From contig WQXN01000003.1 in assembly GCA_009784815.1 (NCBI GenBank), forward strand, positions 1 to 63,854: a stretch of DNA of 63,854 nt, written 5' to 3'. This stretch comes from Alphaproteobacteria bacterium. GTDB lineage: Bacteria > Pseudomonadota > Alphaproteobacteria > Rs-D84. Made by a program: the position numbers and the translations under genes. Shown piece after piece: positions 1 through 63,854 of this stretch; position 1 is the stretch's first letter, and the number at the start of each line of letters is the position of its first letter. Under the pieces are notes generated by a model. It had not been told where the DNA came from. It searched no databases and saw only the letters and a list, made by a program, of their open reading frames with translations.

Positions 1-128
1 AGGATAAATCATTCAATGCCTAGAAAAACCGACTGGAATGTGGACATCTAAGTCCCTGTAAGGAGGTTTTTCGACGGCAGTCAAGGATTTAGACCGATTT
101 GAAAAATATTTAAGAATTTTTTGTCTTT
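1..128 (+). repeat. Long palindromic RPE-like element, partial copy cut by the window edge
   Basis: Tip GGACATCTAAGTCC resembles the copy at 31474; family right terminus TTTTTTGTC lies just beyond the alaS stop. Confidence 0.8.
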
Positions 129-131
129 ATA

Positions 132-1880
132 TTAACCTACCGCGGCTTTGATTCGGCGCACCCCGGCGGCGCAAGACTCTTCCTTCTGAATCTTGAAGGA
201 ACCAAGCTCGCGGGTGTTGCCCACGTGCGGCCCTCCGCAAATCTCTTTTGAAAAATCTCCTATGGTGTAAACTTTGACCTTTTCGGAATACTTGTCGTCG
301 AAAATTCCGATCGCGCCCGCGGCCTTGGCCTCCGCGACGGACATTTCTTCCATCACGACATCAACTTCGGCTTTGATCGCATCATTAACCAATCGTTCGA
401 CCTCGGCTATTTCTTCGAGTGCCATTTTGCGATCGAACGAGAAATCGAATCGCAACCGTTCGACGGTTATATTGCTGCCCTTTTGAAATACGCTTTCTCC
501 CAATACTTTTCGCAAAGCCGAATCCAACAAATGCGTCGCGGTATGAAGCTTGATTTTTTCTCCCGTCGGATCGTCTCCTTCTGCCATGCCGCCCTTAAAC
601 ACCTGCGATGACCGCGACCGTTCCTTCTGCTGTGCCATCGCGGCGTCAAAGCCCGGAACATCTACGCCGATTCCGCGTTCGCGCAAAATCTGCTGCGTAA
701 GATCAAGAGGAAATCCGTAAGTGTCGTACATCTTGAACGCCGCCTCGCCCGACATCACATTTCCGTTCATTGCCAAGATTTCTTTTTCCAACAATTTCAT
801 GCCGTTGGTCAGCATCTCGGCAAAAGCGTTTTCTTCTCGCTGAATAGTCTCGACCACGCGGCCGCTTTGCGTTATCAGTTCGGGATAAGCTTCGCCCATC
901 TGATCACACAAAGCTGGATACAACTTGGAAAGCAGCGCCCCCTTGTAACCCAGAACCTGGCCTTGGCGCATGGCGCGACGAAGTATGCGTCGCACTACGT
1001 AACCGCGCTCGACATTGCTTGGGATCACTCCGTCGGCTATGGTGAACCCGACCGCCCTAAGATGATCCGCTATGATTTTGAACGCCGGAGTATTTTCCTT
1101 GGTCTGGGTAACGCCGGTTACGTCGGATACTGCATTCCTCAAAGCTACGAACAAATCTGTGTCATAGTTGTCGTGAACTCCCTGCAGCATGGCGGCCCAA
1201 CGTTCCAAACCCGCTCCGGTATCGACATTTTGTTTTGGAAGATTGGCAAGCGATCCGTCCGCCTGCCGATCATACTGCATGAACACGTTGTTCCAAACTT
1301 CGACATATCGTCCCGCGTCTTCGTCGGCGCTTCCGGGCAAGCCGCCGGGAATATCGGCGCCGTGATCGTAAAATATCTCGGTGCAAGGTCCGCACGGCCC
1401 TGTGTCTCCCATGGCCCACCAGTTGTCTTTATCAAGGCGGATTGCGTCTTTTCCGGTAAGCTTTTTCCAAATTTCTGTCGATTCGTCGTCGGTTATATGA
1501 GTGGATACGATCAAGCGTCCGGGATCAATCCCTAATTCTTTGGTAAGCAATTCCCAAGAAAGCTCGATCGATCCTTCTTTGAAATAATCCCCGAACGACC
1601 AGTTTCCAAGCATCTCGAAAAACGTGTGGTGTCGGCCGTTGTGCCCGACGTCTTCAAGATCGTTGTGCTTTCCTCCGGCTCGCAGACATTTTTGAGAATC
1701 TGCGACTCGCGGCGCCGGGGCGGCCTCGATCCCTTGCAAAACCTTCTTGAACGGCACGACGCCCGCGACGGTGAACATCAGCGACGGGTCGTTTGGTATA
1801 AGCGACGCGCTTGGGACTATTTTATGCCCGTTTTTTTCCATAAACTTTAAGAATGACTTTCTAATATCGTTGAATTTCAT
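132..1880 (-). CDS. alaS: Alanine--tRNA ligase, short form without C-Ala domain
   Basis: SQKCLRAGGKHNDL, HHTFFEMLGNWSFGDYFK, YDTYGFPLDLT; editing motifs HTATHLL and EICGGPHV. Confidence 0.97.
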   Translation of the reverse strand: MKFNDIRKSFLKFMEKNGHKIVPSASLIPNDPSLMFTVAGVVPFKKVLQGIEAAPAPRVADSQKCLRAGGKHNDLEDVGHNGRHHTFFEMLGNWSFGDYFKEGSIELSWELLTKELGIDPGRLIVSTHITDDESTEIWKKLTGKDAIRLDKDNWWAMGDTGPCGPCTEIFYDHGADIPGGLPGSADEDAGRYVEVWNNVFMQYDRQADGSLANLPKQNVDTGAGLERWAAMLQGVHDNYDTDLFVALRNAVSDVTGVTQTKENTPAFKIIADHLRAVGFTIADGVIPSNVERGYVVRRILRRAMRQGQVLGYKGALLSKLYPALCDQMGEAYPELITQSGRVVETIQREENAFAEMLTNGMKLLEKEILAMNGNVMSGEAAFKMYDTYGFPLDLTQQILRERGIGVDVPGFDAAMAQQKERSRSSQVFKGGMAEGDDPTGEKIKLHTATHLLDSALRKVLGESVFQKGSNITVERLRFDFSFDRKMALEEIAEVERLVNDAIKAEVDVVMEEMSVAEAKAAGAIGIFDDKYSEKVKVYTIGDFSKEICGGPHVGNTRELGSFKIQKEESCAAGVRRIKAAVG

Positions 1881-1917
1881 AACCTGTCCTTTTGTCTCCC
1901 TATTATATAAGTATAGA

Positions 1918-1945
1918 TTGAAAAGTCAATAAACCTTGATATAAT
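1918..1945 (+). promoter_or_regulatory. sigma70-type promoter of miaA, probably leaderless
   Basis: TTGAAA-N16-TATAAT, then 6 nt to the ATG. Confidence 0.6.
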
Positions 1946-1951
1946 CGACCT

Positions 1952-2800
1952 ATGATCAAAAAATCATTCATAATCTCTGGACCGACGGCAAGCGGTAAAT
2001 CCGACTTCGCGCATGAAATCGCACTTCGGCTGGGCGGCACAATCATCAACGCGGACAGCGTGCAAATCTACCGCGGAATCGAAACTTTGTCGGCCTCGCC
2101 CAAGCCTGCCGATAACTACCGGCTTTACTCTATAATTGATCCGGATGAAAAAATGTCGGCGGGCCTTTACGCCGAACTTGCGGCCAAAGAATACGATCTC
2201 GCAACTACCCCGATTTTTGTAGGCGGCACGGGCTTTTACCTAAAGGCTCTCACAAGCGGCTTTTCAAAACTTCCCACTATATCGAACGAAACCCGAACGG
2301 CGGCTCGCGCCGTTTTGAACAAATACCAAGAACTAAAAAAATACGACCCAGCCATGGCGGATAAACTGCATCCGAACGACGCTCAGCGCATAAGCCGCGC
2401 GTTGGAAGTGTTTATGGAAACGGGCAAGCCTATGTCGGAATGGCAAAACGCGCCGCTTCAACCCGCCCTGCCCTATACGCCCACAAAAATAGCGATTATT
2501 CCACCCCGCGAAGAACTGCTTGAACGCGCCGCGCAAAGACGCGAACAAATGCTTGCGGGCGGCGCTATTGAAGAAGTGCGTCGACTTATAAATTTCGACA
2601 TCCAAGCGAACGGTTTTATGGAAATCAAAAAATGGATCAACGGCGAAATATCAAAGGAAGAAATGCTGAAACTTTGGGAGATTTCGGACGCGCAGTACAT
2701 CAAACGTCAAATGACCTGGCTGCGTCATAAGTTCGGCGCCGACATAACGATCGACCATATACCGGCGTCAAAGGATATAGATCATGTTTGCGGCCTCTGA
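1952..2800 (+). CDS. miaA: tRNA dimethylallyltransferase
   Basis: GPTASGKS, INADSVQIY, VGGTGFY, RISRALEV, YIKRQMTW. Confidence 0.95.
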   Translation: MIKKSFIISGPTASGKSDFAHEIALRLGGTIINADSVQIYRGIETLSASPKPADNYRLYSIIDPDEKMSAGLYAELAAKEYDLATTPIFVGGTGFYLKALTSGFSKLPTISNETRTAARAVLNKYQELKKYDPAMADKLHPNDAQRISRALEVFMETGKPMSEWQNAPLQPALPYTPTKIAIIPPREELLERAAQRREQMLAGGAIEEVRRLINFDIQANGFMEIKKWINGEISKEEMLKLWEISDAQYIKRQMTWLRHKFGADITIDHIPASKDIDHVCGL

Positions 2801-4733
2801 CATAGTGTGCGTGCTTTTACCGATAGTCCGCACCTCGGGCTTTGATTATTCGCTGCCCGCGCCTGCGAATATCGGCGACTTGGTGCAAGTGACGTTCCAA
2901 AATAAAAAAATTACTGGGGTGATAATAGGAAAAGGCGCAGCAAACCTTCCCGCCGAAAAAATAAAACCGATAGAAAAAATATTTGAAATTCCGGGCCTGA
3001 CCCAAACGGACATAGACTGGATCATCAAGATGTCGGACTGGACGCTGATGAACCCGGGCGCGGTGCTGCGCCTGATACTTAACGTGGACCTGGACGAAAA
3101 GCGCCCGTCTAAACCGCTTGAAATTCCGGCTTACCGCGACACGAATGCGATAACCCTGACGCCGGATCAACAAAAGGCTGCGGGCGCGATTCAAACGACG
3201 GCCCCGTTCAAAGTCCACCTTCTGGACGGAATCACGGGCAGCGGAAAAACGCAAGTATATTTTGACGTGGCGCTGCGCGTCTACAACGCTGGAAAGAATG
3301 TGCTGATCATGATGCCTGAAATCGCGCTGACCCAACAGTTCATCAAAAAATTTGAAAATAAATTCGGCGCCAAGCCGTTCGTATGGCATTCGAATCTGAC
3401 TCCCGCCGCCCGCAAAAAAATTTGGAAGGCCGTCGCCTCGTCACCGCGGCCGCTAATAATAATCGGCACCCGCTCGTCATTGTTTCTGCCGTGGAAAAAC
3501 CTAGGGCTGATAGTCGTCGATGAAGAGCATGACAGCTCGTACAAACAAGACGACCAAGGCAGCTACAACGCGCGCGACATGGCGATCCTGAAAGCGAAAA
3601 TGCTTAATATCCCGATAATTCTGGCCAGCGCCACGCCATCGGTCGAAACCTTGCGCAACGTAAGGGACGGGAAATATACGGCGTCATTATTGCCTTCTCG
3701 ATTCGGCGGGGCGCAACTTCCGGTGGTCGAAATAATAGACCTAAGGAAGAATAAACAAACCGGCGACATATCGGAAATTATGCTGTCCGAAATTTCAAAA
3801 ACTTTTGAATCGAATCAGCAAATAATGCTTTTTTTAAACCGCCGCGGATTTTCTCCGCACGTATTCTGCGCGGACTGCGGATCGCCAAGAACCTGCCCTG
3901 ACTGCTCGGTCGCGATGACCTACCACCAGCGATTCAAAAAAATTCTGTGCCATTATTGCGGCAGAAAATCGCAGGTTCCGTTGATCTGCCCGGACTGCGG
4001 AAAAGGCGAAATGCAAATGAATGGCAGCGGCGTGGAAAAAATAGAAAAAGAACTCCGTGAACGCTTTCCATCTGCGCGAATCGAAATTCTATCAAGCGAC
4101 ACGGCGGCGGACCTAAGCGGAATAATAGAACGCATAGAAAACGGCGAAACTGATATAATCGTCGGCACGCAGATCCTGGCCAAGGGACATCACTTTCCGA
4201 ACATTACTCTGGTCGGAGTGATCGACGCGGACGCGGGTCTGTACGGAAACGATTTCTTCGCGGCGGAGAAAACCTTCCAGCAATTGTTCAAAGTATCGCG
4301 CCGCGCTGGCCGCGGGGAAATTCCGGGACGCGTCCTGCTTCAAACTTACAATCCCGACCACCCGGTGCTAAGCGCGATCAAATGCAACAAGCGCGACGAT
4401 CTTATGAATACGGAACTTCAATCCCGCCAAGCGGCTAATATGCCTCCCTTCGGACAACTGATCGCAGTGATAGTGGAAAGCGACAAGGAAGCCAAGCTGA
4501 ATAAATTCTGCGAAGACCTAAAGGCCGCGGCGCCGAAAATAATCGGCGCGAAAATCGCTGGTCCCGTGCCGGCCGAAATGTACCAGATACGAAACTGGTA
4601 CCGCCAAAGGTTCCTGGTGCACGGAGGCGAAAAAGACAAGCTTCAGCCAATAATAAGGAAATGGATCGACAGCGTGAAAACGCCAAGCGACACGCGCGTC
4701 AAAATAGACGTCAACCCCCAGAATTTTTTATAA
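2784..4733 (+). CDS. priA: Primosomal protein N'
   Basis: GITGSGKT, DEEHDSSYKQ, SATPS, four CxxC pairs, GTQILAKGHHFP, IDVNPQ. Confidence 0.96.
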   Translation: MFAASDIVCVLLPIVRTSGFDYSLPAPANIGDLVQVTFQNKKITGVIIGKGAANLPAEKIKPIEKIFEIPGLTQTDIDWIIKMSDWTLMNPGAVLRLILNVDLDEKRPSKPLEIPAYRDTNAITLTPDQQKAAGAIQTTAPFKVHLLDGITGSGKTQVYFDVALRVYNAGKNVLIMMPEIALTQQFIKKFENKFGAKPFVWHSNLTPAARKKIWKAVASSPRPLIIIGTRSSLFLPWKNLGLIVVDEEHDSSYKQDDQGSYNARDMAILKAKMLNIPIILASATPSVETLRNVRDGKYTASLLPSRFGGAQLPVVEIIDLRKNKQTGDISEIMLSEISKTFESNQQIMLFLNRRGFSPHVFCADCGSPRTCPDCSVAMTYHQRFKKILCHYCGRKSQVPLICPDCGKGEMQMNGSGVEKIEKELRERFPSARIEILSSDTAADLSGIIERIENGETDIIVGTQILAKGHHFPNITLVGVIDADAGLYGNDFFAAEKTFQQLFKVSRRAGRGEIPGRVLLQTYNPDHPVLSAIKCNKRDDLMNTELQSRQAANMPPFGQLIAVIVESDKEAKLNKFCEDLKAAAPKIIGAKIAGPVPAEMYQIRNWYRQRFLVHGGEKDKLQPIIRKWIDSVKTPSDTRVKIDVNPQNFL

Positions 4734-4737
4734 TAAA

Positions 4738-4789
4738 TAATCTCAAAAAATCCCGGCAAGGTCGCGGCCTTGCCGGGATTTTTTGTCCC
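4738..4789 (+). terminator. Bidirectional terminator built from the termini of the long repeat family
   Basis: CAAAAAATCCCGGCAAGG-TCGCGG-CCTTGCCGGGATTTTTTGTC between convergent genes. Confidence 0.8.
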
Positions 4790-5104
4790 TTACTTATTCC
4801 CTGTGTACTTTTTAAGACATGACATCTCCCACCATATGGCAAGTCCCGGGACCAAGAAAAACACTACACCGGCTATCTTCGCGATACCGATCATGACATA
4901 CATATACGTTTCAAGCATCTTGGCGTCCCAAGCAACGAACATTCCCATGATCCAGTCGTAGAAACCGGTAAGCGTCAGCAGCCATGCGGCCGTGATCCAC
5001 ACTATGTTTATCAGGAACGCGCGAAAGTTTATATTACGTCTGTGATAAAGCTTCATCATCATGTGATCGACTTCGGTTTTGGACATTTTCGGCATATTAA
5101 TCAT
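4790..5104 (-). CDS. Small membrane protein, hypothetical
   Basis: 104 aa with 2-3 hydrophobic segments; AAGGAG SD upstream. Confidence 0.7.
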   Translation of the reverse strand: MINMPKMSKTEVDHMMMKLYHRRNINFRAFLINIVWITAAWLLTLTGFYDWIMGMFVAWDAKMLETYMYVMIGIAKIAGVVFFLVPGLAIWWEMSCLKKYTGNK

Positions 5105-5176
5105 ATCAATCTCCTTTTGTTACAAGATTATTGTATCACAAGTCGATTATTTTTCTTAAAACATTTATTCCTATAA

Positions 5177-5335
5177 TAATCTCAAAACACATAAGGCAAA
5201 TCGCGTTTTAAATAAATAATCGTCCAATACCAAGAAACCCCGGGATGCGGTGTACGTCCAAGTACATAATTCCCGGGGTTTCGAAGCGCAGTGGACGATT
5301 AGGCGCGAAAACGAAAATTACCTTACGCGGTTTGT
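5177..5335 (+). repeat. Long palindromic RPE-like element
   Basis: 95-bp core 5215-5309 is identical to 6727-6821; tip GTACGTCCAAGTAC; right end overlaps the last codons of the DUF3015 gene. Confidence 0.9.
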
Positions 5336-5778
5336 CCAATTAACTTGTAAATGCGGTCCGTGACTTCGGAAGCGTCGGCATTCAAAGCGAATATCGAATC
5401 GAAATTGTCATGCACAAGCGCTGTGAATTCGACCGAATCCATTCCGACTACGTGCGCGGCGGCTATCATTGCCTCGCCCCTTTCTCCGCTTGCGGCTTCC
5501 ATGGCGAACATTTCGAAGTTCCCGTGCACATACCCGAACAACTGACGGTTTGCGATCCTGGCTCCCTGCTTACAACCAAGGGTTCCCGAAGACATACCGA
5601 ACGCCTGGTTTATGAAAATCTGGTTGGTAAAGCTTGCTCCAAGATCAAACGCCAATCCGCGCTGTCCCGAGAATATAACGGATCCCAAACCGCAACCCGG
5701 GTTGTCCCTTGCTTCCACCGCGCCAGCCGAAGCCACGCATACGATAGCCGCGGCCATCGCTATTTTATTAAGTTTCAT
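5323..5778 (-). CDS. DUF3015-family secreted protein
   Basis: Signal peptide, GCGLGSVIF and QAFGMSSGTLGC motifs; start moved to MKLNK after AGGAG. Confidence 0.8.
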   Translation of the reverse strand: MKLNKIAMAAAIVCVASAGAVEARDNPGCGLGSVIFSGQRGLAFDLGASFTNQIFINQAFGMSSGTLGCKQGARIANRQLFGYVHGNFEMFAMEAASGERGEAMIAAAHVVGMDSVEFTALVHDNFDSIFALNADASEVTDRIYKLIGQTA

Positions 5779-5866
5779 TTTGCTTCTCCTTATTTTGATT
5801 TGATGTCCAATCCTATACTTATGTCCGCCATATATCAATAAAAAATTACATACGATTATTTTCCTC

Positions 5867-5945
5867 TTGCTTTTGAACTCGATTTGTGATATACTTGATC
5901 CATCAAAGCTAAAATATTATCCAATCCGCCCCCGGCGGTTTTTTT
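5867..5945 (+). promoter_or_regulatory. Promoter followed by an intrinsic terminator upstream of the first phage-like block
   Basis: TTGCTT-N17-TATACT, then CCGCC-CCC-GGCGG-T7 at 5926-5945. Confidence 0.55.
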
Positions 5946-5971
5946 ATTTCCCAAAATCAAGAGAACTCAAA

Positions 5972-6244
5972 ATGCACCTGGAATTAAAATGGTGGATCCA
6001 AGTAATAGTGATCCCGATAATCGGAGCGCTATTCATGTGGATCTCGCGCTTAAAATCGCACATGGATCTTTCCGACGAGAAAATCCGCGCGCACTTTTCG
6101 AACATACATAAAGATCTTGCCGACTACAAACTTGACGTCGCGCGGACCTACGCCTCGATCTCTTATATCAAGGACGTCGAAGCCCGCCTGACCCACCACC
6201 TGCTTCGCATAGAACGGAAACTGGAAAAAGGAGAACCAAAATGA
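5972..6244 (+). CDS. Phage-cluster membrane protein, holin-like
   Basis: N-terminal TM helix, then YKLDVARTYAS..YIKDVEARLTHHLLRIERKL; ATGA overlap with the hydrolase gene. Confidence 0.6.
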   Translation: MHLELKWWIQVIVIPIIGALFMWISRLKSHMDLSDEKIRAHFSNIHKDLADYKLDVARTYASISYIKDVEARLTHHLLRIERKLEKGEPK

Positions 6245-6690
6245 CCCAAGCCCTGACCGCCGCGCGAACCGCGCTTAACCCCGCCGCACACCTGACCGTC
6301 GAAGACAATCAAGACCTCTCGCGTCGAACATTGTACCGTCTTGCGCGCATAATCTACGCGGAAACCCACGCGGTGCTGCCTGATGCCGAAGCGCTGGCAA
6401 GCATGATCGCGAATCTGCGGCGCGCGAATAGCGCGCTTGAAGACATATCGGAAGATGCCGACCTGTTCGAATGCCTGAATAAAAAATCGGAACGCCACGC
6501 GGACCTATTAATAAGGTACGACTCGCGCGAACTTCAAATGTGCCTGCGCACCCTGTCGCGCGCGTTAAGCGGAGTTCTAAAAGATTCGACTCGCGGCGCG
6601 GTGCGATTTCACCGTGCCCAGCTTCTGCCCGACTGGGCTACAAGCGTCGGCTCGGTTTCCGAAATCGGCAACCTGCACTTTTATATTTAA
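6241..6690 (+). CDS. Cell wall hydrolase, SleB/Hydrolase_2-like, phage type
   Basis: LARIIYAE (catalytic E position), FECLN, DSTRGAVRFH, PDWA, IGNLHFY. Confidence 0.75.
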   Translation: MTQALTAARTALNPAAHLTVEDNQDLSRRTLYRLARIIYAETHAVLPDAEALASMIANLRRANSALEDISEDADLFECLNKKSERHADLLIRYDSRELQMCLRTLSRALSGVLKDSTRGAVRFHRAQLLPDWATSVGSVSEIGNLHFYI

Positions 6691-6850
6691 TAATCAAAAA
6701 ACATAAGGCCGTCCGCAAATTCGATGAATAATCGTCCAATACCAAGAAACCCCGGGATGCGGTGTACGTCCAAGTACATAATTCCCGGGGTTTCGAAGCG
6801 CAGTGGACGATTAGGCGCGAATTTGAAAAGTGGCCAATATGTTTTTTACA
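6691..6850 (+). repeat. Long palindromic RPE-like element
   Basis: Core identical to 5215-5309 but with a different outer stem. Confidence 0.9.
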
Positions 6851-6867
6851 TTCAGTAAGACTAACTC

Positions 6868-7131
6868 ATGACTATAAATTCTGCTCTAAGCGGAGGATGC
6901 CTCCGCGGAAAAAAAACTTACATCACCGCAGTCACCGGGGTAATTTCGGCTATTGGAATGTACCTTGCCGGCGACGCGGATTTATTTTTAACGCTGCATA
7001 CTATATTCCCGATGCTGGGAATGTTGTTTTTGCGCACAAGCATAAAGGAAAGAAAACATGACGAACGAAATTGCGATACCGGAAAAATTCAAAACTGCGA
7101 CGGGCGAAGCGAACCTCGAAGCGATACTTAA
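6868..7131 (+). CDS. Putative holin
   Basis: LRGKKTYI start typical of small phage holins, two TM segments; 3' end overlaps the scaffold gene and is uncertain. Confidence 0.5.
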   Translation: MTINSALSGGCLRGKKTYITAVTGVISAIGMYLAGDADLFLTLHTIFPMLGMLFLRTSIKERKHDERNCDTGKIQNCDGRSEPRSDT

Positions 7132-7672
7132 ATCCTACTCCGAACTTGAAAAAAAACTAAGCCAAGCTCCAAGCGCGCCGAAAGACGCCGCCGAATACGC
7201 GGCCCCCGGCTTTGGAGACAAAGACGACGACAATATAAGACAACAGTTTCTTGACATAGGCCTTACCAAAGACCAGGCCGAGAAAGTCTGCGCCCTTGCC
7301 GACTCTCTGATGAAGCCGATCGTAAGCGGTCTTATGGACGCTAACGGCGAAAGCTCCGAACTTGCCCAGCTGGAAAAGTTTTTCGGCGGCCCGGATAAAC
7401 TGGCGCCTGCATTGCAAGAGATCGAAGCGTTCGGGGCGAAATACCTGCCCGAAGACGCGTTCGAAACTCTCTGCTCGACGCATCAGGGAATCGTAAGCCT
7501 GTACAAGATGATGAAATCGCACGAGCCTGATATATCGACGAACAAGAACTCGTCGCAAAATTTATCCGAGAGCGAACTCAAAATAATGATGCGGGACCCG
7601 AAGTACTGGCGCGACCGCGATCCTGAATTCATACGTTCGATCGACACTGGATTCAAAAAACTATTTTCCTAA
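7058..7672 (+). CDS. Capsid assembly (scaffold) protein, T7 gp9-like
   Basis: IPEKF..G..NLEAILKSYSELEKKL at the N-terminus and MMRDPKYWRDRDP at the C-terminus. Confidence 0.75.
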   Translation: MTNEIAIPEKFKTATGEANLEAILKSYSELEKKLSQAPSAPKDAAEYAAPGFGDKDDDNIRQQFLDIGLTKDQAEKVCALADSLMKPIVSGLMDANGESSELAQLEKFFGGPDKLAPALQEIEAFGAKYLPEDAFETLCSTHQGIVSLYKMMKSHEPDISTNKNSSQNLSESELKIMMRDPKYWRDRDPEFIRSIDTGFKKLFS

Positions 7673-7810
7673 ATGTGATTAAAAAAATAAATACAAATTT
7701 TTTATCATTATTTTCACTTTTCTCTTTACTTGGATTTTTATTTTTATTATAATGCACATAAGGAGCAAACAAAAAGTTTGTTCTTCATAAAAAGAAAATA
7801 GGAGAAGAGG

Positions 7811-8041
7811 ATGTCATTGTTCTCAAAAAAGCCGGCTAAGAAAGTCGTCGCGAAAAAACCTGCTGCGAAAAAGGTTGCTGTAAAGAAACCTGCTGCGAAG
7901 AAGGTTGCCGCGAAGAAACCAGCCGTCAAAAAAGCTGCGGTTAAAAAATCGGTCGCCAAAAAAGTAGTCGCGAAGAAAGTCGTGGCGAAAAAGCCGGCCG
8001 TTAAGAAAGCCGTGAAAAAGAAAGTTGCGAAGAAAAAGTAA
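7811..8041 (+). CDS. Histone H1-like Lys/Ala-rich DNA-binding protein
   Basis: Tandem KKPAA/KKVAA pentapeptides; SD upstream and terminator at 8065-8088. Confidence 0.8.
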   Translation: MSLFSKKPAKKVVAKKPAAKKVAVKKPAAKKVAAKKPAVKKAAVKKSVAKKVVAKKVVAKKPAVKKAVKKKVAKKK

Positions 8042-8127
8042 TTTTTCTTAGCGTTTCTAAATAGAAGGGCCACGGCCCTTTTATTTTTTGGCGGAAAAAT
8101 AAAAGACCCTGCGGGTCTTTAATTCTT

Positions 8128-8214
8128 TGGTGGGAGTGGCTGGATTCGAACCAGCTCAGGCATAAGCCAACAGATTTACAGTCTGCCCCGGCTCTCCAAC
8201 TCCGGCGCACGCCC
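8128..8214 (-). tRNA. tRNA-Tyr(GUA)
   Basis: Cloverleaf with long variable arm, CTGTAAA anticodon loop, GTTCGAATC, CCA. Confidence 0.95.
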
Positions 8215-8224
8215 AACGGTCGGT

Positions 8225-8260
8225 ATTTTAGTTGATTTTTCGCAAAAGTCAATATATTAT
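8225..8260. promoter_or_regulatory. Overlapping divergent promoters for tRNA-Tyr and rnpB
   Basis: Plus strand TTGATT-N17-TATTAT; minus strand TTGACT-N16-TAAAAT. Confidence 0.6.
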
Positions 8261-8263
8261 TGG

Positions 8264-8558
8264 AAAATCAGACTGGTAGGTCATAGCGAGGCGGGTAACC
8301 GCCGCGAGGAAAGTCCGGACTGCAAGGAACAGAATAGCGGCTAACGGCCGCCGGGGGCGACCCCAGGACAAGTGCCACAGAGACGAGCCTATTAAGTTAG
8401 GGTGAAACGCGGTAAACTCTATTCGCAGCAATCTCAAATAGGACGGTGTCGTGCGTTCCTCACAAACCGTCGGGTAGAGAGCTTGACCCTGGCAGCAATG
8501 CCAAAGGCAGACGAATTATGACCCAAGACAGAATCCGGCTTACCGCCAGTCTGATTTT
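8264..8558 (+). ncRNA. rnpB: RNase P RNA, compact
   Basis: GAGGAAAGTCCGG and ACAGAATCCGGCTTA (P4), AGTGCCACAG, GGTAAAC; P1 AAAATCAGACTGG/CCAGTCTGATTTT. Confidence 0.95.
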
Positions 8559-8614
8559 TCCTATCTATAAAACCCTTCGTTGACGAGGGGCGGCGTTGTG
8601 GTATAATTGCGCTG

Positions 8615-9931
8615 ATGAAGAAAATAATTCTGGCTTTGGTGGTGGCGTGCTTGTCAGGCGCAGCGAATGCGGCGCAGTCGTTGCGCATAATTCGCGACAC
8701 TGAAATCGAAGTCGTAATGCAAAAGCTTGTCGAACCAATAGCGCGGGCCGCAAAGATTCCTGACGGCCGCCTGCGCGTTCACATAGTTCACGGCAACGAT
8801 CTTAACGCTTTCGTATCCAGCGGCGAGGATATTTACATTTACGCCGGAACAATAATGAAAATCGAAAATCCAAACGCCGTTCAAGCCATAGTCGCTCACG
8901 AGCTTGGTCACATAATCGGCGGCCACTATGTCAACCGAATGGCTAGAATAGAAAAAGAAATGATCGGCGCGATCATAATGCAAAGCCTTGGAGTGGCTTT
9001 GATCGCTGCAAACCCCGAGATGGGAACCGGGGTTATGATGGGCGCTCATGGAATCACACGCGCAAACCTTATGTCGTTTTCGCGCGATGAAGAACGGCAG
9101 GCGGATACTTTGGGGCTTGGTTTGATGAAAAGCGCGCGACTTCCGCTTGGCGGATTCGTCGAAATGATGGAGCTGTTGCAAAGCCGGAGCATTCACATCG
9201 AAGGATCGATCAACACGTATGGAATAAGCCATCCAACCACCACGGAACGGTTGATGAACGCGCGCGAGTGGATCAGCAAGCACGGCGGCCACGGCGGAAA
9301 ACTTCCCGATGATCTAGTCGCCGAGTACGCCATGGTGCGCGCAAAGCTGGTCGGGTATTTGCAGTCTGAAAAAGTCGTCCAAGACATGTATCCGACGCAG
9401 ACGCTTCCTTCCAAATATGCCCATGCCATTTCGGCTTTGCGAGGAGATCGGCTGACCAAGGCGCTGCAGCTGACCAACGAATTGGTTGCAAGCGATCCGA
9501 AAAATCCGTATTTCCACGAGTTGGTCGGAGACATACAGGTCAGACGCGGAAAATATTCCGAAGCGGTGGCCGCATATCAGAAGGCTTTGGAACTTCTTGA
9601 TATAGAATCCGCCCAGATAAGCGCGGCAATAGCCATGGCTTTGATCGAACGAAAGGGCAAAGGCGACGCCGAGGAAGCGGTGCGTATAATCAAACGCGCG
9701 CTCATCTTGGGCAAAGCGGAAGCTGCCAAGACTCCGTTTTTATATTTCGTTTTGGCGCGCGCGTACGCCGCCAAGAAAAAGCATGGTTTGTCAGATTGGG
9801 CCATGGCCGAGTATAATTGGATTATAAATAAAAAGCCCGAAGCGAAAAAATTCGCCGAGCGAGCAAAGCGAAATTTGGACGGCAATTCACCAGAATATCA
9901 AAAGGTCCAAGACATACTCGCCAAGAAATGA
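8615..9931 (+). CDS. M48 metalloprotease with TPRs, BepA/YfgC-like
   Basis: Signal peptide, IIRDTEIE, NAF, HELGH, FSRDEERQAD, SHP; TPR-like C-terminus. Confidence 0.88.
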   Translation: MKKIILALVVACLSGAANAAQSLRIIRDTEIEVVMQKLVEPIARAAKIPDGRLRVHIVHGNDLNAFVSSGEDIYIYAGTIMKIENPNAVQAIVAHELGHIIGGHYVNRMARIEKEMIGAIIMQSLGVALIAANPEMGTGVMMGAHGITRANLMSFSRDEERQADTLGLGLMKSARLPLGGFVEMMELLQSRSIHIEGSINTYGISHPTTTERLMNAREWISKHGGHGGKLPDDLVAEYAMVRAKLVGYLQSEKVVQDMYPTQTLPSKYAHAISALRGDRLTKALQLTNELVASDPKNPYFHELVGDIQVRRGKYSEAVAAYQKALELLDIESAQISAAIAMALIERKGKGDAEEAVRIIKRALILGKAEAAKTPFLYFVLARAYAAKKKHGLSDWAMAEYNWIINKKPEAKKFAERAKRNLDGNSPEYQKVQDILAKK

Positions 9932-10057
9932 AATTATTAAAAAAGAGATTTTATGAAAATCTGCAACCAGTATATTTTGATTTCTGTGTCGTGAATATGT
10001 AGCGTGCCACGTCGCCCCATAATACATAAAAAGCCCCACTTTTTCCAACTATTTATG

Positions 10058-10723
10058 CTATATCAGTTTAATCGGTTCTATTTTTATGTCATCAAAATTG
10101 CCACGAGTGTTTGGGACATCTTTTATATATTCCGGCTTGCCCATCATGTCTTCCAATATCAGTCGTTGCGATCTGTAATGCCCCTCGCCAAATGCCGCGA
10201 GTACAACATCGTATTTGTTCAATGCCGCCGCGATATTATTTACCATATATGGGTCGCGCCCGTGCAGATTTATTAAGTGCGAGAAGAAATTGTATTCGCC
10301 TTTCTTGACGCTTGGGCCGCCGCAAGACAAAGATTTTCGCAAATCTTCTTCGGTGAATTCACGGTCGGGGCGATGCTCTCTTAAAACAGCCAACGTTTCC
10401 TCATCAGATAAATCTGCAAAGACAACAGGCAACCCACGTTTAGCGGCAACGGCGGCAACATACGCCAAATTATTGCCATGAATTTCGCGAGGCAATAAAT
10501 CACGTCCAGAATTGCGATATTCCACCACAGCAATTTGCGGTTTGGCTGGCGATTTGTCCGAGAAACAAAAATCAGTCATATCATACGATTTATTCGCGCC
10601 GTGGTCTTCTGCGATATAAATAAGAGTTTTTCCGTCTTTTTTGAATACGGCTATATACGGATACCGTCCGACATTTTCAGACTCTTCCCATGTTTTGTAT
10701 AAATCATGATTAGGCACAAACAT
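10058..10723 (-). CDS. Hypothetical protein, AT-richer than neighbours
   Basis: 221-aa ORF with AAAGGA SD. Confidence 0.65.
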   Translation of the reverse strand: MFVPNHDLYKTWEESENVGRYPYIAVFKKDGKTLIYIAEDHGANKSYDMTDFCFSDKSPAKPQIAVVEYRNSGRDLLPREIHGNNLAYVAAVAAKRGLPVVFADLSDEETLAVLREHRPDREFTEEDLRKSLSCGGPSVKKGEYNFFSHLINLHGRDPYMVNNIAAALNKYDVVLAAFGEGHYRSQRLILEDMMGKPEYIKDVPNTRGNFDDIKIEPIKLI

Positions 10724-10961
10724 TTGATATCCTTTTATTTTTTATCGTTAACTACGAACATTATATCATACAACAGCAGACATATTTGTATTATTTAAGT
10801 GCCATCGCCGCTTGGTTGCAGAATATCTTGCACGACATTTCCCAAGTATTGAAATCATACACCTTTAATTGTTCCTACCATAACAACCCATCTCGCCCCT
10901 TGTCGCCCCATATTGCCCCGAAATCGATGGAAATAAAAACTCCCCTTTCGGGGAGTTGCAA

Positions 10962-11627
10962 TTACTCTCGGCTCCCGCTTAACATATAAGTCAGTTCTTT
11001 ATACAAACTAAGCACCGCAACCAGCGCCACGAACAACCCGGCTGTGATGTACAAAGTAGCGATCAGCAGGTTCATCATGGAAATCCCGACAAGCAGAGTA
11101 TTCGGTATTATCTTAAAAATGAACACACATCCAAGCAATCCGAATACTGCGCCTACTATCATGCTGCTTATCAAAGATTGCTTAACTACTCTCGGCATCT
11201 TTGGGCGTGCGGCGGCTGGCAGTCTCCAATTTACGAACATATAATGCATGGATATTACCAAAAACATCATAGGTATGAACGCAACCATGAATATCCTCGG
11301 AATTGTTGATATGCCGCCTACGATCCAGAAATACAACTTGTCGCCGATAGCCGGATAGAATTCCGCCTTTCCCGCGACCCAAGCCATGGGATACAACACC
11401 GCGACTACGACCGCGAATACGATCGACAAAGCGGCCCATATCCTAAGGAACCTGCGTCCTCCGACATACATGCCTATATTAACGAATTCGTTGCCGATAG
11501 TGGCCAAGGATTTTTCCGTCTTGTTGATTACGACCATCTTTGCGACCTTTGGCCTTGCTGCGGCAACCGGCCTTGACTTCAGCCCTATCTCTTTTGCTAT
11601 TGAATGTCTTTTTTCTTTTAATTTCAT
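10962..11627 (-). CDS. Hypothetical integral membrane protein
   Basis: Four TM segments; start MKLKE after GGAGAGGG; terminator at 10936-10958. Confidence 0.7.
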   Translation of the reverse strand: MKLKEKRHSIAKEIGLKSRPVAAARPKVAKMVVINKTEKSLATIGNEFVNIGMYVGGRRFLRIWAALSIVFAVVVAVLYPMAWVAGKAEFYPAIGDKLYFWIVGGISTIPRIFMVAFIPMMFLVISMHYMFVNWRLPAAARPKMPRVVKQSLISSMIVGAVFGLLGCVFIFKIIPNTLLVGISMMNLLIATLYITAGLFVALVAVLSLYKELTYMLSGSRE

Positions 11628-11757
11628 AACCCTCTCCTTTCCTCTTAATCCCAAGCCTACCGCATTCTTCGAACGAAAGTCAAGAAGGAAAAAAGTCTTC
11701 TGCTGAACTATTCGCTTCGCGCAAAGCGAATAGTTTAACACAACACCGGACAATCGA

Positions 11758-11789
11758 TCGCGCCGTAGTTCGCAAGAACCAAGGCGGAT
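11758..11789 (+). repeat. Mini-hairpin repeat TCGCGCCGTAGTTCGCAAGAACNAAGGCGGAT
   Basis: Near-identical copies at 56022 and 60011. Confidence 0.8.
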
Positions 11790-11873
11790 GACCCGACTAC
11801 CAACCCGTAACTGCCGGCGCTTTACGCACAACCAGCACTACGCAAAATCAACCCTCAAAAAAAAGGAAACAAT

Positions 11874-12692
11874 ATGTCTATTCACATAGAAAAAGCATTT
11901 GTTAAACAATTCGAAGCGGACGTGCACCTGGCCTACCAGCAAATGGGCACCAAGCTTCGCTCGACCATTCGCAGCAAAAGCGGCGTGATCGGAAGCTCGA
12001 CCACATTCCAGCGCGTCGGCAAAGGCTTGGCCAACACCAAGTCCCGCCACGGTCTGGTGCCGGTTATGAACTTAAACCACGAACCGATCGAATGTCCCCT
12101 AAGCGATTACTACGCGGGCGACTGGGTCGACGCTTTGGATGAACTGAAAACGAACATCGACGAGCGACGCGTGGTGGCATCAGCCGGAGCCTACGCATTG
12201 GGCAGAAAAACGGACGAGCTTATCATAAGCGCGCTTAACACGGCGAACCAGGAAATCGGCGACTACGACTCGGGCCTGACCAAGGAATTGGTCCTGGAAG
12301 CGATCGGCGTTTTGAATAAAAAAGACGTTCCGGACGACGGCCGCCGTTTCGCGGTAGTCGGAGTAAAACAGTGGAACGACCTTCTGTCGATGGAAGAATT
12401 CACTTCCGCGGAATACGTCGGCGACAACCTGCCGTTCGTATCCGGCACCGAAACCAAGAAATGGATGGGCGTGATCTGGGTGCTTCATAACAGCCTCCCG
12501 GGTTCAAGCGATGAAACCGACTGCTTCATCTATCACTCGTCGGCGATCGGCCATGCCTGCGGTCAGGACGTCAAGTCCGACATCAGCTGGCACGGCGAGC
12601 GTGCAGCGCACTTCATATCGAACAGCATGAGCCAAGGCGCGTGCCTGATCGACGCAGAAGGCATCGTCCGCGTCAAATGCGGCGAAGAATAA
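11874..12692 (+). CDS. Major capsid protein, T7/BPP-1-like podovirus type
   Basis: AFVKQFEADVHLAYQQMGTKLR, YAGDWVDALDELK, AYALGRKTDELII, GACLIDAEGIV; strong SD. Confidence 0.88.
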   Translation: MSIHIEKAFVKQFEADVHLAYQQMGTKLRSTIRSKSGVIGSSTTFQRVGKGLANTKSRHGLVPVMNLNHEPIECPLSDYYAGDWVDALDELKTNIDERRVVASAGAYALGRKTDELIISALNTANQEIGDYDSGLTKELVLEAIGVLNKKDVPDDGRRFAVVGVKQWNDLLSMEEFTSAEYVGDNLPFVSGTETKKWMGVIWVLHNSLPGSSDETDCFIYHSSAIGHACGQDVKSDISWHGERAAHFISNSMSQGACLIDAEGIVRVKCGEE

Positions 12693-12711
12693 TCAACCAA
12701 AGGAGTAAATT

Positions 12712-12945
12712 ATGGCATATCAGAACAAAAACATGTCTGTGATCGCGTACGCGAACGGCTTTACGCTTTGGCATTACGCCGCTAACGACCCGATAGCTAC
12801 GGTCAACGGCAACGGGTACTTCATACCCGCGATCTCGATGATCAAAGCCGGCGACATGCTGTTGGTGTCCGATTCCAACGGAGGAGGAAGCCTAAGAACT
12901 TTCCGTTTCTCAGGCGGAGTTCCGACAACCACAGCCCTCGTCTAA
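12712..12945 (+). CDS. Small conserved phage protein after the capsid gene, possible decoration protein
   Basis: MSVIAYANGFTLWHY motif; AAGGAG SD. Confidence 0.65.
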   Translation: MAYQNKNMSVIAYANGFTLWHYAANDPIATVNGNGYFIPAISMIKAGDMLLVSDSNGGGSLRTFRFSGGVPTTTALV

Positions 12946-12951
12946 CATAAA

Positions 12952-12988
12952 AGCCCAGATCCCTCGGCCTGCCCGGGGTATCTGGGCC
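12952..12988 (+). terminator. Hairpin between head and tail genes
   Basis: GCCCAGAT..CC..GG..ATCTGGGC stem. Confidence 0.5.
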
Positions 12989-13010
12989 TAATTAAAAAAA
13001 GGACCCCTCC

Positions 13011-13385
13011 ATGCCAAACAAACTCGAAATCATCAATACCGCGTTGCTCAAAATCGGCGAAAACCCGATCGAATCTCTGACCGATCAATCGGCAAGCGCG
13101 ATCCTCGCCGACAAACTGTTCGAACCTGTGACTCGCAGCCTGCAGGACTCGTATAAATGGGAATTTATCGCGACGAAAGTCGAAGACTATCCCGACTATT
13201 TCTGCGGCGCGCTTGTCCTGAAACTTGCGGAAGAATTCTGCATACCGCTAACCGACAACCAAGCGCTTATGCGAACCCTGCGCGATCTATTTAAGGACGA
13301 ACTGAAACAAGCCAAACTCACCGATCTCCGCATATCTGGCCGCGCTCCGGTGAAAAATTTTTCTCTTATAAACGAGAGGTACTGA
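13011..13385 (+). CDS. Tail tubular protein A / adaptor, T7 gp11-like, shortened
   Basis: LEIINTALLKIGENPIESL, W.F, YFCGALVLKLAEEFCIPLT. Confidence 0.75.
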   Translation: MPNKLEIINTALLKIGENPIESLTDQSASAILADKLFEPVTRSLQDSYKWEFIATKVEDYPDYFCGALVLKLAEEFCIPLTDNQALMRTLRDLFKDELKQAKLTDLRISGRAPVKNFSLINERY

Positions 13386-13386
13386 A

Positions 13387-15117
13387 ATGAACGCCGGAAA
13401 ATTTACGCAAACCAATTCCAGCTTTTCGTTAGGCGTGGTGTCGCAGGACTTCTCAGGCCGCGGAGACCTTAAAACAGCGGCTCACGGCCTGTCGAAACTG
13501 GAAAACATGGACATAATATCGTCCGGCGGAATCAGCAGGCGCGCGGGCACAAGAGTCCTCGCCGCAAACCTGCCGGATGACGCAAAGATAATCCCTATGC
13601 GCCTTCGGTCCGGCGACGAATACATCATAGCCTTCGGCGACCGCACTATGCGCGTGTACAAGGACGGGGTCCAGCAAACCTCAAGAACTTCGCCCTGGTC
13701 GTCCGCCCAGCTCCCGAATATTCAAACGGCCCAGCTGGGAGACATGATGATTTTAACCCATCCCGACACCCACCCCCATCGTCTGCTTCTGAATATGGTG
13801 TGGCTTTTCGGTCCGCTAAGTTTTGCGATCGTGGACAACTGGTACCGCGAGCCTTACTTCAAATTCGAAAACTCGAACTATCCGTTCACGTTGCAAAACA
13901 TAACTGTGCCGGGCGCGACAAGACAAGCGCTGCTAACCGCGACCCACGATAACTGGACGCCGGAATCCGTGGGTTCCCGTATGCGCTTCGGCAACATCGA
14001 GTGGTGGATTTCGGAATACGTCAGCCCGACCCAAGTAAAAGTCTTTTCGAACAGCGCGTCTCCGGCTATGCCGACGGGAACGGTTACGGACTGGTCCGAA
14101 AGCGTGTTCAGCGACCGCCGCGGCTGGCCCAAAAGCATCGCCCTTCACCAGAACCGGCTTGTCTTCGGCGGAACAAAATCATTTCCGAACTTCGTATGGA
14201 TGTCCCGCACGGGGGACCACATGAACTTTGACGCGGGAACCGGTCTTGATAACCAAGCGGTGATCCTGTCCCTGCTTGCCGGCCGTCCTCAAAGCATCAC
14301 ATCTATCCAAAGCGGCGAGAATCTGGAAGTGCTGACCGACATGGGCGAATGGAGCATCAAAGGCGCGCCAATCACGCCAAGCGAAGCCCTGATCAGACAG
14401 CACACGGACATAGGATCAAGCATGGATATTCACGTACCTCCAAGCCGCGTCGACGGCGCGACGATATTCATCGGAAGAACCGGAAACGAACTGCGCGAAC
14501 TAAGGCTGGACAACCTAAGCGACTCGTACAGCGCGACGGATCTGTCGACCTTATCGCGCGACATCATGGGTACGGCGACGGGCATGACCTACCACCAGGA
14601 AACGAAAAGACTGCTGATAGTGATGCAAGACGGAACTATGGCCGTGCTGAAAAAAGACGACAACCTGGAAATACTTGGCTGGTCGACATACAAAACCGAC
14701 GGAGAATTCAAAAGCGTCGCGGTATCCAAGGGCCAAGTCCTTGCGGCCGTGAAACGCGGATCGGAAACTTTTATGGAAATCTTTGATGAAAATAAGATGA
14801 CGGACGGCGGCGCGAACTTTGCGTTCGAACATAAGGCGTCCGCAATGCCTATATTCGCGGACAGCGCCAAGGCCCGACTTGCGAAAGTAACGAAATGGAA
14901 AGCGCGGCTGAAAGACGCCGGCGCCCTGTCGGTGAAAATCAACGGCAACGCGGCTGAAGTGATACCGCTTCCCGAAACGCCATTCACGGGCGACGTTTCG
15001 GTGAACTCGCTTGGCACTACGCCGAACGGCCAATCTCCGCTGTGGGAAATCATAGGCAGCGAACCGCAACCTCTAACAGTGCTTTCGATCACGATCGAAG
15101 GCCGCCTCTCAACCTAA
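13387..15117 (+). CDS. Tail tubular protein B / nozzle, T7 gp12-like
   Basis: NSSFSLG, GGISRRAG, RGWPKSIALHQNRLVFGG, WMSRTGDHMNF, GWSTYKTDG, PQPLTVLSI. Confidence 0.82.
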   Translation: MNAGKFTQTNSSFSLGVVSQDFSGRGDLKTAAHGLSKLENMDIISSGGISRRAGTRVLAANLPDDAKIIPMRLRSGDEYIIAFGDRTMRVYKDGVQQTSRTSPWSSAQLPNIQTAQLGDMMILTHPDTHPHRLLLNMVWLFGPLSFAIVDNWYREPYFKFENSNYPFTLQNITVPGATRQALLTATHDNWTPESVGSRMRFGNIEWWISEYVSPTQVKVFSNSASPAMPTGTVTDWSESVFSDRRGWPKSIALHQNRLVFGGTKSFPNFVWMSRTGDHMNFDAGTGLDNQAVILSLLAGRPQSITSIQSGENLEVLTDMGEWSIKGAPITPSEALIRQHTDIGSSMDIHVPPSRVDGATIFIGRTGNELRELRLDNLSDSYSATDLSTLSRDIMGTATGMTYHQETKRLLIVMQDGTMAVLKKDDNLEILGWSTYKTDGEFKSVAVSKGQVLAAVKRGSETFMEIFDENKMTDGGANFAFEHKASAMPIFADSAKARLAKVTKWKARLKDAGALSVKINGNAAEVIPLPETPFTGDVSVNSLGTTPNGQSPLWEIIGSEPQPLTVLSITIEGRLST

Positions 15118-15133
15118 TCCAAAAGGAAAAACC

Positions 15134-15508
15134 ATGTCCCAATACTCGAACGAAATCCAAGACATCATCGGTCTTAACAATAAAAAAGAAAATAAAAAAA
15201 TCCAATCCGAACGCGCGAAAGTCCTGGCTCAAATAGCCGAAGACAAGCGCACAAGATCGAACCTGGTGAAAAAAGCCCTGGCCGCGCAAAAGGCTAAATT
15301 CGGAGCCGGCGGCAGCGAAGGCAAATCCGACAGCGACCAAGCGGTGCTGAAACGTATCGAAGAGGAAACCGCAGAAGCCCTGGACGCCCAAATCGAGGCC
15401 AAGGAAGACAAGCTTTCGAAAATAAAGCGTCCGGCCCGCACCCGCGCCCCGCGCAACCTCTTAAAAAAACTTCTTAAACAATTTGAATCCGGTTTCTTAA
15501 ACGAATAA
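15134..15508 (+). CDS. Putative internal virion (ejection) protein
   Basis: Follows the nozzle gene; helical, with QKAKFGAGG...SDQAVL motif. Confidence 0.5.
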   Translation: MSQYSNEIQDIIGLNNKKENKKIQSERAKVLAQIAEDKRTRSNLVKKALAAQKAKFGAGGSEGKSDSDQAVLKRIEEETAEALDAQIEAKEDKLSKIKRPARTRAPRNLLKKLLKQFESGFLNE

Positions 15509-15544
15509 TAAATCACCCCGCACCCAGCGGGGTTTTTATAAACC

Positions 15545-15621
15545 TGGCGACCCGAGCAGGATTCGAACCTGCGACCTACTGATTAGAAATCAGTTGCTCT
15601 ATCCAGCTGAGCTACCGGGTC
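15545..15621 (-). tRNA. tRNA-Arg(UCU)
   Basis: Cloverleaf, loop TTTCTAA, GTTCGAATC, CCA. Confidence 0.95.
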
Positions 15622-15691
15622 AACGCGGCCATTCTACAATAAATTTCCCAAAAATCAACGCATTTTTACAAACGCAACCGGATCAAAATAT

Positions 15692-16291
15692 ATGAAAAAT
15701 GAATCCTCGGCACTTGCCTTTATAGACGGCTGGAACAAGCTGCTTAATATGACGACTCCGCCGCACCACGCGGAAATGTCGCGGTTTTTCGTGCAAACGG
15801 TGTTTGGAAAAAATCCTCGCGGGCTGATGATGTGCTTCCGTCACTCGGGCAAATCGTCAGTAGTGGGAATTATGACGGCCTGGCTTCTGACGGCGCGCCC
15901 CGAAAGCAGAATCCTGATTTTATCGGCGGAACAAACACTATCGTCCCGCATGGTCTCGCACATAAAAAACATAATCGAAAATCACCCAAGCTGCAAAGGC
16001 ATGACTCCGGAAATAAAAAAAGAATGGGCCTCGCACCGCATCACTATCAACCGCCCGCTAAGCCACCGCGAGCCGTCAGTAATCTGCCAAGGAATACACG
16101 GCAACATAACGGGCATGCGCGCGGACCTGGTAATCTGCGACGACGTGGAAGTGCCCAACACCTCGAACACGGGCCAAAAGCGCGCCAAATTACGCGAACG
16201 CCTCCGCGAACTGGATTTTATACTTTCTCCAGGCGGAGCGATGCTCTACCTAGGCACGCCCCACGCCTCGGACACTATCTACCAAGTATAG
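15692..16291 (+). CDS. Terminase large subunit, N-terminal ATPase half
   Basis: Walker A FRHSGKS, Walker B DLVICDDVE, coupling motif LGTPH; ends just after DTIY. Confidence 0.85.
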   Translation: MKNESSALAFIDGWNKLLNMTTPPHHAEMSRFFVQTVFGKNPRGLMMCFRHSGKSSVVGIMTAWLLTARPESRILILSAEQTLSSRMVSHIKNIIENHPSCKGMTPEIKKEWASHRITINRPLSHREPSVICQGIHGNITGMRADLVICDDVEVPNTSNTGQKRAKLRERLRELDFILSPGGAMLYLGTPHASDTIYQV

Positions 16292-16295
16292 CAAT

Positions 16296-16345
16296 TAACC
16301 CAAAAACCATTCGGTGTGTCGCGACACACCAAATGGTTTTTGTCC
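16296..16345 (+). repeat. Internally deleted copy of the long element (termini only)
   Basis: CCCAAAAACCATTCGGTGTGTCGCGACACACCAAATGGTTTTTGTCC matches the two ends of the 34219 copy. Confidence 0.88.
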
Positions 16346-17917
16346 TTATTCAAACTCTCCCGGCACATCATCTGGCACGGGCGCTTTTTCCATATGCGTA
16401 CCGACTGGATTATAAGCCTCCTGCTCGAACCTTCCCGCCTCGGGCAGCAGATCACTGAACCGGCTGTACTCTCCGCGCCATCCAAGATGTATTGTGCCGA
16501 TCGGTCCGTGTCGTTGCTTTGCGATGATAAGCTCGGCCTTATTTTTGTACCGCTCCATATCTTTCTGCCACCAGTCCTGCGCGACGCGTGACTTTTCTCC
16601 GTCTTTTTTGTTCAACTTTCCTGACGGATCCCTTCCCTGCAAATAATACTCGTGCCGATAAGTGAAAGCGACTATGTCGGCGTCCTGTTCGATTGATCCC
16701 GACTCGCGCAAATCGGAAAGTATTGGCCGCTTGTCGTCGCGCGATTCGACTGTTCTGGACAGCTGCGACAAAGCGATGACAGGAACGTTTAATTCTTTGG
16801 CCAGCATCTTAAGTCCACGGGTCATCTCGGACAACTCTTGAACTCGGTTGTCGTTTTTTCGTCCTCCGCCTGGGGCGGACAACAGCTGAATATAATCTAT
16901 GACTATCAAAGCGATCCCACCGTGCGACTTTTCATACTGTCGCTGCAACCTGCGGCACCGCGTGCGAATCATTGGCACTGATATGCCGGGGGTATCGTCC
17001 AAAACCAAAGGCAGCTTTTCAAGCTCTTTCGATTGTTCGGCCAACATCATAAGATCCGAATCGCTAAGAGTCCCGTTGCGCATGCTGCTGGACGGTATGT
17101 CGGACACCGAAGACAATATACGCGCGGCCAGCTGCGCGCTGCTCATTTCAAGGCTGAAAAATACGACCACACCGGACAGCTTTTTCGGAACCCTTCCGTG
17201 CGAAATCGCAAGCGCGGAATTAAAAGCCATGTTCATAGCGATCGCGGTTTTACCCATACCGGGGCGTCCGGCGATTATTATAAGATCGGAAGGATGAAGT
17301 CCGCCGATTGATCTGTCGACATCGGTGAACCCGCAAGTAAGCCCGGATAGATTTCCGTCGTTTTTCAAAGCGGCTTCGGTCTGTGACAAAGACTCGCGCA
17401 AAGCCTCTCCAATGGTCATGGACGCGCGTTCGGAACTTGCTCCGCTGTTGGCAAGTTCGAATAACTTCTGCTCAGCCAGCTCGATCTGAGCAACCGCAGG
17501 CAGATCAAGATTTTCGACTGTGGCGGTTTCCATGACTGACTGGCCTATGTCTATCAGCTGCCTACGCAAAGCGTTGTCGAATACTATTCGAGCATAATGC
17601 TCGACGTTCATAACCGAAGACCCCATACTGACCAGCTGATCAAGATATTCGGTGCCTCCTATATCTGTTAAAACTCCCTTCTGCTCCAGATAGTTGCGAA
17701 TTGTGACGACATCGGCCGGGAATCCTCTTGAAATCTGCTTATCTATAATATTGTAAATTTCTACGTGCGCGGGATGTGAAAAATGCTCACCCTTAAGGAA
17801 GTCCGACACTCGCTCGTGCGCGCGGTTATTCAGCAGAATAGCGGCCAATACGGCCTGCTCTGCCGCCGGATTGATAGGTAGATTTTTGTTTATGGAATCA
17901 TTGTTGGCTTGCGTCAT
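16346..17917 (-). CDS. dnaB: Replicative DNA helicase
   Basis: AEQAVLAAIL, AGRPGMGKT, FSLEMS, IDYIQL, LSQLSR, LRESGSIEQDAD, AKQRHGPIG. Confidence 0.97.
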   Translation of the reverse strand: MTQANNDSINKNLPINPAAEQAVLAAILLNNRAHERVSDFLKGEHFSHPAHVEIYNIIDKQISRGFPADVVTIRNYLEQKGVLTDIGGTEYLDQLVSMGSSVMNVEHYARIVFDNALRRQLIDIGQSVMETATVENLDLPAVAQIELAEQKLFELANSGASSERASMTIGEALRESLSQTEAALKNDGNLSGLTCGFTDVDRSIGGLHPSDLIIIAGRPGMGKTAIAMNMAFNSALAISHGRVPKKLSGVVVFFSLEMSSAQLAARILSSVSDIPSSSMRNGTLSDSDLMMLAEQSKELEKLPLVLDDTPGISVPMIRTRCRRLQRQYEKSHGGIALIVIDYIQLLSAPGGGRKNDNRVQELSEMTRGLKMLAKELNVPVIALSQLSRTVESRDDKRPILSDLRESGSIEQDADIVAFTYRHEYYLQGRDPSGKLNKKDGEKSRVAQDWWQKDMERYKNKAELIIAKQRHGPIGTIHLGWRGEYSRFSDLLPEAGRFEQEAYNPVGTHMEKAPVPDDVPGEFE

Positions 17918-17935
17918 AATCCTTCCTTCCCCTGC

Positions 17936-17972
17936 TGTCGTCCCGGACTCTGATCCGGGATCTCCTTATCCT
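17936..17972 (+). repeat. TGTC-tagged REP
   Basis: TGTCGTCCCGG-ACTCTGAT-CCGGGATCTCCTTATCCT; paralog at 21727. Confidence 0.75.
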
Positions 17973-18040
17973 CGACTCCTCAGCTTGTGACATCCTACCC
18001 CATAAATTTCACATTTCAACCCCTAAATAATGATAAAAAA

Positions 18041-18327
18041 ATAACCCAAAAACCACTAACGAAGTCGAAACCTAGGATAGACTAAATAAAAAATTTCAAA
18101 AAATCCTATCTCGGTCGCGTTTGCAAGGATAGATCATCCAACACCAAGTATAAATAATAATCCCAAAAACCATTAGGTGTGTCGCGACGTCGAGAAAAAA
18201 TCGCACAATACCAAGAAAGACCGACCGCCATAGGCCTTTATGGCTGCCACGGCGTGTCGGTCTTTCGAAGCGTAGTGGGTGATTTTATCCGACGGACGAA
18301 AAACACACCAAATGGTTTTTGTCCTTA
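18041..18327 (+). repeat. Stack of two left-end fragments plus one full long element
   Basis: Full copy 18161-18327 differs from 34219-34385 at three positions. Confidence 0.88.
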
Positions 18328-20832
18328 TTACCTCAACTCGGGCACGGTAAAGGATTCGCCAAGCTCAAGGGTGCGCGTACGTCCCCCGACAAGACTGACG
18401 GTGCACCGCATAGCCTCTCCAATACGAACCTCAAACTCCTCTCGCGCGGTCAAAGCCTGGCCTTCCCGGGCATTCTTAAAGCTCTCATTTGCCAACCAAG
18501 TTCCGGCCCAAATACCTCCGGCAGCTCCAACGACCGTAGTAGTAGTCGTAATGCCCCTACCTCTATCGTTCAAATTACCGTCGGCGTTTTGCAACCTGTT
18601 GCGCTCGGCGTTCAGAAGCCCTCTCAGCTGATCAAAAGCTGCATTCGCCGTTTCAGCATTCGCCGTTTCAGCAACGGTGACACTAGCAACGCTGGCTTTG
18701 AATCCTTCAGTCAACGTGCTGTTTGCAATCATGGATTTGGCGGCATTTATTCTTCCTACAACCGATGCTGCCGTGACAGCACCACCATCGACAGCCCTTT
18801 GCGTACCCAAAGCGGTCAAAGCTGAACTTATTTCGCCAATCGCCGCGCTTTGATTATCTCTGCCTCCAGCTATGCCGGACAATGCCCGTCCTCCAAAATA
18901 TCCGGCGGTTCCGCCAACACCGGCACCTCCAACAATAGCGGCAACGTTTGTCCAAAGTCGCGCATTCTTTGTCGTATCCTTTATGCGATCTCTGGTGGTG
19001 TTTTGGAAGTTTCTCAACACCGTATTGAAAATATCCTGCCTCAGCCACTGCCCACAGATAATAGTCGTGCCGGCAGGAACATATACAGTATGCGCGTTAA
19101 GGGTGTTGCCAACCTGGCGTACAACTTCCTGATCTCCCTGCACGGCTATGCTCACGCGTGAGAAACATGTGTCCGTAATGCCGCGTGTTGCAATATTAAC
19201 CGGCTCGACTTCTTTCCACCATGGATTTTCGATGTCATCAAGCAAATCCCTAGCTCCCCACAAAGTGTTTCCTCCAACGGCCTGGCACATATTCATCTTT
19301 CGCTCGTACTCGGACTGACGCTGCGCCGTAGCATTGCGTTCCAACATCCCAAGCATATCCCTGAACACGGCATTCTTGTTGGCCTCGACCGCCACCTGAG
19401 CCTGCCTTTGAACCTCTGGATCATTTGCATCGGTATTGGTAAAATGCAAAGTTACGCCCGAAACATTTCCCCAAGCCCCCAGTATAGAGCTTCCAGCGCC
19501 TTTGGATGCACCCATTATCTGGAAATACATATCGCAGTTTTCATCCATTACTACGGGATTCCAGCAAAACGCTTTGACGGAATTTTCATTCAGCCTGACC
19601 TGCAGGCCGCGCGCGCCAGCCCCCGTGATCTGACTGCATCCGAACAAGTTTTCTCCGCATTTATCAGTTACGCAACTATCCAACACCTGCATACAAGCGA
19701 CTTCTACCCTTCTAGCCGAATTCGGATCGAACATGCCATTAAGCAAAGCTGCAATCCTGTCAAAATCCGAATTAGTCGGAGCCGGCCTTCCAACAAACAA
19801 GCAAGCTGCGCTTCCCCTGTTCATCTCGTTGCATGAAGTGCCTATGACTCTCTGAATTCCCGAACCGTCCACGCTTGTTCCTCCGGCCTTTGCATCGGTA
19901 TAGCAAACCAAAGCCGTTCCTCCGCCGCAGTTTCTTCTGATGCAACCGTCTATATCGGCATTGCACCTTGCTTCCTGGTTCGCGGTGAACTGTGACATCA
20001 TGCTTATAATGTCTATTCGGCTCATGTAATTGTCATAAGCCCATTCGGTTACCGAATCCGGATCGTTAAGCCCCGAAATTCTGCGGCATTCTCTGTTATG
20101 TCCGACCCTGTCGATACAAGCCGCGCGAACGACGCGAAGCGGCGAATGCCTTTCTTCCTGCGCCTCGCACGCCTGAATGGTCATGGTGATGTTTGCGGCC
20201 GAGGCTGTCGCCATGCACGCGTTTATGCGATCTTCATAAACGGCGGCGCGATCGCACCTGAATGGATTTTCCGAACAAACGTCTGTCGCGCAGCGCACAA
20301 AAGCTCGGGAACAAGCGGTGGCGGAATTTTGGACGGCCCAAGCGGCCCCCTGATCGATCCATCTCTTTATAAGACTTCCGTCTCCCAGCGCGGCCTCGTT
20401 GCTAAGCGCCTGCAGGTTTTGGTTTCCTGCGCCGAACAAAGCTATTCGTCCGTTGTTGTCGCACTCGCGGAATCCGTTTCTGCACGGTCCGTTGTTTGCG
20501 ATAAATTCTTCATAAGTTGTGCAAAGCTCGAACTCTTCTCCGCACGCGCTCTCGCGGAACAAACAGCGGCGCGCCTGATTGATGCACTCTGATTCGCTAA
20601 GCGAGCGCTCGCTAACAGCGGCGTCTCCCTGAACTATCGCGGCGTTGACGGCTCCCAATGCGACTCCCGGAGTGTTCCACAGCCTTGTGTTTGCGGCTCC
20701 CGCCAAAGTCCCGCGGGTTGCCATGGCAGCGTGCGGAGCAACGCTGGGCCTTCCGCTTGCGACTACGTTTGCGCCGGCTTCCGCTACTATAAGAACGGCG
20801 GCCAACACTGCAAAAATTCTAGCGAACATCAT
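18328..20832 (-). CDS. Large secreted cysteine-rich protein
   Basis: Signal peptide, repeated CxxxxxxC..C helical units, glycine-zipper hydrophobic segments near the C-terminus. Confidence 0.75.
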   Translation of the reverse strand: MMFARIFAVLAAVLIVAEAGANVVASGRPSVAPHAAMATRGTLAGAANTRLWNTPGVALGAVNAAIVQGDAAVSERSLSESECINQARRCLFRESACGEEFELCTTYEEFIANNGPCRNGFRECDNNGRIALFGAGNQNLQALSNEAALGDGSLIKRWIDQGAAWAVQNSATACSRAFVRCATDVCSENPFRCDRAAVYEDRINACMATASAANITMTIQACEAQEERHSPLRVVRAACIDRVGHNRECRRISGLNDPDSVTEWAYDNYMSRIDIISMMSQFTANQEARCNADIDGCIRRNCGGGTALVCYTDAKAGGTSVDGSGIQRVIGTSCNEMNRGSAACLFVGRPAPTNSDFDRIAALLNGMFDPNSARRVEVACMQVLDSCVTDKCGENLFGCSQITGAGARGLQVRLNENSVKAFCWNPVVMDENCDMYFQIMGASKGAGSSILGAWGNVSGVTLHFTNTDANDPEVQRQAQVAVEANKNAVFRDMLGMLERNATAQRQSEYERKMNMCQAVGGNTLWGARDLLDDIENPWWKEVEPVNIATRGITDTCFSRVSIAVQGDQEVVRQVGNTLNAHTVYVPAGTTIICGQWLRQDIFNTVLRNFQNTTRDRIKDTTKNARLWTNVAAIVGGAGVGGTAGYFGGRALSGIAGGRDNQSAAIGEISSALTALGTQRAVDGGAVTAASVVGRINAAKSMIANSTLTEGFKASVASVTVAETANAETANAAFDQLRGLLNAERNRLQNADGNLNDRGRGITTTTTVVGAAGGIWAGTWLANESFKNAREGQALTAREEFEVRIGEAMRCTVSLVGGRTRTLELGESFTVPELR

Positions 20833-20897
20833 AGAATACTCCCTCTATTACTAAACATTTTATCACATTTAGCCCAAGCCCGCAAGAGAAGAATAAG

Positions 20898-21710
20898 ATG
20901 TCCCCCTTTCTAAGAAATTACTCTTTGCTGAAAATTCCGATCCTCAGGGAGGACGGCAAACCGGCCTGGCCGGAATTATTTCCCGAAGAAGAAATCCAGC
21001 GCATAAGGGAAACGGTCGGCCCTCGTCACTTCATGGCGCAAATGATGATGGAGTTCATAGCCCCGGAACGTTCCCGCCTGGACCCGGCGGCATTGATCGA
21101 ATACGATCTGAACTTCGACGCAAGAAACTCCAAACTTGGTGAAATGCTGACCACGGGCTTTTCGGCTTACTGGGACCCAAGCTCGGCTCGCGGCAATGCT
21201 GACGGCAGCGTCTGCGCGCTTGTCCTGTTTCACGCGCCTACCAAGCGTGCCTTCATACACGACATAATGTATATGCGGGTAAGCGATCACGACCTCCACC
21301 CTATGGCGACCCAAGCGGGCCTTGTTCTGGATTTTCTGAACAAACATATGATAAGACACCTAAGCGTGGAAACTAACGGTCTTGGCAACGCGCTGCCTGA
21401 AATCCTGCGCAGCCTTGCGGCGGCAAGAAACCAACCTCTGACGATTAATAGGATTACAAGCCGCGAAAGGAAAGAAATCCGCATAATAGACGCGCTCGAA
21501 CCTCTGCTTGCTACCGGCCGCCTCTTTATCAACAAGCCCTTGCTCAACAGCGAGCTTATGGCCGAAATGCAGGACTGGACTCCGGTTGGAGCGAACGTTG
21601 ATGACGGCATAGACGCGGTCGCGGGCGCCCTAAGATCGCAACCGATAGCAACCCGCACCCGCTCGCAAATATTCCACTCCCGCACCGCGAACACGGAATT
21701 TAAGATTTAA
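20898..21710 (+). CDS. Terminase large subunit, C-terminal RNase H-like nuclease half
   Basis: G.PAWPELF, FMAQMM, WDPS, DGSV, VETNGLG, KEIRIIDALEP, DDGIDAVAGAL. Confidence 0.85.
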   Translation: MSPFLRNYSLLKIPILREDGKPAWPELFPEEEIQRIRETVGPRHFMAQMMMEFIAPERSRLDPAALIEYDLNFDARNSKLGEMLTTGFSAYWDPSSARGNADGSVCALVLFHAPTKRAFIHDIMYMRVSDHDLHPMATQAGLVLDFLNKHMIRHLSVETNGLGNALPEILRSLAAARNQPLTINRITSRERKEIRIIDALEPLLATGRLFINKPLLNSELMAEMQDWTPVGANVDDGIDAVAGALRSQPIATRTRSQIFHSRTANTEFKI

Positions 21711-21726
21711 TCCTTAACTCCCCCGC

Positions 21727-21763
21727 TGTCATCCCGTACTGCGACACGGGATCTCCTTATCCT
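21727..21763 (+). repeat. TGTC-tagged REP
   Basis: TGTCATCCCGT-ACTGCGAC-ACGGGATCTCCTTATCCT. Confidence 0.75.
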
Positions 21764-21810
21764 AGCAAACAAACATTGCCCACATAATTTTTATATGCTA
21801 TAATACTTCC

Positions 21811-22278
21811 ATGAAAACAGAATACGGCAGATCATTACTGGAAATGGTTGGCGTCCTTGCAATCTCTGGAATACTCGCGGCGGCGGCGTTCCGCACATTC
21901 CAAGTGATACAAACGCGCCAGCACCGCGCGATCGCCGAAGACCAACTGCGCGAACTTGCTAACAACGCGAAAATCCTGTTCTCGGGCCGCCAAAGTTTTT
22001 CGGGGATTTCGACTAACTACCTGATAAAAGCGGGCGCGATCAAACATGATCGTTTTAGATTAGGAGGGCCGTTCACAGCAATGGCGCTTCCCAATACCCG
22101 CGACGGGATAAGATCGTTCGAAATCACGGTGCCGGACCTCAGCAATTCCGACTGCCTATATTTTGCGACGAAAAGATTCGACTTTGTGCACAGCGTAAAA
22201 GTCAACGGGTTCGAGCAAACCCCAACTTCCTACTGCCAACCCGGCACCACCAACGAACTAACCTTTATAATTAGATAA
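21811..22278 (+). CDS. Type IV pilin-like protein
   Basis: Class III signal G|RSLLE plus hydrophobic helix; C-terminal Cys pair; TTGCCC-N17-TATAAT-N6-ATG. Confidence 0.8.
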   Translation: MKTEYGRSLLEMVGVLAISGILAAAAFRTFQVIQTRQHRAIAEDQLRELANNAKILFSGRQSFSGISTNYLIKAGAIKHDRFRLGGPFTAMALPNTRDGIRSFEITVPDLSNSDCLYFATKRFDFVHSVKVNGFEQTPTSYCQPGTTNELTFIIR

Positions 22279-22336
22279 AATAAACAACTTGCAAAATCGC
22301 ATTTTAAGTATAAAATACACGAAACGGTGAGCTTCC

Positions 22337-23386
22337 ATGGTAAAAATAATTTCAATGTTCAATCACAAAGGCGGCGTCAGCAAAACTACGACCTGCTTTA
22401 ATCTTGGTTGGTCTTTGGCCCAAAAAGGATACAGAACGCTATTAGTTGATGCTGATCCACAAAGCAACTTAACATCGTTATCTCTGTCATTACCCGATGA
22501 AGATTCATTCGAGCGTCTTTACGAGAACAAAAATTCAAACGATATATTTTCCCTGGCAACAAGTGTTATGGCCAATAAAGTCGTTGAAGGCCCGAACTCT
22601 ACAATAATACCAACTGCTCAAGCTAACTTATTTTTACTACCCGGAAACTTGCAAATAGAAGGTTTTTCGAATCAAATTACTGTTGCCCTAAAGATGGCAG
22701 GCGGGATATTTCCAGAAACAAGGAACTACCCAGGGCTGTTATCGTTTGCCTTTAAGCGACTAGCCGACATACATAATCTTGATTTTATAATAATAGACAT
22801 GGCTCCTAGCCTCAGTGGATTAAATGAAGTTCTGCTTATGGGCTCTGATTTTTTCATTGCTCCTTGTAGTCCGGACTTCTTTTCAGAAATAGCAATTAAA
22901 AATTTAGCCAAGATAATCCCCGAATGGCATGCGGAAATTAAAGGATTTGCGTCAAATTATCCTCTTTCTAATACGCCAAAATTTTTGGGAATAATCCAAC
23001 AAAAATACCGGCCTCGCAGAAAAAAAGACTCCGACGATAGAAATCGTCCAGCAGAATCATTTCAAAAATGGATCGATCGCATAAGAAAATCTACTAATTC
23101 TATTTTAGTTCCTCAGCTATCTACTTTAGGATTAGCTATATCTCCCGAAAAATTTAGAGAAGTCATTGCCGACAATGAAGCCTACGACATTGCATATATT
23201 TCTGACTTCAACTCTTTGGTAGCCGTATCCCAGATGGAGAACAAACCCGTATTTGAGTTAACGGAAGAAGATATAAAATCCATGTCAAATCGTTTTGGAA
23301 AATCAATGGAATCAGCATTAAATGACGTGCAAAAGTTTAAAGACACTTTTTCAAAACTTGCTGATAATATCTTAGCGCTTACGTAA
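22337..23386 (+). CDS. ParA/Soj-family ATPase, orphan and AT-rich
   Basis: NHKGGVSKTT, VDADPQSNLT, IIDMAPSL, PCSPDFFS. Confidence 0.88.
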   Translation: MVKIISMFNHKGGVSKTTTCFNLGWSLAQKGYRTLLVDADPQSNLTSLSLSLPDEDSFERLYENKNSNDIFSLATSVMANKVVEGPNSTIIPTAQANLFLLPGNLQIEGFSNQITVALKMAGGIFPETRNYPGLLSFAFKRLADIHNLDFIIIDMAPSLSGLNEVLLMGSDFFIAPCSPDFFSEIAIKNLAKIIPEWHAEIKGFASNYPLSNTPKFLGIIQQKYRPRRKKDSDDRNRPAESFQKWIDRIRKSTNSILVPQLSTLGLAISPEKFREVIADNEAYDIAYISDFNSLVAVSQMENKPVFELTEEDIKSMSNRFGKSMESALNDVQKFKDTFSKLADNILALT

Positions 23387-23460
23387 AGTTTTTATTCACA
23401 TTCCATAAAAACCATCGCCGCTTTCGCGGCGATTTTCATTTTCAACCAAAAGGATAAATA

Positions 23461-24816
23461 ATGAACACACTAGACCTTTATAAAAAGGCCATATCCGAGC
23501 GCGCCGAATGGAGCGCCCGCTGGACCAACTGCAAAAAATATACGCTTCCCGAAAGCGAATCCGACCAAGCCCAACTGTTTGACTCAACGGCAAGCGACGC
23601 GGCGGAATTACTGGCGGGCGCGATGTTCGGCATGATCACTCCGCCGGAAAGCGAATGGCTGAACCTGACGAACGACAATCCCGAATGCATGGCGGAACAG
23701 CAAGCGCAAAGCCTGCTGCGCCAGCATCTGAACAACTCGAACTTTTACACGACCGCGCACCAATGCTATCTGGATTTGGTGGTGCTTGGAACCGCCTGCC
23801 TGCTCTTCTCGGAAAACCCGATCGGCAGCGCAAGCGCATTCAACTTCCAAGCCCTGCCGATGAAGGATATAGCGATACTCCGCGACGCGTCCGACAACGT
23901 AAGCTCGGTGTTCTACACGACGTCTATGACGGCGCAAAGCCTGACGCAAAAATATCCGACATTCACCCTGCCCTCGGCGATTAAATCGAATCCGGAAACG
24001 CAAATACGAATAATCCAAAGCGTCGTGAATACGAACGGAAAATGGATTATGACATCGTGGGCGGACCTTGAAGGCAAATTTGAAAACAACACGCTCGAAA
24101 CGGGCGAGTTCAAAACAAATCCGTTCATAATATTCAGATGGTCTGCTGCCACGGGCGAGACCTACGGACGAAGCCCGATAATGCGGGCCTTACCCGACAT
24201 CAGAACCGCGAACAAAGTTGTGGAACTGATCTTAAAAAACGCAAGCATCGCGGCGGCGGGAATCTGGCAGGCGGATGACGACGGAGTGATCAACCTCTCG
24301 AACATAAATCTGACTCCCGGCGCGATAATCCCGAAAGCCGTCGGCTCTCAGGGCCTGACGCCGCTCCGTAGCGGAGCGGATTTCGACGTCTCGCAACTGG
24401 TGCTAAGCGACCTACGTGCGCGCATCAGGACGGCGCTTCTTACCGACAAATTATCGGCTATGACCGACAAGGTCATGACGGCGACGGAAGTGATCGCAAG
24501 GAACATGGATATGCTTCGGGTGCTTGGCGCGACCTACGGAAGAATGCTGTTCGAAATGATGACGCCATTAGTTGACCGCGGATTATATATCCTCTCGCGC
24601 CGCGGCCTGATTTCGGATGTAAAACTGGGCGGTGAAACGAAACTAAGATGCACTTCTCCGATTTCGAAAATATCGAACTCGGAACACGCGGCCCAAGTCA
24701 TGACCTGGATGGCGGAAGCTACCGCCGCGGGCATGGGCCACAAGATTAATTCTGACGCGGCCTTTAACTACATTGCCGACACTCTCCACATACCGAAACA
24801 ACTGATCGAGGCGTAA
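23461..24816 (+). CDS. Portal (head-tail connector), T7 gp8/Bbp21-like
   Basis: FDSTASDA, ITPPESEW, YLDLVVLGTA, RW...GETYGRSP, ADDDGVIN, MTATEV. Confidence 0.9.
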   Translation: MNTLDLYKKAISERAEWSARWTNCKKYTLPESESDQAQLFDSTASDAAELLAGAMFGMITPPESEWLNLTNDNPECMAEQQAQSLLRQHLNNSNFYTTAHQCYLDLVVLGTACLLFSENPIGSASAFNFQALPMKDIAILRDASDNVSSVFYTTSMTAQSLTQKYPTFTLPSAIKSNPETQIRIIQSVVNTNGKWIMTSWADLEGKFENNTLETGEFKTNPFIIFRWSAATGETYGRSPIMRALPDIRTANKVVELILKNASIAAAGIWQADDDGVINLSNINLTPGAIIPKAVGSQGLTPLRSGADFDVSQLVLSDLRARIRTALLTDKLSAMTDKVMTATEVIARNMDMLRVLGATYGRMLFEMMTPLVDRGLYILSRRGLISDVKLGGETKLRCTSPISKISNSEHAAQVMTWMAEATAAGMGHKINSDAAFNYIADTLHIPKQLIEA

Positions 24817-25014
24817 ATGGAGAAAAACTTCGCTCAATGCTTTTCGACAAATACCGGAGCGCAGGTGCTAAAACACCTGCGCTCTATAACGATCGAAAGA
24901 TACCTGGGACCGAACGCGACCGAGGCCCAGCTCCGAAGCCTCGAAGCCCAGCGCGCTCTGGTGCATCAAATCCTAAACCTTGTCGAAAGGGGGAAAAATG
25001 CAAACAAGCCCTAA
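24817..25014 (+). CDS. Bbp19-like phage protein
   Basis: F.T..G.QVLKHLR...LEAQRALVHQI pattern directly after the portal gene. Confidence 0.7.
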   Translation: MEKNFAQCFSTNTGAQVLKHLRSITIERYLGPNATEAQLRSLEAQRALVHQILNLVERGKNANKP

Positions 25015-25444
25015 TGGCCTAACCCTCATAAAAAAACACGAAGGCCTCCGCCTGACCCGCTACAAATGCCCGGCTAACTTATGGACGATCGGCTACGGCC
25101 ACCTGATCCAGCCGGGCGAAATTTTCGACGAACCGTTGGCAAAGGCCGCGGCCTCGGCCCTCCTGAAAAAAGACGTACGCATAGCGGAAGACGCTATAAA
25201 ACGAAACGTCATTGTGCCGCTGAATCAAAATCAGTTCGACGCGCTTGTGTCGTTGATATTTAATATCGGCGCAACCGCATTCCGTAATTCTACAGCGCTA
25301 AGATACGTGAACAATCCCGACTTCAAAAGCGGAACTTACCCGACGATGGAACAAGCGTGGAAAGCCTGGAACCGCGGAGGCGGCAGAATCCTGCCGGGCC
25401 TGGTCGCCCGCCGCTCCGACGAATGGAATCTTTATAATTCCTAG
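24998..25444 (+). CDS. Phage lysozyme (GH24)
   Basis: IKKHEGLRL.RY.CPANLWTIGYGH, LNQNQFDALVSLIFNIG, GLVARRSDE. Confidence 0.92.
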   Translation: MQTSPNGLTLIKKHEGLRLTRYKCPANLWTIGYGHLIQPGEIFDEPLAKAAASALLKKDVRIAEDAIKRNVIVPLNQNQFDALVSLIFNIGATAFRNSTALRYVNNPDFKSGTYPTMEQAWKAWNRGGGRILPGLVARRSDEWNLYNS

Positions 25445-27300
25445 AAATGCTGCGTGAACACGGCGCTCACTCCGGTCCCGAATCTATCCAACTGATAATA
25501 ATACCCGACATCGATCCGCGCATCTATCTGCTGATCGCGATTTAAAAACCAAGTGAACCTATCCATAACGCCAACTGAACCATAGCGTCTCGTCGCGACA
25601 TTCGCAAATATTTCTACATTGTTTTTCGCTCGCGGCATAAAAGCCTGCGCCAACCCGATCTTCGCTCCGACGGCCTGATACTTGGTGTTCAAATCCAAAG
25701 TGGAAAATACATACTTCAAATCGTTCCCGTTTCCAAAGGCATAGCTTTTACCGAATCCCCCGGACACACCGAAAGCATACCCGTCGCGCTCCCAAGTCTT
25801 GACGTTCTTGAAAGACCATACGCGCGCGTCTGCCTCCCACGACCATCCGTCGAATACGGCTACGACCGGGTTCATGGACACCAAACTGGCGGCGGTAAAG
25901 TTTTCTAAATTGATCCCGTCGGTGCCGAATGACAATTCCAAAACTCCGGCCCGTATCTCGGACCATTTGTTCATGCCGAAATCATCGTCCATGAATTTGT
26001 GATAAGCGGGGGCGAATCCGGCTACGGCGCGTCCGCCGAAGTTATCTGCGGAAATCCCGCCCCATGCGGACATGACCTTGTGCGTGTAAAAAGCGGCCTC
26101 AAGCTCGGCGTTATCGTCGAACAAATCGCGCGCGCGCATCTGGCGGCGAATATGCAGCAACTCGAAACTTTTTTCGCGCATCGCTTCTTCGGAAATCTTT
26201 CCATGCGCCAATTTATACTGGTTTACGTCGAACAATATCTCGACCACCCGCGCCTTGGACCTGTTGTCGGGTAATTTTTCCAAGTCGTCCGCGCCGGACC
26301 AGTTTTTAACGACCGCCTTTTCGTCATCACTTAACTGCCTCCACCTGTGAACGATTCTGCTCTGCATTGACAATCGCAAGTTTCCGCTTTCGACCAAAGG
26401 ATAAATCGCCCTCATCGCGTCGGTCGGAAACACTGCGAATTTATAATTTTCTTGAATTACCTCGGGCGCTGCTACCCGTATAAGATCGATCATTGCGCTG
26501 GAACAGTTCACGTTAAGGAAGTAATAGTCGGCGTACACATAAGCGATCTCCCACAAATGCTTCTTAAGGAATTCGACGCGGTCCGGCGTCAACCCAAGCC
26601 GGAATTCCTGCAGGTTTCGGTTGTCGATGACTCCGTATATTTTTATCTTTTCGAAATAAGGTTCGAAAGTCCACAATCCCGGATACCCTCCGGTGAACCC
26701 CTGAACCGCAAAAGCCAGTCCTGCGTCCTGCTCGGGAGATATGGCGGCAAAGTTAACGGTCTGCGATCCAAGAACATTATCCTCGTGATCTATGCGGATG
26801 AATGTATGACCGAACATACTGGACGGATTGTTTAGTGTGTTTGAAGCGAAGATTACGGAAATGGAATCTCCGATCATGCGTGATCTCCAGCGTTCGAAAT
26901 CATGGCAGTTCATGCGCGGAAATTCCACGCCAAGCTTGTCCTCTAAAAACTCGCGCCTGGCGGGGTAAGCGCAAACCGGATGCTGTTTAAGAAAGAAAGA
27001 CTTAAACCCGTTTTTGAATTCGCGCTCTATTCGCTGCGTTGCGGAATACGGCTTGAAAAATCCTCGGATCGTGGCTTCCATCTCGGCGCCCGGATCAAAT
27101 CGTCCGTTCTCGGACAGCCAGAACATACGATCTGTTATGACGGACTTATCTCCGTTGAAATGCAGCAAAGCGCGCCAAGCTGGGCTGCTTGCAATATCCA
27201 TTTCCTTTGCCTGCGCGACCAATCTGTCCGCCCGAACGTTTGCCTGCGCCGCCACCGGCAAAACAATCAACATAAAAATAGCTAAAATAATCTTTTTCAT
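25441..27300 (-). CDS. DUF4105 (Lnb N-terminal-like) domain protein with beta-rich C-terminus
   Basis: WRALLHF, C.YPAR, SSMFGHTFIR, YYFLNVNCS; ends in F. Confidence 0.8.
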   Translation of the reverse strand: MKKIILAIFMLIVLPVAAQANVRADRLVAQAKEMDIASSPAWRALLHFNGDKSVITDRMFWLSENGRFDPGAEMEATIRGFFKPYSATQRIEREFKNGFKSFFLKQHPVCAYPARREFLEDKLGVEFPRMNCHDFERWRSRMIGDSISVIFASNTLNNPSSMFGHTFIRIDHEDNVLGSQTVNFAAISPEQDAGLAFAVQGFTGGYPGLWTFEPYFEKIKIYGVIDNRNLQEFRLGLTPDRVEFLKKHLWEIAYVYADYYFLNVNCSSAMIDLIRVAAPEVIQENYKFAVFPTDAMRAIYPLVESGNLRLSMQSRIVHRWRQLSDDEKAVVKNWSGADDLEKLPDNRSKARVVEILFDVNQYKLAHGKISEEAMREKSFELLHIRRQMRARDLFDDNAELEAAFYTHKVMSAWGGISADNFGGRAVAGFAPAYHKFMDDDFGMNKWSEIRAGVLELSFGTDGINLENFTAASLVSMNPVVAVFDGWSWEADARVWSFKNVKTWERDGYAFGVSGGFGKSYAFGNGNDLKYVFSTLDLNTKYQAVGAKIGLAQAFMPRAKNNVEIFANVATRRYGSVGVMDRFTWFLNRDQQIDARIDVGYYYQLDRFGTGVSAVFTQHF

Positions 27301-27404
27301 TCTCCGATTATAAACCTGCCTTTCGATTTCGACAAGTATAAAAAATGTCGCGCCTTTCGGCGCGACACAACACTTTTTCCATTTACCTTTTTATTTATGC
27401 TCTC

Positions 27405-28259
27405 TTATCCTTTCACAATCCCGGCGAATTTTTCCTTAACCAAATCCTTCATAGTGAAAATCCCGCTTTTTCCCCGAATAAACTCCACTGCTTCTCCGGC
27501 TCCCGCTGCGAAATGCGTGCGTCCCAAGGACTCGTGTATGATTATTATGCGCTGCATACCGTCATCGAATGTTATTGTGTGCTTTCCAAAAACGCTTCCA
27601 AAGCGTCCCGATACTATCTGAATCTGACACGGCTTTATCTTGTCTTTTCCGTTGGTGTTTCCTTCCAACACTTCGGTCTTGCTCGTCATGCCCCCCATAA
27701 TTACATTGGCCATTTCATTGGCGGTACCGGAAGGGTTGTCCACTTTGTCTTTGTGATGTTCTTCTAAAATCTGCACATCGAAACCTCCGACTGCGTTCAC
27801 AAGCTTCGCGGCCACCTCAAGAATTGAATACGCAGCCTGCGTTCCTATGGAAAAGTTTCCTGCATATATAAGACCGACACCGGCGTCGTTTACGGTTTTG
27901 ACCACTTGCTCAAGCTTTTCTTTCTTCTTGAACCAACCGGTGGTACCGACTACTACCTGCTTTTTGAACTTTGCATAAAGATTTATATTTTCCATAAACG
28001 CATCCTCGGACGAGAAATCGACTATCGCCGCATAACGATTTTGGCACGCGGAATCATACGAATCTCTTTCGACATAAAGCGCGTTCTCAAGATATTTTAT
28101 AGACTGTTCCTGACCTGCGGACGCGGTATATTTTGGATCAAACCCATTTACATAGTACCCGTTTTTCTTGGCATATTCTGCAAACGCGCCGCCCATTCTT
28201 CCGGCAGCTCCAACCACTATAATTTCTTTATTAAGCTCTTGATTGTTAACATCCGTCAT
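27405..28259 (-). CDS. dapB: 4-hydroxy-tetrahydrodipicolinate reductase
   Basis: GAAGRMG, VDFS, VVGTTG, NFSIG, EEHHKDKVDNPSGTA, FAAGA. Confidence 0.93.
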   Translation of the reverse strand: MTDVNNQELNKEIIVVGAAGRMGGAFAEYAKKNGYYVNGFDPKYTASAGQEQSIKYLENALYVERDSYDSACQNRYAAIVDFSSEDAFMENINLYAKFKKQVVVGTTGWFKKKEKLEQVVKTVNDAGVGLIYAGNFSIGTQAAYSILEVAAKLVNAVGGFDVQILEEHHKDKVDNPSGTANEMANVIMGGMTSKTEVLEGNTNGKDKIKPCQIQIVSGRFGSVFGKHTITFDDGMQRIIIIHESLGRTHFAAGAGEAVEFIRGKSGIFTMKDLVKEKFAGIVKG

Positions 28260-28330
28260 GACCGATCCTTTTGATTTTTTGTTTTACACAAGGCCAGTCT
28301 ACCCCCCCCCGCAACGTTTTGTCAATCAAT

Positions 28331-28681
28331 TTATAAATAATTCTTAAAATGCTTAACGCGCCATCCGCTAACTACGATCACATCAAACCTAGCATTAAAC
28401 CCGCGCCCATTCCTTGCCATCCAAACTTCCGCCGCCCGTCGCAATCTAGTCCTCCCGGTCGGCGTCACCGCAAACAATCCTTCATTGACCGAGCGTCGAC
28501 TCTTGACCTCGACAAAAACTATAACATCGCCGCGCCGTGCGATTATGTCGATTTCGCTACATCCCAAGCCTGCGCCAGTCTGAAACCTTCTTTCTAAAAT
28601 CGAATATCCCTTTAGCCGCAACAACCCTACGGCCACCCGCTCTGCCCACAAACCCTTTTTATATCTCTTCAACCTATCCAT
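28331..28681 (-). CDS. YraN-family putative endonuclease
   Basis: G..AE..A...L..KGY.ILER, EIDIIA, FVEVKSR, RFDVI. Confidence 0.9.
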   Translation of the reverse strand: MDRLKRYKKGLWAERVAVGLLRLKGYSILERRFQTGAGLGCSEIDIIARRGDVIVFVEVKSRRSVNEGLFAVTPTGRTRLRRAAEVWMARNGRGFNARFDVIVVSGWRVKHFKNYL

Positions 28682-28695
28682 ATATATCTCCAATA

Positions 28696-28863
28696 AATAA
28701 TCTCAAAACCCATTAGTCGCATCGCGTTTTCGATGAATAATCGTCCAATACCAAGGAAAACGAACCCGCGCCTGGACTGTAATGCCTCCGCAAGGGTTCG
28801 TTTTCCGAAGCGTAGTGGATGATTAGGCGCGAAAACGAAATATGCGACTTATGGGTTTTGACC
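28696..28863 (+). repeat. Long palindromic RPE-like element
   Basis: Stem GGAAAACGAACCC/GGGTTCGTTTTCC; tip CTGGACTGTAATGCCTCCG. Confidence 0.88.
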
Positions 28864-28871
28864 TTCTTTAT

Positions 28872-29741
28872 TTAGAAAGAATAAGGTCTCGACCTGAACC
28901 TATCGCGCGAATCCTCCCAATTCCTGATTTCATCTTCGCTATTAGCCGCTGGGTCAACCAATATAAGTTCGCCATACAAAGCCGTCATAAAAGGATCCGA
29001 AGGGTTATCTGACGATACCCACCTGTTGTTTCCCGAATTCGGCGGGCCGTATTTTTCCAACACCATCTGCCAAAACGCAAGTATCTTTTTGTCTCGCTGA
29101 TTTGCGAATTTCGGATCGTCTCCCGGAATAAGATCGACATCGTTGGAATAGTGAATCTTCCACACGACGTTTCCTGTGGCGTTGGAAGTAAAATACACGT
29201 TTATCTTTTCGCCGGTCGAAGGCCTCTCAAGCCTCATTTCTGACGGATACAGAAATCCGCGTTTTCGTGCGGCGGTATTTATGCACATTTCCAATTCTGC
29301 GGGCGCAAAAACCCGTTGCAATCGGCATTCGTAATCCAAATTGAACCGCCATTCTTTCGGGATGGAATATATTATGGAACTGCGCCTCGCTGGGGAATAA
29401 ATTGCCGCCTCGCGGAAGAATAATATGCGAACGGACTCGAAAGTCATTCCGATCATTATGCCGGATATGTCGAAATCGTTTACGTTTATAAATGACGAGT
29501 TTGCATTAAGAGCAAACCTTGTGGGCAAAGCTTCGAAATCGAAGGCGCGGTCTTGCGTTGAAATATCTCCGGTCAATAAATCATCGGCGGGCGCGCCGAA
29601 AAAGGACGGGGCGGCAAACAGCCCGGCATCTCCAAGCCACGGGTCGCTTCCATCGTCCCAAAATTCTTCCGCGCGCGGCGCCGCGGCGATAAAAACCACC
29701 ATAACAAATATGCTAAAAAACTTCACCAATCCCTTACCCAT
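28872..29741 (-). CDS. Hypothetical secreted protein
   Basis: Signal peptide, 289 aa. Confidence 0.7.
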   Translation of the reverse strand: MGKGLVKFFSIFVMVVFIAAAPRAEEFWDDGSDPWLGDAGLFAAPSFFGAPADDLLTGDISTQDRAFDFEALPTRFALNANSSFINVNDFDISGIMIGMTFESVRILFFREAAIYSPARRSSIIYSIPKEWRFNLDYECRLQRVFAPAELEMCINTAARKRGFLYPSEMRLERPSTGEKINVYFTSNATGNVVWKIHYSNDVDLIPGDDPKFANQRDKKILAFWQMVLEKYGPPNSGNNRWVSSDNPSDPFMTALYGELILVDPAANSEDEIRNWEDSRDRFRSRPYSF

Positions 29742-29781
29742 AATCCTATACTATCTTTTTTACCTTTCCCTTTGCAACCCA

Positions 29782-30035
29782 TAATCATCTCAAAAAATCC
29801 CATCTCGGTCGCAACGCCAACTAATAATAAATCCCAAAAACCATTCGTCGCATCGCGTTTTCGATGAATAATAATCTCAAAAAATCCCATCTCGGTCGCG
29901 TTTGCGAGGATAGATCGTCCAATACCAAGGAAAACGAACCCGCGCGTGTACGTCCAAGTACATAAGGGTTCGTTTTCCGAAGCGTAGTGGACGATCTAGA
30001 CCGCAAACGAAAAACCGAGATTGGATTTTTTGTCA
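29782..30035 (+). repeat. Stack of two left-end fragments plus one full long element
   Basis: Three successive TC(T/C)CAAAAA starts; right end TTTTTTGTCA supplies the TGA stop of the adjacent gene. Confidence 0.88.
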
Positions 30036-30659
30036 TCTCCTCACCCTAAAATCGCTGACCCTGAATTTGAATATGCGGGCGGCGTCACTACTTCTCCGCA
30101 ACTCTCTCTCCCAATTCTCGATCAACCCCGGCTCATACCTGACTTTTACATAAGCGACGCGAACTTCGGACCGCATACTATCGGGCCCGTCCCAAGTATC
30201 CAACCTGAATTCTACGCGGTAATATTCACCTTCCTGCGCAACGCTTATTACATGAACTGCGCGCATCCCCCGGCGGCTTGCTATGTCCTGAACCTCGGGC
30301 AATACTTCTTCGCGCCACACCCGTTCACCGCCCGAATCGGACATGAATCCTATGAACGAAGCCCGCCCTCCTGCCATACGCTCGGCGGCGTCCTGATTGT
30401 CTGGGATTACGCGATAAGCCTCAACGAACCAGCGCCGTATCAGCCAATCGATCATAGCATCATCGGAAATGTCGTCCAAAGGAACTATATCGGGCCGTCC
30501 CTCGGGATAGTTTGCGACCTGAAATACTACCGGCTCGACATCGGCCTTTGTTGAATAGGAATAAACAAAAGCAGCCAGCAGCATCGCGCCGATCGCCAAC
30601 GCGATTATGAATATATATATAAAAAACCTCACCAACCCGCTCATTCTCTTCAACTCCAA
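30033..30659 (-). CDS. VirB8-like protein
   Basis: Single N-terminal TM, then VEPVVF and a helix-then-strand pattern ending FKFRVSDF; next to virD4. Confidence 0.5.
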   Translation of the reverse strand: MELKRMSGLVRFFIYIFIIALAIGAMLLAAFVYSYSTKADVEPVVFQVANYPEGRPDIVPLDDISDDAMIDWLIRRWFVEAYRVIPDNQDAAERMAGGRASFIGFMSDSGGERVWREEVLPEVQDIASRRGMRAVHVISVAQEGEYYRVEFRLDTWDGPDSMRSEVRVAYVKVRYEPGLIENWERELRRSSDAARIFKFRVSDFRVRR

Positions 30660-30663
30660 ATTC

Positions 30664-30714
30664 TAATAGTCCCAAAAAATCCTAGAAATATCGCGTTTGC
30701 AGGATTTTTTGTCA
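30664..30714 (+). repeat. Mini copy of the long element
   Basis: TAATAGTCCCAAAAAATCCT...AGGATTTTTTGTCA; supplies a TGA stop. Confidence 0.75.
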
Positions 30715-31458
30715 TTCCGACTCCTTATAAAAGTATCTAAACTCACTAACGAACTGCCCCATGCTTCGGGGATATATATTATTGTTCGTGCTTACTCGAA
30801 CAAACGCAACTACCGGCCTTCGGCCTGCGGGAACCAACCGCGATCCTCCCTGGACGGAATATTCGGCGACTTCGAAATCAAGCCTCCACAAAGTCCCGCT
30901 TCCGGTAAATTCCGGGGCGGACAAAGGCGCGGCATATATTATTGCCTCTCCGGTCCTGCTGTCGACAGGAATGGACTGCGCCCTCCGTTCGTCGAACATC
31001 CGGCGCCAAGCGACAACTTCGCGGTTCATGAATCCGGCGAATATTTCGCTTGTGGTCATACAGCACAACTCGCCCTGAATATTTTCTTCAACCATCCCGC
31101 ATTTGTTAAGAACGCAAGTGCGCCAAAAAGCCTCGTTTGCGGCATGAAGATGAGATACGGAAAACCAGCGCCTAACAAATTCCCGCGCCACGAATTCCTG
31201 AGCGACATACTGCATCATGTTTCCGCTTTTTTGATCGTCCATTACGCGCCATACGCCGTCGTCCTTTGGCAGAATTACAACCATTGGATAAGACGATTTG
31301 TAAGACTTCGCAAAATATACGGCACCGGCCAGCGCGGCGGCCAGCGCGGCCAATCCAAGCAGCGCGATCGCGAACACGCGCGACAATTCTATATATTTAT
31401 TTTCCGGAGCGGTGGCAATATCATACCTCTGCGGATACTCCGGGCTTTCCCAAGCCAT
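30712..31458 (-). CDS. VirB8-like protein, second paralog
   Basis: Single TM, EFVAREFVRRWF, C-terminal P.SMGQFVSEF resembling the NPxG region. Confidence 0.5.
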   Translation of the reverse strand: MAWESPEYPQRYDIATAPENKYIELSRVFAIALLGLAALAAALAGAVYFAKSYKSSYPMVVILPKDDGVWRVMDDQKSGNMMQYVAQEFVAREFVRRWFSVSHLHAANEAFWRTCVLNKCGMVEENIQGELCCMTTSEIFAGFMNREVVAWRRMFDERRAQSIPVDSRTGEAIIYAAPLSAPEFTGSGTLWRLDFEVAEYSVQGGSRLVPAGRRPVVAFVRVSTNNNIYPRSMGQFVSEFRYFYKESE

Positions 31459-31473
31459 TTTTTCTCCCTCCAA

Positions 31474-31630
31474 AATAACTCAAAAAATGCTAGGAAATCA
31501 GAGCCTATGAAAAATCATTCAGAACCAAGAAAACCCGACCGGAACGTGGACGCCTAAGTCCCTGTAGGGAGGGCTTTCGAAGGTAATCAATGATTTTTCA
31601 TGGCGATTGAAATTTCCAGCATTTTTTGTC
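31474..31630 (+). repeat. Long palindromic RPE-like element
   Basis: Outer stem shared with the 31838 copy; tip GGACGCCTAAGTCC. Confidence 0.88.
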
Positions 31631-31632
31631 CT

Positions 31633-31779
31633 TTATCCTTGGAACACTCTCAAGCACGCGCACGGGGATATTTTCATCTCGTCCCGTCCTGGCCCTATTC
31701 CGACCGGATCTTTTTCATAAATCGTTCCGCATCCTGCAACCAAAGCACCCAACAAAAGCACTAATAGAAATCTTTTCAT
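31633..31779 (-). CDS. Small lipoprotein, VirB7-like
   Basis: Lipobox VAGC, C-terminal KISPCAC; AAGGAG SD. Confidence 0.6.
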   Translation of the reverse strand: MKRFLLVLLLGALVAGCGTIYEKDPVGIGPGRDEMKISPCACLRVFQG

Positions 31780-31837
31780 TTTGATTACTCCTTGACCCTT
31801 TCGTCCATTATAGAAATTCCACACAACCCGGTCAATT

Positions 31838-32000
31838 TAAAAAACTCAAAAAATGCTAGGAAATCCATAGCCTATGAAAAATCGTTCAGCGCCAAGAAAA
31901 AACCGACCCGAGTAGGCCTTATAGGTCGCCGCGACGGTCGGTTTCTTGCCGGCGATCAATGATTTTTCATGGCGATTGAAATTTCCAGCATTTTTTGTCA
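31838..32000 (+). repeat. Long palindromic RPE-like element
   Basis: Same outer arms as 31474 but with the TAGGCC-type tip. Confidence 0.88.
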
Positions 32001-32010
32001 TAATAGCACC

Positions 32011-34161
32011 ATGGCGAAGCTAAGTCTATTTTCAGCGTCCGGCAAAGGCAAAGGCCTGGGTATTTTCTCAAGCAAGAAATACGACGAGCACAAGCGCGCC
32101 CCAATGGCGCAAATGTTCTGGCGCGGCCGCTTTACGGTTACTATGCTTCTTCTTTTATTCGGAATGCTTGCGGCAAGCTTTGCGGCGGAACACGTGCTTC
32201 GTTACGGCTGGACTCCTGCGACGCAAGCCTGGCTAAGAATCTACATGGACAATTTCATAGGCTCGTTCGGTCTAAGCGTGTTTGCTGAATTCCCAAGCTG
32301 GGCTACGCGCACATTGCTAAGAACGGACATCTACACAATATTTCCTGTGATCTCGTTCATAGCGTTTTTCGCTTTGCATAACAATGCGTTTATCTCTGAA
32401 TTTAATCCTTATGACGGAGATGCGCTATCCAAAAAATCCAGTCGCAAAGCCACCGAAGCGGACGTGAAAAAAATGGGCACCAAGGGCGGCAGTCTGTTCG
32501 AAGGCTTTATGATGGTGCTGGGCAAATTCAAAGGCAAGTTTGTAAAGCTGAACGAAACCTTGTCCGTGCTTTGCGTCGCGCCTCCTGGAACTGGTAAAAC
32601 TACCGGTATCGTTATGCCGACTCTGTTTGAATGCGACACGGTTTCTATGATAGTGAACGATCCAAAGCCTGAAATCGCGAAATTAACAAGCGGCTATCGT
32701 TCGACTATCGGCCCTGTGTTTATAATAGACTGGGCTGGCCAGGACGATCCGTCCCGGGGAATATACTACCCGTCGTGGAATCCTCTTTCTCCGTCGCACA
32801 TCCCAACCGACATGTCCGAGCGCGAGCTCTACGTAGACACGATCTGCAACGTCATGATCGGCGAAACCTCCAAAGAAATGCACTGGACTCTGACCGGCCG
32901 CGCGGCGCTAAGCGGATTTATACACTTCATGGTGTCCAAGATCGAACGTGCCCGCGCCAACGACTGGTTCCTTGCCAGAATCCGAAGCCAAACTTTTGAC
33001 GCCGAGGACGCCGACCTTCTGGCCACCTACTACGAGCCTATGTTCGACCCAAACTCTCAAGCGGCGCTGAACGCGCTCCAAGCGGGGCAAAAAATGACCG
33101 AAGCGAATTACGTCCCGATCGGAACCTGGGCCTCGATCCCGAAACAGTGGCTGGGAAAAGAAGCCTCTCTTTCGATGATTTTTGACTGGATCAACACGTC
33201 CCAGCTGGAAGTCGCCGCCAAAATGGAGGCGCGAAGGAAACAAGGCGACCAAATGGTTGCGTTGGAAGACAGCATGAAGGAAGTGTTTCAAATTGCCGTG
33301 AACGAGGCTCGTCAGTTTAACTACGCGCACCGCGCGGTGCTGGAACTTACGCAGATCGCTAACACTCCTGACAAGGAACGTGGTTCTATCCTGTCTACGG
33401 TCTTCTCAAGCCTTGGCATATTCAGGAACTCTGCGGTGCGTGCAAGAACCAGTCACTCGGACTTCAACTTCAGGGATCTGCGCGGCATGGTGGACCCGAA
33501 GGACGGCAAAATGAAGCCCGTTACGGTCTACCTTTCGGTTAATCAGGTGGACGCTCTTGCGCTTAATCCGATCACTGGAATATTTGTGGAATTGATGTCG
33601 AACTTTCTTATTTCGAATCCGCCTGAAACTCCGACGGCGGAAGGCAAGCTGGGTCCGACTCCGGTGCTGTTTGTCTTGGACGAATTTCCGAAAATGGTGA
33701 AACTGAACGCGGTCGTCGAAGGTCCTTCGGTCGGCCGCGGCCAGCAGGTTTCGTACCTTATGATCGGCCAGGATTTGGAACAGATTGCGGCTGGCTACAG
33801 CCGCGAAGCGATGGAAACTTTGATGTCCACTACTGCGGCGAAAATCGTGCTTCGCCAGAACAGCATGAAGACGGCGGAATTCTTCTCGCACATGATGGGC
33901 GACAAGGTCGAACTGGACGACGAAGGCAAAGCGAAAACCCCCTCTCCTCTCTATTCTCCGATGGACATAATAACGCTGGATCCGAAAAAGGAAATTATCA
34001 TAGTGCAGGGCCACGCGAACAGACCTATCGAAGCGGATCTTGCCTATTGGTTTAACGACGACGGTCTTAAGAAAAAACAGGCAGTCCCGGCCAGCAGCGC
34101 GCTTCCCGAATTTCTTATCGACAGTCACCGTCGCGCGATCGGCCTCCCCCCATTAAAATGA
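32011..34161 (+). CDS. virD4: Type IV secretion coupling protein VirD4/TraG
   Basis: N-terminal TMs, VAPPGTGKTTGIVMP, VNDPKPE, WNPL, SDF.FRDLR, LFVLDEFP, QDLEQI. Confidence 0.92.
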   Translation: MAKLSLFSASGKGKGLGIFSSKKYDEHKRAPMAQMFWRGRFTVTMLLLLFGMLAASFAAEHVLRYGWTPATQAWLRIYMDNFIGSFGLSVFAEFPSWATRTLLRTDIYTIFPVISFIAFFALHNNAFISEFNPYDGDALSKKSSRKATEADVKKMGTKGGSLFEGFMMVLGKFKGKFVKLNETLSVLCVAPPGTGKTTGIVMPTLFECDTVSMIVNDPKPEIAKLTSGYRSTIGPVFIIDWAGQDDPSRGIYYPSWNPLSPSHIPTDMSERELYVDTICNVMIGETSKEMHWTLTGRAALSGFIHFMVSKIERARANDWFLARIRSQTFDAEDADLLATYYEPMFDPNSQAALNALQAGQKMTEANYVPIGTWASIPKQWLGKEASLSMIFDWINTSQLEVAAKMEARRKQGDQMVALEDSMKEVFQIAVNEARQFNYAHRAVLELTQIANTPDKERGSILSTVFSSLGIFRNSAVRARTSHSDFNFRDLRGMVDPKDGKMKPVTVYLSVNQVDALALNPITGIFVELMSNFLISNPPETPTAEGKLGPTPVLFVLDEFPKMVKLNAVVEGPSVGRGQQVSYLMIGQDLEQIAAGYSREAMETLMSTTAAKIVLRQNSMKTAEFFSHMMGDKVELDDEGKAKTPSPLYSPMDIITLDPKKEIIIVQGHANRPIEADLAYWFNDDGLKKKQAVPASSALPEFLIDSHRRAIGLPPLK

Positions 34162-34211
34162 TAATAATTTTATCCATCCGTAAGGAACACTCCGCCCTTC
34201 CCACGCACCAA

Positions 34212-34385
34212 TAAACAATCCCAAAAACCATTCGGTGTGTCGCGACGTCGAGAAAAAATCGCACAATACCAAGAAAGACCGACTGCCATAGGCCTTTATG
34301 GCTGCCATGGCGTGTCGGTCTTTCGAAGCGTAGTGGGTGATTTTATCCGACGGACGAAAAACACACCAAATGGTTTTTGTCCTTA
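34212..34385 (+). repeat. Long palindromic RPE-like element
   Basis: Near-identical to 18161-18327. Confidence 0.9.
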
Positions 34386-34390
34386 TTCTG

Positions 34391-35455
34391 TTACCCTAAA
34401 AACACTCCCAAACCTCTGGCGGCTTTAAGGAAAGGATCATCCTCGGATACTACGTCATACGTGACGGTCATATTGGAAACGTTGGGATCGTTAGTGGTGA
34501 TTCCGGCGTCATAAAGCTCGTCTATTCCGACGGTGGTTATCTCGCTGGTTTCGTCGCGTCGAACCATGACCATGGTCTCTCCGCGATCCAAAGCGTCCAA
34601 AGCTGCGGTTGCGAACTCGGCGGCCAACAATCGGTCCGAAGCTACGCTTATGCCGCCGCGCTGAAAGTAATCGGCGTTGCAAGCCCGTCCCTGGAATCCG
34701 GCGCCTTCCAGCGCGGCGGCTATCTCTTCAACCTTAAGATCGCTTCCCTCGGCTACGACTATTATGCCGAAACTGCGCCCTGTGCCTTTTACGAACGACA
34801 CAAGATCTCTCAGCTGCACGTCTATCTCGGGCAATATTATTGCGTCGGCGCCTGCGGCCATTCCTCCGCGCAAAGCCAAATGCCCCGAGTTACGTCCCAT
34901 AGCCTTCACAACGAACCACCGGCGATGGCTGCGCGCGGATTGTGCTATGCCGTCTATATACAAGGACAATTGATTGACTGCCGTATTGAACCCGACGGTG
35001 TTTTTGGTCATGGGAACATCCATGTCTATCGTCTTGGGAATATATACGGTCTGCATACCGGCGAACAGCTCGGGCGCGGAATGAAGCCACGACACGGACC
35101 CGTTTCCTCCGATCATTACAACGCAATCGGCCTTGATTTTTGCAATGCCTTCCTTTAACTTGAAGTACACAGGGGTAGTCTTGCTTCCGTCCCAAGTCAT
35201 TTCCTTCCTAGCGCAAACGTCTTTGTACACGACGCTTCCTATGAACGATCCGGCCATATTGATCGCGGAATAAGGAAATGTTTCGCGGTTAAGCGGAATA
35301 TTTTCTCCGGTAATGAATCCGTCCGTGCCGTTCATTATGCCGACAAGCTCCCAGTTCCGCACCTCGCAGGCGCGAATTAAACTGAACAGCGTCGAATTAA
35401 GACCGGAACAATCTCCTCCGGTAGTAAGCACCGCCACCCTTTTTCTTTTACCCAT
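34391..35455 (-). CDS. pfkA: 6-phosphofructokinase family protein
   Basis: LTTGGDCSGLN, IGGNGS, PKTIDMD, MGRNSG, VAEG, QRGG. Confidence 0.85.
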   Translation of the reverse strand: MGKRKRVAVLTTGGDCSGLNSTLFSLIRACEVRNWELVGIMNGTDGFITGENIPLNRETFPYSAINMAGSFIGSVVYKDVCARKEMTWDGSKTTPVYFKLKEGIAKIKADCVVMIGGNGSVSWLHSAPELFAGMQTVYIPKTIDMDVPMTKNTVGFNTAVNQLSLYIDGIAQSARSHRRWFVVKAMGRNSGHLALRGGMAAGADAIILPEIDVQLRDLVSFVKGTGRSFGIIVVAEGSDLKVEEIAAALEGAGFQGRACNADYFQRGGISVASDRLLAAEFATAALDALDRGETMVMVRRDETSEITTVGIDELYDAGITTNDPNVSNMTVTYDVVSEDDPFLKAARGLGVFLG

Positions 35456-35567
35456 TTCTATTTCTCCTTAAATCGTATCATTTTCCATCCTACCACATTT
35501 CACTTGACAAAACGTCATATTTTTGTGAAACTGTGGCTATAATTCAAACGAATCGAAGGGACCGATC

Positions 35568-36707
35568 ATGACCTCAACCAATAATAACAACAACGGCAAA
35601 CAGTTTAACGCGCGCCTTCTTCAAACTCGCCTTGCCGCGATGAAGGCCGAAAACAAACAACCCGCCGCCCAGACCGCTGCTCCGAAACCGGAAGCGAAAG
35701 ATACAAAGGACGCCAAGCCGGAAACGAAAACGGCTGCTCCGGCGCAACCTAAAGAAATTCGCGTGAACCCGCTTACGCAGGCTTTGCGCAAAGCGCATAT
35801 CAATCCTAAATCCTGGCGCAACATTTTGGCCTACTGGTTTCCGATAGTCATAGTTGTCGGCCTTGCTGCTTTTGCGATTTATCATTTCAGCGGCTGCCAG
35901 CGCAAACCGTCTGACAACGTGACCGTTATGAACGAACAACAGCTTCCCGAATTCGACATGGTCCGCACTCAGCCGGGCGGCGGCCTTGTTGTCGCTGGAA
36001 GATTTATCCCTGGCGCGGTCGTCCAGATTGAAGTTAACAAGAAAGTTATCGGTCGTGAAACCTGCAGCAGGAAAGGCGAATTCGCATTCAGCACTTCGTC
36101 CAAGTTCAAGCCGGGCAACTACATAGTAAGACTTCTCTCGGAAGATGGCAATCTCGCCAGCAAAGACTCGGTGTTCGTATACATCGCGTCTGAAAAGGAC
36201 GGAGCAAGCCTGTCCCTGCTAATGACGGAAAGCGGATCGAAATTCCTGCAAGCTCCGAAATCCAGCGACAACGCGCTAAGCATCACCAAGATCGACTACT
36301 TCGCTCGCGGCCGCCTGCGCATCCAGGGTCAGGGCCTCCCAAGGCTGAACGTCGGCGCGACTTTCAACGGTCAACCGATCGGCGCCGGCAAAGTTGCGGA
36401 CAACAGAACCTTTGGTTTCGACGCGACCTTCAACGACTTCCAGGCGAACAAGAACTACACCATCGAAATTAAAATGACGGACGATCTTGGGAACGTTGTG
36501 GACGTGGTAAGCCACAGCTTCAATATGCCTGAAAGCAAACCGGGCGAAGCGGCCTACTACACGGTCAAAAAAGGCGACAACCTCTGGGTCATCTCTCGCC
36601 GTCATTACGGACGCGGAATCCTGTACACGCAGATCTTTGACGCGAACAGGAAAAAGATCAAAGATCCTCACTGGATCTTCCCGAAACAGATCTTCCTAAT
36701 CCCGTAA
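35568..36707 (+). CDS. Membrane-anchored LysM domain protein
   Basis: TM helix, Ig-like segments, C-terminal YTVKKGDNLWVISRRHYG...IKDPHWIFPKQ. Confidence 0.88.
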   Translation: MTSTNNNNNGKQFNARLLQTRLAAMKAENKQPAAQTAAPKPEAKDTKDAKPETKTAAPAQPKEIRVNPLTQALRKAHINPKSWRNILAYWFPIVIVVGLAAFAIYHFSGCQRKPSDNVTVMNEQQLPEFDMVRTQPGGGLVVAGRFIPGAVVQIEVNKKVIGRETCSRKGEFAFSTSSKFKPGNYIVRLLSEDGNLASKDSVFVYIASEKDGASLSLLMTESGSKFLQAPKSSDNALSITKIDYFARGRLRIQGQGLPRLNVGATFNGQPIGAGKVADNRTFGFDATFNDFQANKNYTIEIKMTDDLGNVVDVVSHSFNMPESKPGEAAYYTVKKGDNLWVISRRHYGRGILYTQIFDANRKKIKDPHWIFPKQIFLIP

Positions 36708-36726
36708 TGGATCAAGCACAAAAAAT

Positions 36727-36757
36727 AAGACCCTGCGGCTTGACCGCGGGGTCTTGT
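36727..36757 (+). terminator. REP-like hairpin/terminator
   Basis: AAGACCCTGCGG-CTTGA-CCGCGGGGTCTT. Confidence 0.6.
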
Positions 36758-36791
36758 CATTTTATAATCTCCTCCACACGAAGGAACTTTA

Positions 36792-37691
36792 ATGATATAC
36801 GCACTAGGTCACAAAAATCCGGATACTGATTCAATAATAGCGGCGATAGCCCAAGCTCACCGCATCGGCGCAACCCCCGCGGCTCAAAGCGACCCGAACC
36901 CCGAAACCCAATTTGTGCTGGATAAATTCGGCCTTAATGCGCCGAAAATCCTAACCTCGGTCGCGGGAAAAAATATATTCATAGTGGATACGAACGACCC
37001 GGCGCAACTACCGGACGACATAGACCAGGCGAACATAATAGGAATAGTCGACCACCACCAATTGGTCGGGAAATTAAAAACTCCCGGCCCGATCGAGGTT
37101 ACAATAAGACCCTACGGCTGCACCTGCACCATCATCGCGAAAAGATTCATGCGAAGAAGAATCGATATTCCTCAAAACCTTGCCGGCGCTATGCTTTGCG
37201 CGATACTGTCTGATACCGTTATGTTCAAATCTCCGACTTCGACGAAATCCGACCGCGAAATGGCGGAAATGCTGGCCCTGATCGCGGACCTCGACATAAA
37301 CGAAATAGGCTTGGAAATAATGAAAATTAAATCGGATATATCAAACGAAACGTCAAACTCTCTGCTTAACCGCGACATCAAGGAATTCGACATCAACGGC
37401 AAACGCTTCGCCATCGCCCAGGTCGAGCTGGTAAATGGAAAAATGATTGAACCGTTTGTCACGGAACTGCGTCACGAAATGGCCGAATTGAAACACGGCA
37501 AAAAACTGGACGGAGTCATAATGATAATAACGGACATAATGAAGGACGGCTCGACCCTAATACTCGAGACGAACGACAACAAAAAAATTCAATCCCTTTT
37601 CAAGGCGCTTACCAAAGACGAATCTGCCTTCGTCCCCGGCCTTTTATCCCGGAAAAAACAAGTTATTCCCGTATTGACGGCCAATTTATAA
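36792..37691 (+). CDS. ppaC: Mn-dependent inorganic pyrophosphatase, family II
   Basis: GHKNPDTDS, VDHH, RPYGCTCT, ILSDT, SRKKQV. Confidence 0.93.
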   Translation: MIYALGHKNPDTDSIIAAIAQAHRIGATPAAQSDPNPETQFVLDKFGLNAPKILTSVAGKNIFIVDTNDPAQLPDDIDQANIIGIVDHHQLVGKLKTPGPIEVTIRPYGCTCTIIAKRFMRRRIDIPQNLAGAMLCAILSDTVMFKSPTSTKSDREMAEMLALIADLDINEIGLEIMKIKSDISNETSNSLLNRDIKEFDINGKRFAIAQVELVNGKMIEPFVTELRHEMAELKHGKKLDGVIMIITDIMKDGSTLILETNDNKKIQSLFKALTKDESAFVPGLLSRKKQVIPVLTANL

Positions 37692-37696
37692 AAAAT

Positions 37697-37726
37697 TGTC
37701 ATTCCCCGGCTTGACCGGGGAATCTC
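37697..37726 (+). repeat. TGTC-tagged REP
   Basis: TGTCATTCCCCGG-CTTGA-CCGGGGAATCTC. Confidence 0.8.
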
Positions 37727-37757
37727 GGCGCATTATAATTCCGAAAAAGGAGAACAA

Positions 37758-38318
37758 ATGGAATACCAAGCGTTACAAACGGAAGCCTCGACAAAAACTG
37801 CGGCTACTATAGAAGTGCTGAAAACCAACTTCGCGGGCCTCAGAACCGGCCGCGCAAGCGTAACCCTGCTTGACCCGATCCGCGTTGAAGCTTACGGCGG
37901 CATGATGCCTCTGTCCCAGCTTGCGAACATATCTACTCCCGAAGCGCAAACGATTTCTATTTCGGTATGGGACATGGACGTGGTGTCCAAAGTTGAAAAG
38001 GCGATCCTTGAAAGCAAACTTGGCCTGAATCCTCAAACCAGCGGCACTTCGATCAGACTGAATCTTCCTCCGCTAACCGAAGAACGCCGCAAAGAACTGA
38101 CCAAGGTCGCGGGCACTTACGCCGAAGATGCAAAAATAGCGATCCGCAACATAAGGCAGGAACTGTTCCAAAAAATAAAGAAAGCGGAAGAAGACAAGCA
38201 GATTTCGGAAGATGATAAACATAGGTTTCAGGAAGACCTTCAGAAAATCTTCGACGCAAAAACTGCGGAAGTCGGAACCTTGCTGACCGGCAAGGAAAAA
38301 GACATCATGAGCATATAA
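37758..38318 (+). CDS. frr: Ribosome recycling factor
   Basis: LRTGRAS, LGLNP, PPLTEERRKEL, IRNIR. Confidence 0.97.
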   Translation: MEYQALQTEASTKTAATIEVLKTNFAGLRTGRASVTLLDPIRVEAYGGMMPLSQLANISTPEAQTISISVWDMDVVSKVEKAILESKLGLNPQTSGTSIRLNLPPLTEERRKELTKVAGTYAEDAKIAIRNIRQELFQKIKKAEEDKQISEDDKHRFQEDLQKIFDAKTAEVGTLLTGKEKDIMSI

Positions 38319-38321
38319 CCT

Positions 38322-39074
38322 ATGTCTCTCCTCTCAAAAATCTTTAAATCAAAAACTGTCGGGGAAATCGAAAATTCGACAGGCAATCATTCCATACCCG
38401 GCCACGTGGCGATCATGATGGACGGCAACGGCCGATGGGCGACCAAACGCGGCCTACCCAGAACCGCGGGCCACGCGAACGCTGCCGGGAAATTGGAAAA
38501 TTTGATGACCTATCTTCTTGACCGTGGCGTGCATACGGTTTCTCTATACGCCTTTTCGACCGAGAATTGGAAAAGATCGAAACAAGAAGTCGACTTCCTG
38601 ATGAACCTTATGACCAAGGAACTTAAACGCGGCAAAAAAAGATTTATGGAAATGAACGTCCGAATAAAAGCGATCGGCCGCCGCGACAACATTCCGACGA
38701 AACTCCTTGACGCGATCGAAGACTTGGAACTTGCGACCTTCGGCAACACAAGGGGAACTTTATGCCTTGCGATTGACTACGGCGGCCAGGACGAAATTGT
38801 GCGCGCGGCGCAGGCTGCGATCGACGAAGGCGTCGAAAACCTTACTAAGGAAGCCTTTAACTCGTACCTCGACTCGGGCGAGCTGACACCAATAGATTTA
38901 GTGATCAGAACCAGCGGCGAGTTTCGCTTATCGAACTTCATGCTCTGGCAAATGGCCTATTCCGAGTTTGCGTTTATTCCGGAAATGTGGCCCGACATGA
39001 CGCCCAAAATTTTGGAAAAAATATTAAAGGACTACTCAACCCGCAACCGCCGGTTCGGAGGAACTAAAAAATGA
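38322..39074 (+). CDS. uppS: Undecaprenyl diphosphate synthase
   Basis: HVAIMMDGNGRWA, YAFSTENWKR, RTSGEFRLSNF. Confidence 0.97.
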   Translation: MSLLSKIFKSKTVGEIENSTGNHSIPGHVAIMMDGNGRWATKRGLPRTAGHANAAGKLENLMTYLLDRGVHTVSLYAFSTENWKRSKQEVDFLMNLMTKELKRGKKRFMEMNVRIKAIGRRDNIPTKLLDAIEDLELATFGNTRGTLCLAIDYGGQDEIVRAAQAAIDEGVENLTKEAFNSYLDSGELTPIDLVIRTSGEFRLSNFMLWQMAYSEFAFIPEMWPDMTPKILEKILKDYSTRNRRFGGTKK

Positions 39075-39685
39075 ATAAAAACACCGCCGTCCGCATACTC
39101 TCCTCGTTCGGCATCCTTGCCGCGATCGCAGCTGCGGCAATCATCGGCCCCTTGGGAATTTTGGTCCTTTCATCAATAATAATAATACTCATGTCGTTCG
39201 AATGGCTAAGAATGTCTCGCGGCGCAACGCGAATTCTCGGCGTATTGTGGCTCCTTATAATGCTCGCCAGCGCGATCGCGCTATCAACTAAGCTCTGGGT
39301 GATGCTGCTCTTGCTGATAACCATAAGCGCAACCGACATCGGCGCCTGGTTTTTCGGCGGCAGAATAAAGTCATCTAAACTATGGCCGACTGTGACCGCG
39401 AACAAAACATGGGGCGGCCACATATCCGGCATGATCTGCGGAACTGCCGCGTGCGTTCTGCTGGGCTTTTTTATGATGGGCGAATTTCTTCCTCAAATGA
39501 TCTGGATCGGCATGGGCGTCTCGACTCTGTCGCAATACGGCGATCTGACGGAAAGTTACATGAAAAGAAAATTCGGCGTCAAAGACTCGTCCAACCTGAT
39601 CCCCGGCCACGGTGGATTTTTGGACCGCTTCGACGGCTGGATCTACGCGCTTCCGCTGATGGCCCTAATATCAAAGGTTTTATAA
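39071..39685 (+). CDS. cdsA: Phosphatidate cytidylyltransferase
   Basis: DIGAWFFG, NKTWGG, GDLTESYMKR, KDSSNLIPGHGGFLDRFD. Confidence 0.95.
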   Translation: MNKNTAVRILSSFGILAAIAAAAIIGPLGILVLSSIIIILMSFEWLRMSRGATRILGVLWLLIMLASAIALSTKLWVMLLLLITISATDIGAWFFGGRIKSSKLWPTVTANKTWGGHISGMICGTAACVLLGFFMMGEFLPQMIWIGMGVSTLSQYGDLTESYMKRKFGVKDSSNLIPGHGGFLDRFDGWIYALPLMALISKVL

Positions 39686-39686
39686 A

Positions 39687-40700
39687 ATGACAAGCTTCAT
39701 AGGTTTGATAATAGTCCTGGGCCTGGTGGTCCTAGTCCACGAACTGGGCCATTTCCTAGCCGCAAGAAAATTCGGGGTGAAAGTTGTGGCGTTTTCGATC
39801 GGCTTCGGTCTTGGCAAACCGCTTCTAAAATGGAAGGACAAGCGGGGCACGGAATGGCGTCTAGGCTGGCTGCCCCTTGGCGGCTACGTCGAATTATACG
39901 AGGATAAGGATAACAAAGGCAAAAAAGGTTCTCTATCCGCCGCGCCTAATTGGAAGAAAGCGATCATCATGGTCTCGGGCGTTGCGCTGAATTTTTTACT
40001 GGCCTGGGTTATATTCCTATTTCTATTTGCGGCTAAACCGGAACAAATAATCAAACCTACCATAGGAACTGTGGTCGAAAATTCTTTGGCCGAACGTGCG
40101 GGCGTGCAGCCTGGCTGGACGGTCCGCAGCATATCCGGCAACCCGATAAACGAATGGTCTGATCTGATAAAAACTAAAACCTACGCCGGGAATAAAATCG
40201 TAAGAATCGATTTTGATAACGGTGAAACGGTAAGGCTTCTTGCGGACAAGCCCTGGGGAATCATCCCGCAAATTCCGGAAAATCCCGAATTCAAAAAACG
40301 TACGCCGCTTGGAGTGATCTCGCGCGCTACGACCGAAACTTATCAGCAGTCGAAATTACTGTTCATAGTGATAAGACAATTGATAACTGGCGACCGCGAC
40401 AGCAAACAACTTGGCAGCTTTATAATGATAGCTGAAATGGCGGGCATGGCGCTAAACGCGGGAATATTCGCTCTGCTTGCCATGATCGCAATGCTAAGTA
40501 TAAATTTGGGGGTCATAAACCTTCTTCCAATACCGGCTCTGGACGGCGGGCATCTTTTGATAATACTGATCGAAAGCGTAACGCGAAGAAAGCTGAACGA
40601 AAAAGCGAAAAACTACGTGATCCTTGCGGGCTGGGCCGTCATAATCGCACTAATGGCGCTTGCCCTAAAAAACGATATAATGAGAGTCCTCGGCCTATAA
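39687..40700 (+). CDS. rseP: RIP metalloprotease RseP
   Basis: HELGH, FSIGFG, PLGGYV, PDZ-like region, NLLPIPALDGG. Confidence 0.95.
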   Translation: MTSFIGLIIVLGLVVLVHELGHFLAARKFGVKVVAFSIGFGLGKPLLKWKDKRGTEWRLGWLPLGGYVELYEDKDNKGKKGSLSAAPNWKKAIIMVSGVALNFLLAWVIFLFLFAAKPEQIIKPTIGTVVENSLAERAGVQPGWTVRSISGNPINEWSDLIKTKTYAGNKIVRIDFDNGETVRLLADKPWGIIPQIPENPEFKKRTPLGVISRATTETYQQSKLLFIVIRQLITGDRDSKQLGSFIMIAEMAGMALNAGIFALLAMIAMLSINLGVINLLPIPALDGGHLLIILIESVTRRKLNEKAKNYVILAGWAVIIALMALALKNDIMRVLGL

Positions 40701-40701
40701 A

Positions 40702-42969
40702 ATGAGTTTTCGTTACTTTTACCTTTTACCCTTTACCCTTTTGCTTCTCGCGCCCTTGGCTCGGGCCGAACCCATCCGCAGCATCGAAGTGGTAGGCAAC
40801 CGCCGCATCGACAGTGAATCGGTAATGCTGATGATCCCGGCGAAACCTGGTGACAACGCATCACCGGAACGCCTGAATCAAATTACCAAAACTCTTCAGC
40901 GCAGCGGTTATTTTGAACAAGTCTCGACCAGCGTGTCGAACGGCGTGCTTCGCGTGAACATATCGGAAACTCCCGTGGTGGGAAGAATAACGGTTGAAGG
41001 CAACGACGCGATCAGCACCGAAGACCTGAAAAAAGAAATCCGCCTGACCGAACGCGCTCCGTTCTCGGCCGCTTTGATCGGCGCGGACACGCAAAGAATA
41101 CTGACGCTTTACCAGCGCCAGGGCTTCTTCAATACGCGGGTGGAACCGCAAAGAATAAACACGGACGACCACCGCGTGGACGTGGTGTTCCAAATCACCG
41201 AAGGCCACAAGACAAGAATCCGCAGCATCAGCTTTGAAGGCAACCGCGCCTTCAGCAGCCGCACATTGCGCGGCGCTATAATTTCTCAGGAACACGCCTG
41301 GTGGCGCTTCATGGCCTCGTTCGACAACTTCGACGCGGACCGTATCGAATTTGATATGCAGCAACTTCGTCAGTTTTATATGAAAAACGGTTTCGCGGAC
41401 GTAAGCGTCTCGCGCGTCTACAGCCGGCTAAGCGCGGACCGTCGCGACTACTCTGTAAGATTCAAAATAGTCGAAGGCCCAAGATATAGATTCGGTGCGA
41501 TAGACATAGAAAATCCGTTCCCGGATGTGGATATGCAGGACCTAAGGCGCGCCGTCCAGTTCCGCGCGGGCGACATATATAACATAGAAAAAGTCGAACA
41601 AACTACGGCAAAACTTCGTCAGGTCGTGGCCGAACGCGGCTACGCGTTTATCAACGTGGACATAGAACCGAAAAAGAACGAAGATTCGTTAACGATCGAC
41701 CTAAGGTTTAACATCCGCCCGGCGCAAAGAATGTACCTGAACGACATAATCATCTCGGGCAACTCGCGCACGTTCGACTTCGTTATCAACCGTCACCTGA
41801 TGATGCGTCCGAAAGACCCGTTTTCCCTACAATCGATCGAGCAGTCGCGCCAAAGACTGATGCGCACGGGCTTTTTCAAATCGGTGGATATGTCCCCTAC
41901 AAGGATCGAAGATACAAACCTAATGAACCTGAACGTGAACGTCCAGGAACAGCCGACGGGCGAATTATCTGGCGGAGTCGGCTGGTCGAACATAAACGGA
42001 TTTATGGTGGACGCCGGAATTACCGAGCGGAACTTCATGGGCCGCGGCCAGATCGTGTCTATCCGCGCTCAAGTTGCGCAATATCAGGACATGGTCTCGT
42101 TCAGCTTTACGGAACCGTACCTGTTCAAGCGCGCCCTCTCGGGAGGGTTCGACGTTAATTACGTTGTGTACGATTACTCGAAACTTGGCTCGTTCGGATA
42201 TAACAGAGACACGTTCGGAGTAGCAGGGCGCCTAGGCTGGCTTCTTACGGACAACCTTTCTCAACAGTTAAGGCTTTCGGCTACCTGGGATACGATAAGC
42301 GATCTTCTTGCGAACCGCCGTGATACTAATCTGTACACGGCCTCGACTTCGCTAAGATACTCGAAACTGGACACGGACTTCACGCAGAACACCCACACGG
42401 GGGTCATAGGATCGCTAAGCCTGGCCTACACCGGCTTCGGCGGCACGGAAACCTTTTTGCGTACGGACTCGTCGCTTACCGGTATGGTGAACTTTTTGGA
42501 AAACAGATGGCAGCTAAGATCGACGATCGAAGCCGGATTCATCCAGCCGATTCAGGATGATTATATTTCAAGACCGTACAGATACTTCCTTGGCGGCGAA
42601 AGTTTGCGGGGCTTTGATAACGCTGGTATCGGATCAAGAAACTGGATGAACAGGAACTACGCCTACGGCGGCTTGTGGAAAATGAACGGCACGACCCAGC
42701 TGAACTTTCCCGTGTTTATCCCGGACGAATACCAGGTGAAAGGATTTCTGTTTTTGGATTACGGAATCTTGGGCAAACCTCCCAAAAGCGATTTAACCTT
42801 TTTCGGACAACCCAATCTTGTGGACGAAAGCCTAAGGGCTTCTTACGGATTCGGAATCTATTGGAACACTCCGATGGGCCCGATGAATTTTTCATGGGGC
42901 TACCCGATCCTAAGAAAAGACTACGACCGCGAGCGTAGATTCCTTCTCTCCTTCGAAACCCAATTCTAA
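40702..42969 (+). CDS. bamA: Outer membrane protein assembly factor
   Basis: POTRA repeats, GN.RT, E.NFMGRGQ, GGESLRGF, TPMGPMNFSW, terminal F. Confidence 0.96.
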   Translation: MSFRYFYLLPFTLLLLAPLARAEPIRSIEVVGNRRIDSESVMLMIPAKPGDNASPERLNQITKTLQRSGYFEQVSTSVSNGVLRVNISETPVVGRITVEGNDAISTEDLKKEIRLTERAPFSAALIGADTQRILTLYQRQGFFNTRVEPQRINTDDHRVDVVFQITEGHKTRIRSISFEGNRAFSSRTLRGAIISQEHAWWRFMASFDNFDADRIEFDMQQLRQFYMKNGFADVSVSRVYSRLSADRRDYSVRFKIVEGPRYRFGAIDIENPFPDVDMQDLRRAVQFRAGDIYNIEKVEQTTAKLRQVVAERGYAFINVDIEPKKNEDSLTIDLRFNIRPAQRMYLNDIIISGNSRTFDFVINRHLMMRPKDPFSLQSIEQSRQRLMRTGFFKSVDMSPTRIEDTNLMNLNVNVQEQPTGELSGGVGWSNINGFMVDAGITERNFMGRGQIVSIRAQVAQYQDMVSFSFTEPYLFKRALSGGFDVNYVVYDYSKLGSFGYNRDTFGVAGRLGWLLTDNLSQQLRLSATWDTISDLLANRRDTNLYTASTSLRYSKLDTDFTQNTHTGVIGSLSLAYTGFGGTETFLRTDSSLTGMVNFLENRWQLRSTIEAGFIQPIQDDYISRPYRYFLGGESLRGFDNAGIGSRNWMNRNYAYGGLWKMNGTTQLNFPVFIPDEYQVKGFLFLDYGILGKPPKSDLTFFGQPNLVDESLRASYGFGIYWNTPMGPMNFSWGYPILRKDYDRERRFLLSFETQF

Positions 42970-43007
42970 AAAACAACGTTGCCTGCTTCCATAGGCGATC
43001 CATTTAT

Positions 43008-43490
43008 TTACCTTTTCGCAACCCTTGCCATTTCCAACGCCTCAACCAAAGCATTTTGAAAATTTGGACAATCACGTATACTGTCAGTAACTCCGGATAT
43101 CTGAATCGCCAGGCTGATATCTTTATAATACCAACTGTCTCTGGAAACCCATTTTGATTCTACCAATTCTCCCGAATCTATATGCAAAGCCACCAACTGG
43201 CAAACTCCATATCCCATTTCCAACTTTGTTTTCGGAGCCTCGTTATAAATCTTGCATCCTCTCCCAAATCTATCGTATTCTTCGGTATACTTTGATCTGA
43301 CTTCTATCAATTTCCAATCTGGAAATTTTTTATTAAATACTCCGTCTGTGCGCGGCACACAATTGGGATAATGCAACTTGGGCCCCACAGGAAAATCCAA
43401 GTTAAAGCTACATGTCTCGAAATTATAAGCCATATAATCGACACCACCCAATCCGATCTTCCCATAATTGTATCGTTTTTCAATAATCAT
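43008..43490 (-). CDS. Hypothetical protein, AT-rich
   Basis: 160-aa ORF with AAAGG SD and its own promoter. Confidence 0.6.
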   Translation of the reverse strand: MIIEKRYNYGKIGLGGVDYMAYNFETCSFNLDFPVGPKLHYPNCVPRTDGVFNKKFPDWKLIEVRSKYTEEYDRFGRGCKIYNEAPKTKLEMGYGVCQLVALHIDSGELVESKWVSRDSWYYKDISLAIQISGVTDSIRDCPNFQNALVEALEMARVAKR

Positions 43491-43557
43491 GCTTACACCT
43501 TTTTCTAGTTTACCTGGGCCAATTCTACCCCCCCCCTCATTTTGTCAAACACTTTTT

Positions 43558-43812
43558 ATAATAATCCCAAAACCCATTAGCCGCATCGCAACGCCAAGTA
43601 TAAATAATAACCTCAAAAACCATTCGGCGCATCGCGTTTTCGATGATAAATAATCCCAAAAATCCCATCTCGGTCGCGTTTGCGAGGATAGATCGTTCAG
43701 TATCCAGGAAACCCGACCCGCGCCTGGACTGTAATGCCTCCGCAAGGGTCGGGTTTCCGAAGATAATGGACGATATAGACCGCAAACGAAAAACCGAGAT
43801 TGGATTTTTTGT
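43558..43812 (+). repeat. Stack of two left-end fragments plus one full long element
   Basis: Outer arms as at 29872, tip as at 28771. Confidence 0.88.
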
Positions 43813-43913
43813 CTTTATTTTTTATCCTTATATAAAAATATGCCGCCCGCTTTCGCGGACGACACACTCCCATCCTTCCCAAACGGGAAACCTTCAAAGA
43901 ACCAACTGGCCCC

Positions 43914-44234
43914 TTACGCGGCTCTGACCGTGGCCTTGCTTGTCGCCGACTGCGCATCAATAATCTTCTTTGCCTCCGAAAATACCATCGCCTTAACGCG
44001 CAAAGCCAAATCTTCGTCGCTTAATCCCTCGACTGCCACCTCGAAATTATCAGTCTTGATCTGCAAAGCTATATAAGCTCCGGTCAAAGCGTCTCGCGGC
44101 AACTTGTCCAAACTATCGGCGCCTTCTTGCAACCTGTCCTTCAAGCTTTCTATCCTTCCGTCTGCCCCAAGCCACGCTGTGCTTGCCATAACATTATCCA
44201 ACGCGGACATTATCTGTATTAAGTTCTGTGTCAT
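43914..44234 (-). CDS. Hypothetical protein
   Basis: Start MTQNL after AGGGGGA; helical, 106 aa. Confidence 0.6.
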   Translation of the reverse strand: MTQNLIQIMSALDNVMASTAWLGADGRIESLKDRLQEGADSLDKLPRDALTGAYIALQIKTDNFEVAVEGLSDEDLALRVKAMVFSEAKKIIDAQSATSKATVRAA

Positions 44235-44356
44235 AGTGGTTTCCCCCTGTTTTTTGGTTCCTCTGTCCGAATCATAACTAATAACGAATCGGCAGGTCAA
44301 GTAAAAAATATAACTTTATTTAATTATTTTCATTTTTGGCTGATTTTATTGCCTTT

Positions 44357-44421
44357 TCCCATATTTCCCCACATTATAACATAAGTTTGTCATTGACAGG
44401 CATAAAGATAAAGTCTAAAAT
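44357..44421 (+). promoter_or_regulatory. MraZ boxes and mraZ promoter
   Basis: TCCCA-N5-CCCCA (TGGGN repeats on the minus strand); TTGACA-N17-TAAAAT-N6-ATG. Confidence 0.65.
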
Positions 44422-44427
44422 CACTTT

Positions 44428-44871
44428 ATGGCACTGTTTTTATCATCTTTTACGAACCATATAGACGCCAAAGGCCGCATCTCTGTACCGGCGACTTTCC
44501 GCACGGCGGTTGGCGGCGACCCGTTTGCGGGCATAGTGCTGTTCAGATCATTCACAAGCAACTGTATCGAGGGGTTTTCGATGCAACGGATGGAGAAAAT
44601 GGCAGCGGCGACGGACCAGCTTGGCGCGTTTGATAAAACTCAGGATGATTTGACCGCAATGCTGTTTGCGGACGCAAGACCGCTTCAGTTCGACGTCTCG
44701 GGCCGCGTGGTAATACCGGAAGATTTATTGAAACACGCGGGCATATCGGACGACGCGGTTTTTGTGGGCCGCGGAAACAGTTTTCAAATCTGGAATCCGG
44801 CGGAATTTGCAAAAGCCCAAAACGAATCTCTTGCCCGTCTTCAAAAAACCCACCCGACCCTTAAACTTTAA
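44428..44871 (+). CDS. mraZ: Division/cell wall cluster repressor MraZ
   Basis: IDAKGRISVPATFR, D.SGRVVIP, FVGRGNSFQIW. Confidence 0.95.
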   Translation: MALFLSSFTNHIDAKGRISVPATFRTAVGGDPFAGIVLFRSFTSNCIEGFSMQRMEKMAAATDQLGAFDKTQDDLTAMLFADARPLQFDVSGRVVIPEDLLKHAGISDDAVFVGRGNSFQIWNPAEFAKAQNESLARLQKTHPTLKL

Positions 44872-44877
44872 TGAATT

Positions 44878-46356
44878 TTACCTCATGCTCCTGACCACAA
44901 GCCATTGCTGAGCTATACCGAACAAGTTCGAAACCGTCCAATATAAAATCAAACCGGCGGGCAATCCTGAAAACAGTACTACGAACACAACGGGCAGCCA
45001 CTTTATGATCCCCATTCCTGGCGTCGCGGCGGTGGCCTTTGACGAAGAAATCTTTTGCTGCAGCCACATAGTTGCGCCCATCATTATGGGAAGCAACCCT
45101 ATCACAGGCATCCACGAAGGCACGTTAAAAGGCAGCAAACCGAACAAGTTGAACAAGCTGACGGGATCAGCGCTGGCCAAATCATTGACCCACAGGAATC
45201 CTGAATTACGCATATCGACGGCGATCACCAAAGCCTTATACAAAGCGAAGAATATCGGAATCTGCAATATCAGCGGCAGAAACCCGGACAGCGGGCTGAC
45301 CTTTGATTTTGAATACAACGCCATCATCTCTTGCTGAAGCCGCACCTTGTCGTCGCGATACAGTTTTTGGATACGCTGCATCTCGGGCTGCAAACGTTGC
45401 ATGGCGGCCATTGATCGGTACGATTTTCGTGTTAAAGGAATCAGCAAAGCACGCAATATCAAAGTCAATATTATGATCGCCAAACCATAGTTTCCCGTAA
45501 GCTCATGAAGCGCGGTCAGCGCCCACAAAAACGGCCTGGACAGAAAAGAAAACCAACCGTAATCCATTGTGCGCGCTATTCCGGGCATAACGGAATCCGC
45601 GGCATCAAGTATGGACTGAACCTTTGGCCCGGTGTAAATATGGAATACGAATTCTGCTGCCTGCCCGCCTGGAATTATCTTTTCCCTCAGCGATATGTCG
45701 GACTGGAATCTTTCTCCTTCGATTGTGCGCAACCGCATGGTGCGCGGGGAGTTTCCGGCGGAATCTATGGAAAGAATGGTCTGCCAATACCTGTCCTCGA
45801 ATCCGACAAAAGCCCCTGCTCCGGCTTCGAATATCGCGGACTTTGATTTTATATCGGACCAGTCTTCGCGCTTGACCCGGCTGTCCACCATGGCTATTCC
45901 TCCGCCGGACCCGATCATCATCATGCTGCCGCTCTCGCCCTTTTCGCGTGCGATCCTGGCATACGGGGCGACTGCGCGCGCGCCCTCGGAAACATCGGAC
46001 ACCATGCGAACGGTTATTATATAGTCTTCGACGGTCACGACTTTATTAAAACTTCCGCCAACCAAACCGAATTCGATAAACTCGCCGTCGCGCCCAAGCA
46101 ATTCAACCGGCTCTCCGCTATCCATATAGTTAGAAAGACGTACGCGTGAAATTCTGTTTCCCGCCATCTCGAACGAAATACTATCCGAAACTACATTTTC
46201 TTTTACGTCATTCCTGACTTCCATGACTATGTTATCCCCGGCTTGTCCGGTGATTCCATCCGCTTTCTTAGACGGCATCAGCCAAGTTATCAAAAGATAA
46301 TTCAGCGCCAAGAATCCTGCCATCAACACAGCTATATCAAGATACTTTCTTTTCAT
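44878..46356 (-). CDS. yidC: Membrane protein insertase
   Basis: DYGWF, GNYGLAII, QPEMQRIQ, LQIPIFFALYK, PAGLILYWTVSN. Confidence 0.95.
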   Translation of the reverse strand: MKRKYLDIAVLMAGFLALNYLLITWLMPSKKADGITGQAGDNIVMEVRNDVKENVVSDSISFEMAGNRISRVRLSNYMDSGEPVELLGRDGEFIEFGLVGGSFNKVVTVEDYIITVRMVSDVSEGARAVAPYARIAREKGESGSMMMIGSGGGIAMVDSRVKREDWSDIKSKSAIFEAGAGAFVGFEDRYWQTILSIDSAGNSPRTMRLRTIEGERFQSDISLREKIIPGGQAAEFVFHIYTGPKVQSILDAADSVMPGIARTMDYGWFSFLSRPFLWALTALHELTGNYGLAIIILTLILRALLIPLTRKSYRSMAAMQRLQPEMQRIQKLYRDDKVRLQQEMMALYSKSKVSPLSGFLPLILQIPIFFALYKALVIAVDMRNSGFLWVNDLASADPVSLFNLFGLLPFNVPSWMPVIGLLPIMMGATMWLQQKISSSKATAATPGMGIIKWLPVVFVVLFSGLPAGLILYWTVSNLFGIAQQWLVVRSMR

Positions 46357-46855
46357 TTTTCCTCTCGATTATCAAAACCCACATATAAATTACAATACCC
46401 AGACTGATGCAAACATCGGCCAAGTTGAAAGCGGGCCAGTGCCATCCGAAGGCGTGAAAGTCCAAGAAATCCACGACGGCTCCGAACCGAACGCGATCGA
46501 TAAGATTACCCAAAGCTCCGCCGACTATAAGCGTCAGCGCCACAGCCTCGATCTTTGAAATTTTTCTTGCGAACAATCTGTACCCCAAATATCCTATAAT
46601 CGCGCCCGTCAAAAATATTATAACCAGCGGAGCGGCCACACCGATATTCCGAAACATGGAAAAACTTGTGCCGGGGTTCCAAGTGAAAATAAGATTAAAG
46701 AAACTTGTAACGCGCGAGAATAGAATCGGATACGGCACTACTTCATAGAATCGTCCGAACGCGAACGCCTGTCCGGTCAGCAGATATAAGAAATATCCCT
46801 TTGATACCTGATCCGCCGCCACAATCCCGAAAATCGCCAATATCTTTTTTATCAT
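46337..46855 (-). CDS. lspA: Lipoprotein signal peptidase
   Basis: DQVSK, WNPGTSFS, GALGNLIDR, VVDFL, PAFNLAD. Confidence 0.95.
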   Translation of the reverse strand: MIKKILAIFGIVAADQVSKGYFLYLLTGQAFAFGRFYEVVPYPILFSRVTSFFNLIFTWNPGTSFSMFRNIGVAAPLVIIFLTGAIIGYLGYRLFARKISKIEAVALTLIVGGALGNLIDRVRFGAVVDFLDFHAFGWHWPAFNLADVCISLGIVIYMWVLIIERKNEKKVS

Positions 46856-47334
46856 CCGACCAATATACTTGAAGTGTTGGCATGTGTCAACGCAATAGCA
46901 ATCGCATCCGCCTCGTCCGACTTAGAAACCTCGGCGCCCGGCACAATGATCTTTATCATGCGAAGTACCTGAGACTTATCAGCGTGCCCGGCTCCGGCTA
47001 TTGCCTTTTTGATCTTGTTTGGTTCGTACTCGAAAACTGGAACGCCCGCCTTGGCCAAAGCGACTATGGCGGCGGCTCGACCATGCCCAAGCAATAAAGT
47101 CGAGGTCGGATTTTTATTCACGAAAGTTATCTCAATCGCCGCCTCATCGGGAACAAACTTTACAACCACTGCCTGCAGTTCGTCGAATATCGTCTTCAAC
47201 CGTTCCGACAACTCCAATCCCGACTTCGGCTTTATGACACCCGAAGCTACAAACTTACGCTGATTTCCCGCAACCTCGATCACGGCCCAACCGGTATTAA
47301 CCAATCCCGGATCTATTCCTATAATTCGTTTCAT
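46852..47334 (-). CDS. ruvC: Holliday junction resolvase
   Basis: GIDPG...TGW, AAIE, IKKAIAGAGHADK, DEADAIAIA. Confidence 0.96.
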   Translation of the reverse strand: MKRIIGIDPGLVNTGWAVIEVAGNQRKFVASGVIKPKSGLELSERLKTIFDELQAVVVKFVPDEAAIEITFVNKNPTSTLLLGHGRAAAIVALAKAGVPVFEYEPNKIKKAIAGAGHADKSQVLRMIKIIVPGAEVSKSDEADAIAIALTHANTSSILVG

Positions 47335-48371
47335 TTTACCTCCGCCATCACCTTCTCCTCCAACCCTTCGAATTTCGCAGAATCAACTCCCGTCATCCAA
47401 ACCTGCGCATCGATACGACCCAACTCATCAAACAACCTCGCCCTCGCGCCATCGTCCAAATGCGCGACAACTTCATCAAGCAGAATAATCGGTTTAACTC
47501 CGACAACAGCGGCAACTAACCTGGCATGAGCCAGCGCAAGCGCAAGCAAAATGCTTTTCTGCTGCCCGGTCGAGCATAAATTCGCCGCCCTGCCCAAACT
47601 CGAACTCGCAACCTTAAAGTCGGACTTTTGCGGCCCGTCGAATATCTGCCGGTCGCCTATCAAAGCGCGATTCTCGGACAAATATTTCAAATACTCGTTT
47701 TCGATCTCCGAGATAGGCTCTCCCGCGATGATCCTGTCTTCGATCCACCCCGCCACAGTTATGGTATTGTCTTTAAAGAAATAATTCAACTCGCCGCAAT
47801 ACTTGACTCGTTCGGCGGCGACGGCGGAAGCCGTCTGCATAAGGTTTTCCTCGATCGCCGACAACCAGCCCTCATCTCCGCCCGACTTTATCGCGGCGGC
47901 CCTCTCGGATATTAATTTTACCATCCGCGACAACCGTCCGGCATGAGCGGGCGAAAATCCGGAAATCAAATGATCAAAGAAAGCGCGCCGGTCGCTTGCT
48001 GCGCCGTAAAACAAACCGTCCTCGCGCGGAGTGATCCATAAAGGCTTCACGATCCTAAGAAGCTCGGCGAAACTTGAATCCTGGCCATTGACTTTTACGG
48101 CGCGCCGCTCGGCATTGCAAGCCGTCGCGACAACATCGCCTGAATCCAACTCGGCATGCACGCCAAACCCTTCGACCGATCCAAAGCCCGATAACTCGGA
48201 CAACTCGCTACGCCGCAAACCGGATCCGGAACCCAACAAAGAAATCGCTTCGATTACGTTGGTCTTTCCGGCTCCGTTAGCGCCATATAATACGATATGC
48301 TTGGCGCCGCCGACGCTAACCCTAAGCGACTTATGGTTTCTAAAATTCGTAAGCGTCAGCGTAGTTATCAT
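47331..48371 (-). CDS. recF: DNA replication/repair protein RecF
   Basis: NFRNH, GANGAGKTN, RRAFFD, STGQQK, LLDEVVAHLD. Confidence 0.93.
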   Translation of the reverse strand: MITTLTLTNFRNHKSLRVSVGGAKHIVLYGANGAGKTNVIEAISLLGSGSGLRRSELSELSGFGSVEGFGVHAELDSGDVVATACNAERRAVKVNGQDSSFAELLRIVKPLWITPREDGLFYGAASDRRAFFDHLISGFSPAHAGRLSRMVKLISERAAAIKSGGDEGWLSAIEENLMQTASAVAAERVKYCGELNYFFKDNTITVAGWIEDRIIAGEPISEIENEYLKYLSENRALIGDRQIFDGPQKSDFKVASSSLGRAANLCSTGQQKSILLALALAHARLVAAVVGVKPIILLDEVVAHLDDGARARLFDELGRIDAQVWMTGVDSAKFEGLEEKVMAEVK

Positions 48372-48394
48372 ATCGCATCGATTTCCGGCCTACC

Positions 48395-49297
48395 TTACGC
48401 CGCCTGCCTCGCCGCTTGCCTGGCCACACTCACGACGTTTCCGGCAAAGATATTGTGCGACGTCACCAAGTCCAGCATTTCGTCTTTTTCATCGGTTTTA
48501 GGAACGCTGTTTATATACCTGTTCACGCCTCGAACTCTTTCCTTGGACAATACCGTCATCATGGCTTCCCACACCGCCTCCGGGCTGTCATTCCTGACAA
48601 GCGCGGCCAAAGCCACCTCGGTTACCTTATCGCGATGCCTTTCTAAAATCCGTCCCTTTTTTATAAGCTTGTTAAACAGGCTCGTGCTTTTTACGCCACC
48701 TCCCACTAAATCTGCCGTGACCCTTGTTTCTGAATACCACTCGTTCATCAAAGCATGAACGGCGGCCTTGTCAAACGCGCCCGACTGGCACGACATCCCA
48801 AGATAAACGAAAAGAATCCTCAGCATTTCGCGATTGCTTTCTTTTGTTGCTTTACGGCTTATCTGCAGCTCATCGCATTTTTTGACATACTGCGCGAATT
48901 CGCCTTCGGAAAACTCGCGTCCAAGGTTTTTCCCAAGCTGCCTTCTGCGTCTCGCCTCGATCCTCTCGGCGTCGTTTTTATAAACGCGTCTGCCTTTCTT
49001 TTCGATTACCGACGTAACCGGGACCGGCTTGGACTGTTCTTCCGAAACCGACTGCTCGGCCTGCCTTTTTTCCCTATCCGATACTATAGGCGAAATAATG
49101 CTATAAGCCAAGGCCGCCGAAGGATCTTCCCTTAATACGTTCTTTGCATTGGCAAGCCACTCGGCAAACTCGACATCTCCCATTCCCATAAGTGCGTTGT
49201 TAATCGCATCTGTCCTAGCTTGCCCCCTCAAAGCGTCATCCGGAACCAATCCATCGTCCCATCTTACTTTTCTGTTTTCTACTGCCACCATCGTCAT
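48395..49297 (-). CDS. Hypothetical protein
   Basis: 300-aa ORF with AAGGA SD. Confidence 0.7.
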   Translation of the reverse strand: MTMVAVENRKVRWDDGLVPDDALRGQARTDAINNALMGMGDVEFAEWLANAKNVLREDPSAALAYSIISPIVSDREKRQAEQSVSEEQSKPVPVTSVIEKKGRRVYKNDAERIEARRRRQLGKNLGREFSEGEFAQYVKKCDELQISRKATKESNREMLRILFVYLGMSCQSGAFDKAAVHALMNEWYSETRVTADLVGGGVKSTSLFNKLIKKGRILERHRDKVTEVALAALVRNDSPEAVWEAMMTVLSKERVRGVNRYINSVPKTDEKDEMLDLVTSHNIFAGNVVSVARQAARQAA

Positions 49298-49331
49298 ATT
49301 CTATTCCTTTTTTGTTTTTAATTATCAATAC

Positions 49332-49408
49332 TGGTCGGGGTGACATGACTCGAACATGCGACCTCTTGCACCCCATGCAAGCACTCTACCAGGCTGAGCT
49401 ACACCCCG
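49332..49408 (-). tRNA. tRNA-Pro(GGG)
   Basis: CGGGGTG acceptor, loop ATGGGGT, GTTCGAG, CCA. Confidence 0.95.
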
Positions 49409-49532
49409 ACTATCCGTCGACTATAGCCCACCGTTTCCGATTTTTCAAGCCTTTTCCTAACATCAAAGCTTTTACCATTTACCTTTTGCCTTCTTCCTTT
49501 TTATGCTATAATGCACAAACAAGGAGCCCTAA

Positions 49533-50606
49533 ATGATCCCGCAATTTCTATCAAGCCTAGGAATAAACGTGCTAAACAGCGGTATGAGCCAGTTTATAGC
49601 AAGCTTCGCGGTGTCCCTGGCTATTATGCTGGCCTTTGGTAACGGCTTCATAGCTGGCATGAGAAAACTCCAAGGCAAAGGCCAGCCGATCCGCACCGAC
49701 GGTCCGAAAGCGCACCAAGCCAAATCCGGCACTCCGACTATGGGCGGTCTTCTGGTTATTACGGCGATCTTAGTTTCCAGCGCACTGTTTATGGACCTTG
49801 GCAATTCAATACCCTACATCGCTCTGGCGGCCTTGGTCTCGTTCGGAGTCATAGGATTTATAGACGATTTCGGCAAAATAAAAAGAAAAACCAGCGACAG
49901 CAGCTTCGCAATACTCTCCGGCCGTTCTCGCCTGATAATCCAAGGATTTTTGGCGGTGGCCCTGGCCTTTGCGGTCGACGCGTCGTTCCCGGCCTTTGTG
50001 CCAAGCACAAGCCTCTTGATTCCGTCATTACAGCTGATCATTCCTCTTGGCATCTTCTATTTTATATTTGCGTTTTTCGTGATCGCGGGAACCGCTAACG
50101 CGGCTAACATTACGGACGGTCTGGACGGTATGTTCTCGAAAATATTCCTAACGATAATGTTTGTTATGATGACCGCGCTCATAGCGATCACAAGGCTGGA
50201 CTTCATGCTTATGGCGCCCTACCTGCCTGAAACCGCGGCCCTGTTCCCAGTATTCGGAGCAGTAATGGGAGCAACCCTAGGCTTCCTCTGGTTCAATTCC
50301 GCGCCGGCGCAAATCTTCATGGGCGACACCGGAAGCCTGGCCTTGGGCGGATTTTTAGGCACCAGCGCAATGCTTATGAAAAGCGAAATCATAATGGGCG
50401 TCGCGGCATTAATGATGGTCGCGATCCTTGCTTCATCTTTCCTGCAGATTTTTTATTACAAGTTTACGGGCAAAAGACTGTTCAAAATGGCGCCTCTTCA
50501 TCATCACTTTGAACTGTCGGGCTGGAAGGAAAGCAAAGTCGCGGAACGTTTTTGGATTATCACGATCCTGTTCGGCGGCCTTGCTCTGGCCCTCCTGCGG
50601 GGATAG
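49533..50606 (+). CDS. mraY: Phospho-N-acetylmuramoyl-pentapeptide transferase
   Basis: KSGTPTMGG, IDD, NAANITDGLDG, IFMGDTGS, MAPLHHHFE. Confidence 0.96.
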   Translation: MIPQFLSSLGINVLNSGMSQFIASFAVSLAIMLAFGNGFIAGMRKLQGKGQPIRTDGPKAHQAKSGTPTMGGLLVITAILVSSALFMDLGNSIPYIALAALVSFGVIGFIDDFGKIKRKTSDSSFAILSGRSRLIIQGFLAVALAFAVDASFPAFVPSTSLLIPSLQLIIPLGIFYFIFAFFVIAGTANAANITDGLDGMFSKIFLTIMFVMMTALIAITRLDFMLMAPYLPETAALFPVFGAVMGATLGFLWFNSAPAQIFMGDTGSLALGGFLGTSAMLMKSEIIMGVAALMMVAILASSFLQIFYYKFTGKRLFKMAPLHHHFELSGWKESKVAERFWIITILFGGLALALLRG

Positions 50607-50610
50607 CCCG

Positions 50611-51789
50611 ATGCGTTTCCAAAGGCGCGACCCAAGCTTTTTAACCAAATGGTTTTTTCAGACTGACCGAACAATACTGTACATAGTTTTCGGCCTGATC
50701 GCGGTGGGAATATATATGCTTATCTCGGCCGGAGGCTACGCGGCGGGCCGCATAGGCCAGCCGCCCCTGTATTTTTTCTGGAAGGCGCTTCCACTTATGG
50801 CGGCAGGCGTCACCGCGCTGTTCTTTTTTTCATTCCTGAATAAGAAACAAATCATATACATATCGGCAATCCTAGGGGCAATCTCGGCCCTGCTCGTGCT
50901 TATGACGTTAATATCTCCGACCTGCATCAAAGGTTCTTGCAGATGGATAACCTTGGCGGGCTTTCAACTCCATCCGTCCGAACTGCTAAAGCCTTTCTTC
51001 ATAGTCCTCACCGCCACCTTCTTCTCATTCGTCACCTCGCGACTTGATCGCGGGATTTCGGTCACCAAATACTGGACCCTCTATCTTACCATCACCCTTC
51101 CCCTGCTTGCCACTATACTAATACGCAAAGACCTTGGCATGACTATGATTTACCTTGCGGTGTTCACCTCGATGTGGTTTTTTTCGGGCGCGAAACTAAG
51201 GTACATATTCATGCTGGGCGCTGCGGGCGGCGGCATAGTTGGCGCTGCGTTTATGCTTTGGTCTCACGTCAGAATAAGAATCATGGGAACTGGGGACCAA
51301 TTCCAAGTGGGCAAGGCTCTGGACTCGATAAGGAACGGCGGCTTCATAGGCCAAAGCAACAGCAGCTTCGTCAAATCGGACTTACCCGACAGTCATACGG
51401 ACTTCGTGTTCGCAGCCTTTACGGAAGACCGCGGAGTTATATTCGGAATCCTGCTTCTTGCGCTTTACTTTTGGCTGATGTTTAGAATCTTGAACCTGAT
51501 GCAAACTATCAAAGACCCTATGACGAAACTAGTGTGCGGAGGAACGGTTGCATTGATAGCGATCCACCTGCTTCTAAATATAGGCACTACCCTGAATCTG
51601 ACTCCGGCCAAAGGCACAATCCTGCCGTTTATTTCTTACGGAGGCTCGGCGTTTATAACAATGTGCGCAGTCTTTGGCATTCTCCTGGGCCTCCTCCGCA
51701 GTTATAAATTTGACTACAATTTCAAAAAATGCCTAGCAACCAAAGCCTCTGAGAAATCGTCCAATACCAAGGAAAACCGACCGACGTAG
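50611..51789 (+). CDS. ftsW: SEDS peptidoglycan glycosyltransferase FtsW
   Basis: RWI, PSELLK, DLG, LPDSHTDFVF, P.KG..LPFISYGGS; between mraY and murG. Confidence 0.9.
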   Translation: MRFQRRDPSFLTKWFFQTDRTILYIVFGLIAVGIYMLISAGGYAAGRIGQPPLYFFWKALPLMAAGVTALFFFSFLNKKQIIYISAILGAISALLVLMTLISPTCIKGSCRWITLAGFQLHPSELLKPFFIVLTATFFSFVTSRLDRGISVTKYWTLYLTITLPLLATILIRKDLGMTMIYLAVFTSMWFFSGAKLRYIFMLGAAGGGIVGAAFMLWSHVRIRIMGTGDQFQVGKALDSIRNGGFIGQSNSSFVKSDLPDSHTDFVFAAFTEDRGVIFGILLLALYFWLMFRILNLMQTIKDPMTKLVCGGTVALIAIHLLLNIGTTLNLTPAKGTILPFISYGGSAFITMCAVFGILLGLLRSYKFDYNFKKCLATKASEKSSNTKENRPT

Positions 51790-51876
51790 GCCTCTAAGGC
51801 TGCCGCGGCGCGTCAGTTTCTCCGACGGTAGTGGGCGATTTAACAAGGCGATTGAAGTTGCTCGCATTTTTTGTCA
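51718..51876 (+). repeat. Long palindromic element overlapping the ftsW 3' end
   Basis: TTCAAAAAATGC...AATCGTCCAATACCAAGG...GCATTTTTTGTCA. Confidence 0.88.
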
Positions 51877-51904
51877 TATTTATAACAATATAAGAGGTAC
51901 ATAC

Positions 51905-52933
51905 ATGAGAATTTGGATAGCAACCGGCGGCACAGGGGGCCACATTTTCCCCGCCCTATCAGTTGCGCAAGCCCTAAACGTCCGCATAACCATCTCGACC
52001 GACTCTCGCGGCTACGACCTTGTCCGCAAAAACGCTCCCGAAAACGCGCGCATCGTTCGCATCTGGGCGTCAGGTGTCGGCAACCGCGGCAAGCTCGGCA
52101 AAATCTTCGCTCTGACCAAAATCGCGCTCAGCACTGTCCTACTGACGCTCCGCTTCACCATCTCTCGTCCAACAAAAATTATCGCATTCGGAGGCTATTC
52201 GTCAGTCCCTCCCGTCCTCGCCGGAAAGCTTTGGCGCATCCCAATCTTCCTTCACGAACAAAACGCGGCGGCGGGCAAAGCCAACGCCCTAAGCGCGCGC
52301 TTCGCAACCAAGATCCTAACCTCGTTCCCGAACACCACCGGCTTACCCAAGAATGCACAAATCGAACTAACGGGCCTTCCTGTCCGCTCCGACTTCAAGC
52401 CCTCCCCCTTTCAATTCAATCACACTATTTTCATCACCGGCGGCAGCCTCGGCGCGTCCATACTTCTGGAAGTAGTGCCTCAAGCGATCGCCCTTCTCCC
52501 GGCCGCCATAAAAAAGAATTTAAAGATCGTGCAACAGGTGAACGAACTCCACACGCACGCTCTAAGCAAGTTTTATACAAGGGAAGGAATCAAGCACAGA
52601 CTCGCTCCCTTCTTCAAAGATATGGCGTCAGAAATCACGAACTCGTCGCTGGTGATCGGCCGAAGCGGAGCCAGCACTGTGGTGGAATTGATGACGATAG
52701 GCCGCCCTGCAATTTTAATTCCCTTAAATATAAACCCCGATCAATTAGCGAACGCGCGCGCATTTGAAAAACAATGCCAAGGAATAGTGATAGAACAGAA
52801 AAACTTCACGCCCAAACTCTTATCGAAAACCATAGCGGAACTTTTTTCGAATCCCGCCCGTCTTGAAAAAATGGCCGCGGCGGCGCGGACTCCCAACCAC
52901 GCGATCCAAAACATTTTATCCGCCATAAAATAA
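51905..52933 (+). CDS. murG: Lipid II GlcNAc transferase
   Basis: GGTGGHIFPA, GGY, HEQN, GLPVR, GGSLGA, RSGAST, Q..NA. Confidence 0.96.
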   Translation: MRIWIATGGTGGHIFPALSVAQALNVRITISTDSRGYDLVRKNAPENARIVRIWASGVGNRGKLGKIFALTKIALSTVLLTLRFTISRPTKIIAFGGYSSVPPVLAGKLWRIPIFLHEQNAAAGKANALSARFATKILTSFPNTTGLPKNAQIELTGLPVRSDFKPSPFQFNHTIFITGGSLGASILLEVVPQAIALLPAAIKKNLKIVQQVNELHTHALSKFYTREGIKHRLAPFFKDMASEITNSSLVIGRSGASTVVELMTIGRPAILIPLNINPDQLANARAFEKQCQGIVIEQKNFTPKLLSKTIAELFSNPARLEKMAAAARTPNHAIQNILSAIK

Positions 52934-52955
52934 CATTGCCACCCACCCCCTCATT

Positions 52956-53069
52956 TGTCATCCCGGGCGAATTTATACTGTCATCCCGGGCGAAGACCCG
53001 GGACCTCCCACCATCTCCTCCCTTGTCATCCCGGGCGAAGACCCGGGACCTCCCAACACAAGCAGAGCC
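52956..53069 (+). repeat. REP cluster (one partial and two full copies) with ACAAGCAGAGC tail
   Basis: TGTCATCCCGGGCGAAGACCCGGGACCTCCC twice, abutting the GIY-YIG stop. Confidence 0.9.
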
Positions 53070-53353
53070 TCACAAACCTTCAAACAAATCCAACCATTTA
53101 GAATTCATTTTTTCAACCAACTCAACTTTCCATTCTTTTCTCCATCGCTTAATCAACTTTTCTCTTTTTATCGCAACACATGAGTCTTCATGCAATTCAT
53201 ACCACACTAATTTTCTGCATTGTATTTTTCTGTAAAACCCTCAACTAAATGATTTTTATGTTCGTAAATTCGTTTTTTAAGATCACTCGTAACACCAGTG
53301 TACATAACATTATTGTATTTATTCGTCACTATATAAACGTAATAGTATTTCAT
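53070..53353 (-). pseudogene. GIY-YIG nuclease, frameshifted
   Basis: YYVYIVTN...YTGVTSDL.KRI.EH; adding one A at 53211-53214 restores KLVWYE..AIKREK.IKRW..EWK.EL.EK.N..W.DL. Confidence 0.88.
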
Positions 53354-53369
53354 AAAATCATTAATCGAA

Positions 53370-55463
53370 CTACTGCGCCGGCTGCTGCGGCCGATCAAAT
53401 CCCGTCATACCACCGGCTCCGGCTATAGCCCTGTTATTTCTAAGCGTCTCTGCGGCGTTTCTAAACCCGTCCTGCAAGTTCACCAACCCTTCCGTCATAG
53501 TCCTCCCGCTCGCTCCGCAAATAGTAGTCGGAACCTTGATGGCAATACTCGATGGCTGCCTATTAACCAAAGCGTTACACATATCTATCATGGCTCTTTC
53601 TGGCCTCGCCGCACTGCTTACCTGCGCCAAGAGATTGCCGGTTTCTCTAACCAAACAGTTAAGATTATCCAGCTGATCGGCCTCGTTGCAAATGGTATGA
53701 GCGTTAACAGCTGATCCGCCTGCGCTCGCCCCGGCCTGCTCGCTTGCGGCGGTCAGAACGGCTGCATGAGTCATAGTGCGAATCTGCTTTGCGATTATTT
53801 CAAGCTGATTATACTGTCTGAACATCTCACCTGTGATCGCCGACGCTCGCCTTACGATCAATTCCTTATCCGGCTCCGTCCCCTGACTGAAACATATCCC
53901 CACATTTTTCATGCCTTCATCCGCTTCGGTCCTGTTATTCGCATGCACCGGACACATTGCGAACCTCACATTTATATTATTTCTAACACAGCGTCCCGTT
54001 TCTATATCTATGCCGCCAATGCAAATATTCCTAGAATCCTCTTCCTTTCCAGCACAATGGCAAGCGTTGTTTCTATCAACAAGACTCAACGCATGACGAA
54101 GCGGTTCGATATCTATAGCGTCCGCGCGCGCGCGCCTGCGCCCGAACATTCCGCGTGAAGTGGCGGATTCTGACATACACCCGACTACCATATTGTCATT
54201 ACGTCTTTGCAACCCGTTTTTTTCCGAAGCGGGAATAGCAAATTCGGCGAACACCTCTTCTCCTGAATTTATCGGCCTTATCAACCTATTCGTAATTCTT
54301 CCATGTATATTTGTTTTGTCCGGCTGCGTCATGCAAAGCCCGTGCGCTGTAACTGTCTGCCCTGACGGGCAACTATCCATAGCCATATAAAGTCCCCACC
54401 TTGAACAAGCCCCTTCCAGCAGCATATAAATATTGTTCATGTCGGCGCCAAGCGCCATGCCCATATCTACGACATCCATGATACGATCGATCGCTTCGTC
54501 AAACGGGTGGAAAAATCTATTAGTCTTTTCGCGGAACGCGGCTATGCGCCTTACCTCGCCGCAATTCTCGCCGCGATAATCACACTTGGCGTAATCGAAT
54601 ACGGTTGTCATGGATTTTTTAAGCGCGGCAAGCGCGCCTTCCATGCGCTGAATTTCGGACATGATCTGACCTGATGCCTGCTCTCGCGCCAACAATTCGG
54701 CGCGCCGGGCATCGACGGGCATGGTGGCGACCTGAACCGCTGCGGCCTGCGCCTGCTGCTGCGCGGCGGTCATTTCTTGAATCAAAGCCTGCTGTTGCTG
54801 CGCGGCTGCGGCCTGCTGTGCGGCCATCTGCTGCTGCATTGCCATCATCTGCTGCTGCATTGCGTCGGCCTGTGCATTGTTGGTGGCTTGCGCTGCTGCA
54901 GCCGCCTGCGCTTCAGCGGCGGCGCGCTGCTGGGCGGCCAATCCCATATTGGCTATCTCGGCGGCCAGCGCGCCAGGCAAAGCGGGGAATTGACGGCAAC
55001 CCAAAGCCATTACGGGTTGTAACCCTGACATGCATCCTTCTATTATACTAAGAACCAAATTCGCATCGGGACAACCCGCCGAACACCTAGGCAGAACACA
55101 ACGGCGCAACATGGCGTCGCAGTTTCGATAACTAACGCCGGACTGAGCGAAACAGTTAACAAGAACTTCAGTGCATCGCGGCATGTCTGCCCCGCCGGGA
55201 CGTTCGCGTGCCTGTACTCTTCCCGCGGCCAAAGCTTCCATATCTATATGGCGGGCGCACTCGTCGAATCGGGCGCATACGGCCTGCTCCAAAGCCATTG
55301 TCCGCTGAGGCATGGACAAATTATTGAATCGGTTTGCATCGACCACCCCGCCTCCGCGAAGCCCGGTAATATTTCCGCCGCCGCCCATTATTGCCGGACC
55401 CGGACCCGCAATATTCGGATTCGCGTGCGCGGATAATGTTGCGATCACTGCAACCATCGGCAT
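53370..55463 (-). CDS. Large cysteine-rich protein with Gln/Ala-rich coil; true start probably 55512 across a frameshift
   Basis: Many Cys, QQQMMAMQQQ segment, truncated signal peptide. Confidence 0.7.
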   Translation of the reverse strand: MPMVAVIATLSAHANPNIAGPGPAIMGGGGNITGLRGGGVVDANRFNNLSMPQRTMALEQAVCARFDECARHIDMEALAAGRVQARERPGGADMPRCTEVLVNCFAQSGVSYRNCDAMLRRCVLPRCSAGCPDANLVLSIIEGCMSGLQPVMALGCRQFPALPGALAAEIANMGLAAQQRAAAEAQAAAAAQATNNAQADAMQQQMMAMQQQMAAQQAAAAQQQQALIQEMTAAQQQAQAAAVQVATMPVDARRAELLAREQASGQIMSEIQRMEGALAALKKSMTTVFDYAKCDYRGENCGEVRRIAAFREKTNRFFHPFDEAIDRIMDVVDMGMALGADMNNIYMLLEGACSRWGLYMAMDSCPSGQTVTAHGLCMTQPDKTNIHGRITNRLIRPINSGEEVFAEFAIPASEKNGLQRRNDNMVVGCMSESATSRGMFGRRRARADAIDIEPLRHALSLVDRNNACHCAGKEEDSRNICIGGIDIETGRCVRNNINVRFAMCPVHANNRTEADEGMKNVGICFSQGTEPDKELIVRRASAITGEMFRQYNQLEIIAKQIRTMTHAAVLTAASEQAGASAGGSAVNAHTICNEADQLDNLNCLVRETGNLLAQVSSAARPERAMIDMCNALVNRQPSSIAIKVPTTICGASGRTMTEGLVNLQDGFRNAAETLRNNRAIAGAGGMTGFDRPQQPAQ

Positions 55464-55745
55464 TAAACCAACAAAACCTACTAACTTTCTAAAAATAACC
55501 CACCTCTCTCATTCCCTTATTTTACCACATTCCATCCCAACTATCAAATCAAAAAAGCCGTCGCACCTTGCTGGGTCCCACCATTTTTCCGCTTTCCTTT
55601 TATCTTTTTACTTCTTGTTATAAGCCAATTTTTCGTCAATCTACTCATGAAAACTTGACATTCCGTTCAAACCCTGTTAAAGTTCACCCCATAGCCGTCG
55701 CAAAATAAACCGCGACGCAAAGATAACCGAAACAAAGGGAAATAA

Positions 55746-55985
55746 ATGTCAAACACTTTTGAAACCATGAAACAAGTCATAGTCGAAAAACTTAATGTTA
55801 AACCGGAAGACGTAACCCCGGAAAAATCTTTCCAGCAGGACTTGGGCGCCGACAGCCTCGATTTGGTCGAGCTGATAATGGAGCTAGAAAGCAAATGGAA
55901 CATCACCATTCCCGATGAAGACGCGGCGAAACTTCTGACCGTCGGCAACGCGGTTGAATACATTGACGCCAAGCTGAACAAGTAA
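55746..55985 (+). CDS. acpP: Acyl carrier protein
   Basis: DLGADSLDLVELIMELE. Confidence 0.97.
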   Translation: MSNTFETMKQVIVEKLNVKPEDVTPEKSFQQDLGADSLDLVELIMELESKWNITIPDEDAAKLLTVGNAVEYIDAKLNK

Positions 55986-56005
55986 TAGATTTAACAACTA
56001 TTAAA

Positions 56006-56066
56006 CGTCACCCCCGGTGGTTCGCGCCGTAGTTCGCAAGAACGAAGGCGGATAACCGGGGGTCTC
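56006..56066 (+). repeat. REP with mini-hairpin nested in its loop
   Basis: CGTCACCCCCGGT-[mini repeat]-ACCGGGGGTCT. Confidence 0.8.
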
Positions 56067-56138
56067 TTCATTATTTCTTGAACTATCCCCTAAAATTTCC
56101 TATAATTCCAAAGATTTAACAAATCAAAGGAATTAAAT

Positions 56139-57380
56139 ATGAACGCGCGACGCGTAGTAATAACCGGCATGGGCATAATAAGCCCGGTCGGCAGCGACCT
56201 TGAAACCGCCTGGGACGCAATAAAATCCGGCAAATCCGGTATAAAACAAATAACCGAATTCGATGTATCGGACCTTCCCAGCAAAATCGCGGGCATCCCG
56301 ACTGACTTCGACAAAGACAAATGGATCGACCCTAACCTCTCGCGCAAAATGGACAACAGCGTAGTCTACGGAGTCGCCGCGGCCGCCCAAGCGATCAAGG
56401 ACGCCAACTTCGGCGAGCTGACCCAGGAACAAAAAGACAAAACCGGAGTCCTGATAGGCTCGGGCATAGGCGGTCTCCATACGATCTACGAAAACTGCGT
56501 GGCTATGGAAACCCAAGGCCCGCGCCGCGTCTCGCCGTTCTTTATGCCCAAAGCCCTGATCAACATGGCCTCGGGACAAGTCTCGATGATCTACGGCTTC
56601 CGCGGTCCCAACAGTTCGTTATCAACCGCCTGCGCGACCGGCACTCACGCGATCGGCGACGCGGCAAGAATGATTTCCTACGGCGACGCGGACATAATGA
56701 TCGCGGGCGGCTCCGAAGCGGCGGTCTGCCGCATCGGTCTCGCGGGCTTTTCATCCATGCACGCGCTCTGCACTAAATACAACGAAGAACCGACCAAAGC
56801 CTCTCGTCCCTGGGATAAAAATAGAAACGGATTCGTAATGTCCGAAGGCGCGGGGGCGATGGTGCTGGAAGAATACGAACACGCAAAAGCGCGCGGAGCG
56901 AAAATCTACGGCGAAATCGTGGGCTACGGGATGAGCGGCGACGCGCATCACATAACGGCCCCGGCGGAAGACGGCAACGGTGGCCGCCGCGCTATGGAAG
57001 CCGCTATCCGCGACGCGAAATTGAAACCGTCCGACATAGGCTACGTAAACGCGCACGGCACTTCGACGCCGCTTGGAGACCTGGCGGAACTTAACGCGGT
57101 TAAAACTCTGTTCGCGGGAACTGACATATCTATGTCCTCGACTAAATCTATGACGGGGCATTTACTCGGGGCGGCCGGCGCAGTCGAAGCAATCTTCACG
57201 ACTCTGGCTATCCGTGACGGCATACTTCCTCCGACAATAAATTTGGACGAACCCGCTGATGAAATCGGCGACCTGGACCTGGTGCCGGGCAAAGCGAAAA
57301 ATAAAGATATTAAATACGCGCTGTCTAATTCTTTCGGCTTCGGCGGCACGAACGCAACCGTCATCATAGGCAAAATCTAA
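56139..57380 (+). CDS. fabF: 3-oxoacyl-ACP synthase II
   Basis: RRVVITGMG, TACATG, NAHGTST, KSMTGHLLGA, SNSFGFGG. Confidence 0.97.
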   Translation: MNARRVVITGMGIISPVGSDLETAWDAIKSGKSGIKQITEFDVSDLPSKIAGIPTDFDKDKWIDPNLSRKMDNSVVYGVAAAAQAIKDANFGELTQEQKDKTGVLIGSGIGGLHTIYENCVAMETQGPRRVSPFFMPKALINMASGQVSMIYGFRGPNSSLSTACATGTHAIGDAARMISYGDADIMIAGGSEAAVCRIGLAGFSSMHALCTKYNEEPTKASRPWDKNRNGFVMSEGAGAMVLEEYEHAKARGAKIYGEIVGYGMSGDAHHITAPAEDGNGGRRAMEAAIRDAKLKPSDIGYVNAHGTSTPLGDLAELNAVKTLFAGTDISMSSTKSMTGHLLGAAGAVEAIFTTLAIRDGILPPTINLDEPADEIGDLDLVPGKAKNKDIKYALSNSFGFGGTNATVIIGKI

Positions 57381-58504
57381 TGCCCGCCAAAAAGAAAAAA
57401 AAACCTTTACATAAATCGTCACCCCCGCGACCTGTCCACCGTAGCCCAAAGGGCGAAGGAGGAAGGCGGGGGCCCGTCGCACAAAGCTCGTCGCGCAAAG
57501 CGCGGCGCCGCACTTTTTCCTTCAAAAAACGTAACTTCGCCGCACATATACTGATCGCAATAATCGCGCTGATCGGTTTATTCTTTTCGTACAAACTTTG
57601 GATCCAATCGCCAATCGCGGAACCGACGGAAATAAACGTCCCGGGCGGCGCGTCAATAATCCAAACCGGCCGTATACTGCAGGAACAAAATCTTATCAAC
57701 AACCAACATCTGTTCCGCGCATCTGTGCATCTGTGGGGCGGCAGAATCCACACGGGCCTGTACGACATAAGACCCGGGCAATCGGTCTGGACTATCGCAA
57801 GAAACATGACCCGCGGCCGCGTCGCGATGATCGCGATCACAATCCCCGAAGGCCTGACTGTAAAACAGATTTATGAAATCATAGGCCACCACCCGCATCT
57901 GACTGGCCAAGTCAGAATCCTTTTCAAAAATGGCGAATTGTTTCCCGAAACCTACCATTTCCCAAAGGGCGCGGACAGGAACGCAGTCTTAACCGCAATG
58001 GCGAATAAAATGGAAACCATAAGGAAAAGATTCGAAGACAAACCTTTTCCTCACCCGATCCAAAACTGGAATGAATTGCTGTCGCTGGCCGCGATAATCC
58101 AAAAAGAAACGCCGAAAAAACACGAAATGCCGCAAGTGTCCGGGGTCTTCGTGAACCGCCTTCGCCGCGGAATGCTGCTGCAAGCGGACCCGACGGTTGT
58201 GTACGCGATAACGGATGGTTTCGGCCATATGCAGGGTCGCGGCATAACTCGAAGACATCTCCAAATCGACAGTCCGTATAACACGTACCGTTACCGCGGC
58301 CTGCCTCCGACTCCGATCGCGAACCCTGGGCTTGCTGCAATCCAAGCGGCGTTTGAACCCGAACAACACAACCTTTATTATTTCGTGGCGGACGGCACTG
58401 GCGGGCATATCTTCGCCGAAACTTACGAACAGCATCGCGAAAACCACGCCCAGTGGCGCATCATCCGCGCCCGCATAAACTCCGGGGATTCTCCTAATCC
58501 TTGA
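57380..58504 (+). CDS. mltG: Endolytic transglycosylase
   Basis: TIPEG, LFPETY, AAIIQKE, NRL..GM.LQADPT, SPYNTY, GLPPTPIANPG. Confidence 0.93.
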   Translation: MPAKKKKKPLHKSSPPRPVHRSPKGEGGRRGPVAQSSSRKARRRTFSFKKRNFAAHILIAIIALIGLFFSYKLWIQSPIAEPTEINVPGGASIIQTGRILQEQNLINNQHLFRASVHLWGGRIHTGLYDIRPGQSVWTIARNMTRGRVAMIAITIPEGLTVKQIYEIIGHHPHLTGQVRILFKNGELFPETYHFPKGADRNAVLTAMANKMETIRKRFEDKPFPHPIQNWNELLSLAAIIQKETPKKHEMPQVSGVFVNRLRRGMLLQADPTVVYAITDGFGHMQGRGITRRHLQIDSPYNTYRYRGLPPTPIANPGLAAIQAAFEPEQHNLYYFVADGTGGHIFAETYEQHRENHAQWRIIRARINSGDSPNP

Positions 58505-58538
58505 CTACCGTGATTTTACATAGTATAAACTGAACCAT

Positions 58539-58614
58539 GCCGACTTAGCTCAGCTGGTAGAGCACCTCATTCGTAATGAGGGGGTCGGAGGTTCGAATCC
58601 TCTAGTCGGCACCA
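58539..58614 (+). tRNA. tRNA-Thr(CGU)
   Basis: Cloverleaf, loop TTCGTAA, CCA; promoter TTGACT-N17-TATAAA at 58501. Confidence 0.95.
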
Positions 58615-58626
58615 CCTAAACATAGC

Positions 58627-58657
58627 TGTCATTTCCCGGCTACAACCGTGGAATCTC
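58627..58657 (+). repeat. TGTC-tagged REP, degenerate
   Basis: TGTCATTTCCCGG-CTACAA-CCGTGGAATCTC. Confidence 0.65.
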
Positions 58658-58679
58658 GGCCACTAAAAAAGGAGAGAAC

Positions 58680-59000
58680 ATGAAAAAACTATTCGCAACC
58701 GCCGCCGTCGCCGCCAGCCTCGCGGCCTGCTCGGACTCTAACGCGCTGGAAGCCAAAATGGGCGACACGGTCGTGATCTATTTCGAAGGCTACCTGGACG
58801 GTGTGCAATTCGAAGGAGGTACTGGCACGCATCCCCTCACCTTGGGAAGCGGCCAGTTCGTACCCGGTTTTGAAGAGCAGGTGGTCGGCATGAAAGTCGG
58901 CGATGAAAAAGATGTGTTTATTACGTTCCCGACCAACTACGTTCCGCATCTTGCCGGCAAGGACGTCGTCTTCAAAGTCTCGGTCCAAGAAATAAAATAA
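58680..59000 (+). CDS. Lipoprotein FKBP-type PPIase, trigger-factor-like domain
   Basis: Lipobox LAAC; FEGYLDG..FEGG, LGSGQFVPGFEEQ, TFP.NY, LAGKDVVF. Confidence 0.88.
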   Translation: MKKLFATAAVAASLAACSDSNALEAKMGDTVVIYFEGYLDGVQFEGGTGTHPLTLGSGQFVPGFEEQVVGMKVGDEKDVFITFPTNYVPHLAGKDVVFKVSVQEIK

Positions 59001-59012
59001 ATAATATTACAC

Positions 59013-59067
59013 TGTCATCCCCGGCAAGCGAAGCGCGACCGGGGACCTCCTACCACAAGCAGAGCCT
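59013..59067 (+). repeat. REP with ACCACAAGCAGAGC tail
   Basis: TGTCATCCCCGG...CCGGGGACCTCCTACCACAAGCAGAGC. Confidence 0.85.
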
Positions 59068-59214
59068 AAAATAAAACTGTCGTCGGCTTCATCCGGCGAC
59101 TCATTACTTTTACTATTTACCCTCTTCCTTTCATTCCTAGGAACACCCACTTATAGTTTTTCTCCGCGCTCTGTTCCACTCTCCTCTCGCTAAACCAACT
59201 CAAAAGGAGAGAAT

Positions 59215-59718
59215 ATGGAACCGGCAAAAATACTTCAAGGATTCAAAGATGTCGCGGACACTCAGGCGCTGCTTCACGAAGAAGCCATGATGTGCGCGCA
59301 CCGCGAAAACCTTAACGGCGTGAAACGTCTTCACAGACATCTTGCAAAAACATTTCAACATCACGGGATCTGTCTTCTGAACTTCGGCATGGACTTTGGA
59401 TTTTACGAAATGAAAAAACCTGATGTAAAAAAAGGCTTCGACGCCAAGAACCTGAAAGACCACCTGAATAAGATGGTTCCGCGCCTTGAACAAGACATAG
59501 AAAAACTTAAAAAACTGAACGGTGATTTTATAAAATTCTACGGCATGCCCTGTCCCGAGGGAATCCAAATGCAGGACTGCCTGGTGCGCAAATGGGCGAA
59601 AATAAAGTTCCGCTGGATACCGCGCTTCGAATTCACGAAGTGGGACCCGCTGGATATAGTGCAATGGGACAAATGGCTGCATGATAAAATCCGCGACGAA
59701 CACGACGGCGGCAAATAG
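59215..59718 (+). CDS. Hypothetical helical protein
   Basis: 167-aa ORF with AAGGAG SD; terminator at 59744-59773. Confidence 0.7.
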   Translation: MEPAKILQGFKDVADTQALLHEEAMMCAHRENLNGVKRLHRHLAKTFQHHGICLLNFGMDFGFYEMKKPDVKKGFDAKNLKDHLNKMVPRLEQDIEKLKKLNGDFIKFYGMPCPEGIQMQDCLVRKWAKIKFRWIPRFEFTKWDPLDIVQWDKWLHDKIRDEHDGGK

Positions 59719-59772
59719 TCGCTACGAATAGTAGTGCGCCAAATTAATAATGCCGTTATCGCGGCATTATTA

Positions 59773-59905
59773 AATAAATCGATTTAGACATGCCAGATAC
59801 TGCGTATTTGAAGTTTTTTAATTCCGCGCTAATGTACCCATAAGTACATGCCGGAATTAAAAAACGAAAAACGCCAAGTAGATGGCGTGTATAAATCGAT
59901 TTATT
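59773..59905 (+). repeat. Long hairpin element abutting the tRNA-Arg 3' end
   Basis: AATAAATCGATTTA termini, TTTTTAATTCCG/CGGAATTAAAAA stem, ATGTAC-CCATAA-GTACAT tip. Confidence 0.75.
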
Positions 59906-59981
59906 GGCGCGCCCGAGAGGAGTCGAACCCCTAACCTTCTGATCCGTAGTCAAACGCTCTATCCAATTGAGCTACGGGCGC
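59905..59981 (-). tRNA. tRNA-Arg(ACG)
   Basis: GCGCCCG acceptor, loop CTACGGA, GTTCGAC, CCA. Confidence 0.95.
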
Positions 59982-59994
59982 AATCTTCTGTAAT

Positions 59995-60071
59995 TGTCAT
60001 CCCGGGCGGTTCGCGCCATAGTTCGCAAGAACAAAGGCGGATGACCCGGAACTTCCTACCACAAGCAGAGC
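59995..60071 (+). repeat. REP with nested mini-hairpin and tail
   Basis: TGTCATCCCGGG-[mini]-GACCCGGAACTTCCTACCACAAGCAGAGC. Confidence 0.85.
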
Positions 60072-60077
60072 TTAAAA

Positions 60078-60332
60078 CTACTCTGCAACCACCGACACCG
60101 TAGTGCGTCCGCCGGTGCCCTTTTTGAATTTTACATGTCCTTCAGCGGTCGCAAAGATCGTGTGATCGCGTCCCATTCCGACATTTACTCCGGGGTGAAC
60201 TTTCGTTCCCCTCTGGCGAACTATTATATTGCCCGACACGACTTTCTGCATACCGCCTTTCTTAACTCCAAGCCTTCTTCCGGCTGAATCGCGATTATTA
60301 TTAGTTGATCCGCCGCCTTTTTTATGTGCCAT
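60078..60332 (-). CDS. rpmA: 50S ribosomal protein L27
   Basis: [31 protein letters not shown]. Confidence 0.98.
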
Positions 60333-60375
60333 TTCCTTATCCCTTTTCTAACTTTGTCGTTCCTCGGTCCCATAC

Positions 60376-60405
60376 TGTCATGCCACGGCTTGACCGGGGC
60401 ATTCC
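60376..60405 (+). repeat. TGTC-tagged REP between rplU and rpmA
   Basis: TGTCATGCCACGG-CTTGA-CCGGGGCATTCC. Confidence 0.75.
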
Positions 60406-60411
60406 GGCCCA

Positions 60412-60708
60412 TTAAACCTTTATTTCCTTTATCCTGCAAACCGTGACGGCCTGCTTATGTCCGCGCGTACGGCGGTAGTTGTGACGACGTTTCTTCTTGA
60501 ATACAAGAACCTTGTCCAACTTATCCTGAGCCACGACATCGGCCACAACCTTCGCGCCCTTCACAAGCGGGTTTCCGATTTTATCCCCTGCCAGCAGCAC
60601 TTCCGTGAATTCGACAGTCTTATCTGCATCCAGTTTTTCGACTTTTACAACATCGCCGACTTTGACGCGATACTGTTTTCCGCCTGTTTGAAATATAGCG
60701 AATGACAT
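60412..60708 (-). CDS. rplU: 50S ribosomal protein L21
   Basis: [29 protein letters not shown]. Confidence 0.97.
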
Positions 60709-60863
60709 GACTACACCTTATGATTGTGATTTGGTACCCGCCAAGGATATACCCGCCCCGCGCAAAAGTCAAGACCGAAATCTCAATACTTTCTATCCCC
60801 TAGGCATTTTTCCCTTTTCCCTACTCTTGACTCTTCTGTTATAATCCGTTATAGTCTTTAATT

Positions 60864-61304
60864 ATGAAGAAATTCACAAAAAAAGACATCGAAAACATAA
60901 TCCCGCACCGCGGCTCCATGCTGCTGATCGACGAAGTCCGCGACCTAACCCCGACCTCCGGCACGGGCATCCGCCGCGTACAAAGCGATGAATTCTGGTG
61001 CGCGGGACACTTCCCCGGCAAACCCATAATGCCCGGAGTAATCCAGCTGGAATCAATGGCCCAAACCGCCTGTTTCGTGATTTTAAAGGACCTGTTTGAT
61101 AAAACCGGCAACAAAGGCTTTGGGTTTTTCACAAACATCGACAAATGCAAATTCGTGAAAATGGTGCAACCCGGCGACATCTTAGAGCTAAAAGTGGAAC
61201 TTGCCATGCAAAAATTGACCATGCACAAGTTCCGCGGCCAAGCCTTCGTCAAAGGTGAACTTGCCTGCGAAGCCACCTTCTCCGCCATTATGCAATTATC
61301 TTAA
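60864..61304 (+). CDS. fabZ: 3-hydroxyacyl-ACP dehydratase
   Basis: IPHR..MLLID, GHFPGKPIMPGVIQLESMAQ, V.PGD. Confidence 0.95.
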   Translation: MKKFTKKDIENIIPHRGSMLLIDEVRDLTPTSGTGIRRVQSDEFWCAGHFPGKPIMPGVIQLESMAQTACFVILKDLFDKTGNKGFGFFTNIDKCKFVKMVQPGDILELKVELAMQKLTMHKFRGQAFVKGELACEATFSAIMQLS

Positions 61305-61356
61305 TCTTTCCTTTTACCTTTTCCCTTCTATCTTTTTATGCTATAATGATCTACTA

Positions 61357-63438
61357 ATGATTAAACTCATCGCGATCTTTTTCGTACTTGTCGCGGCGTT
61401 CTCGCATACGTCGCACGCCTCGCGCAGCGCCGACGTCCGCGACTCCGGCCGCGCCCGCACAACCCATGAAGAATCTCGCCGAACCGCCGAATCCCGTGAC
61501 CTAACGCCCCGCGCCGCAACTATATCCGGCCGCACTCCTGGCGCCCCCGCTCGAAGTGCGACAATACAGCAACAGCAAAGAACCACAGCCCGCAGCGCAA
61601 CCCAGCAGCAGTCGGCTCGCAATATATCTCGCGCCGCGGTGACCCCGGGCCAACAGCGCTCTCCCGCCCGCAGCGCAACGACCCCGCGCGACCAAAACCG
61701 AACTGCGCGAAGCGCGACCCAGCTCGGTAGAATCGTAGCTCCCGTGGGCGGCGCGCGCTCCGCAAGATCAGCCGAAGCCCTTGGCGGGGACTACGCCCGC
61801 TGTCGTGACGCTTACACGCAATGCATGGACCAGTTCTGCGCGGCGGCGAATGAAACTTACCGGAAATGTATCTGTTCGGACACTTACATAGACCTTGCGG
61901 CTCAACGCGAAGCCCTTGAATCCGCGCAGAACGCGCTGCAAGAATTTCTGGCGTTTAATCTTACTATGGTCACTATGACCGGCTCGGAAGTCCAAGCCGC
62001 TTTAACCGGTACCGAAGGCGAACTCTCAATGCGCGAGGATACAAGCGCGAACCGTCAAAGACTGGACGACATTTTGAACAGCCTGAACAATCCTCCGTCG
62101 GGATCGTCCGGCAACCGCCGTCAATCCCCAAGCTTCGGCAGCATTGCGGATTTTTCCTGGGACATGGACGACATATGGGGAGGGGGCGCAACCCAAGGCG
62201 CGATCAGCAACGACGTCCGCGGCCGCCAGCTGTTCACTACGATCAACAGCCAGTGCCAGCAAATGCTGCGCGACACCTGCCGCAACACTAACATGTCTAT
62301 GATAGTCTCGACCTACACGCTTTCGATCGACGTCGACTGTCAAACTTTTCAAAACTCTCTGGACCGTCTTCGCCGCGACGTCCAAGGCAGAATCCGCGAA
62401 GCCAACCTTCGCCTGATGCAGGAACGCCTGAATGATTTTGACAGCAGGAATTCTCTTACCACGATCGAATGCCTGCAAAACGTTATGAGTGACCTCCGCA
62501 GCGACCTTGTCTGCGGCAACCAGTGGGAAAGATGCCTGGACTTCACGGGCCAATTTTTGGATCAAGGCCGCCCGATTATGACCGAACATTTCGGAGAACT
62601 GGCCAGCGTGCTGAATTTCGGCAGCGGCAACACAAGCCTTCTGGAAGCCAACCGCGGCAGTCCCTTCGTGCGTTCACTGGAAGAAAAACGCATCTTCGCG
62701 GCCGGCTCTCTCAGAACCTGCGAGCAAGAGCAGGAAATAGTCTGGCGCGAAGCCCTGAACAGATCGCTGATGGAAATATTCCAATCCCAAAGGCGCAAAA
62801 TCGACGACGTCAAGAACGAGTGTCTGGAAAAGCTTGCCGAATGCAGCGAAACCCAAACCGAATCCCTCGGCCGCTTCGGCATCGCCGGCGAGGAAGAGCT
62901 TGACGCGTCCGGCCAGCTGATAGTGATGGAGGTCTGCAGCGACATCCAGCGCGCGTGCGAAAGCGTCTTCGGCAGCGACACTCTGAACAATCTTCTTGAA
63001 CTTAAAAGACAAGGCCTTATGGATGAAAGCTGCGCGGACCGCGGCGGAGTTGTCGTGTACCACGACGATTACGAGCGCTGCGTAACAAACCAAGACGAAT
63101 GTACTGCGGTCGGCTGGAACTGGATCCCAAGCCCGACCACTCCGGGAACCGACGGCATAACCCACAGGCGCGGCACCTGCTCGATGTACCCGAACAGAAA
63201 TACGGACGACGTCTGCCGCAACGCTGGCGGACGCGTCGAAGGCCAGCAGTGCGTGTTTGCAAACATCTGGCACCGCCTGCCCAATACCAGACCTCTATGC
63301 GAAACCGATCGCGCGCTAATATGGCACAACGACAAATGCTGGCGAAGCTTTGACGCGGCGGCGGATATATGCCGCATCGCGGGCGGCGCGGTCGAAAATG
63401 GCAACTGCGTGTTTGAAACCCGTTTCAGACGCCCCTAA
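61357..63438 (+). CDS. Large secreted cysteine-rich protein with N-terminal ARSA repeats
   Basis: Signal peptide MIKLIAIFF, ARSAT repeats, CRDAYTQCMDQFC, C-terminal C..AGG.VE..C.F repeats. Confidence 0.78.
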   Translation: MIKLIAIFFVLVAAFSHTSHASRSADVRDSGRARTTHEESRRTAESRDLTPRAATISGRTPGAPARSATIQQQQRTTARSATQQQSARNISRAAVTPGQQRSPARSATTPRDQNRTARSATQLGRIVAPVGGARSARSAEALGGDYARCRDAYTQCMDQFCAAANETYRKCICSDTYIDLAAQREALESAQNALQEFLAFNLTMVTMTGSEVQAALTGTEGELSMREDTSANRQRLDDILNSLNNPPSGSSGNRRQSPSFGSIADFSWDMDDIWGGGATQGAISNDVRGRQLFTTINSQCQQMLRDTCRNTNMSMIVSTYTLSIDVDCQTFQNSLDRLRRDVQGRIREANLRLMQERLNDFDSRNSLTTIECLQNVMSDLRSDLVCGNQWERCLDFTGQFLDQGRPIMTEHFGELASVLNFGSGNTSLLEANRGSPFVRSLEEKRIFAAGSLRTCEQEQEIVWREALNRSLMEIFQSQRRKIDDVKNECLEKLAECSETQTESLGRFGIAGEEELDASGQLIVMEVCSDIQRACESVFGSDTLNNLLELKRQGLMDESCADRGGVVVYHDDYERCVTNQDECTAVGWNWIPSPTTPGTDGITHRRGTCSMYPNRNTDDVCRNAGGRVEGQQCVFANIWHRLPNTRPLCETDRALIWHNDKCWRSFDAAADICRIAGGAVENGNCVFETRFRRP

Positions 63439-63449
63439 AGGAGAACATC

Positions 63450-63707
63450 ATGGCAAAAGTAAAATCTTGGATAAGCATCTTGGGCGGTTTCGTAATGGCC
63501 CTGCTGTTCGTGAACGAAAGCGACGCGAACGTTCGCCACGCATCGGTAAGCGAGAATAGAATAGTCTACCGCCTAAGCGATCTCGAAGCCTGCCGTGACA
63601 GAACCTCGCAGGCGGACATAAGGAACTGCATGAATTTCACCGCGGCGCAAAATGCGTCGCGCGACCGTTGCCAAAGCTACGGCTGGCCCGACCGCTGCGC
63701 CTATTAA
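63450..63707 (+). CDS. Small secreted Cys-containing protein
   Basis: AAGGAG SD, signal peptide, four Cys. Confidence 0.6.
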   Translation: MAKVKSWISILGGFVMALLFVNESDANVRHASVSENRIVYRLSDLEACRDRTSQADIRNCMNFTAAQNASRDRCQSYGWPDRCAY

Positions 63708-63790
63708 TCATCCCAAAAAATTCTATAAATATCGCAAACCAAGCTTATAAGCATACAAAAAATTCGCGTTATTAGCGGATTTTTTGATAT
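63706..63790 (+). repeat. Left-end fragment of the long element followed by a terminator hairpin
   Basis: TAATCATCCCAAAAAATTCT...ACCAAG, then CAAAAAATTCGC..GCGGATTTTTTG. Confidence 0.6.
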
Positions 63791-63854
63791 GTGCATTAGC
63801 GAGGTTGCAGCGGTCAGCGCACACAATAATTTACCAACAAGCCAACCCAGTCGA

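Follow-up and report, generated by a model that had tools for sequence, protein, structure and literature searches.

The window analysed here, an entire 63.9-kb contig (63,854 nt) from an 828-kb termite-gut MAG of the alphaproteobacterial order Rs-D84, raises the question of why a set of podovirus-type genes should lie scattered between the essential genes of a genome that is itself set apart by its tiny size. All of these genes are located on the plus strand, their coding region spans 19.5 kb, and the set looks complete. It comprises genes for a scaffold, capsid, adaptor, nozzle, gp14-like protein, portal, Bbp19-like protein, two lysis proteins, a lysozyme and a split T7-type large terminase (TerL), which are given below together with two neighbouring genes.

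5972..6244, plus strand, small membrane protein, first gene of the lysis pair (phrog_29007, 1e-22)
6241..6690, plus strand, putative cell-wall hydrolase, endolysin candidate (phrog_938 endolysin, 1e-5)
7058..7672, plus strand, scaffold, T7-type capsid assembly protein (PF05396, 4.8e-9)
7811..8041, plus strand, 76-aa Lys/Ala-rich basic protein with AKKP repeats (translation)
11874..12692, plus strand, major capsid protein, HK97 fold, HTVC010P/T7-like podovirus type (PF19821, 1e-69)
12712..12945, plus strand, conserved 77-aa small beta protein after the capsid gene (phrog_18004, 5e-14)
13011..13385, plus strand, tail tubular protein A, adaptor, gp11-like (phrog_394, 6e-22; PF17212, 1.4e-5)
13387..15117, plus strand, tail tubular protein B, nozzle, gp12-like (phrog_376, 5e-78)
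15134..15508, plus strand, charged coiled-coil protein, gp14-like candidate (transitive evidence only)
15692..16291, plus strand, TerL ATPase half (NF033889 positions 5-189 of 500, 4e-65)
20898..21710, plus strand, TerL lid and RNase-H-like nuclease half (NF033889 positions 220-499, 9e-27; PF22530, 8e-9)
21811..22278, plus strand, type IV pilin-like protein (prepilin motif and N-terminal helix)
23461..24816, plus strand, portal, head-to-tail connector, gp8-like (PF12236, 7.5e-92)
24817..25014, plus strand, Bbp19-like small protein, always directly after the portal gene (PF25181, 8e-10)
24980..25444, plus strand, T4-type lysozyme (PF00959, 7e-38; phrog_7, 2e-50)

A sequence-only reading of this DNA had proposed dispersed podovirus virion genes on the plus strand, and most of its gene calls were borne out by profile and PDB matches. 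The capsid matched PDB entry 9eg4_A (3e-31), the nozzle matched 8ck1_A, 'Tail Nozzle' (7e-24), and the portal matched 9efk_A (4.5e-17) as well as the T7 portal 6r21 (1e-11). The call that did not stand was a second 'holin' at 6762-7061; this ORF is probably not a gene, as it has no hydrophobic segment, family match or conserved counterpart. A scaffold gene is part of the loci in 17 of 22 genomes of the order, and the Bbp19-like protein occurs also in Pelagibacter phage Hodr and in clusters found elsewhere in the class (described below). For the small beta protein an alignment was made and a structure model of pLDDT 90.5 was obtained, which had no PDB fold match at E<=0.001. The adaptor of the window, at 124 aa compared with approximately 172-189 aa in other genera, has been shortened through an internal deletion. 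The protein of 15134..15508 and the gp14-like protein of the class-level clusters both match one and the same ORF of locus L263, and the latter gave a weak match, below the cut-off, to PF24072 (T7_gp14, 7e-4); the window's protein is probably a diverged gp14-like internal virion protein. Membership of the AKKP-repeat protein in the module is uncertain: its position directly after the scaffold is kept in families f1 and f3, with same-position ORFs at loci L011, L013, L014, L016, L018, L020-L024 and L103.

Searching of the whole genome (tblastn, E<0.01) revealed no TerS-like gene, fibre N-domain, 3-TM holin or S24 domain, and large internal virion proteins were not found in the genome. With no fibre N-domain found, the receptor-binding part is either missing or unrecognised.

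The large terminase is encoded as two separate genes, between which dnaB is situated. The ATPase half keeps the Walker A, Walker B and GTPH coupling motifs in the alignment and was present in 35 of 41 relatives, each time as a frame of approximately 200-250 aa, while the nuclease half keeps its acidic catalytic motifs (alignment) and was present in 34 of 41. Three families (f1, f2 and f4) have the split at an identical residue. In family f6 the nuclease half was not found in any of three genomes, one of them 99% complete, with a profile search included. Docking of the two halves was predicted with a score of 0.88 against 0.00 for the best control (a mark attained by 58 of 80 solved complexes and by 2 of 110 mismatched pairs), with a contact agreement between runs of at least 97% and a partner pLDDT of 80, although this pass may reflect likeness only, since these are halves of one split gene and the T7 TerL has been solved.

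Regarding lysis, the protein of 5972..6244 has a single N-terminal TM helix followed by a coiled coil and is holin- or spanin-like; homologues were identified after TerL in class-level clusters and also in Rs-D84 loci. The adjoining hydrolase matched PF07486 weakly (1.5e-3, below the cut-off), and its position next to the membrane-protein gene is conserved class-wide. Of the compared loci, only those from the genus of the window had the lysozyme (tblastn matches only to L011 and L012 of L011-L030). The pilin-like gene adjoins the nuclease half in families f1, f2, f4 and f5 (synteny at L011, L012, L025 and L027-L030); it may be a host gene, and its membership in the module is uncertain.

The host genes that had been reported between the blocks were all confirmed, namely rnpB, the genome's only tRNA-Tyr, tRNA-Arg(tct), the only dnaB (DnaB being single-copy in 40 of 41 relatives), an M48 protease with TPR repeats and the pilin. 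A ParA-like gene (22337-23386), which the earlier reading had not listed, also lies between the blocks. No shared upstream motif tying the five blocks together was seen.

Such interleaving could be an artefact of MAG assembly or binning, the source MAG consisting of 12 contigs at 87% completeness. This was examined using the contigs of a second assembler (Logan) from runs containing the stretch. Two runs, both bulk termite-gut metagenomes stored as contigs, contain most of it, and these may be the MAG's own source. Their contigs cover 6792-8197, 8338-12146, 12117-18173, 18300-20113 and 20090-25500 with no differences, span the junctions, and are approximately 19x deep in both runs wherever covered. 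Junctions of phage-like and host genes recur in relatives, and many family genomes from other samples likewise have dnaB positioned between the two TerL genes. The chimeric assembly that the earlier reading had named as a possible refutation was not seen in these contigs, and the probability of an artefact is close to negligible.

The set has no recognisable means of autonomous replication, integration or excision. In agreement with the integrase absence noted earlier, no tyrosine recombinase was found on the contig, and the blocks are kept apart by the only tRNA-Tyr, rnpB and the only dnaB. An intact HTVC010P/T7-like prophage, which would form a contiguous stretch of approximately 35-40 kb with a replication module and, if temperate, an integrase, was rejected on the missing integrase and on the dispersal of the blocks over 19.5 kb among host genes, together with the failure to find a fibre, TerS or large internal proteins in the genome.

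Patchy presence in close relatives would have spoken against a host-maintained set; near-universal presence was found instead. The capsid was identified in 35 of 41 relatives; among 260 Rs-D84 genomes with a completeness of at least 85%, 243 carry it as a single copy, and 23 of the 24 genera have it. The portal was identified in 34 of 41 relatives. The whole set was missing from some near-complete genomes, namely G011 (98% complete) and three of the four searched genomes of genus g9, and is therefore dispensable. Values of dN/dS were far from 1: portal 0.047, capsid 0.057, ATPase half 0.061, nuclease half 0.076, nozzle 0.087, small beta protein 0.11, the protein of 15134..15508 0.12, adaptor 0.16, Bbp19-like protein 0.18, hydrolase 0.20 and scaffold 0.27, a range of 0.05-0.27 compared with 0.037 for the dnaB control, with dS close to saturation (medians 0.5-0.93) and several genes represented by only 3-13 pairs. 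Phylogeny was congruent with that of the host: Mantel correlations between set genes and DnaB were 0.73-0.89 (21 genomes, 6 families; equalled in 0 of 2000 permutations), and a concatenated tree of the set recovered families f1, f3 and f2 as clades (5 label changes, the lowest number possible, which none of 200 shuffles attained) and had subclades in common with the DnaB tree. The genes are therefore of phage origin, encode virion, packaging and lysis functions, reside in the chromosome, are inherited vertically and are under purifying selection. Active temperate phages also show purifying selection and host-tracking.

These data bear on whether the set is an inactive prophage remnant in slow decay, surviving only through chance or because it is linked to essential genes. 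The split of TerL, the shortened adaptor, the loss of fibre and TerS, and the complete loss of the set in some genomes are all what such decay would produce. However, frames are open in nearly all genomes, as the sequence-only reading had noted for this one, and both TerL halves keep their catalytic motifs since one ancient split. The low dN/dS values point the same way, as does the slower divergence of the capsid than of DnaB (mean p-distance 0.29 versus 0.44), and 23 of 24 genera, with genomes of 0.7-1.1 Mb, have kept approximately 10 kb of the set. A decaying remnant is accordingly very improbable.

Beyond the order, a contiguous 11-15-kb version with an unsplit TerL and an S24 repressor was identified in 90 of 401 evenly sampled Alphaproteobacteria using the capsid profile, with 69 of the 90 matches at E<=1e-74 (hand count of the table). 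Its order is a divergent S24 repressor, two unknown genes, portal, Bbp19-like protein, scaffold, capsid, small protein, adaptor, nozzle, gp14-like protein, tail fibre, a TerS-like protein of approximately 100 aa, TerL, membrane protein, hydrolase and 3-TM holin, and this order is kept in 20 class-level loci of GC 0.38-0.73. The gene pyrD adjoins the lysis end in 8 of these 20 loci, from 7 families. The S24 repressor beside the contiguous form has HTH-only homologues in Rs-D84; with the lysis genes, these are leads towards production under host regulators and release by lysis of a subpopulation, as expected of a gene transfer agent. The Rs-D84 set is a reduced, rearranged derivative of this widespread element. 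Inheritance with the host extends throughout the order and probably to much of the Alphaproteobacteria.

At least outside Rs-D84, the element might instead still be a mobile parasite, either a helper-dependent satellite or a horizontally spreading mini-phage that integrates preferentially near pyrD, in which case the copies in Rs-D84 would derive from it and be stranded. Compact clusters of 11-15 kb with a CI-like S24 repressor would suit such a parasite, and gene order is circularly permuted between some loci (e.g. L161 and L182). In IMG/VR, 582 of 597 pattern-matched stretches were capsid relatives on 'viral' contigs, a 5-kb faecal fragment has been deposited as 'Bacteriophage sp.', and class-level Mantel correlations were only moderate (0.47-0.82). 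Against this, four class-level loci annotated with their flanks showed host genes on either side and no integrase, nor any gene for replication or excision, and 72,556 plasmid records were without a match except for one distant Legionella record. GC is fully host-like (capsid GC follows dnaB GC, r=0.96), copies are single with presence consistent within families, and the element and DnaB trees have in common a deep split of {Rs-D84, f113, f63, f112} from the rest (support 100 and 99). With the Rs-D84 set being interleaved with essential genes in addition, a mobile parasite was judged improbable.

Capsid-forming satellites, such as cf-PICI and similar elements, are likewise small and chromosomal, with capsid, portal and terminase genes of their own; they carry an integrase and a replication initiator, take tails from a helper and excise on induction. 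This element differs from them in having its own adaptor and nozzle and in its interleaving with essential genes in Rs-D84, and as no integrase or replication gene was seen in the four annotated class-level loci, nor a tyrosine recombinase on the contig, a satellite of this kind was rejected.

The nearest phage relatives of the module are HTVC010P/T7-like. The nearest cultured relative is Pelagibacter phage EXVC031P Hodr (OQ414635.1, HTVC010P-type), the capsid and portal of which are 43% and 32% identical, respectively. Hodr and the element have a homologous nozzle, Bbp19-like protein and fibre N-domain, and the Hodr order, portal followed further on by scaffold-capsid-small protein-adaptor-nozzle-fibre, matches that of the element; the TerL halves of the window had no tblastn match in Hodr at E<=1e-3. 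The genomes of HTVC010P-type pelagiphages measure 34-36 kb and include a replication module and, in many cases, an integrase module (PMC8477408), neither of which was seen in the element.

The set was also compared with RcGTA. Both consist of genes of phage origin for head, tail, packaging and lysis, 11-15 kb in extent and without replication or integration functions; both are single-copy, under purifying selection and inherited with the host throughout a large clade of Alphaproteobacteria, and in both additional pieces may sit at other loci. Some class-level copies of the element further resemble RcGTA in carrying the Pfam 'GTA_holin_3TM' holin. Viral ancestry is unrelated, RcGTA being siphovirus-like, whereas this set has a T7/HTVC010P-type PF19821 capsid, PF12236 portal, adaptor and nozzle. 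Unlike RcGTA, the contiguous form is adjoined by an S24 repressor. The RcGTA marker PF13547 (GTA_TIM) gave no matches in the window's genome while a Caulobacter positive control matched, and the Pfam families of the capsid and portal are different ones, so the set is not a member of the RcGTA family. Among the 401 sampled genomes the marker was found in 32, with no overlap with the 90 capsid-positive genomes (7.2 expected); this complementarity fits functional equivalence, but may be clade history only.

The FpGTA of Faecalibacterium prausnitzii is a gut GTA-like system, probably short-tailed and encoded at more than one locus, for which particles and proteomics are experimental and packaged DNA is 8.4-8.9 kb, in one genus of Firmicutes (Nat Commun 2026, PMC12946183). 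Compared by description, this element differs in belonging to the Alphaproteobacteria, in its order-to-class span and in its split TerL. No earlier description of this set was found in the literature.

The five blocks would represent, in this genome, a podovirus module for head, short tail, packaging and lysis that is old, fixed in the chromosome and inherited with the host. Its ancestral form would persist in other Alphaproteobacteria as the contiguous cluster of approximately 11-15 kb, which in Rs-D84 would have been fragmented by rearrangements and the inward movement of host genes. The terminase gene would have been divided a single time, giving one gene for the ATPase and one for the nuclease. 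The fibre would have disappeared for the most part, together with TerS and the S24 domain, and selection would maintain the remaining genes in genomes of less than 1 Mb. We consider it rather more probable than any other explanation, and somewhat better than an even chance, that the set is a domesticated podovirus-derived, GTA-like viriform. The genes would be turned on in a few cells, a procapsid would form from scaffold, capsid and portal, and the two-chain terminase would pack host DNA. With no recognisable TerS, head filling would not be sequence-specific, and the absence of a recognisable TerS is no more than suggestive of random packaging of host DNA. The particle would then be closed by adaptor and nozzle and the cell lysed by the membrane protein with the hydrolase or lysozyme, after which the particles would serve as a gene transfer agent or related viriform. 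If the head is T=7, the whole 19.5-kb region, or the 11-15-kb contiguous form, could fit within it, unlike in RcGTA; this counts against the GTA reading, as the head of a gene transfer agent is expected to hold less DNA than the genes for the particle occupy. Also weighing against it are the TerS and receptor-binding part that were not recognised, the short adaptor, the nuclease half not found in family f6, the near-complete genomes without the set, the occurrence of purifying selection and host-tracking in active temperate phages, and the lack of a common upstream motif for the five blocks.

The earlier proposal of a domesticated, host-maintained podovirus set, either GTA-like or a capsid with another role, is supported by retention, dN/dS and co-divergence, and all of this conservation evidence is shared by the second of its two options. 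A functional use other than gene transfer has perhaps one chance in a few; it could be the kin-directed release of DNA or cell contents by lysis, a particle directed at the cells of partners or competitors, or a means of interfering with infecting phages related to the ancestral one. The lack of a recognisable TerS and of a fibre or receptor-binding protein, and the failure to find the nuclease half in family f6, would be consistent with such a role. The hosts have been described as probably being obligate symbionts or parasites whose genomes are reduced (PMC12306168), and this could favour a function in host interaction. Conversely, the portal, the TerL halves with their catalytic motifs, the adaptor and the nozzle are strongly constrained, which corresponds to the needs of a DNA-filled tailed particle beyond those of a lysis or decoy role, and the class-wide complementarity with RcGTA, within the limit given above, again fits functional equivalence.

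Whether GTA-like or put to another use, the set is likely, judging from its genes, to represent a host-owned virus-like particle of a new kind, and the Alphaproteobacteria have a vertically inherited virion gene set besides RcGTA.

The window comprises all of contig C3 of a genome of 12 contigs (827,946 bp, estimated to be 87% complete), and its sequence was found in two termite-gut metagenome runs. The virion gene calls of the sequence-only reading were borne out by profile searches and the genes are of phage identity. The exception was a second 'holin' (ORF 6762-7061), which was unsupported in family and membrane-segment checks and was rejected. The two terminase halves that had been proposed were found to match successive parts of the 500-position NCBIfam T7 large-terminase model; apart from these and, weakly, the pilin, nothing was named by NCBIfam.

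Genes of the element in the window (coordinates, strand, product)
5972-6244, +, one-helix membrane protein
6241-6690, +, cell-wall hydrolase (weak match)
7058-7672, +, T7-type scaffold (profile search)
11874-12692, +, capsid (profile search)
12712-12945, +, conserved small protein (profile search)
13011-13385, +, tail adaptor (profile search)
13387-15117, +, nozzle (profile search)
15134-15508, +, charged protein of 124 aa
15692-16291, +, terminase ATPase half (model positions 5-189)
20898-21710, +, terminase nuclease half (model positions 220-499)
23461-24816, +, portal (profile search)
24817-25014, +, Bbp19-like protein (profile search)
24980-25444, +, T4-type lysozyme (profile search)

Between the blocks lie the only tRNA-Tyr gene of the genome, rnpB, an M48 protease with TPR repeats, two minus-strand genes of no known identity, tRNA-Arg(tct), dnaB, an 834-aa secreted protein, a pilin and a ParA-like gene. 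No tyrosine recombinase was found on the contig, and the element lacks autonomy. A 403-aa tyrosine recombinase is encoded on another contig (G000:C1:151533-152027) beside tRNA-Thr (C1:150706-150779), possibly as part of another integrated element elsewhere in the genome. The small capsid-adjacent protein gave a confident predicted model (pLDDT 90.5), for which Foldseek returned 0 matches against the PDB at E<=0.001.

Several neighbouring genes were also characterized. A 76-aa, very basic, histone-H1-like protein consisting almost entirely of AKKP/AKKV repeats is encoded at 7811-8041 (+), with tandem 15-nt repeats at 7849-7992. Genes of this type (71-169 aa) directly follow the scaffold gene in the Rs-D84 families f1 and f3, and the product may be either a protein of the nucleoid or a module component that condenses DNA. 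The RNase P RNA (8268-8558, +) is a shortened form, as only 291 bases cover the full 367-position bacterial type A model. Adjoining the capsid gene is a membrane protein with a basic N-terminus (10962-11831, -). In families f2 and f3, proteins of like size and build (membrane helices and a basic N-terminus) separate scaffold from capsid on the strand of the cluster. Across the loci concerned (L021-L024 and L028-L030), the only tblastn homolog was that of an f4 locus (L029). The 834-aa product (18328-20832, -), situated between dnaB and the nuclease half, is Cys-rich with a signal peptide. It was rejected as a fibre candidate, having no family match, no similarity to the fibre N-terminal domain and a single homolog among the loci compared (one genome of the same genus, 33% identity). 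The ParA-like ATPase (22337-23386, +; phrog_164, 1e-48), located between pilin and portal in a low-GC stretch (0.44), had 0 homologs in 20 relative loci and is probably a recent insertion.

Regarding the arrangement itself, contigs of run X2 from another assembler were found to span 6792-8197, 8338-12146, 12117-18173, 18300-20113 and 20090-25500 with 0 differences, and depth was approximately 19x in both X1 and X2 wherever covered. These may be the source runs of the MAG itself. The recurrence of phage and host gene interleaving in other genomes is the stronger argument.

With the capsid profile, over 557 genome contigs were matched, the best 80 of which were MAGs from guts with the titles Alphaproteobacteria, Rickettsiales or 'Candidatus Enterousia' and included three MAGs listed as Enterousia, order Rs-D84 (PMC12306168). 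The genome of the window belongs to the same family as Enterousia, and on this basis Rs-D84 is its probable order. The available part of that paper describes reduced genomes, no respiration and a probably partner-dependent life for the order, and contains 0 mentions of phage, capsid or gene transfer. Among 41 relatives from six families, the capsid was identified in 35, the portal in 34, the ATPase half in 35 and the nuclease half in 34, each as a single copy with frames open in nearly all. Across the order the capsid was present in 23 of 24 genera, in 243 of 260 genomes at least 85% complete and in 211 of 224 high-quality genomes. Loss of the element does occur within the order: genome G011 (98% complete) has no capsid, portal or terminase half, its dnaB has no adjoining nuclease half, and of four genomes searched in its genus, three had no capsid.

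Identity to the window was found to drop with kinship for the capsid, portal and DnaB alike.

Protein identity to the window (same genus; same family; same order)
Capsid: 77-83%; 70-79%; 64-69%
Portal: 75-79%; 51-63%; 42-47%
DnaB: 76-84%; 53-67%; 43-56%

Distances among 21 genomes correlated with those of DnaB (Mantel r 0.73 for the capsid and 0.87-0.89 for the portal, both terminase halves, nozzle and scaffold; 0 of 2000 permutations as high), with the capsid evolving more slowly (mean p-distance 0.29 vs 0.44 for DnaB). A tree of concatenated element proteins recovered the host families (support 100 for f1, 100 for f3 and 93 for f2) with five label changes, the minimum, which was reached in 0 of 200 shuffles, and shared subclades with the DnaB tree. 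Descent of the element has been vertical. Its genes are also under purifying selection, in very small genomes: every ratio of dN to dS was far from 1, these being rough values as dS is near saturation and pairs are few for some genes.

dN/dS of element genes (Nei-Gojobori, Enterousia-type loci, pairs with 0.05<dS<1)
Capsid: 0.057 (226 pairs)
Portal: 0.047 (13 pairs)
ATPase half: 0.061 (8 pairs)
Nuclease half: 0.076 (3 pairs)
Nozzle: 0.087 (4 pairs)
Small protein: 0.11 (55 pairs)
gp14-like: 0.12 (9 pairs)
Adaptor: 0.16 (46 pairs)
Bbp19-like: 0.18 (22 pairs)
Hydrolase: 0.20 (9 pairs)
Scaffold: 0.27 (59 pairs)
dnaB (control): 0.037 (7 pairs)

Within Rs-D84 the gene set is kept while gene order shifts. 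Family f1 possesses the blocks membrane protein-hydrolase-scaffold, capsid-small protein-adaptor-nozzle-gp14-like, ATPase half, dnaB (in either orientation), nuclease half-pilin and portal-Bbp19. The nuclease half comes after the portal in f3, the terminase genes adjoin at 200-600 bp in f2, f4 and f5, and the nozzle comes after the hydrolase in f6, where the nuclease half was found in 0 of 3 genomes (one 99% complete), profile search included. As dnaB is single copy in 40 of the 41 genomes and lies between the halves, an essential gene is now situated within what was formerly a single terminase gene. Alignment with unsplit orthologs (487-501 aa) placed the break directly after the GTPH coupling motif in f1, f2 and f4, and this common break point points to one split in the ancestor of the order. 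Between them, the halves retain Walker A, Walker B and all three acidic nuclease motifs.

Complex prediction set the first strand of the nuclease half beside the strand preceding Walker A, with a docking score of 0.88 vs 0.00 for the best control; agreement between runs was at least 97% of contacts, with a partner pLDDT of 80. Of 80 solved complexes, 58 attain the docking mark, as do 2 of 110 mismatched pairs. The two halves are predicted to dock, which is a likeness and not proof of binding, since each is half of one fold and a solved structure exists for the T7 terminase.

A contiguous form of the element, with unsplit large terminase (TerL), was identified in other Alphaproteobacteria. The capsid profile matched 90 of 401 evenly drawn genomes of the class at E<=1e-10 (79 of 336 high-quality genomes; 69 genomes, by our count, at E<=1e-74), almost always in single copy and consistently within families. 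Several complete genomes of this sample, 1.9-4.6 Mb in size (e.g. G355, G653, G307 and G547), possess the contiguous form. Twenty 20-kb loci, whose genomes range from 1.1 to 6.5 Mb with GC 0.38-0.73, showed the order portal-Bbp19-scaffold-capsid-small protein-adaptor (189 aa)-nozzle-gp14-like-fibre-small ORF-unsplit TerL-membrane protein-hydrolase. TerL was present in 17 of these and the portal in 10, so splitting over two loci is not peculiar to Rs-D84. A divergent S24-peptidase repressor was found in 7 of the 20 class loci and 12 of 31 IMG/VR loci, with two conserved genes between it and the portal; for the representatives of these (orf194 and orf147 of locus L222) there was no Pfam match and the ESM Atlas returned unnamed clusters only. 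A TerS-sized ORF was found in 10 of 74 loci searched and a 3-TM holin (Pfam family GTA_holin_3TM) in 10 loci.

Host genes flanking these loci encode dihydroorotate dehydrogenase, GroEL, lysyl-tRNA synthetase, Lnt, MacB and a Na/H exchanger, and no integrase or replication genes were found in four flank-annotated loci. In 8 of the 20 loci, representing 7 families, pyrD adjoins the lysis end, which is suggestive of a single old site in the chromosome. The GC of the capsid gene tracks that of dnaB from 0.40 to 0.70 (r=0.96). Distances at class level followed DnaB more loosely than within the order (r 0.47-0.82, values reached in no more than 11 of 2000 permutations), and both element and DnaB trees split Rs-D84 with the families labelled f113, f63 and f112 from the other families (support 100 and 99), with several shallower groups in common. 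Among plasmid records, a single distant Legionella record was matched.

The closest cultured phage was Pelagibacter phage EXVC031P Hodr (identity of 43% for the capsid and 32% for the portal), whose fibre shares the N-terminal domain of the class-level fibre; other HTVC010P-type pelagiphages and Vibrio podophages were near 31%. HTVC010P-type phages are described in the available part of PMC8477408 as having 34-36 kb genomes, a replication module and often an integrase. In IMG/VR, 582 of 597 pattern-matched stretches encode a relative of the capsid and are filed as 'viral contigs' (e.g. loci L111-L190), several starting exactly at the S24 gene. A 5,084-bp human-faeces record filed as 'Bacteriophage sp.' (MT838907.1, locus L192) is a fragment in the canonical gene order. 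Chromosomal loci filed in this manner would inflate prophage counts for gut Alphaproteobacteria. One IMG/VR contig of 34,955 bp (L171) encodes a capsid 57% identical, weak portal, adaptor and nozzle matches and the fibre N-terminal domain, and may be a true phage near the ancestor.

When the additional parts of the contiguous form were used as queries against the entire genome (E<0.01), the search did not detect TerS, the fibre N-terminal domain, the 3-TM holin, the two upstream genes, the S24 domain or, by BLAST, the gp14-like protein. The 124-aa charged protein of the window matches the same ORF of a relative (G029) as does the class-level gp14-like protein, and other Rs-D84 families possess a short gene (216-237 aa) for the fibre N-terminal domain alone. 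Inspection by eye revealed no shared motif upstream of the blocks, and consensus scans (28 promoter-like sites vs 19.8 expected; 44 terminator-like sites vs 29.9 expected) revealed nothing that links them. Upstream of the first lysis gene, and after a promoter-like site, a GC-rich hairpin followed by seven T (5926-5938, +) may serve as a leader terminator, making antitermination control conceivable. The genome also encodes five stand-alone HTH paralogs of 80-114 aa (C2:83641-83985, C1:175568-175849, C4:44872-45132, C4:29583-29825 and C6:9407-9652), which share 44-51% identity with the S24 repressor in its DNA-binding domain. In a genome of 828 kb such an expansion is unusual. In two other Rs-D84 genera a gene of this kind lies approximately 1.5 kb from the hydrolase.

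The marker PF13547 of RcGTA, a gene transfer agent (GTA) of Alphaproteobacteria, was found in 32 of the 401 class genomes (the control being positive in Caulobacter only). None of these was among the 90 capsid-positive genomes, 7.2 being expected (hypergeometric P 2e-4, with kinship among genomes ignored). RcGTA is siphovirus-derived, whereas the genes of the element of the window are of T7/HTVC010P-like podovirus type. No description of this gene set was found in literature outside subscription journals. In morphology, the closest parallel in print is FpGTA of Faecalibacterium, which the available part of PMC12946183 describes as the first podovirus-like GTA-like element; the present element is characterized at the gene level.

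We infer that these genes still make a DNA-filled, short-tailed particle that would be released by lysis and serve gene exchange. Against a full GTA reading stand the unrecognised fibre and TerS, the shortened adaptor and the missing nuclease half in one family. Our wider proposal, which is tentative and falls somewhat short of probable, is of a second ancient alphaproteobacterial viriform lineage, complementary to RcGTA in distribution. A T7/HTVC010P-like podovirus would have been domesticated before many families diverged, placed by pyrD under an S24 repressor and inherited with the host. In Rs-D84 it would persist as a regulon of scattered genes whose terminase has two chains, and the DNA-carrying particles that it would still make would be a recombination route for tiny, probably partner-dependent bacteria.

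If particles are made, this would be an independent domestication of a short-tailed phage, of an age and breadth like those of RcGTA, in lineages that gave no match to the RcGTA marker. The assumed spread of host-owned DNA-transfer particles would change, and hundreds of loci in viral databases would be miscounted as prophages. It would also constitute a natural experiment in convergent domestication, siphovirus versus podovirus, within one class and mutually exclusive in 401 genomes, with a terminase working as two polypeptides since a single ancient split. Furthermore, the retention of virion genes, at approximately 1% of the genome, by bacteria of 0.7-1.1 Mb that have shed almost all else would be explained.

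Follow-up and report, generated by a model that had tools for sequence, protein, structure and literature searches.

Two open reading frames (ORFs) on the forward strand of the window, by which is meant the whole 63,854-nt stretch of DNA analysed here, together are, by their sequence, a T7-type large terminase (TerL) of the phrog_38 branch (Pfam PF03237, PF22530). They are referred to below as the N-half and the C-half. Their immediate surroundings contain the following features:

5867..6690, forward: two small genes, orf125 and orf149
7058..7672, forward: T7-type scaffold (capsid assembly) protein (Pfam Phage_T7_Capsid, 4.8e-09)
11874..12692, forward: major capsid protein (phrog_3437, 2.1e-70)
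13011-13385, forward: tail tubular protein A (phrog_394, 6.3e-22)
13387-15117, forward: tail tubular protein B (phrog_376, 4.9e-78)
15134..15508, forward: orf124, directly upstream of the N-half
15545..15621, reverse: tRNA-Arg(TCT), inserted between orf124 and the N-half (ARAGORN; Rfam tRNA, 71 bits)
15692..16291, forward: TerL N-half, 199 aa, Rossmann/RecA-like ATPase core
about 16296..16350: short hairpin copy of a MITE-like repeat (families D1, I3, I6), between the convergent ends of the N-half and dnaB
16346..17917, reverse: dnaB, replicative helicase (Pfam DnaB_C, 4.9e-97, plus the DnaB N-terminal domain)
18156..18329: complete copy, 174 nt, of the MITE-like repeat (family D3)
18328..20832, reverse: 834-aa cysteine-rich ORF with a signal-like N-terminus, a host envelope-type gene
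20898..21068, forward: TerL C-half residues 1-57, completing the ATPase domain (strand, lid-type helices, linker)
21069..21653, forward: TerL C-half residues 58-252, RNase H-like nuclease domain
21654..21710, forward: TerL C-half tail, residues 253-270 and stop codon, the end of the ORF (pLDDT 54-60)
23461..24816, forward: T7-type portal (head-to-tail connector; Pfam Head-tail_con, 7.5e-92)
24980..25444, forward: endolysin-like gene, after the portal (phrog_7, 2.1e-50)

The terminase genes and their neighbourhood

The N-half ends in ...GTPHASDTIYQV, followed by a TAG stop codon at 16289-16291, and the C-half (20898-21710, 270 aa), which begins with MSPFLRNYSLLKIPILREDGKPAWPELF, lies 4606 nt downstream. 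The N-half matches positions 283-458 (E 1e-39) and the C-half positions 482-701 (E 3.5e-35) of phrog_38, the 760-position PHROG profile of the terminase large subunit. Because these ranges are successive, the two ORFs are consecutive pieces of one terminase, and the preliminary description was right that they are nearly contiguous, with little lost. The C-half also matches Pfam PF22530 (Terminase-T7_RNaseH-like) at 36.2 bits (cut-off 27), and the N-half matches Terminase_6N at 21.1 bits, slightly below the curated cut-off of 22. The ORFs and motifs recognized earlier are present as described: Walker A (G53, K54, S55), Walker B with the catalytic glutamate (D150, D151, E153) and motif III (GTPH; G188, T189, P190, H191) are invariant in 26 N-half sequences, and the C-half carries YWDPSS, SVETNGLG and VDDGIDA, its acidic residues D93, E158, D235, D236 and D239 being invariant in 21 sequences. 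A C-half tail ending in ...TxFKI is common to the family. The pair departs from a one-polypeptide TerL in having separate starts and stops, as is the case in 25/25 relatives from the same order.

The capsid and portal genes are found in 35/41 and 34/41 relatives, respectively, and share contigs with the terminase halves. No small terminase was recognized; orf124, which has no family match in Pfam or PHROG, is a candidate for this role by position only. It precedes the N-half in 13/13 loci of family f1, and a weak match to it lies ahead of a fused TerL outside the order (locus L138). Host genes are interleaved with the phage-type genes (tRNA-Tyr, an M48 peptidase, tRNA-Arg, the only dnaB and ParA). 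The window contig carries no recognized integrase; the three tyrosine recombinases of this genome (87% complete) are on other contigs.

The dnaB gene gives the single DnaB_C match in the genome, and its product is 83-84% identical to the 'replicative DNA helicase' of related MAGs. It lies between the terminase halves in 13/14 genomes of family f1, in an orientation that varies between relatives. The 834-aa ORF has no family match in Pfam or PHROG; its homologs adjoin dnaB or the C-half gene in two other genomes of the same genus (G001 and G002). The hairpin repeat copy contains a terminator-like site (16313-16330), inverted repeat ends of family I3 lie on both sides of dnaB, and the full 174-nt repeat has a second copy, 98% identical, at 34214-34387.

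Retention, fold and predicted assembly of the two chains

A phrog_38 match was found in 191/201 genomes of the order, and both halves were found in 33/41 relatives. Terminase, portal and capsid are jointly missing from three genomes (G011, 98% complete, G033 and G037). The preliminary description had made its two-subunit interpretation conditional on selection acting on both halves, and that selection is purifying: across 22 comparisons, dN was 0.11-0.71, with dS at 1.17-2.83 in 13 and too saturated to compute in the other 9, giving dN/dS values of 0.05-0.32 at saturated synonymous sites. With its presence in 191/201 genomes, these dN/dS values and a shared neighbourhood, the gene set is vertically inherited under purifying selection. 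There are exceptions. The N-half has an in-frame TAG near its start in one genome (G030) and is in two pieces in another (G012). Two genomes (G029, 99% complete, and G009, 93%) have an intact N-half beside capsid and tail genes; the C-half was looked for in both and was not found, which counts against an obligate pair.

The break had been placed at the linker between ATPase and nuclease. The split itself is real, but this location was imprecise: structure alignments put the nuclease boundary at about residue 58 of the C-half, and the break about 57 residues upstream of the nuclease domain, where the Rossmann core gives way to the lid subdomain, inside the ATPase domain as crystallographers define it. 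As the break lies after the Rossmann core and upstream of the linker, the second gene encodes the lid, the linker and the nuclease. Residues 1-199 of the N-half (model pLDDT 90.6) align with residues 14-212 of PhiV-1 TerL (8dgc_E; Z 24.6, rmsd 2.3, 196 aligned) and are equivalent to T4 gp17 111-299, P74-26 2-188 and Sf6 4-157. The nuclease match begins at C-half residue 54-60 (T4 361, P74-26 257, Sf6 213); this part aligns with 8dgc_E 299-532 (VIA-align; Z 17.3, rmsd 2.5, 180 aligned) and with the P22 nuclease domain (4dkw_A; Z 16.4). C-half residues 1-57 correspond to T4 gp17 300-360, P74-26 189-256 and Sf6 158-212. Modelled alone they fold poorly (pLDDT 52-75), and their conservation equals or exceeds that of the nuclease part (majority-residue fraction 0.63 vs 0.57). 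The N-half is without about a quarter of the ATPase domain, given that P74-26 ATPase constructs have 250-258 residues, of which the N-half represents residues 2-188.

Modelling of the heterodimer, as had been suggested, gave a predicted interface with a score of 0.87, against 0.00 for the best of three controls. The score mark was reached by 58/80 solved complexes and 2/110 mismatched pairs, counts that are only a rough calibration because custom alignments were used. At least 91% of contacts agreed between runs, and partner pLDDT was at least 79. In the model, C-half residues 3-15, 23-28 and 47-55 contact N-half residues 43-52 and 184-199, and the first C-half strand returns to the ATPase sheet. 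The pass may reflect likeness to solved whole terminases, or memory of them in the model, rather than binding of the two chains.

These data bear on the possibility that the halves no longer cooperate and that each has been kept for a job of its own, e.g. an ATPase core working with the portal and a lid-nuclease acting as a free DNA nuclease, with no stable protomer. Such a division is suggested by the two genomes with an N-half and no detected C-half, by the distinct transcription contexts of the halves, with opposite-strand genes between them, and by their different rates of evolution, the C-half evolving faster (28-35% identity across families vs 43-49% for the N-half). It is nevertheless improbable: the quarter of the ATPase domain missing from the N-half sits in the C-half as its best-conserved part, an interface is predicted for the pair and not for the controls, and the halves are retained together in most relatives and absent together with capsid and portal from three.

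Position and age of the break

The order was sampled through Candidatus Enterousia and termite-gut relatives in six families (f1-f6); related records carry the names Candidatus Enterousia and 'Rickettsiales bacterium'. Comparison with sister genomes, proposed in the preliminary description, found the split point to be conserved. The N-half ends within -1 to +10 residues of the window stop in 25/25 relatives, among which all three stop codons occur. In a second set of loci the end falls within -3 to +17 residues in 80/80 and at 0 to +7 in 74; at least 9 of these loci are contigs already among the counted relatives. N-half tails extend 2-12 residues past the conserved TIY, and C-half heads place 2-22 residues ahead of the conserved FLxG. 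Where both halves are on one contig, they are invariably in the same order and on the same strand, 150-590 nt apart in families f2, f4, f5 and genus g12, and 3.36 kb apart in a closed long-read genome of 958,618 bp. As the same break occurs throughout the order, the terminase is probably a two-piece enzyme of long standing, maintained by selection, rather than a gene that broke recently.

Alignment to full-length homologs located fused relatives in other alphaproteobacterial orders. Outside the order, the frame holding a strong match (E <= 1e-64) has at least 399 aa in 54/55 cases, whereas matching frames inside it have 202-226 aa; the 12 distinct outside loci inspected are single ORFs of 470-507 aa containing both parts, with about 13 residues separating the TIY and FLxG motifs. 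These fused terminases (L127-L140) are the nearest sequence relatives of the pair, 43-53% identical to the N-half and thus as near to it as other families of its own order. Their neighbours are alike (portal, scaffold, capsid, tail tube A and B, terminase, orf125 and orf149), with orf125/orf149 matches directly after the fused TerL at five loci (L133, L135, L136, L137 and L138; tblastn), and one cluster (L135) borders host housekeeping genes. Unlike the window, these loci have compact clusters without interleaved host genes. At the level of sequence comparison, the ancestral terminase is shown to have been fused, the single gene having been kept in other alphaproteobacterial orders. In the N-part tree, the split sequences do not lie on one side of any branch and two changes are needed, only 3% of bootstrap trees needing one; a single split group is not rejected by the AU test (p 0.246), and in a quick C-part tree the split sequences form one group (support 95).

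The preliminary description attributed the fission to a rearrangement associated with a dispersed repeat, which would make this a recent event in one genome and the gene possibly a young pseudogene. Its observations were sound: a copy of the repeat lies immediately after the stop, and CCAAGTATA occurs at the N-half stop and ahead of repeats, at three places in the window (16282, 18144 and 43594; 0.19 expected, and three reached by 1/100 shuffles). The inverted repeat ends flanking dnaB also speak for it. The proposed cause does not hold, and a recent break is very improbable, given the identical break in six families, saturated dS, dN/dS of 0.32 or less and invariant catalytic residues. Moreover, in three genomes of the same genus (G001, G002 and G003) the N-half also ends in YQV, and the repeat core, CCAAAAACCATT, is absent from their loci, so the repeat beside the stop came later and in this lineage. 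Subsequent reshuffling of the DNA that separates the halves, where dnaB varies in orientation, may be due to repeats.

Restoration of a single polypeptide at the RNA or protein level, whether by group I or group II introns, by trans-splicing or by a split intein, is likewise highly unlikely. Intron-broken terL pieces in Jug phages are rejoined by splicing (PMC12880540), interrupted terL genes are described in Bastillevirinae (PMC11878797), and the halves considered here keep their order and strand whenever they share a contig. The interrupted phage genes are also in pieces in the DNA, but are carried on one transcript and rejoined by RNA or protein splicing, whereas in the window opposite-strand host genes, including the only dnaB, stand between the halves. 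With the cell's only dnaB located there, excision of the intervening DNA cannot bring back a fused gene. A search of 15000-22000 and of six loci where the halves adjoin gave no match at E <= 1 to the intron families described in Rfam. The short tails and heads leave no room for intein fragments at the broken ends, nor is there a conserved Cys, Ser or Thr after the C-half start.

Public contigs break only at the full 174-nt repeat (18145-18329), which has its second copy in the window, and the 4.6-kb distance therefore rests on the path through this repeat; that a wrong join there separated halves which the actual chromosome has side by side or fused is hardly credible, however, as a 6057-nt contig from run X2, which may be the source sample, covers 15500-18173 (N-half, stop, hairpin and the whole of dnaB) with zero differences, and the split recurs in over 100 separate assemblies (with some overlap among the counted loci), including the closed long-read genome.

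A probable two-gene terminase and its possible role

The two ORFs are probably an ancient, selected, two-gene T7-type large terminase, part of a vertically inherited, phage-derived head, short-tail and packaging set in an order of tiny-genome gut Alphaproteobacteria, named Rs-D84 in the literature. The two-subunit packaging enzyme put forward earlier is thus the best reading, consistent with purifying selection and the complex model, without the repeat-driven fission that accompanied it. The fused gene is shown to have been cut in the ancestor of the order, in a surface loop, some 13 residues long, that follows motif III (GTPH...TIY) and leads to the next strand (PFLxGY..LKIPI). The initial cut would have been a stop followed, across a short spacer, by a new start, since the halves in f2, f4, f5 and g12 are still so close together; host genes would have entered the gap later (dnaB in f1, portal and others in f3). 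Gene 1 would provide the Rossmann ATPase core, and gene 2 the remainder of the ATPase domain (the strand beside the Walker A strand and lid-type helices), the linker and the nuclease. Reassembled noncovalently, these chains would form one terminase protomer, acting on the portal as a normal TerL does.

Both halves have the family and fold of T7 gp19 (PDB 4BIJ/4BIL) and PhiV-1 TerL (8DGC), with the same Walker A, Walker B, motif III and acidic nuclease residues; the N-half profile matches T7-type TerL structures over residues 18-211 or 21-211 (E 7e-36 and 1.5e-36), and the terminase stands beside T7-type portal, scaffold, capsid and tail-tube genes. In T7 and PhiV-1 the protein is one polypeptide, whereas here there are two genes, cut at PhiV-1 residue 212/213, and the PhiV-1 segment 213-298 is reduced to 57 residues heading the second chain. 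Gene transfer agents are likewise sets of structural and packaging phage genes that are kept by the host, inherited vertically and arranged in several pieces among host genes. RcGTA is of siphovirus type, with portal and capsid families other than those of the window. No split terminase is reported for gene transfer agents in the literature examined. Particles and DNA packaging by the window cluster are putative. ATPase and nuclease functions have also been uncoupled in the phi29-type packaging ATPase gp16, which has a vestigial nuclease domain (PMC7672431). There, a single undivided chain lost its nuclease activity, whereas the pair in the window retains the nuclease residues and has its chain severed within the ATPase domain.

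A literature search found no paper describing this split terminase. We suggest tentatively, as an idea with a small chance of being right, that the pair is a natural two-chain motor in which a covalent link between the core and the lid-nuclease has been dispensable throughout the existence of the order, and that the split acts as a host interlock, requiring joint expression of two separately controlled genes. In one family, these two genes flank the replicative helicase gene. If this suggestion is true, the interlock would gate a terminase that cuts the chromosome and the production of podovirus-type gene-transfer particles.

Two terminase genes and the position of the cut

The large terminase (TerL) of this contig is encoded by two open reading frames on the same strand, the first carrying the ATPase core and the second the lid, linker and nuclease. 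They match successive stretches of phrog_38 (the PHROG family of terminase large subunits, 760 profile positions) and are therefore consecutive pieces of one protein. The second half is recognized by Pfam as a T7-type terminase RNase H-like domain (36.2 bits; cut-off 27), and the first half scores 21.1 bits against Terminase_6N, slightly below the cut-off of 22. A search of the whole genome (828 kb in 12 contigs, 87% complete) returned both pieces and no further copy. The T7-type virion genes are scattered over about 20 kb of the window, with host genes in between.

Terminase halves and surrounding genes, in order along the window
Start of the virion gene series: orf125 and orf149 (small conserved cluster genes), then scaffold (Pfam Phage_T7_Capsid)
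Between scaffold and capsid: tRNA-Tyr and an M48 peptidase gene
After the M48 peptidase gene: capsid (phrog_3437), tail tube A and B, orf124
Directly 5' of the first terminase half, after orf124: tRNA-Arg
15692–16291, plus strand: TerL first half, 199 aa (phrog_38 positions 283–458, E 1e-39)
16346–17917, minus strand: dnaB, between the terminase halves
18328–20832, minus strand: Cys-rich ORF of 834 aa with no family match, between the terminase halves
20898–21710, plus strand: TerL second half, 270 aa (phrog_38 positions 482–701, E 3.5e-35)
Between the second terminase half and portal: a pilin-like gene and ParA
End of the virion gene series: portal (Head-tail_con, 7.5e-92), then endolysin

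The motifs, coordinates and repeat observations of the preliminary description all proved correct when ORFs, repeats and motif counts were re-examined. Its reading of the half-genes as a two-subunit terminase, offered for the case that both are under selection, is supported in silico, and a terminase made of two chains is considered here to be quite probable.

The predicted structures place the cut between the ATPase core and the segment leading to the nuclease. The first-half model (pLDDT 90.6) aligns over residues 1–199 with solved terminases: residues 14–212 of PhiV-1 TerL (Z 24.6, rmsd 2.3, 196 residues aligned), 111–299 of T4 gp17 (Z 16.5), 2–188 of the P74-26 ATPase domain (Z 15.8; constructs of 250–258 residues), and also 1–197 of HK97 and 4–157 of Sf6. 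In the second-half model (pLDDT 83.3), the nuclease match starts at residue 54–60, corresponding to residue 299 in PhiV-1, 361 in T4, 257 in P74-26, 213 in Sf6 and 273 in HK97; the D6E TerL (chain 186–415) aligns from second-half residue 2 onward (Z 15.7, 208 residues aligned). Taken together, the first-half ends and nuclease starts equate second-half residues 1–57 with the last 55–86 residues before the nuclease domain in solved terminases, which we take to be the lid subdomain, as named in the P74-26 work. Alone, these residues are poorly folded in prediction (pLDDT 52–75), and their conservation is no lower than that of the nuclease part (0.63 vs 0.57) and is the higher of the two in seven of seven cross-family comparisons.

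Conservation of the break and selection on the halves

Matches to phrog_38 were found in 36 of 41 relatives and in 191 of 201 sampled genomes of the order, mostly as a pair in which the first match ends at profile positions of about 458–464 and the second begins at about 466–482. The position of the break, proposed earlier as a point to check in sister genomes, is fixed across the six families examined (f1–f6, the window belonging to f1): in all 25 relatives compared, the first-half frame ends between −1 and +10 residues from the last residue of the window's own (−1 to +4 in 24 of them). All three stop codons occur at this site, and the second half has its own start at the corresponding place. 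A scan of species genomes gave 80 further loci, at least nine contigs of which had already been counted in the 25; their first halves all end within −3 to +17 residues of the same point, and 74 of these ends fall at 0 to +7. One of these loci lies in a closed long-read genome of 958,618 bp, in which the second half is 3.36 kb downstream of the first.

Both halves are present in 33 of the 41 relatives, five have neither, two have only the first (G009, and G029 of family f6), and one, G034, has only an unrelated terminase. The 637-aa frame of G034 is a different, weakly matching terminase with no tblastn similarity to the window's halves. Terminase, portal and capsid are jointly absent from G011 (98% complete), G033 and G037. 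G009 and G029 carry an intact first half beside capsid and tail genes, and one of these two genomes is 99% complete; profile search found no second half in either, and tblastn and hmmsearch over 16 kb around the G029 cluster returned only noise (E ≥ 0.028). Many Enterousia genomes (loci L003–L007, and many genomes of genus g14) also encode a second, full-length T7-like terminase, matching phrog_38 at E 1e-74 to 1e-115. It has no detectable similarity to the split terminase (E about 7); it was therefore not used as an outgroup, and may come from true prophages.

Coding-sequence comparisons indicate that both halves are under selection. The calculation of dN/dS for each half, suggested earlier as a way of recognizing a recent pseudogene, gave 0.05–0.32 over 11 genome pairs, with dN of 0.11–0.71 and dS of 1.17–2.83 in 13 comparisons and saturated beyond computing in nine. 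The Walker A residues G53, K54 and S55, the Walker B and catalytic glutamate residues D150, D151 and E153, and R50, R143 and the GTPH motif (188–191) are invariant in 26 first halves, as are D93, E158, D235, D236 and D239 in 21 second halves. There are two exceptions: an in-frame TAG interrupts the G030 first half close to its start, and the first half of G012 is in two pieces.

Origin of the split and other routes to one protein

Close relatives of the first half outside the order are encoded by fused genes. Of 401 genomes sampled, 55 from other alphaproteobacterial families gave very close matches to its profile (E 1e-64 to 1e-92); the frames are at least 399 aa long in 54 of the 55 and 230 aa in the other, and four matches within the order, from the same search, have frames of 202–226 aa. 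Twelve distinct loci read directly contain ORFs of 470–507 aa with both parts in one frame, and their identity to the window's first half is 43–53%, a level also seen with other families of its own order. Most of the best 150 matches in a global protein library are 450–600 aa long. Judging from these sequences, the ancestral terminase gene was fused. In the fused form, the TIY and FLxG motifs that flank the break are about 13 residues apart (two distinct proteins in which the motif patterns matched), and in the split form the tail and head sum to 5–23 residues; by this comparison, the cut went through a short loop only, with nothing else lost.

Families f2, f4 and f5, together with genus g12 of f1, have adjacent halves, separated by 153–586 nt. 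In 13 of 14 f1 genomes (10 of 11 genera), dnaB lies between them, on the minus strand in ten and on the plus strand in three (G003, G007 and G023). Portal and other genes lie between the halves in f3, and in G001, from the window's genus, portal directly follows the first half and the second half is on a separate contig. On the simplest history, the gene split once, at the root of the order, and insertions and inversions later altered what lies between the two parts. The gene trees give a less tidy picture. In a tree of the C-terminal part, a quick version with fused rows untrimmed and 493 columns kept, a single branch with support 95 sets all the fused sequences apart; in the N-terminal tree, the split sequences do not form one group and two changes are needed, and an AU test did not reject a single group (p 0.246).

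A recent break mediated by the repeat beside the first-half stop, as envisaged in the preliminary description, is not supported. In the same-genus relatives G001, G002 and G003, the first half ends with the same Y-Q-V, each has different DNA 3' of the stop, and their terminase loci contain no copy of the repeat core; the repeat is thus a later arrival in the window's lineage. The motif CCAAGTATA has three matches in the window, above chance; in the first half it represents the conserved Tyr-Gln-Val codons, so its position next to repeats may reflect an insertion-site preference. The MITE-like palindromic repeats (18156–18329 and 34214–34387, with shorter relatives at about 5175, 6694, 28679, 29810 and 43543) form a family of several sub-types in the intergenic spacers of this tiny genome, and public contigs break there. 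Inverted repeat ends at 16318–16350 and 18156–18188 flank dnaB, which is the sole DnaB_C match in the genome; this arrangement and the varying orientation of dnaB suggest repeated inversion of the segment.

A wrong join at the repeat could alter the distance between the halves, not the split itself. Across the terminase region, contigs from public sequencing runs break solely at the 174-nt repeat, and a 6057-nt contig from run X2 (perhaps the source sample) runs with zero differences through the first half and its stop, the short hairpin copy of the repeat that follows, and the whole of dnaB; run X1 leaves about 15714–18067 uncovered, and X3 and X4 gave only scraps. Rejoining by an intron or an intein is very unlikely: among the described families in Rfam, no intron scored E ≤ 1, either over 15000–22000 of the window or at six loci where the halves adjoin (only tRNA and chance-level matches were returned), and the alignments leave no room for intein fragments at the broken ends. 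Excision of DNA could not restore the gene, as the genome's only dnaB lies inside the DNA that would have to be excised.

Pairing of the halves, gene neighbourhood and significance

Complex prediction for the two halves gave a score of 0.87, the best of three controls reaching 0.00. Of 80 solved complexes, 58 attained the mark used, as did 2 of 110 mismatched pairs; these counts are only a rough guide because our own alignments were used in the prediction. At least 91% of contacts agree between runs, with a partner pLDDT of at least 79; second-half residues 3–15 lie against first-half residues 43–52 (the strand preceding Walker A), and residues 47–55 against 184–199. Within the former contact, residues 8–15 are predicted to insert as a strand alongside 43–49. 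As whole terminases have already been solved, the model shows that the predicted pair resembles an intact terminase, rather than that the chains bind.

The remaining genes of the window are housekeeping genes (AlaRS, MiaA, PriA, RRF, UppS, CdsA, RseP and BamA), and no tyrosine recombinase was found on the contig. The T7 RNA polymerase family PF00940 was unmatched in the genome, but the control likewise matched no genome, making the search uninformative; a promoter scan says nothing (6 sites vs 5.8 expected), and terminator-like sites number 13 vs 7.7 expected. The T7 small terminase gene occupies the same position relative to the large one as orf124 (15134–15508), which encodes a charged helical protein without a family match and always lies just 5' of the first half; by position only, orf124 is a candidate small terminase. 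The pilin-like ORF (21811–22278, 155 aa; weak N_methyl match, prepilin-type N-terminus) follows the second half in the window's genus, genus g12 and families f2 and f5, and could be part of the phage-derived set instead of a pilus system. Lys/Ala-rich tandem repeats of 15 and 30 nt directly follow the scaffold gene (7826–7999), and a VirD4/TraG-type type IV secretion coupling protein gene (31969–34161) adjoins a repeat copy in this reduced genome.

The cluster with the fused gene is compact, comprising portal, scaffold, capsid, tail tube A and B, a few genes including a collar-domain fibre, terminase, orf125 and orf149. In other alphaproteobacterial orders (loci L133–L140), it occurs once per genome, in 55 of about 397 sampled genomes of other families (1.1–6.6 Mb). 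At L135, it directly adjoins dihydroorotate dehydrogenase and other host genes, so domestication may be much older than the order Rs-D84.

Related records are MAGs named 'Candidatus Enterousia', 'Rickettsiales bacterium' or 'Alphaproteobacteria bacterium', from termite, rumen and other guts. The main text on Rs-D84 genomes places Enterousia in this uncultured order, with reduced genomes in all members, and the terms phage, terminase, capsid and gene transfer agent never occur in it (PMC12306168). In the literature searched, no paper described a two-gene TerL, and none reported a phage-derived element in Rs-D84; PMC2147016, PMC7431792 and PMC6563490 do not concern split terminases. The published split terL genes that were found, described for Jug phages, are interrupted by introns or inteins and spliced back (PMC12880540). 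The solved or described large terminases found are single chains or are spliced back to one.

Large terminases are among the strongest known molecular motors. A cut between ATPase core and lid, kept by selection throughout an order, is a ready-made natural experiment, which poses the question of whether a covalent link is needed for force generation and for the hand-over from packaging to cutting. In annotation, the half-genes should not be labelled pseudogenes or fragments. The split terminase also marks the set of phage-type genes in these gut bacteria with tiny genomes as long domesticated and probably still working. This set is a candidate for a podovirus-type gene transfer agent in Alphaproteobacteria, for which a role of the split terminase in making gene-transfer-like particles is plausible.
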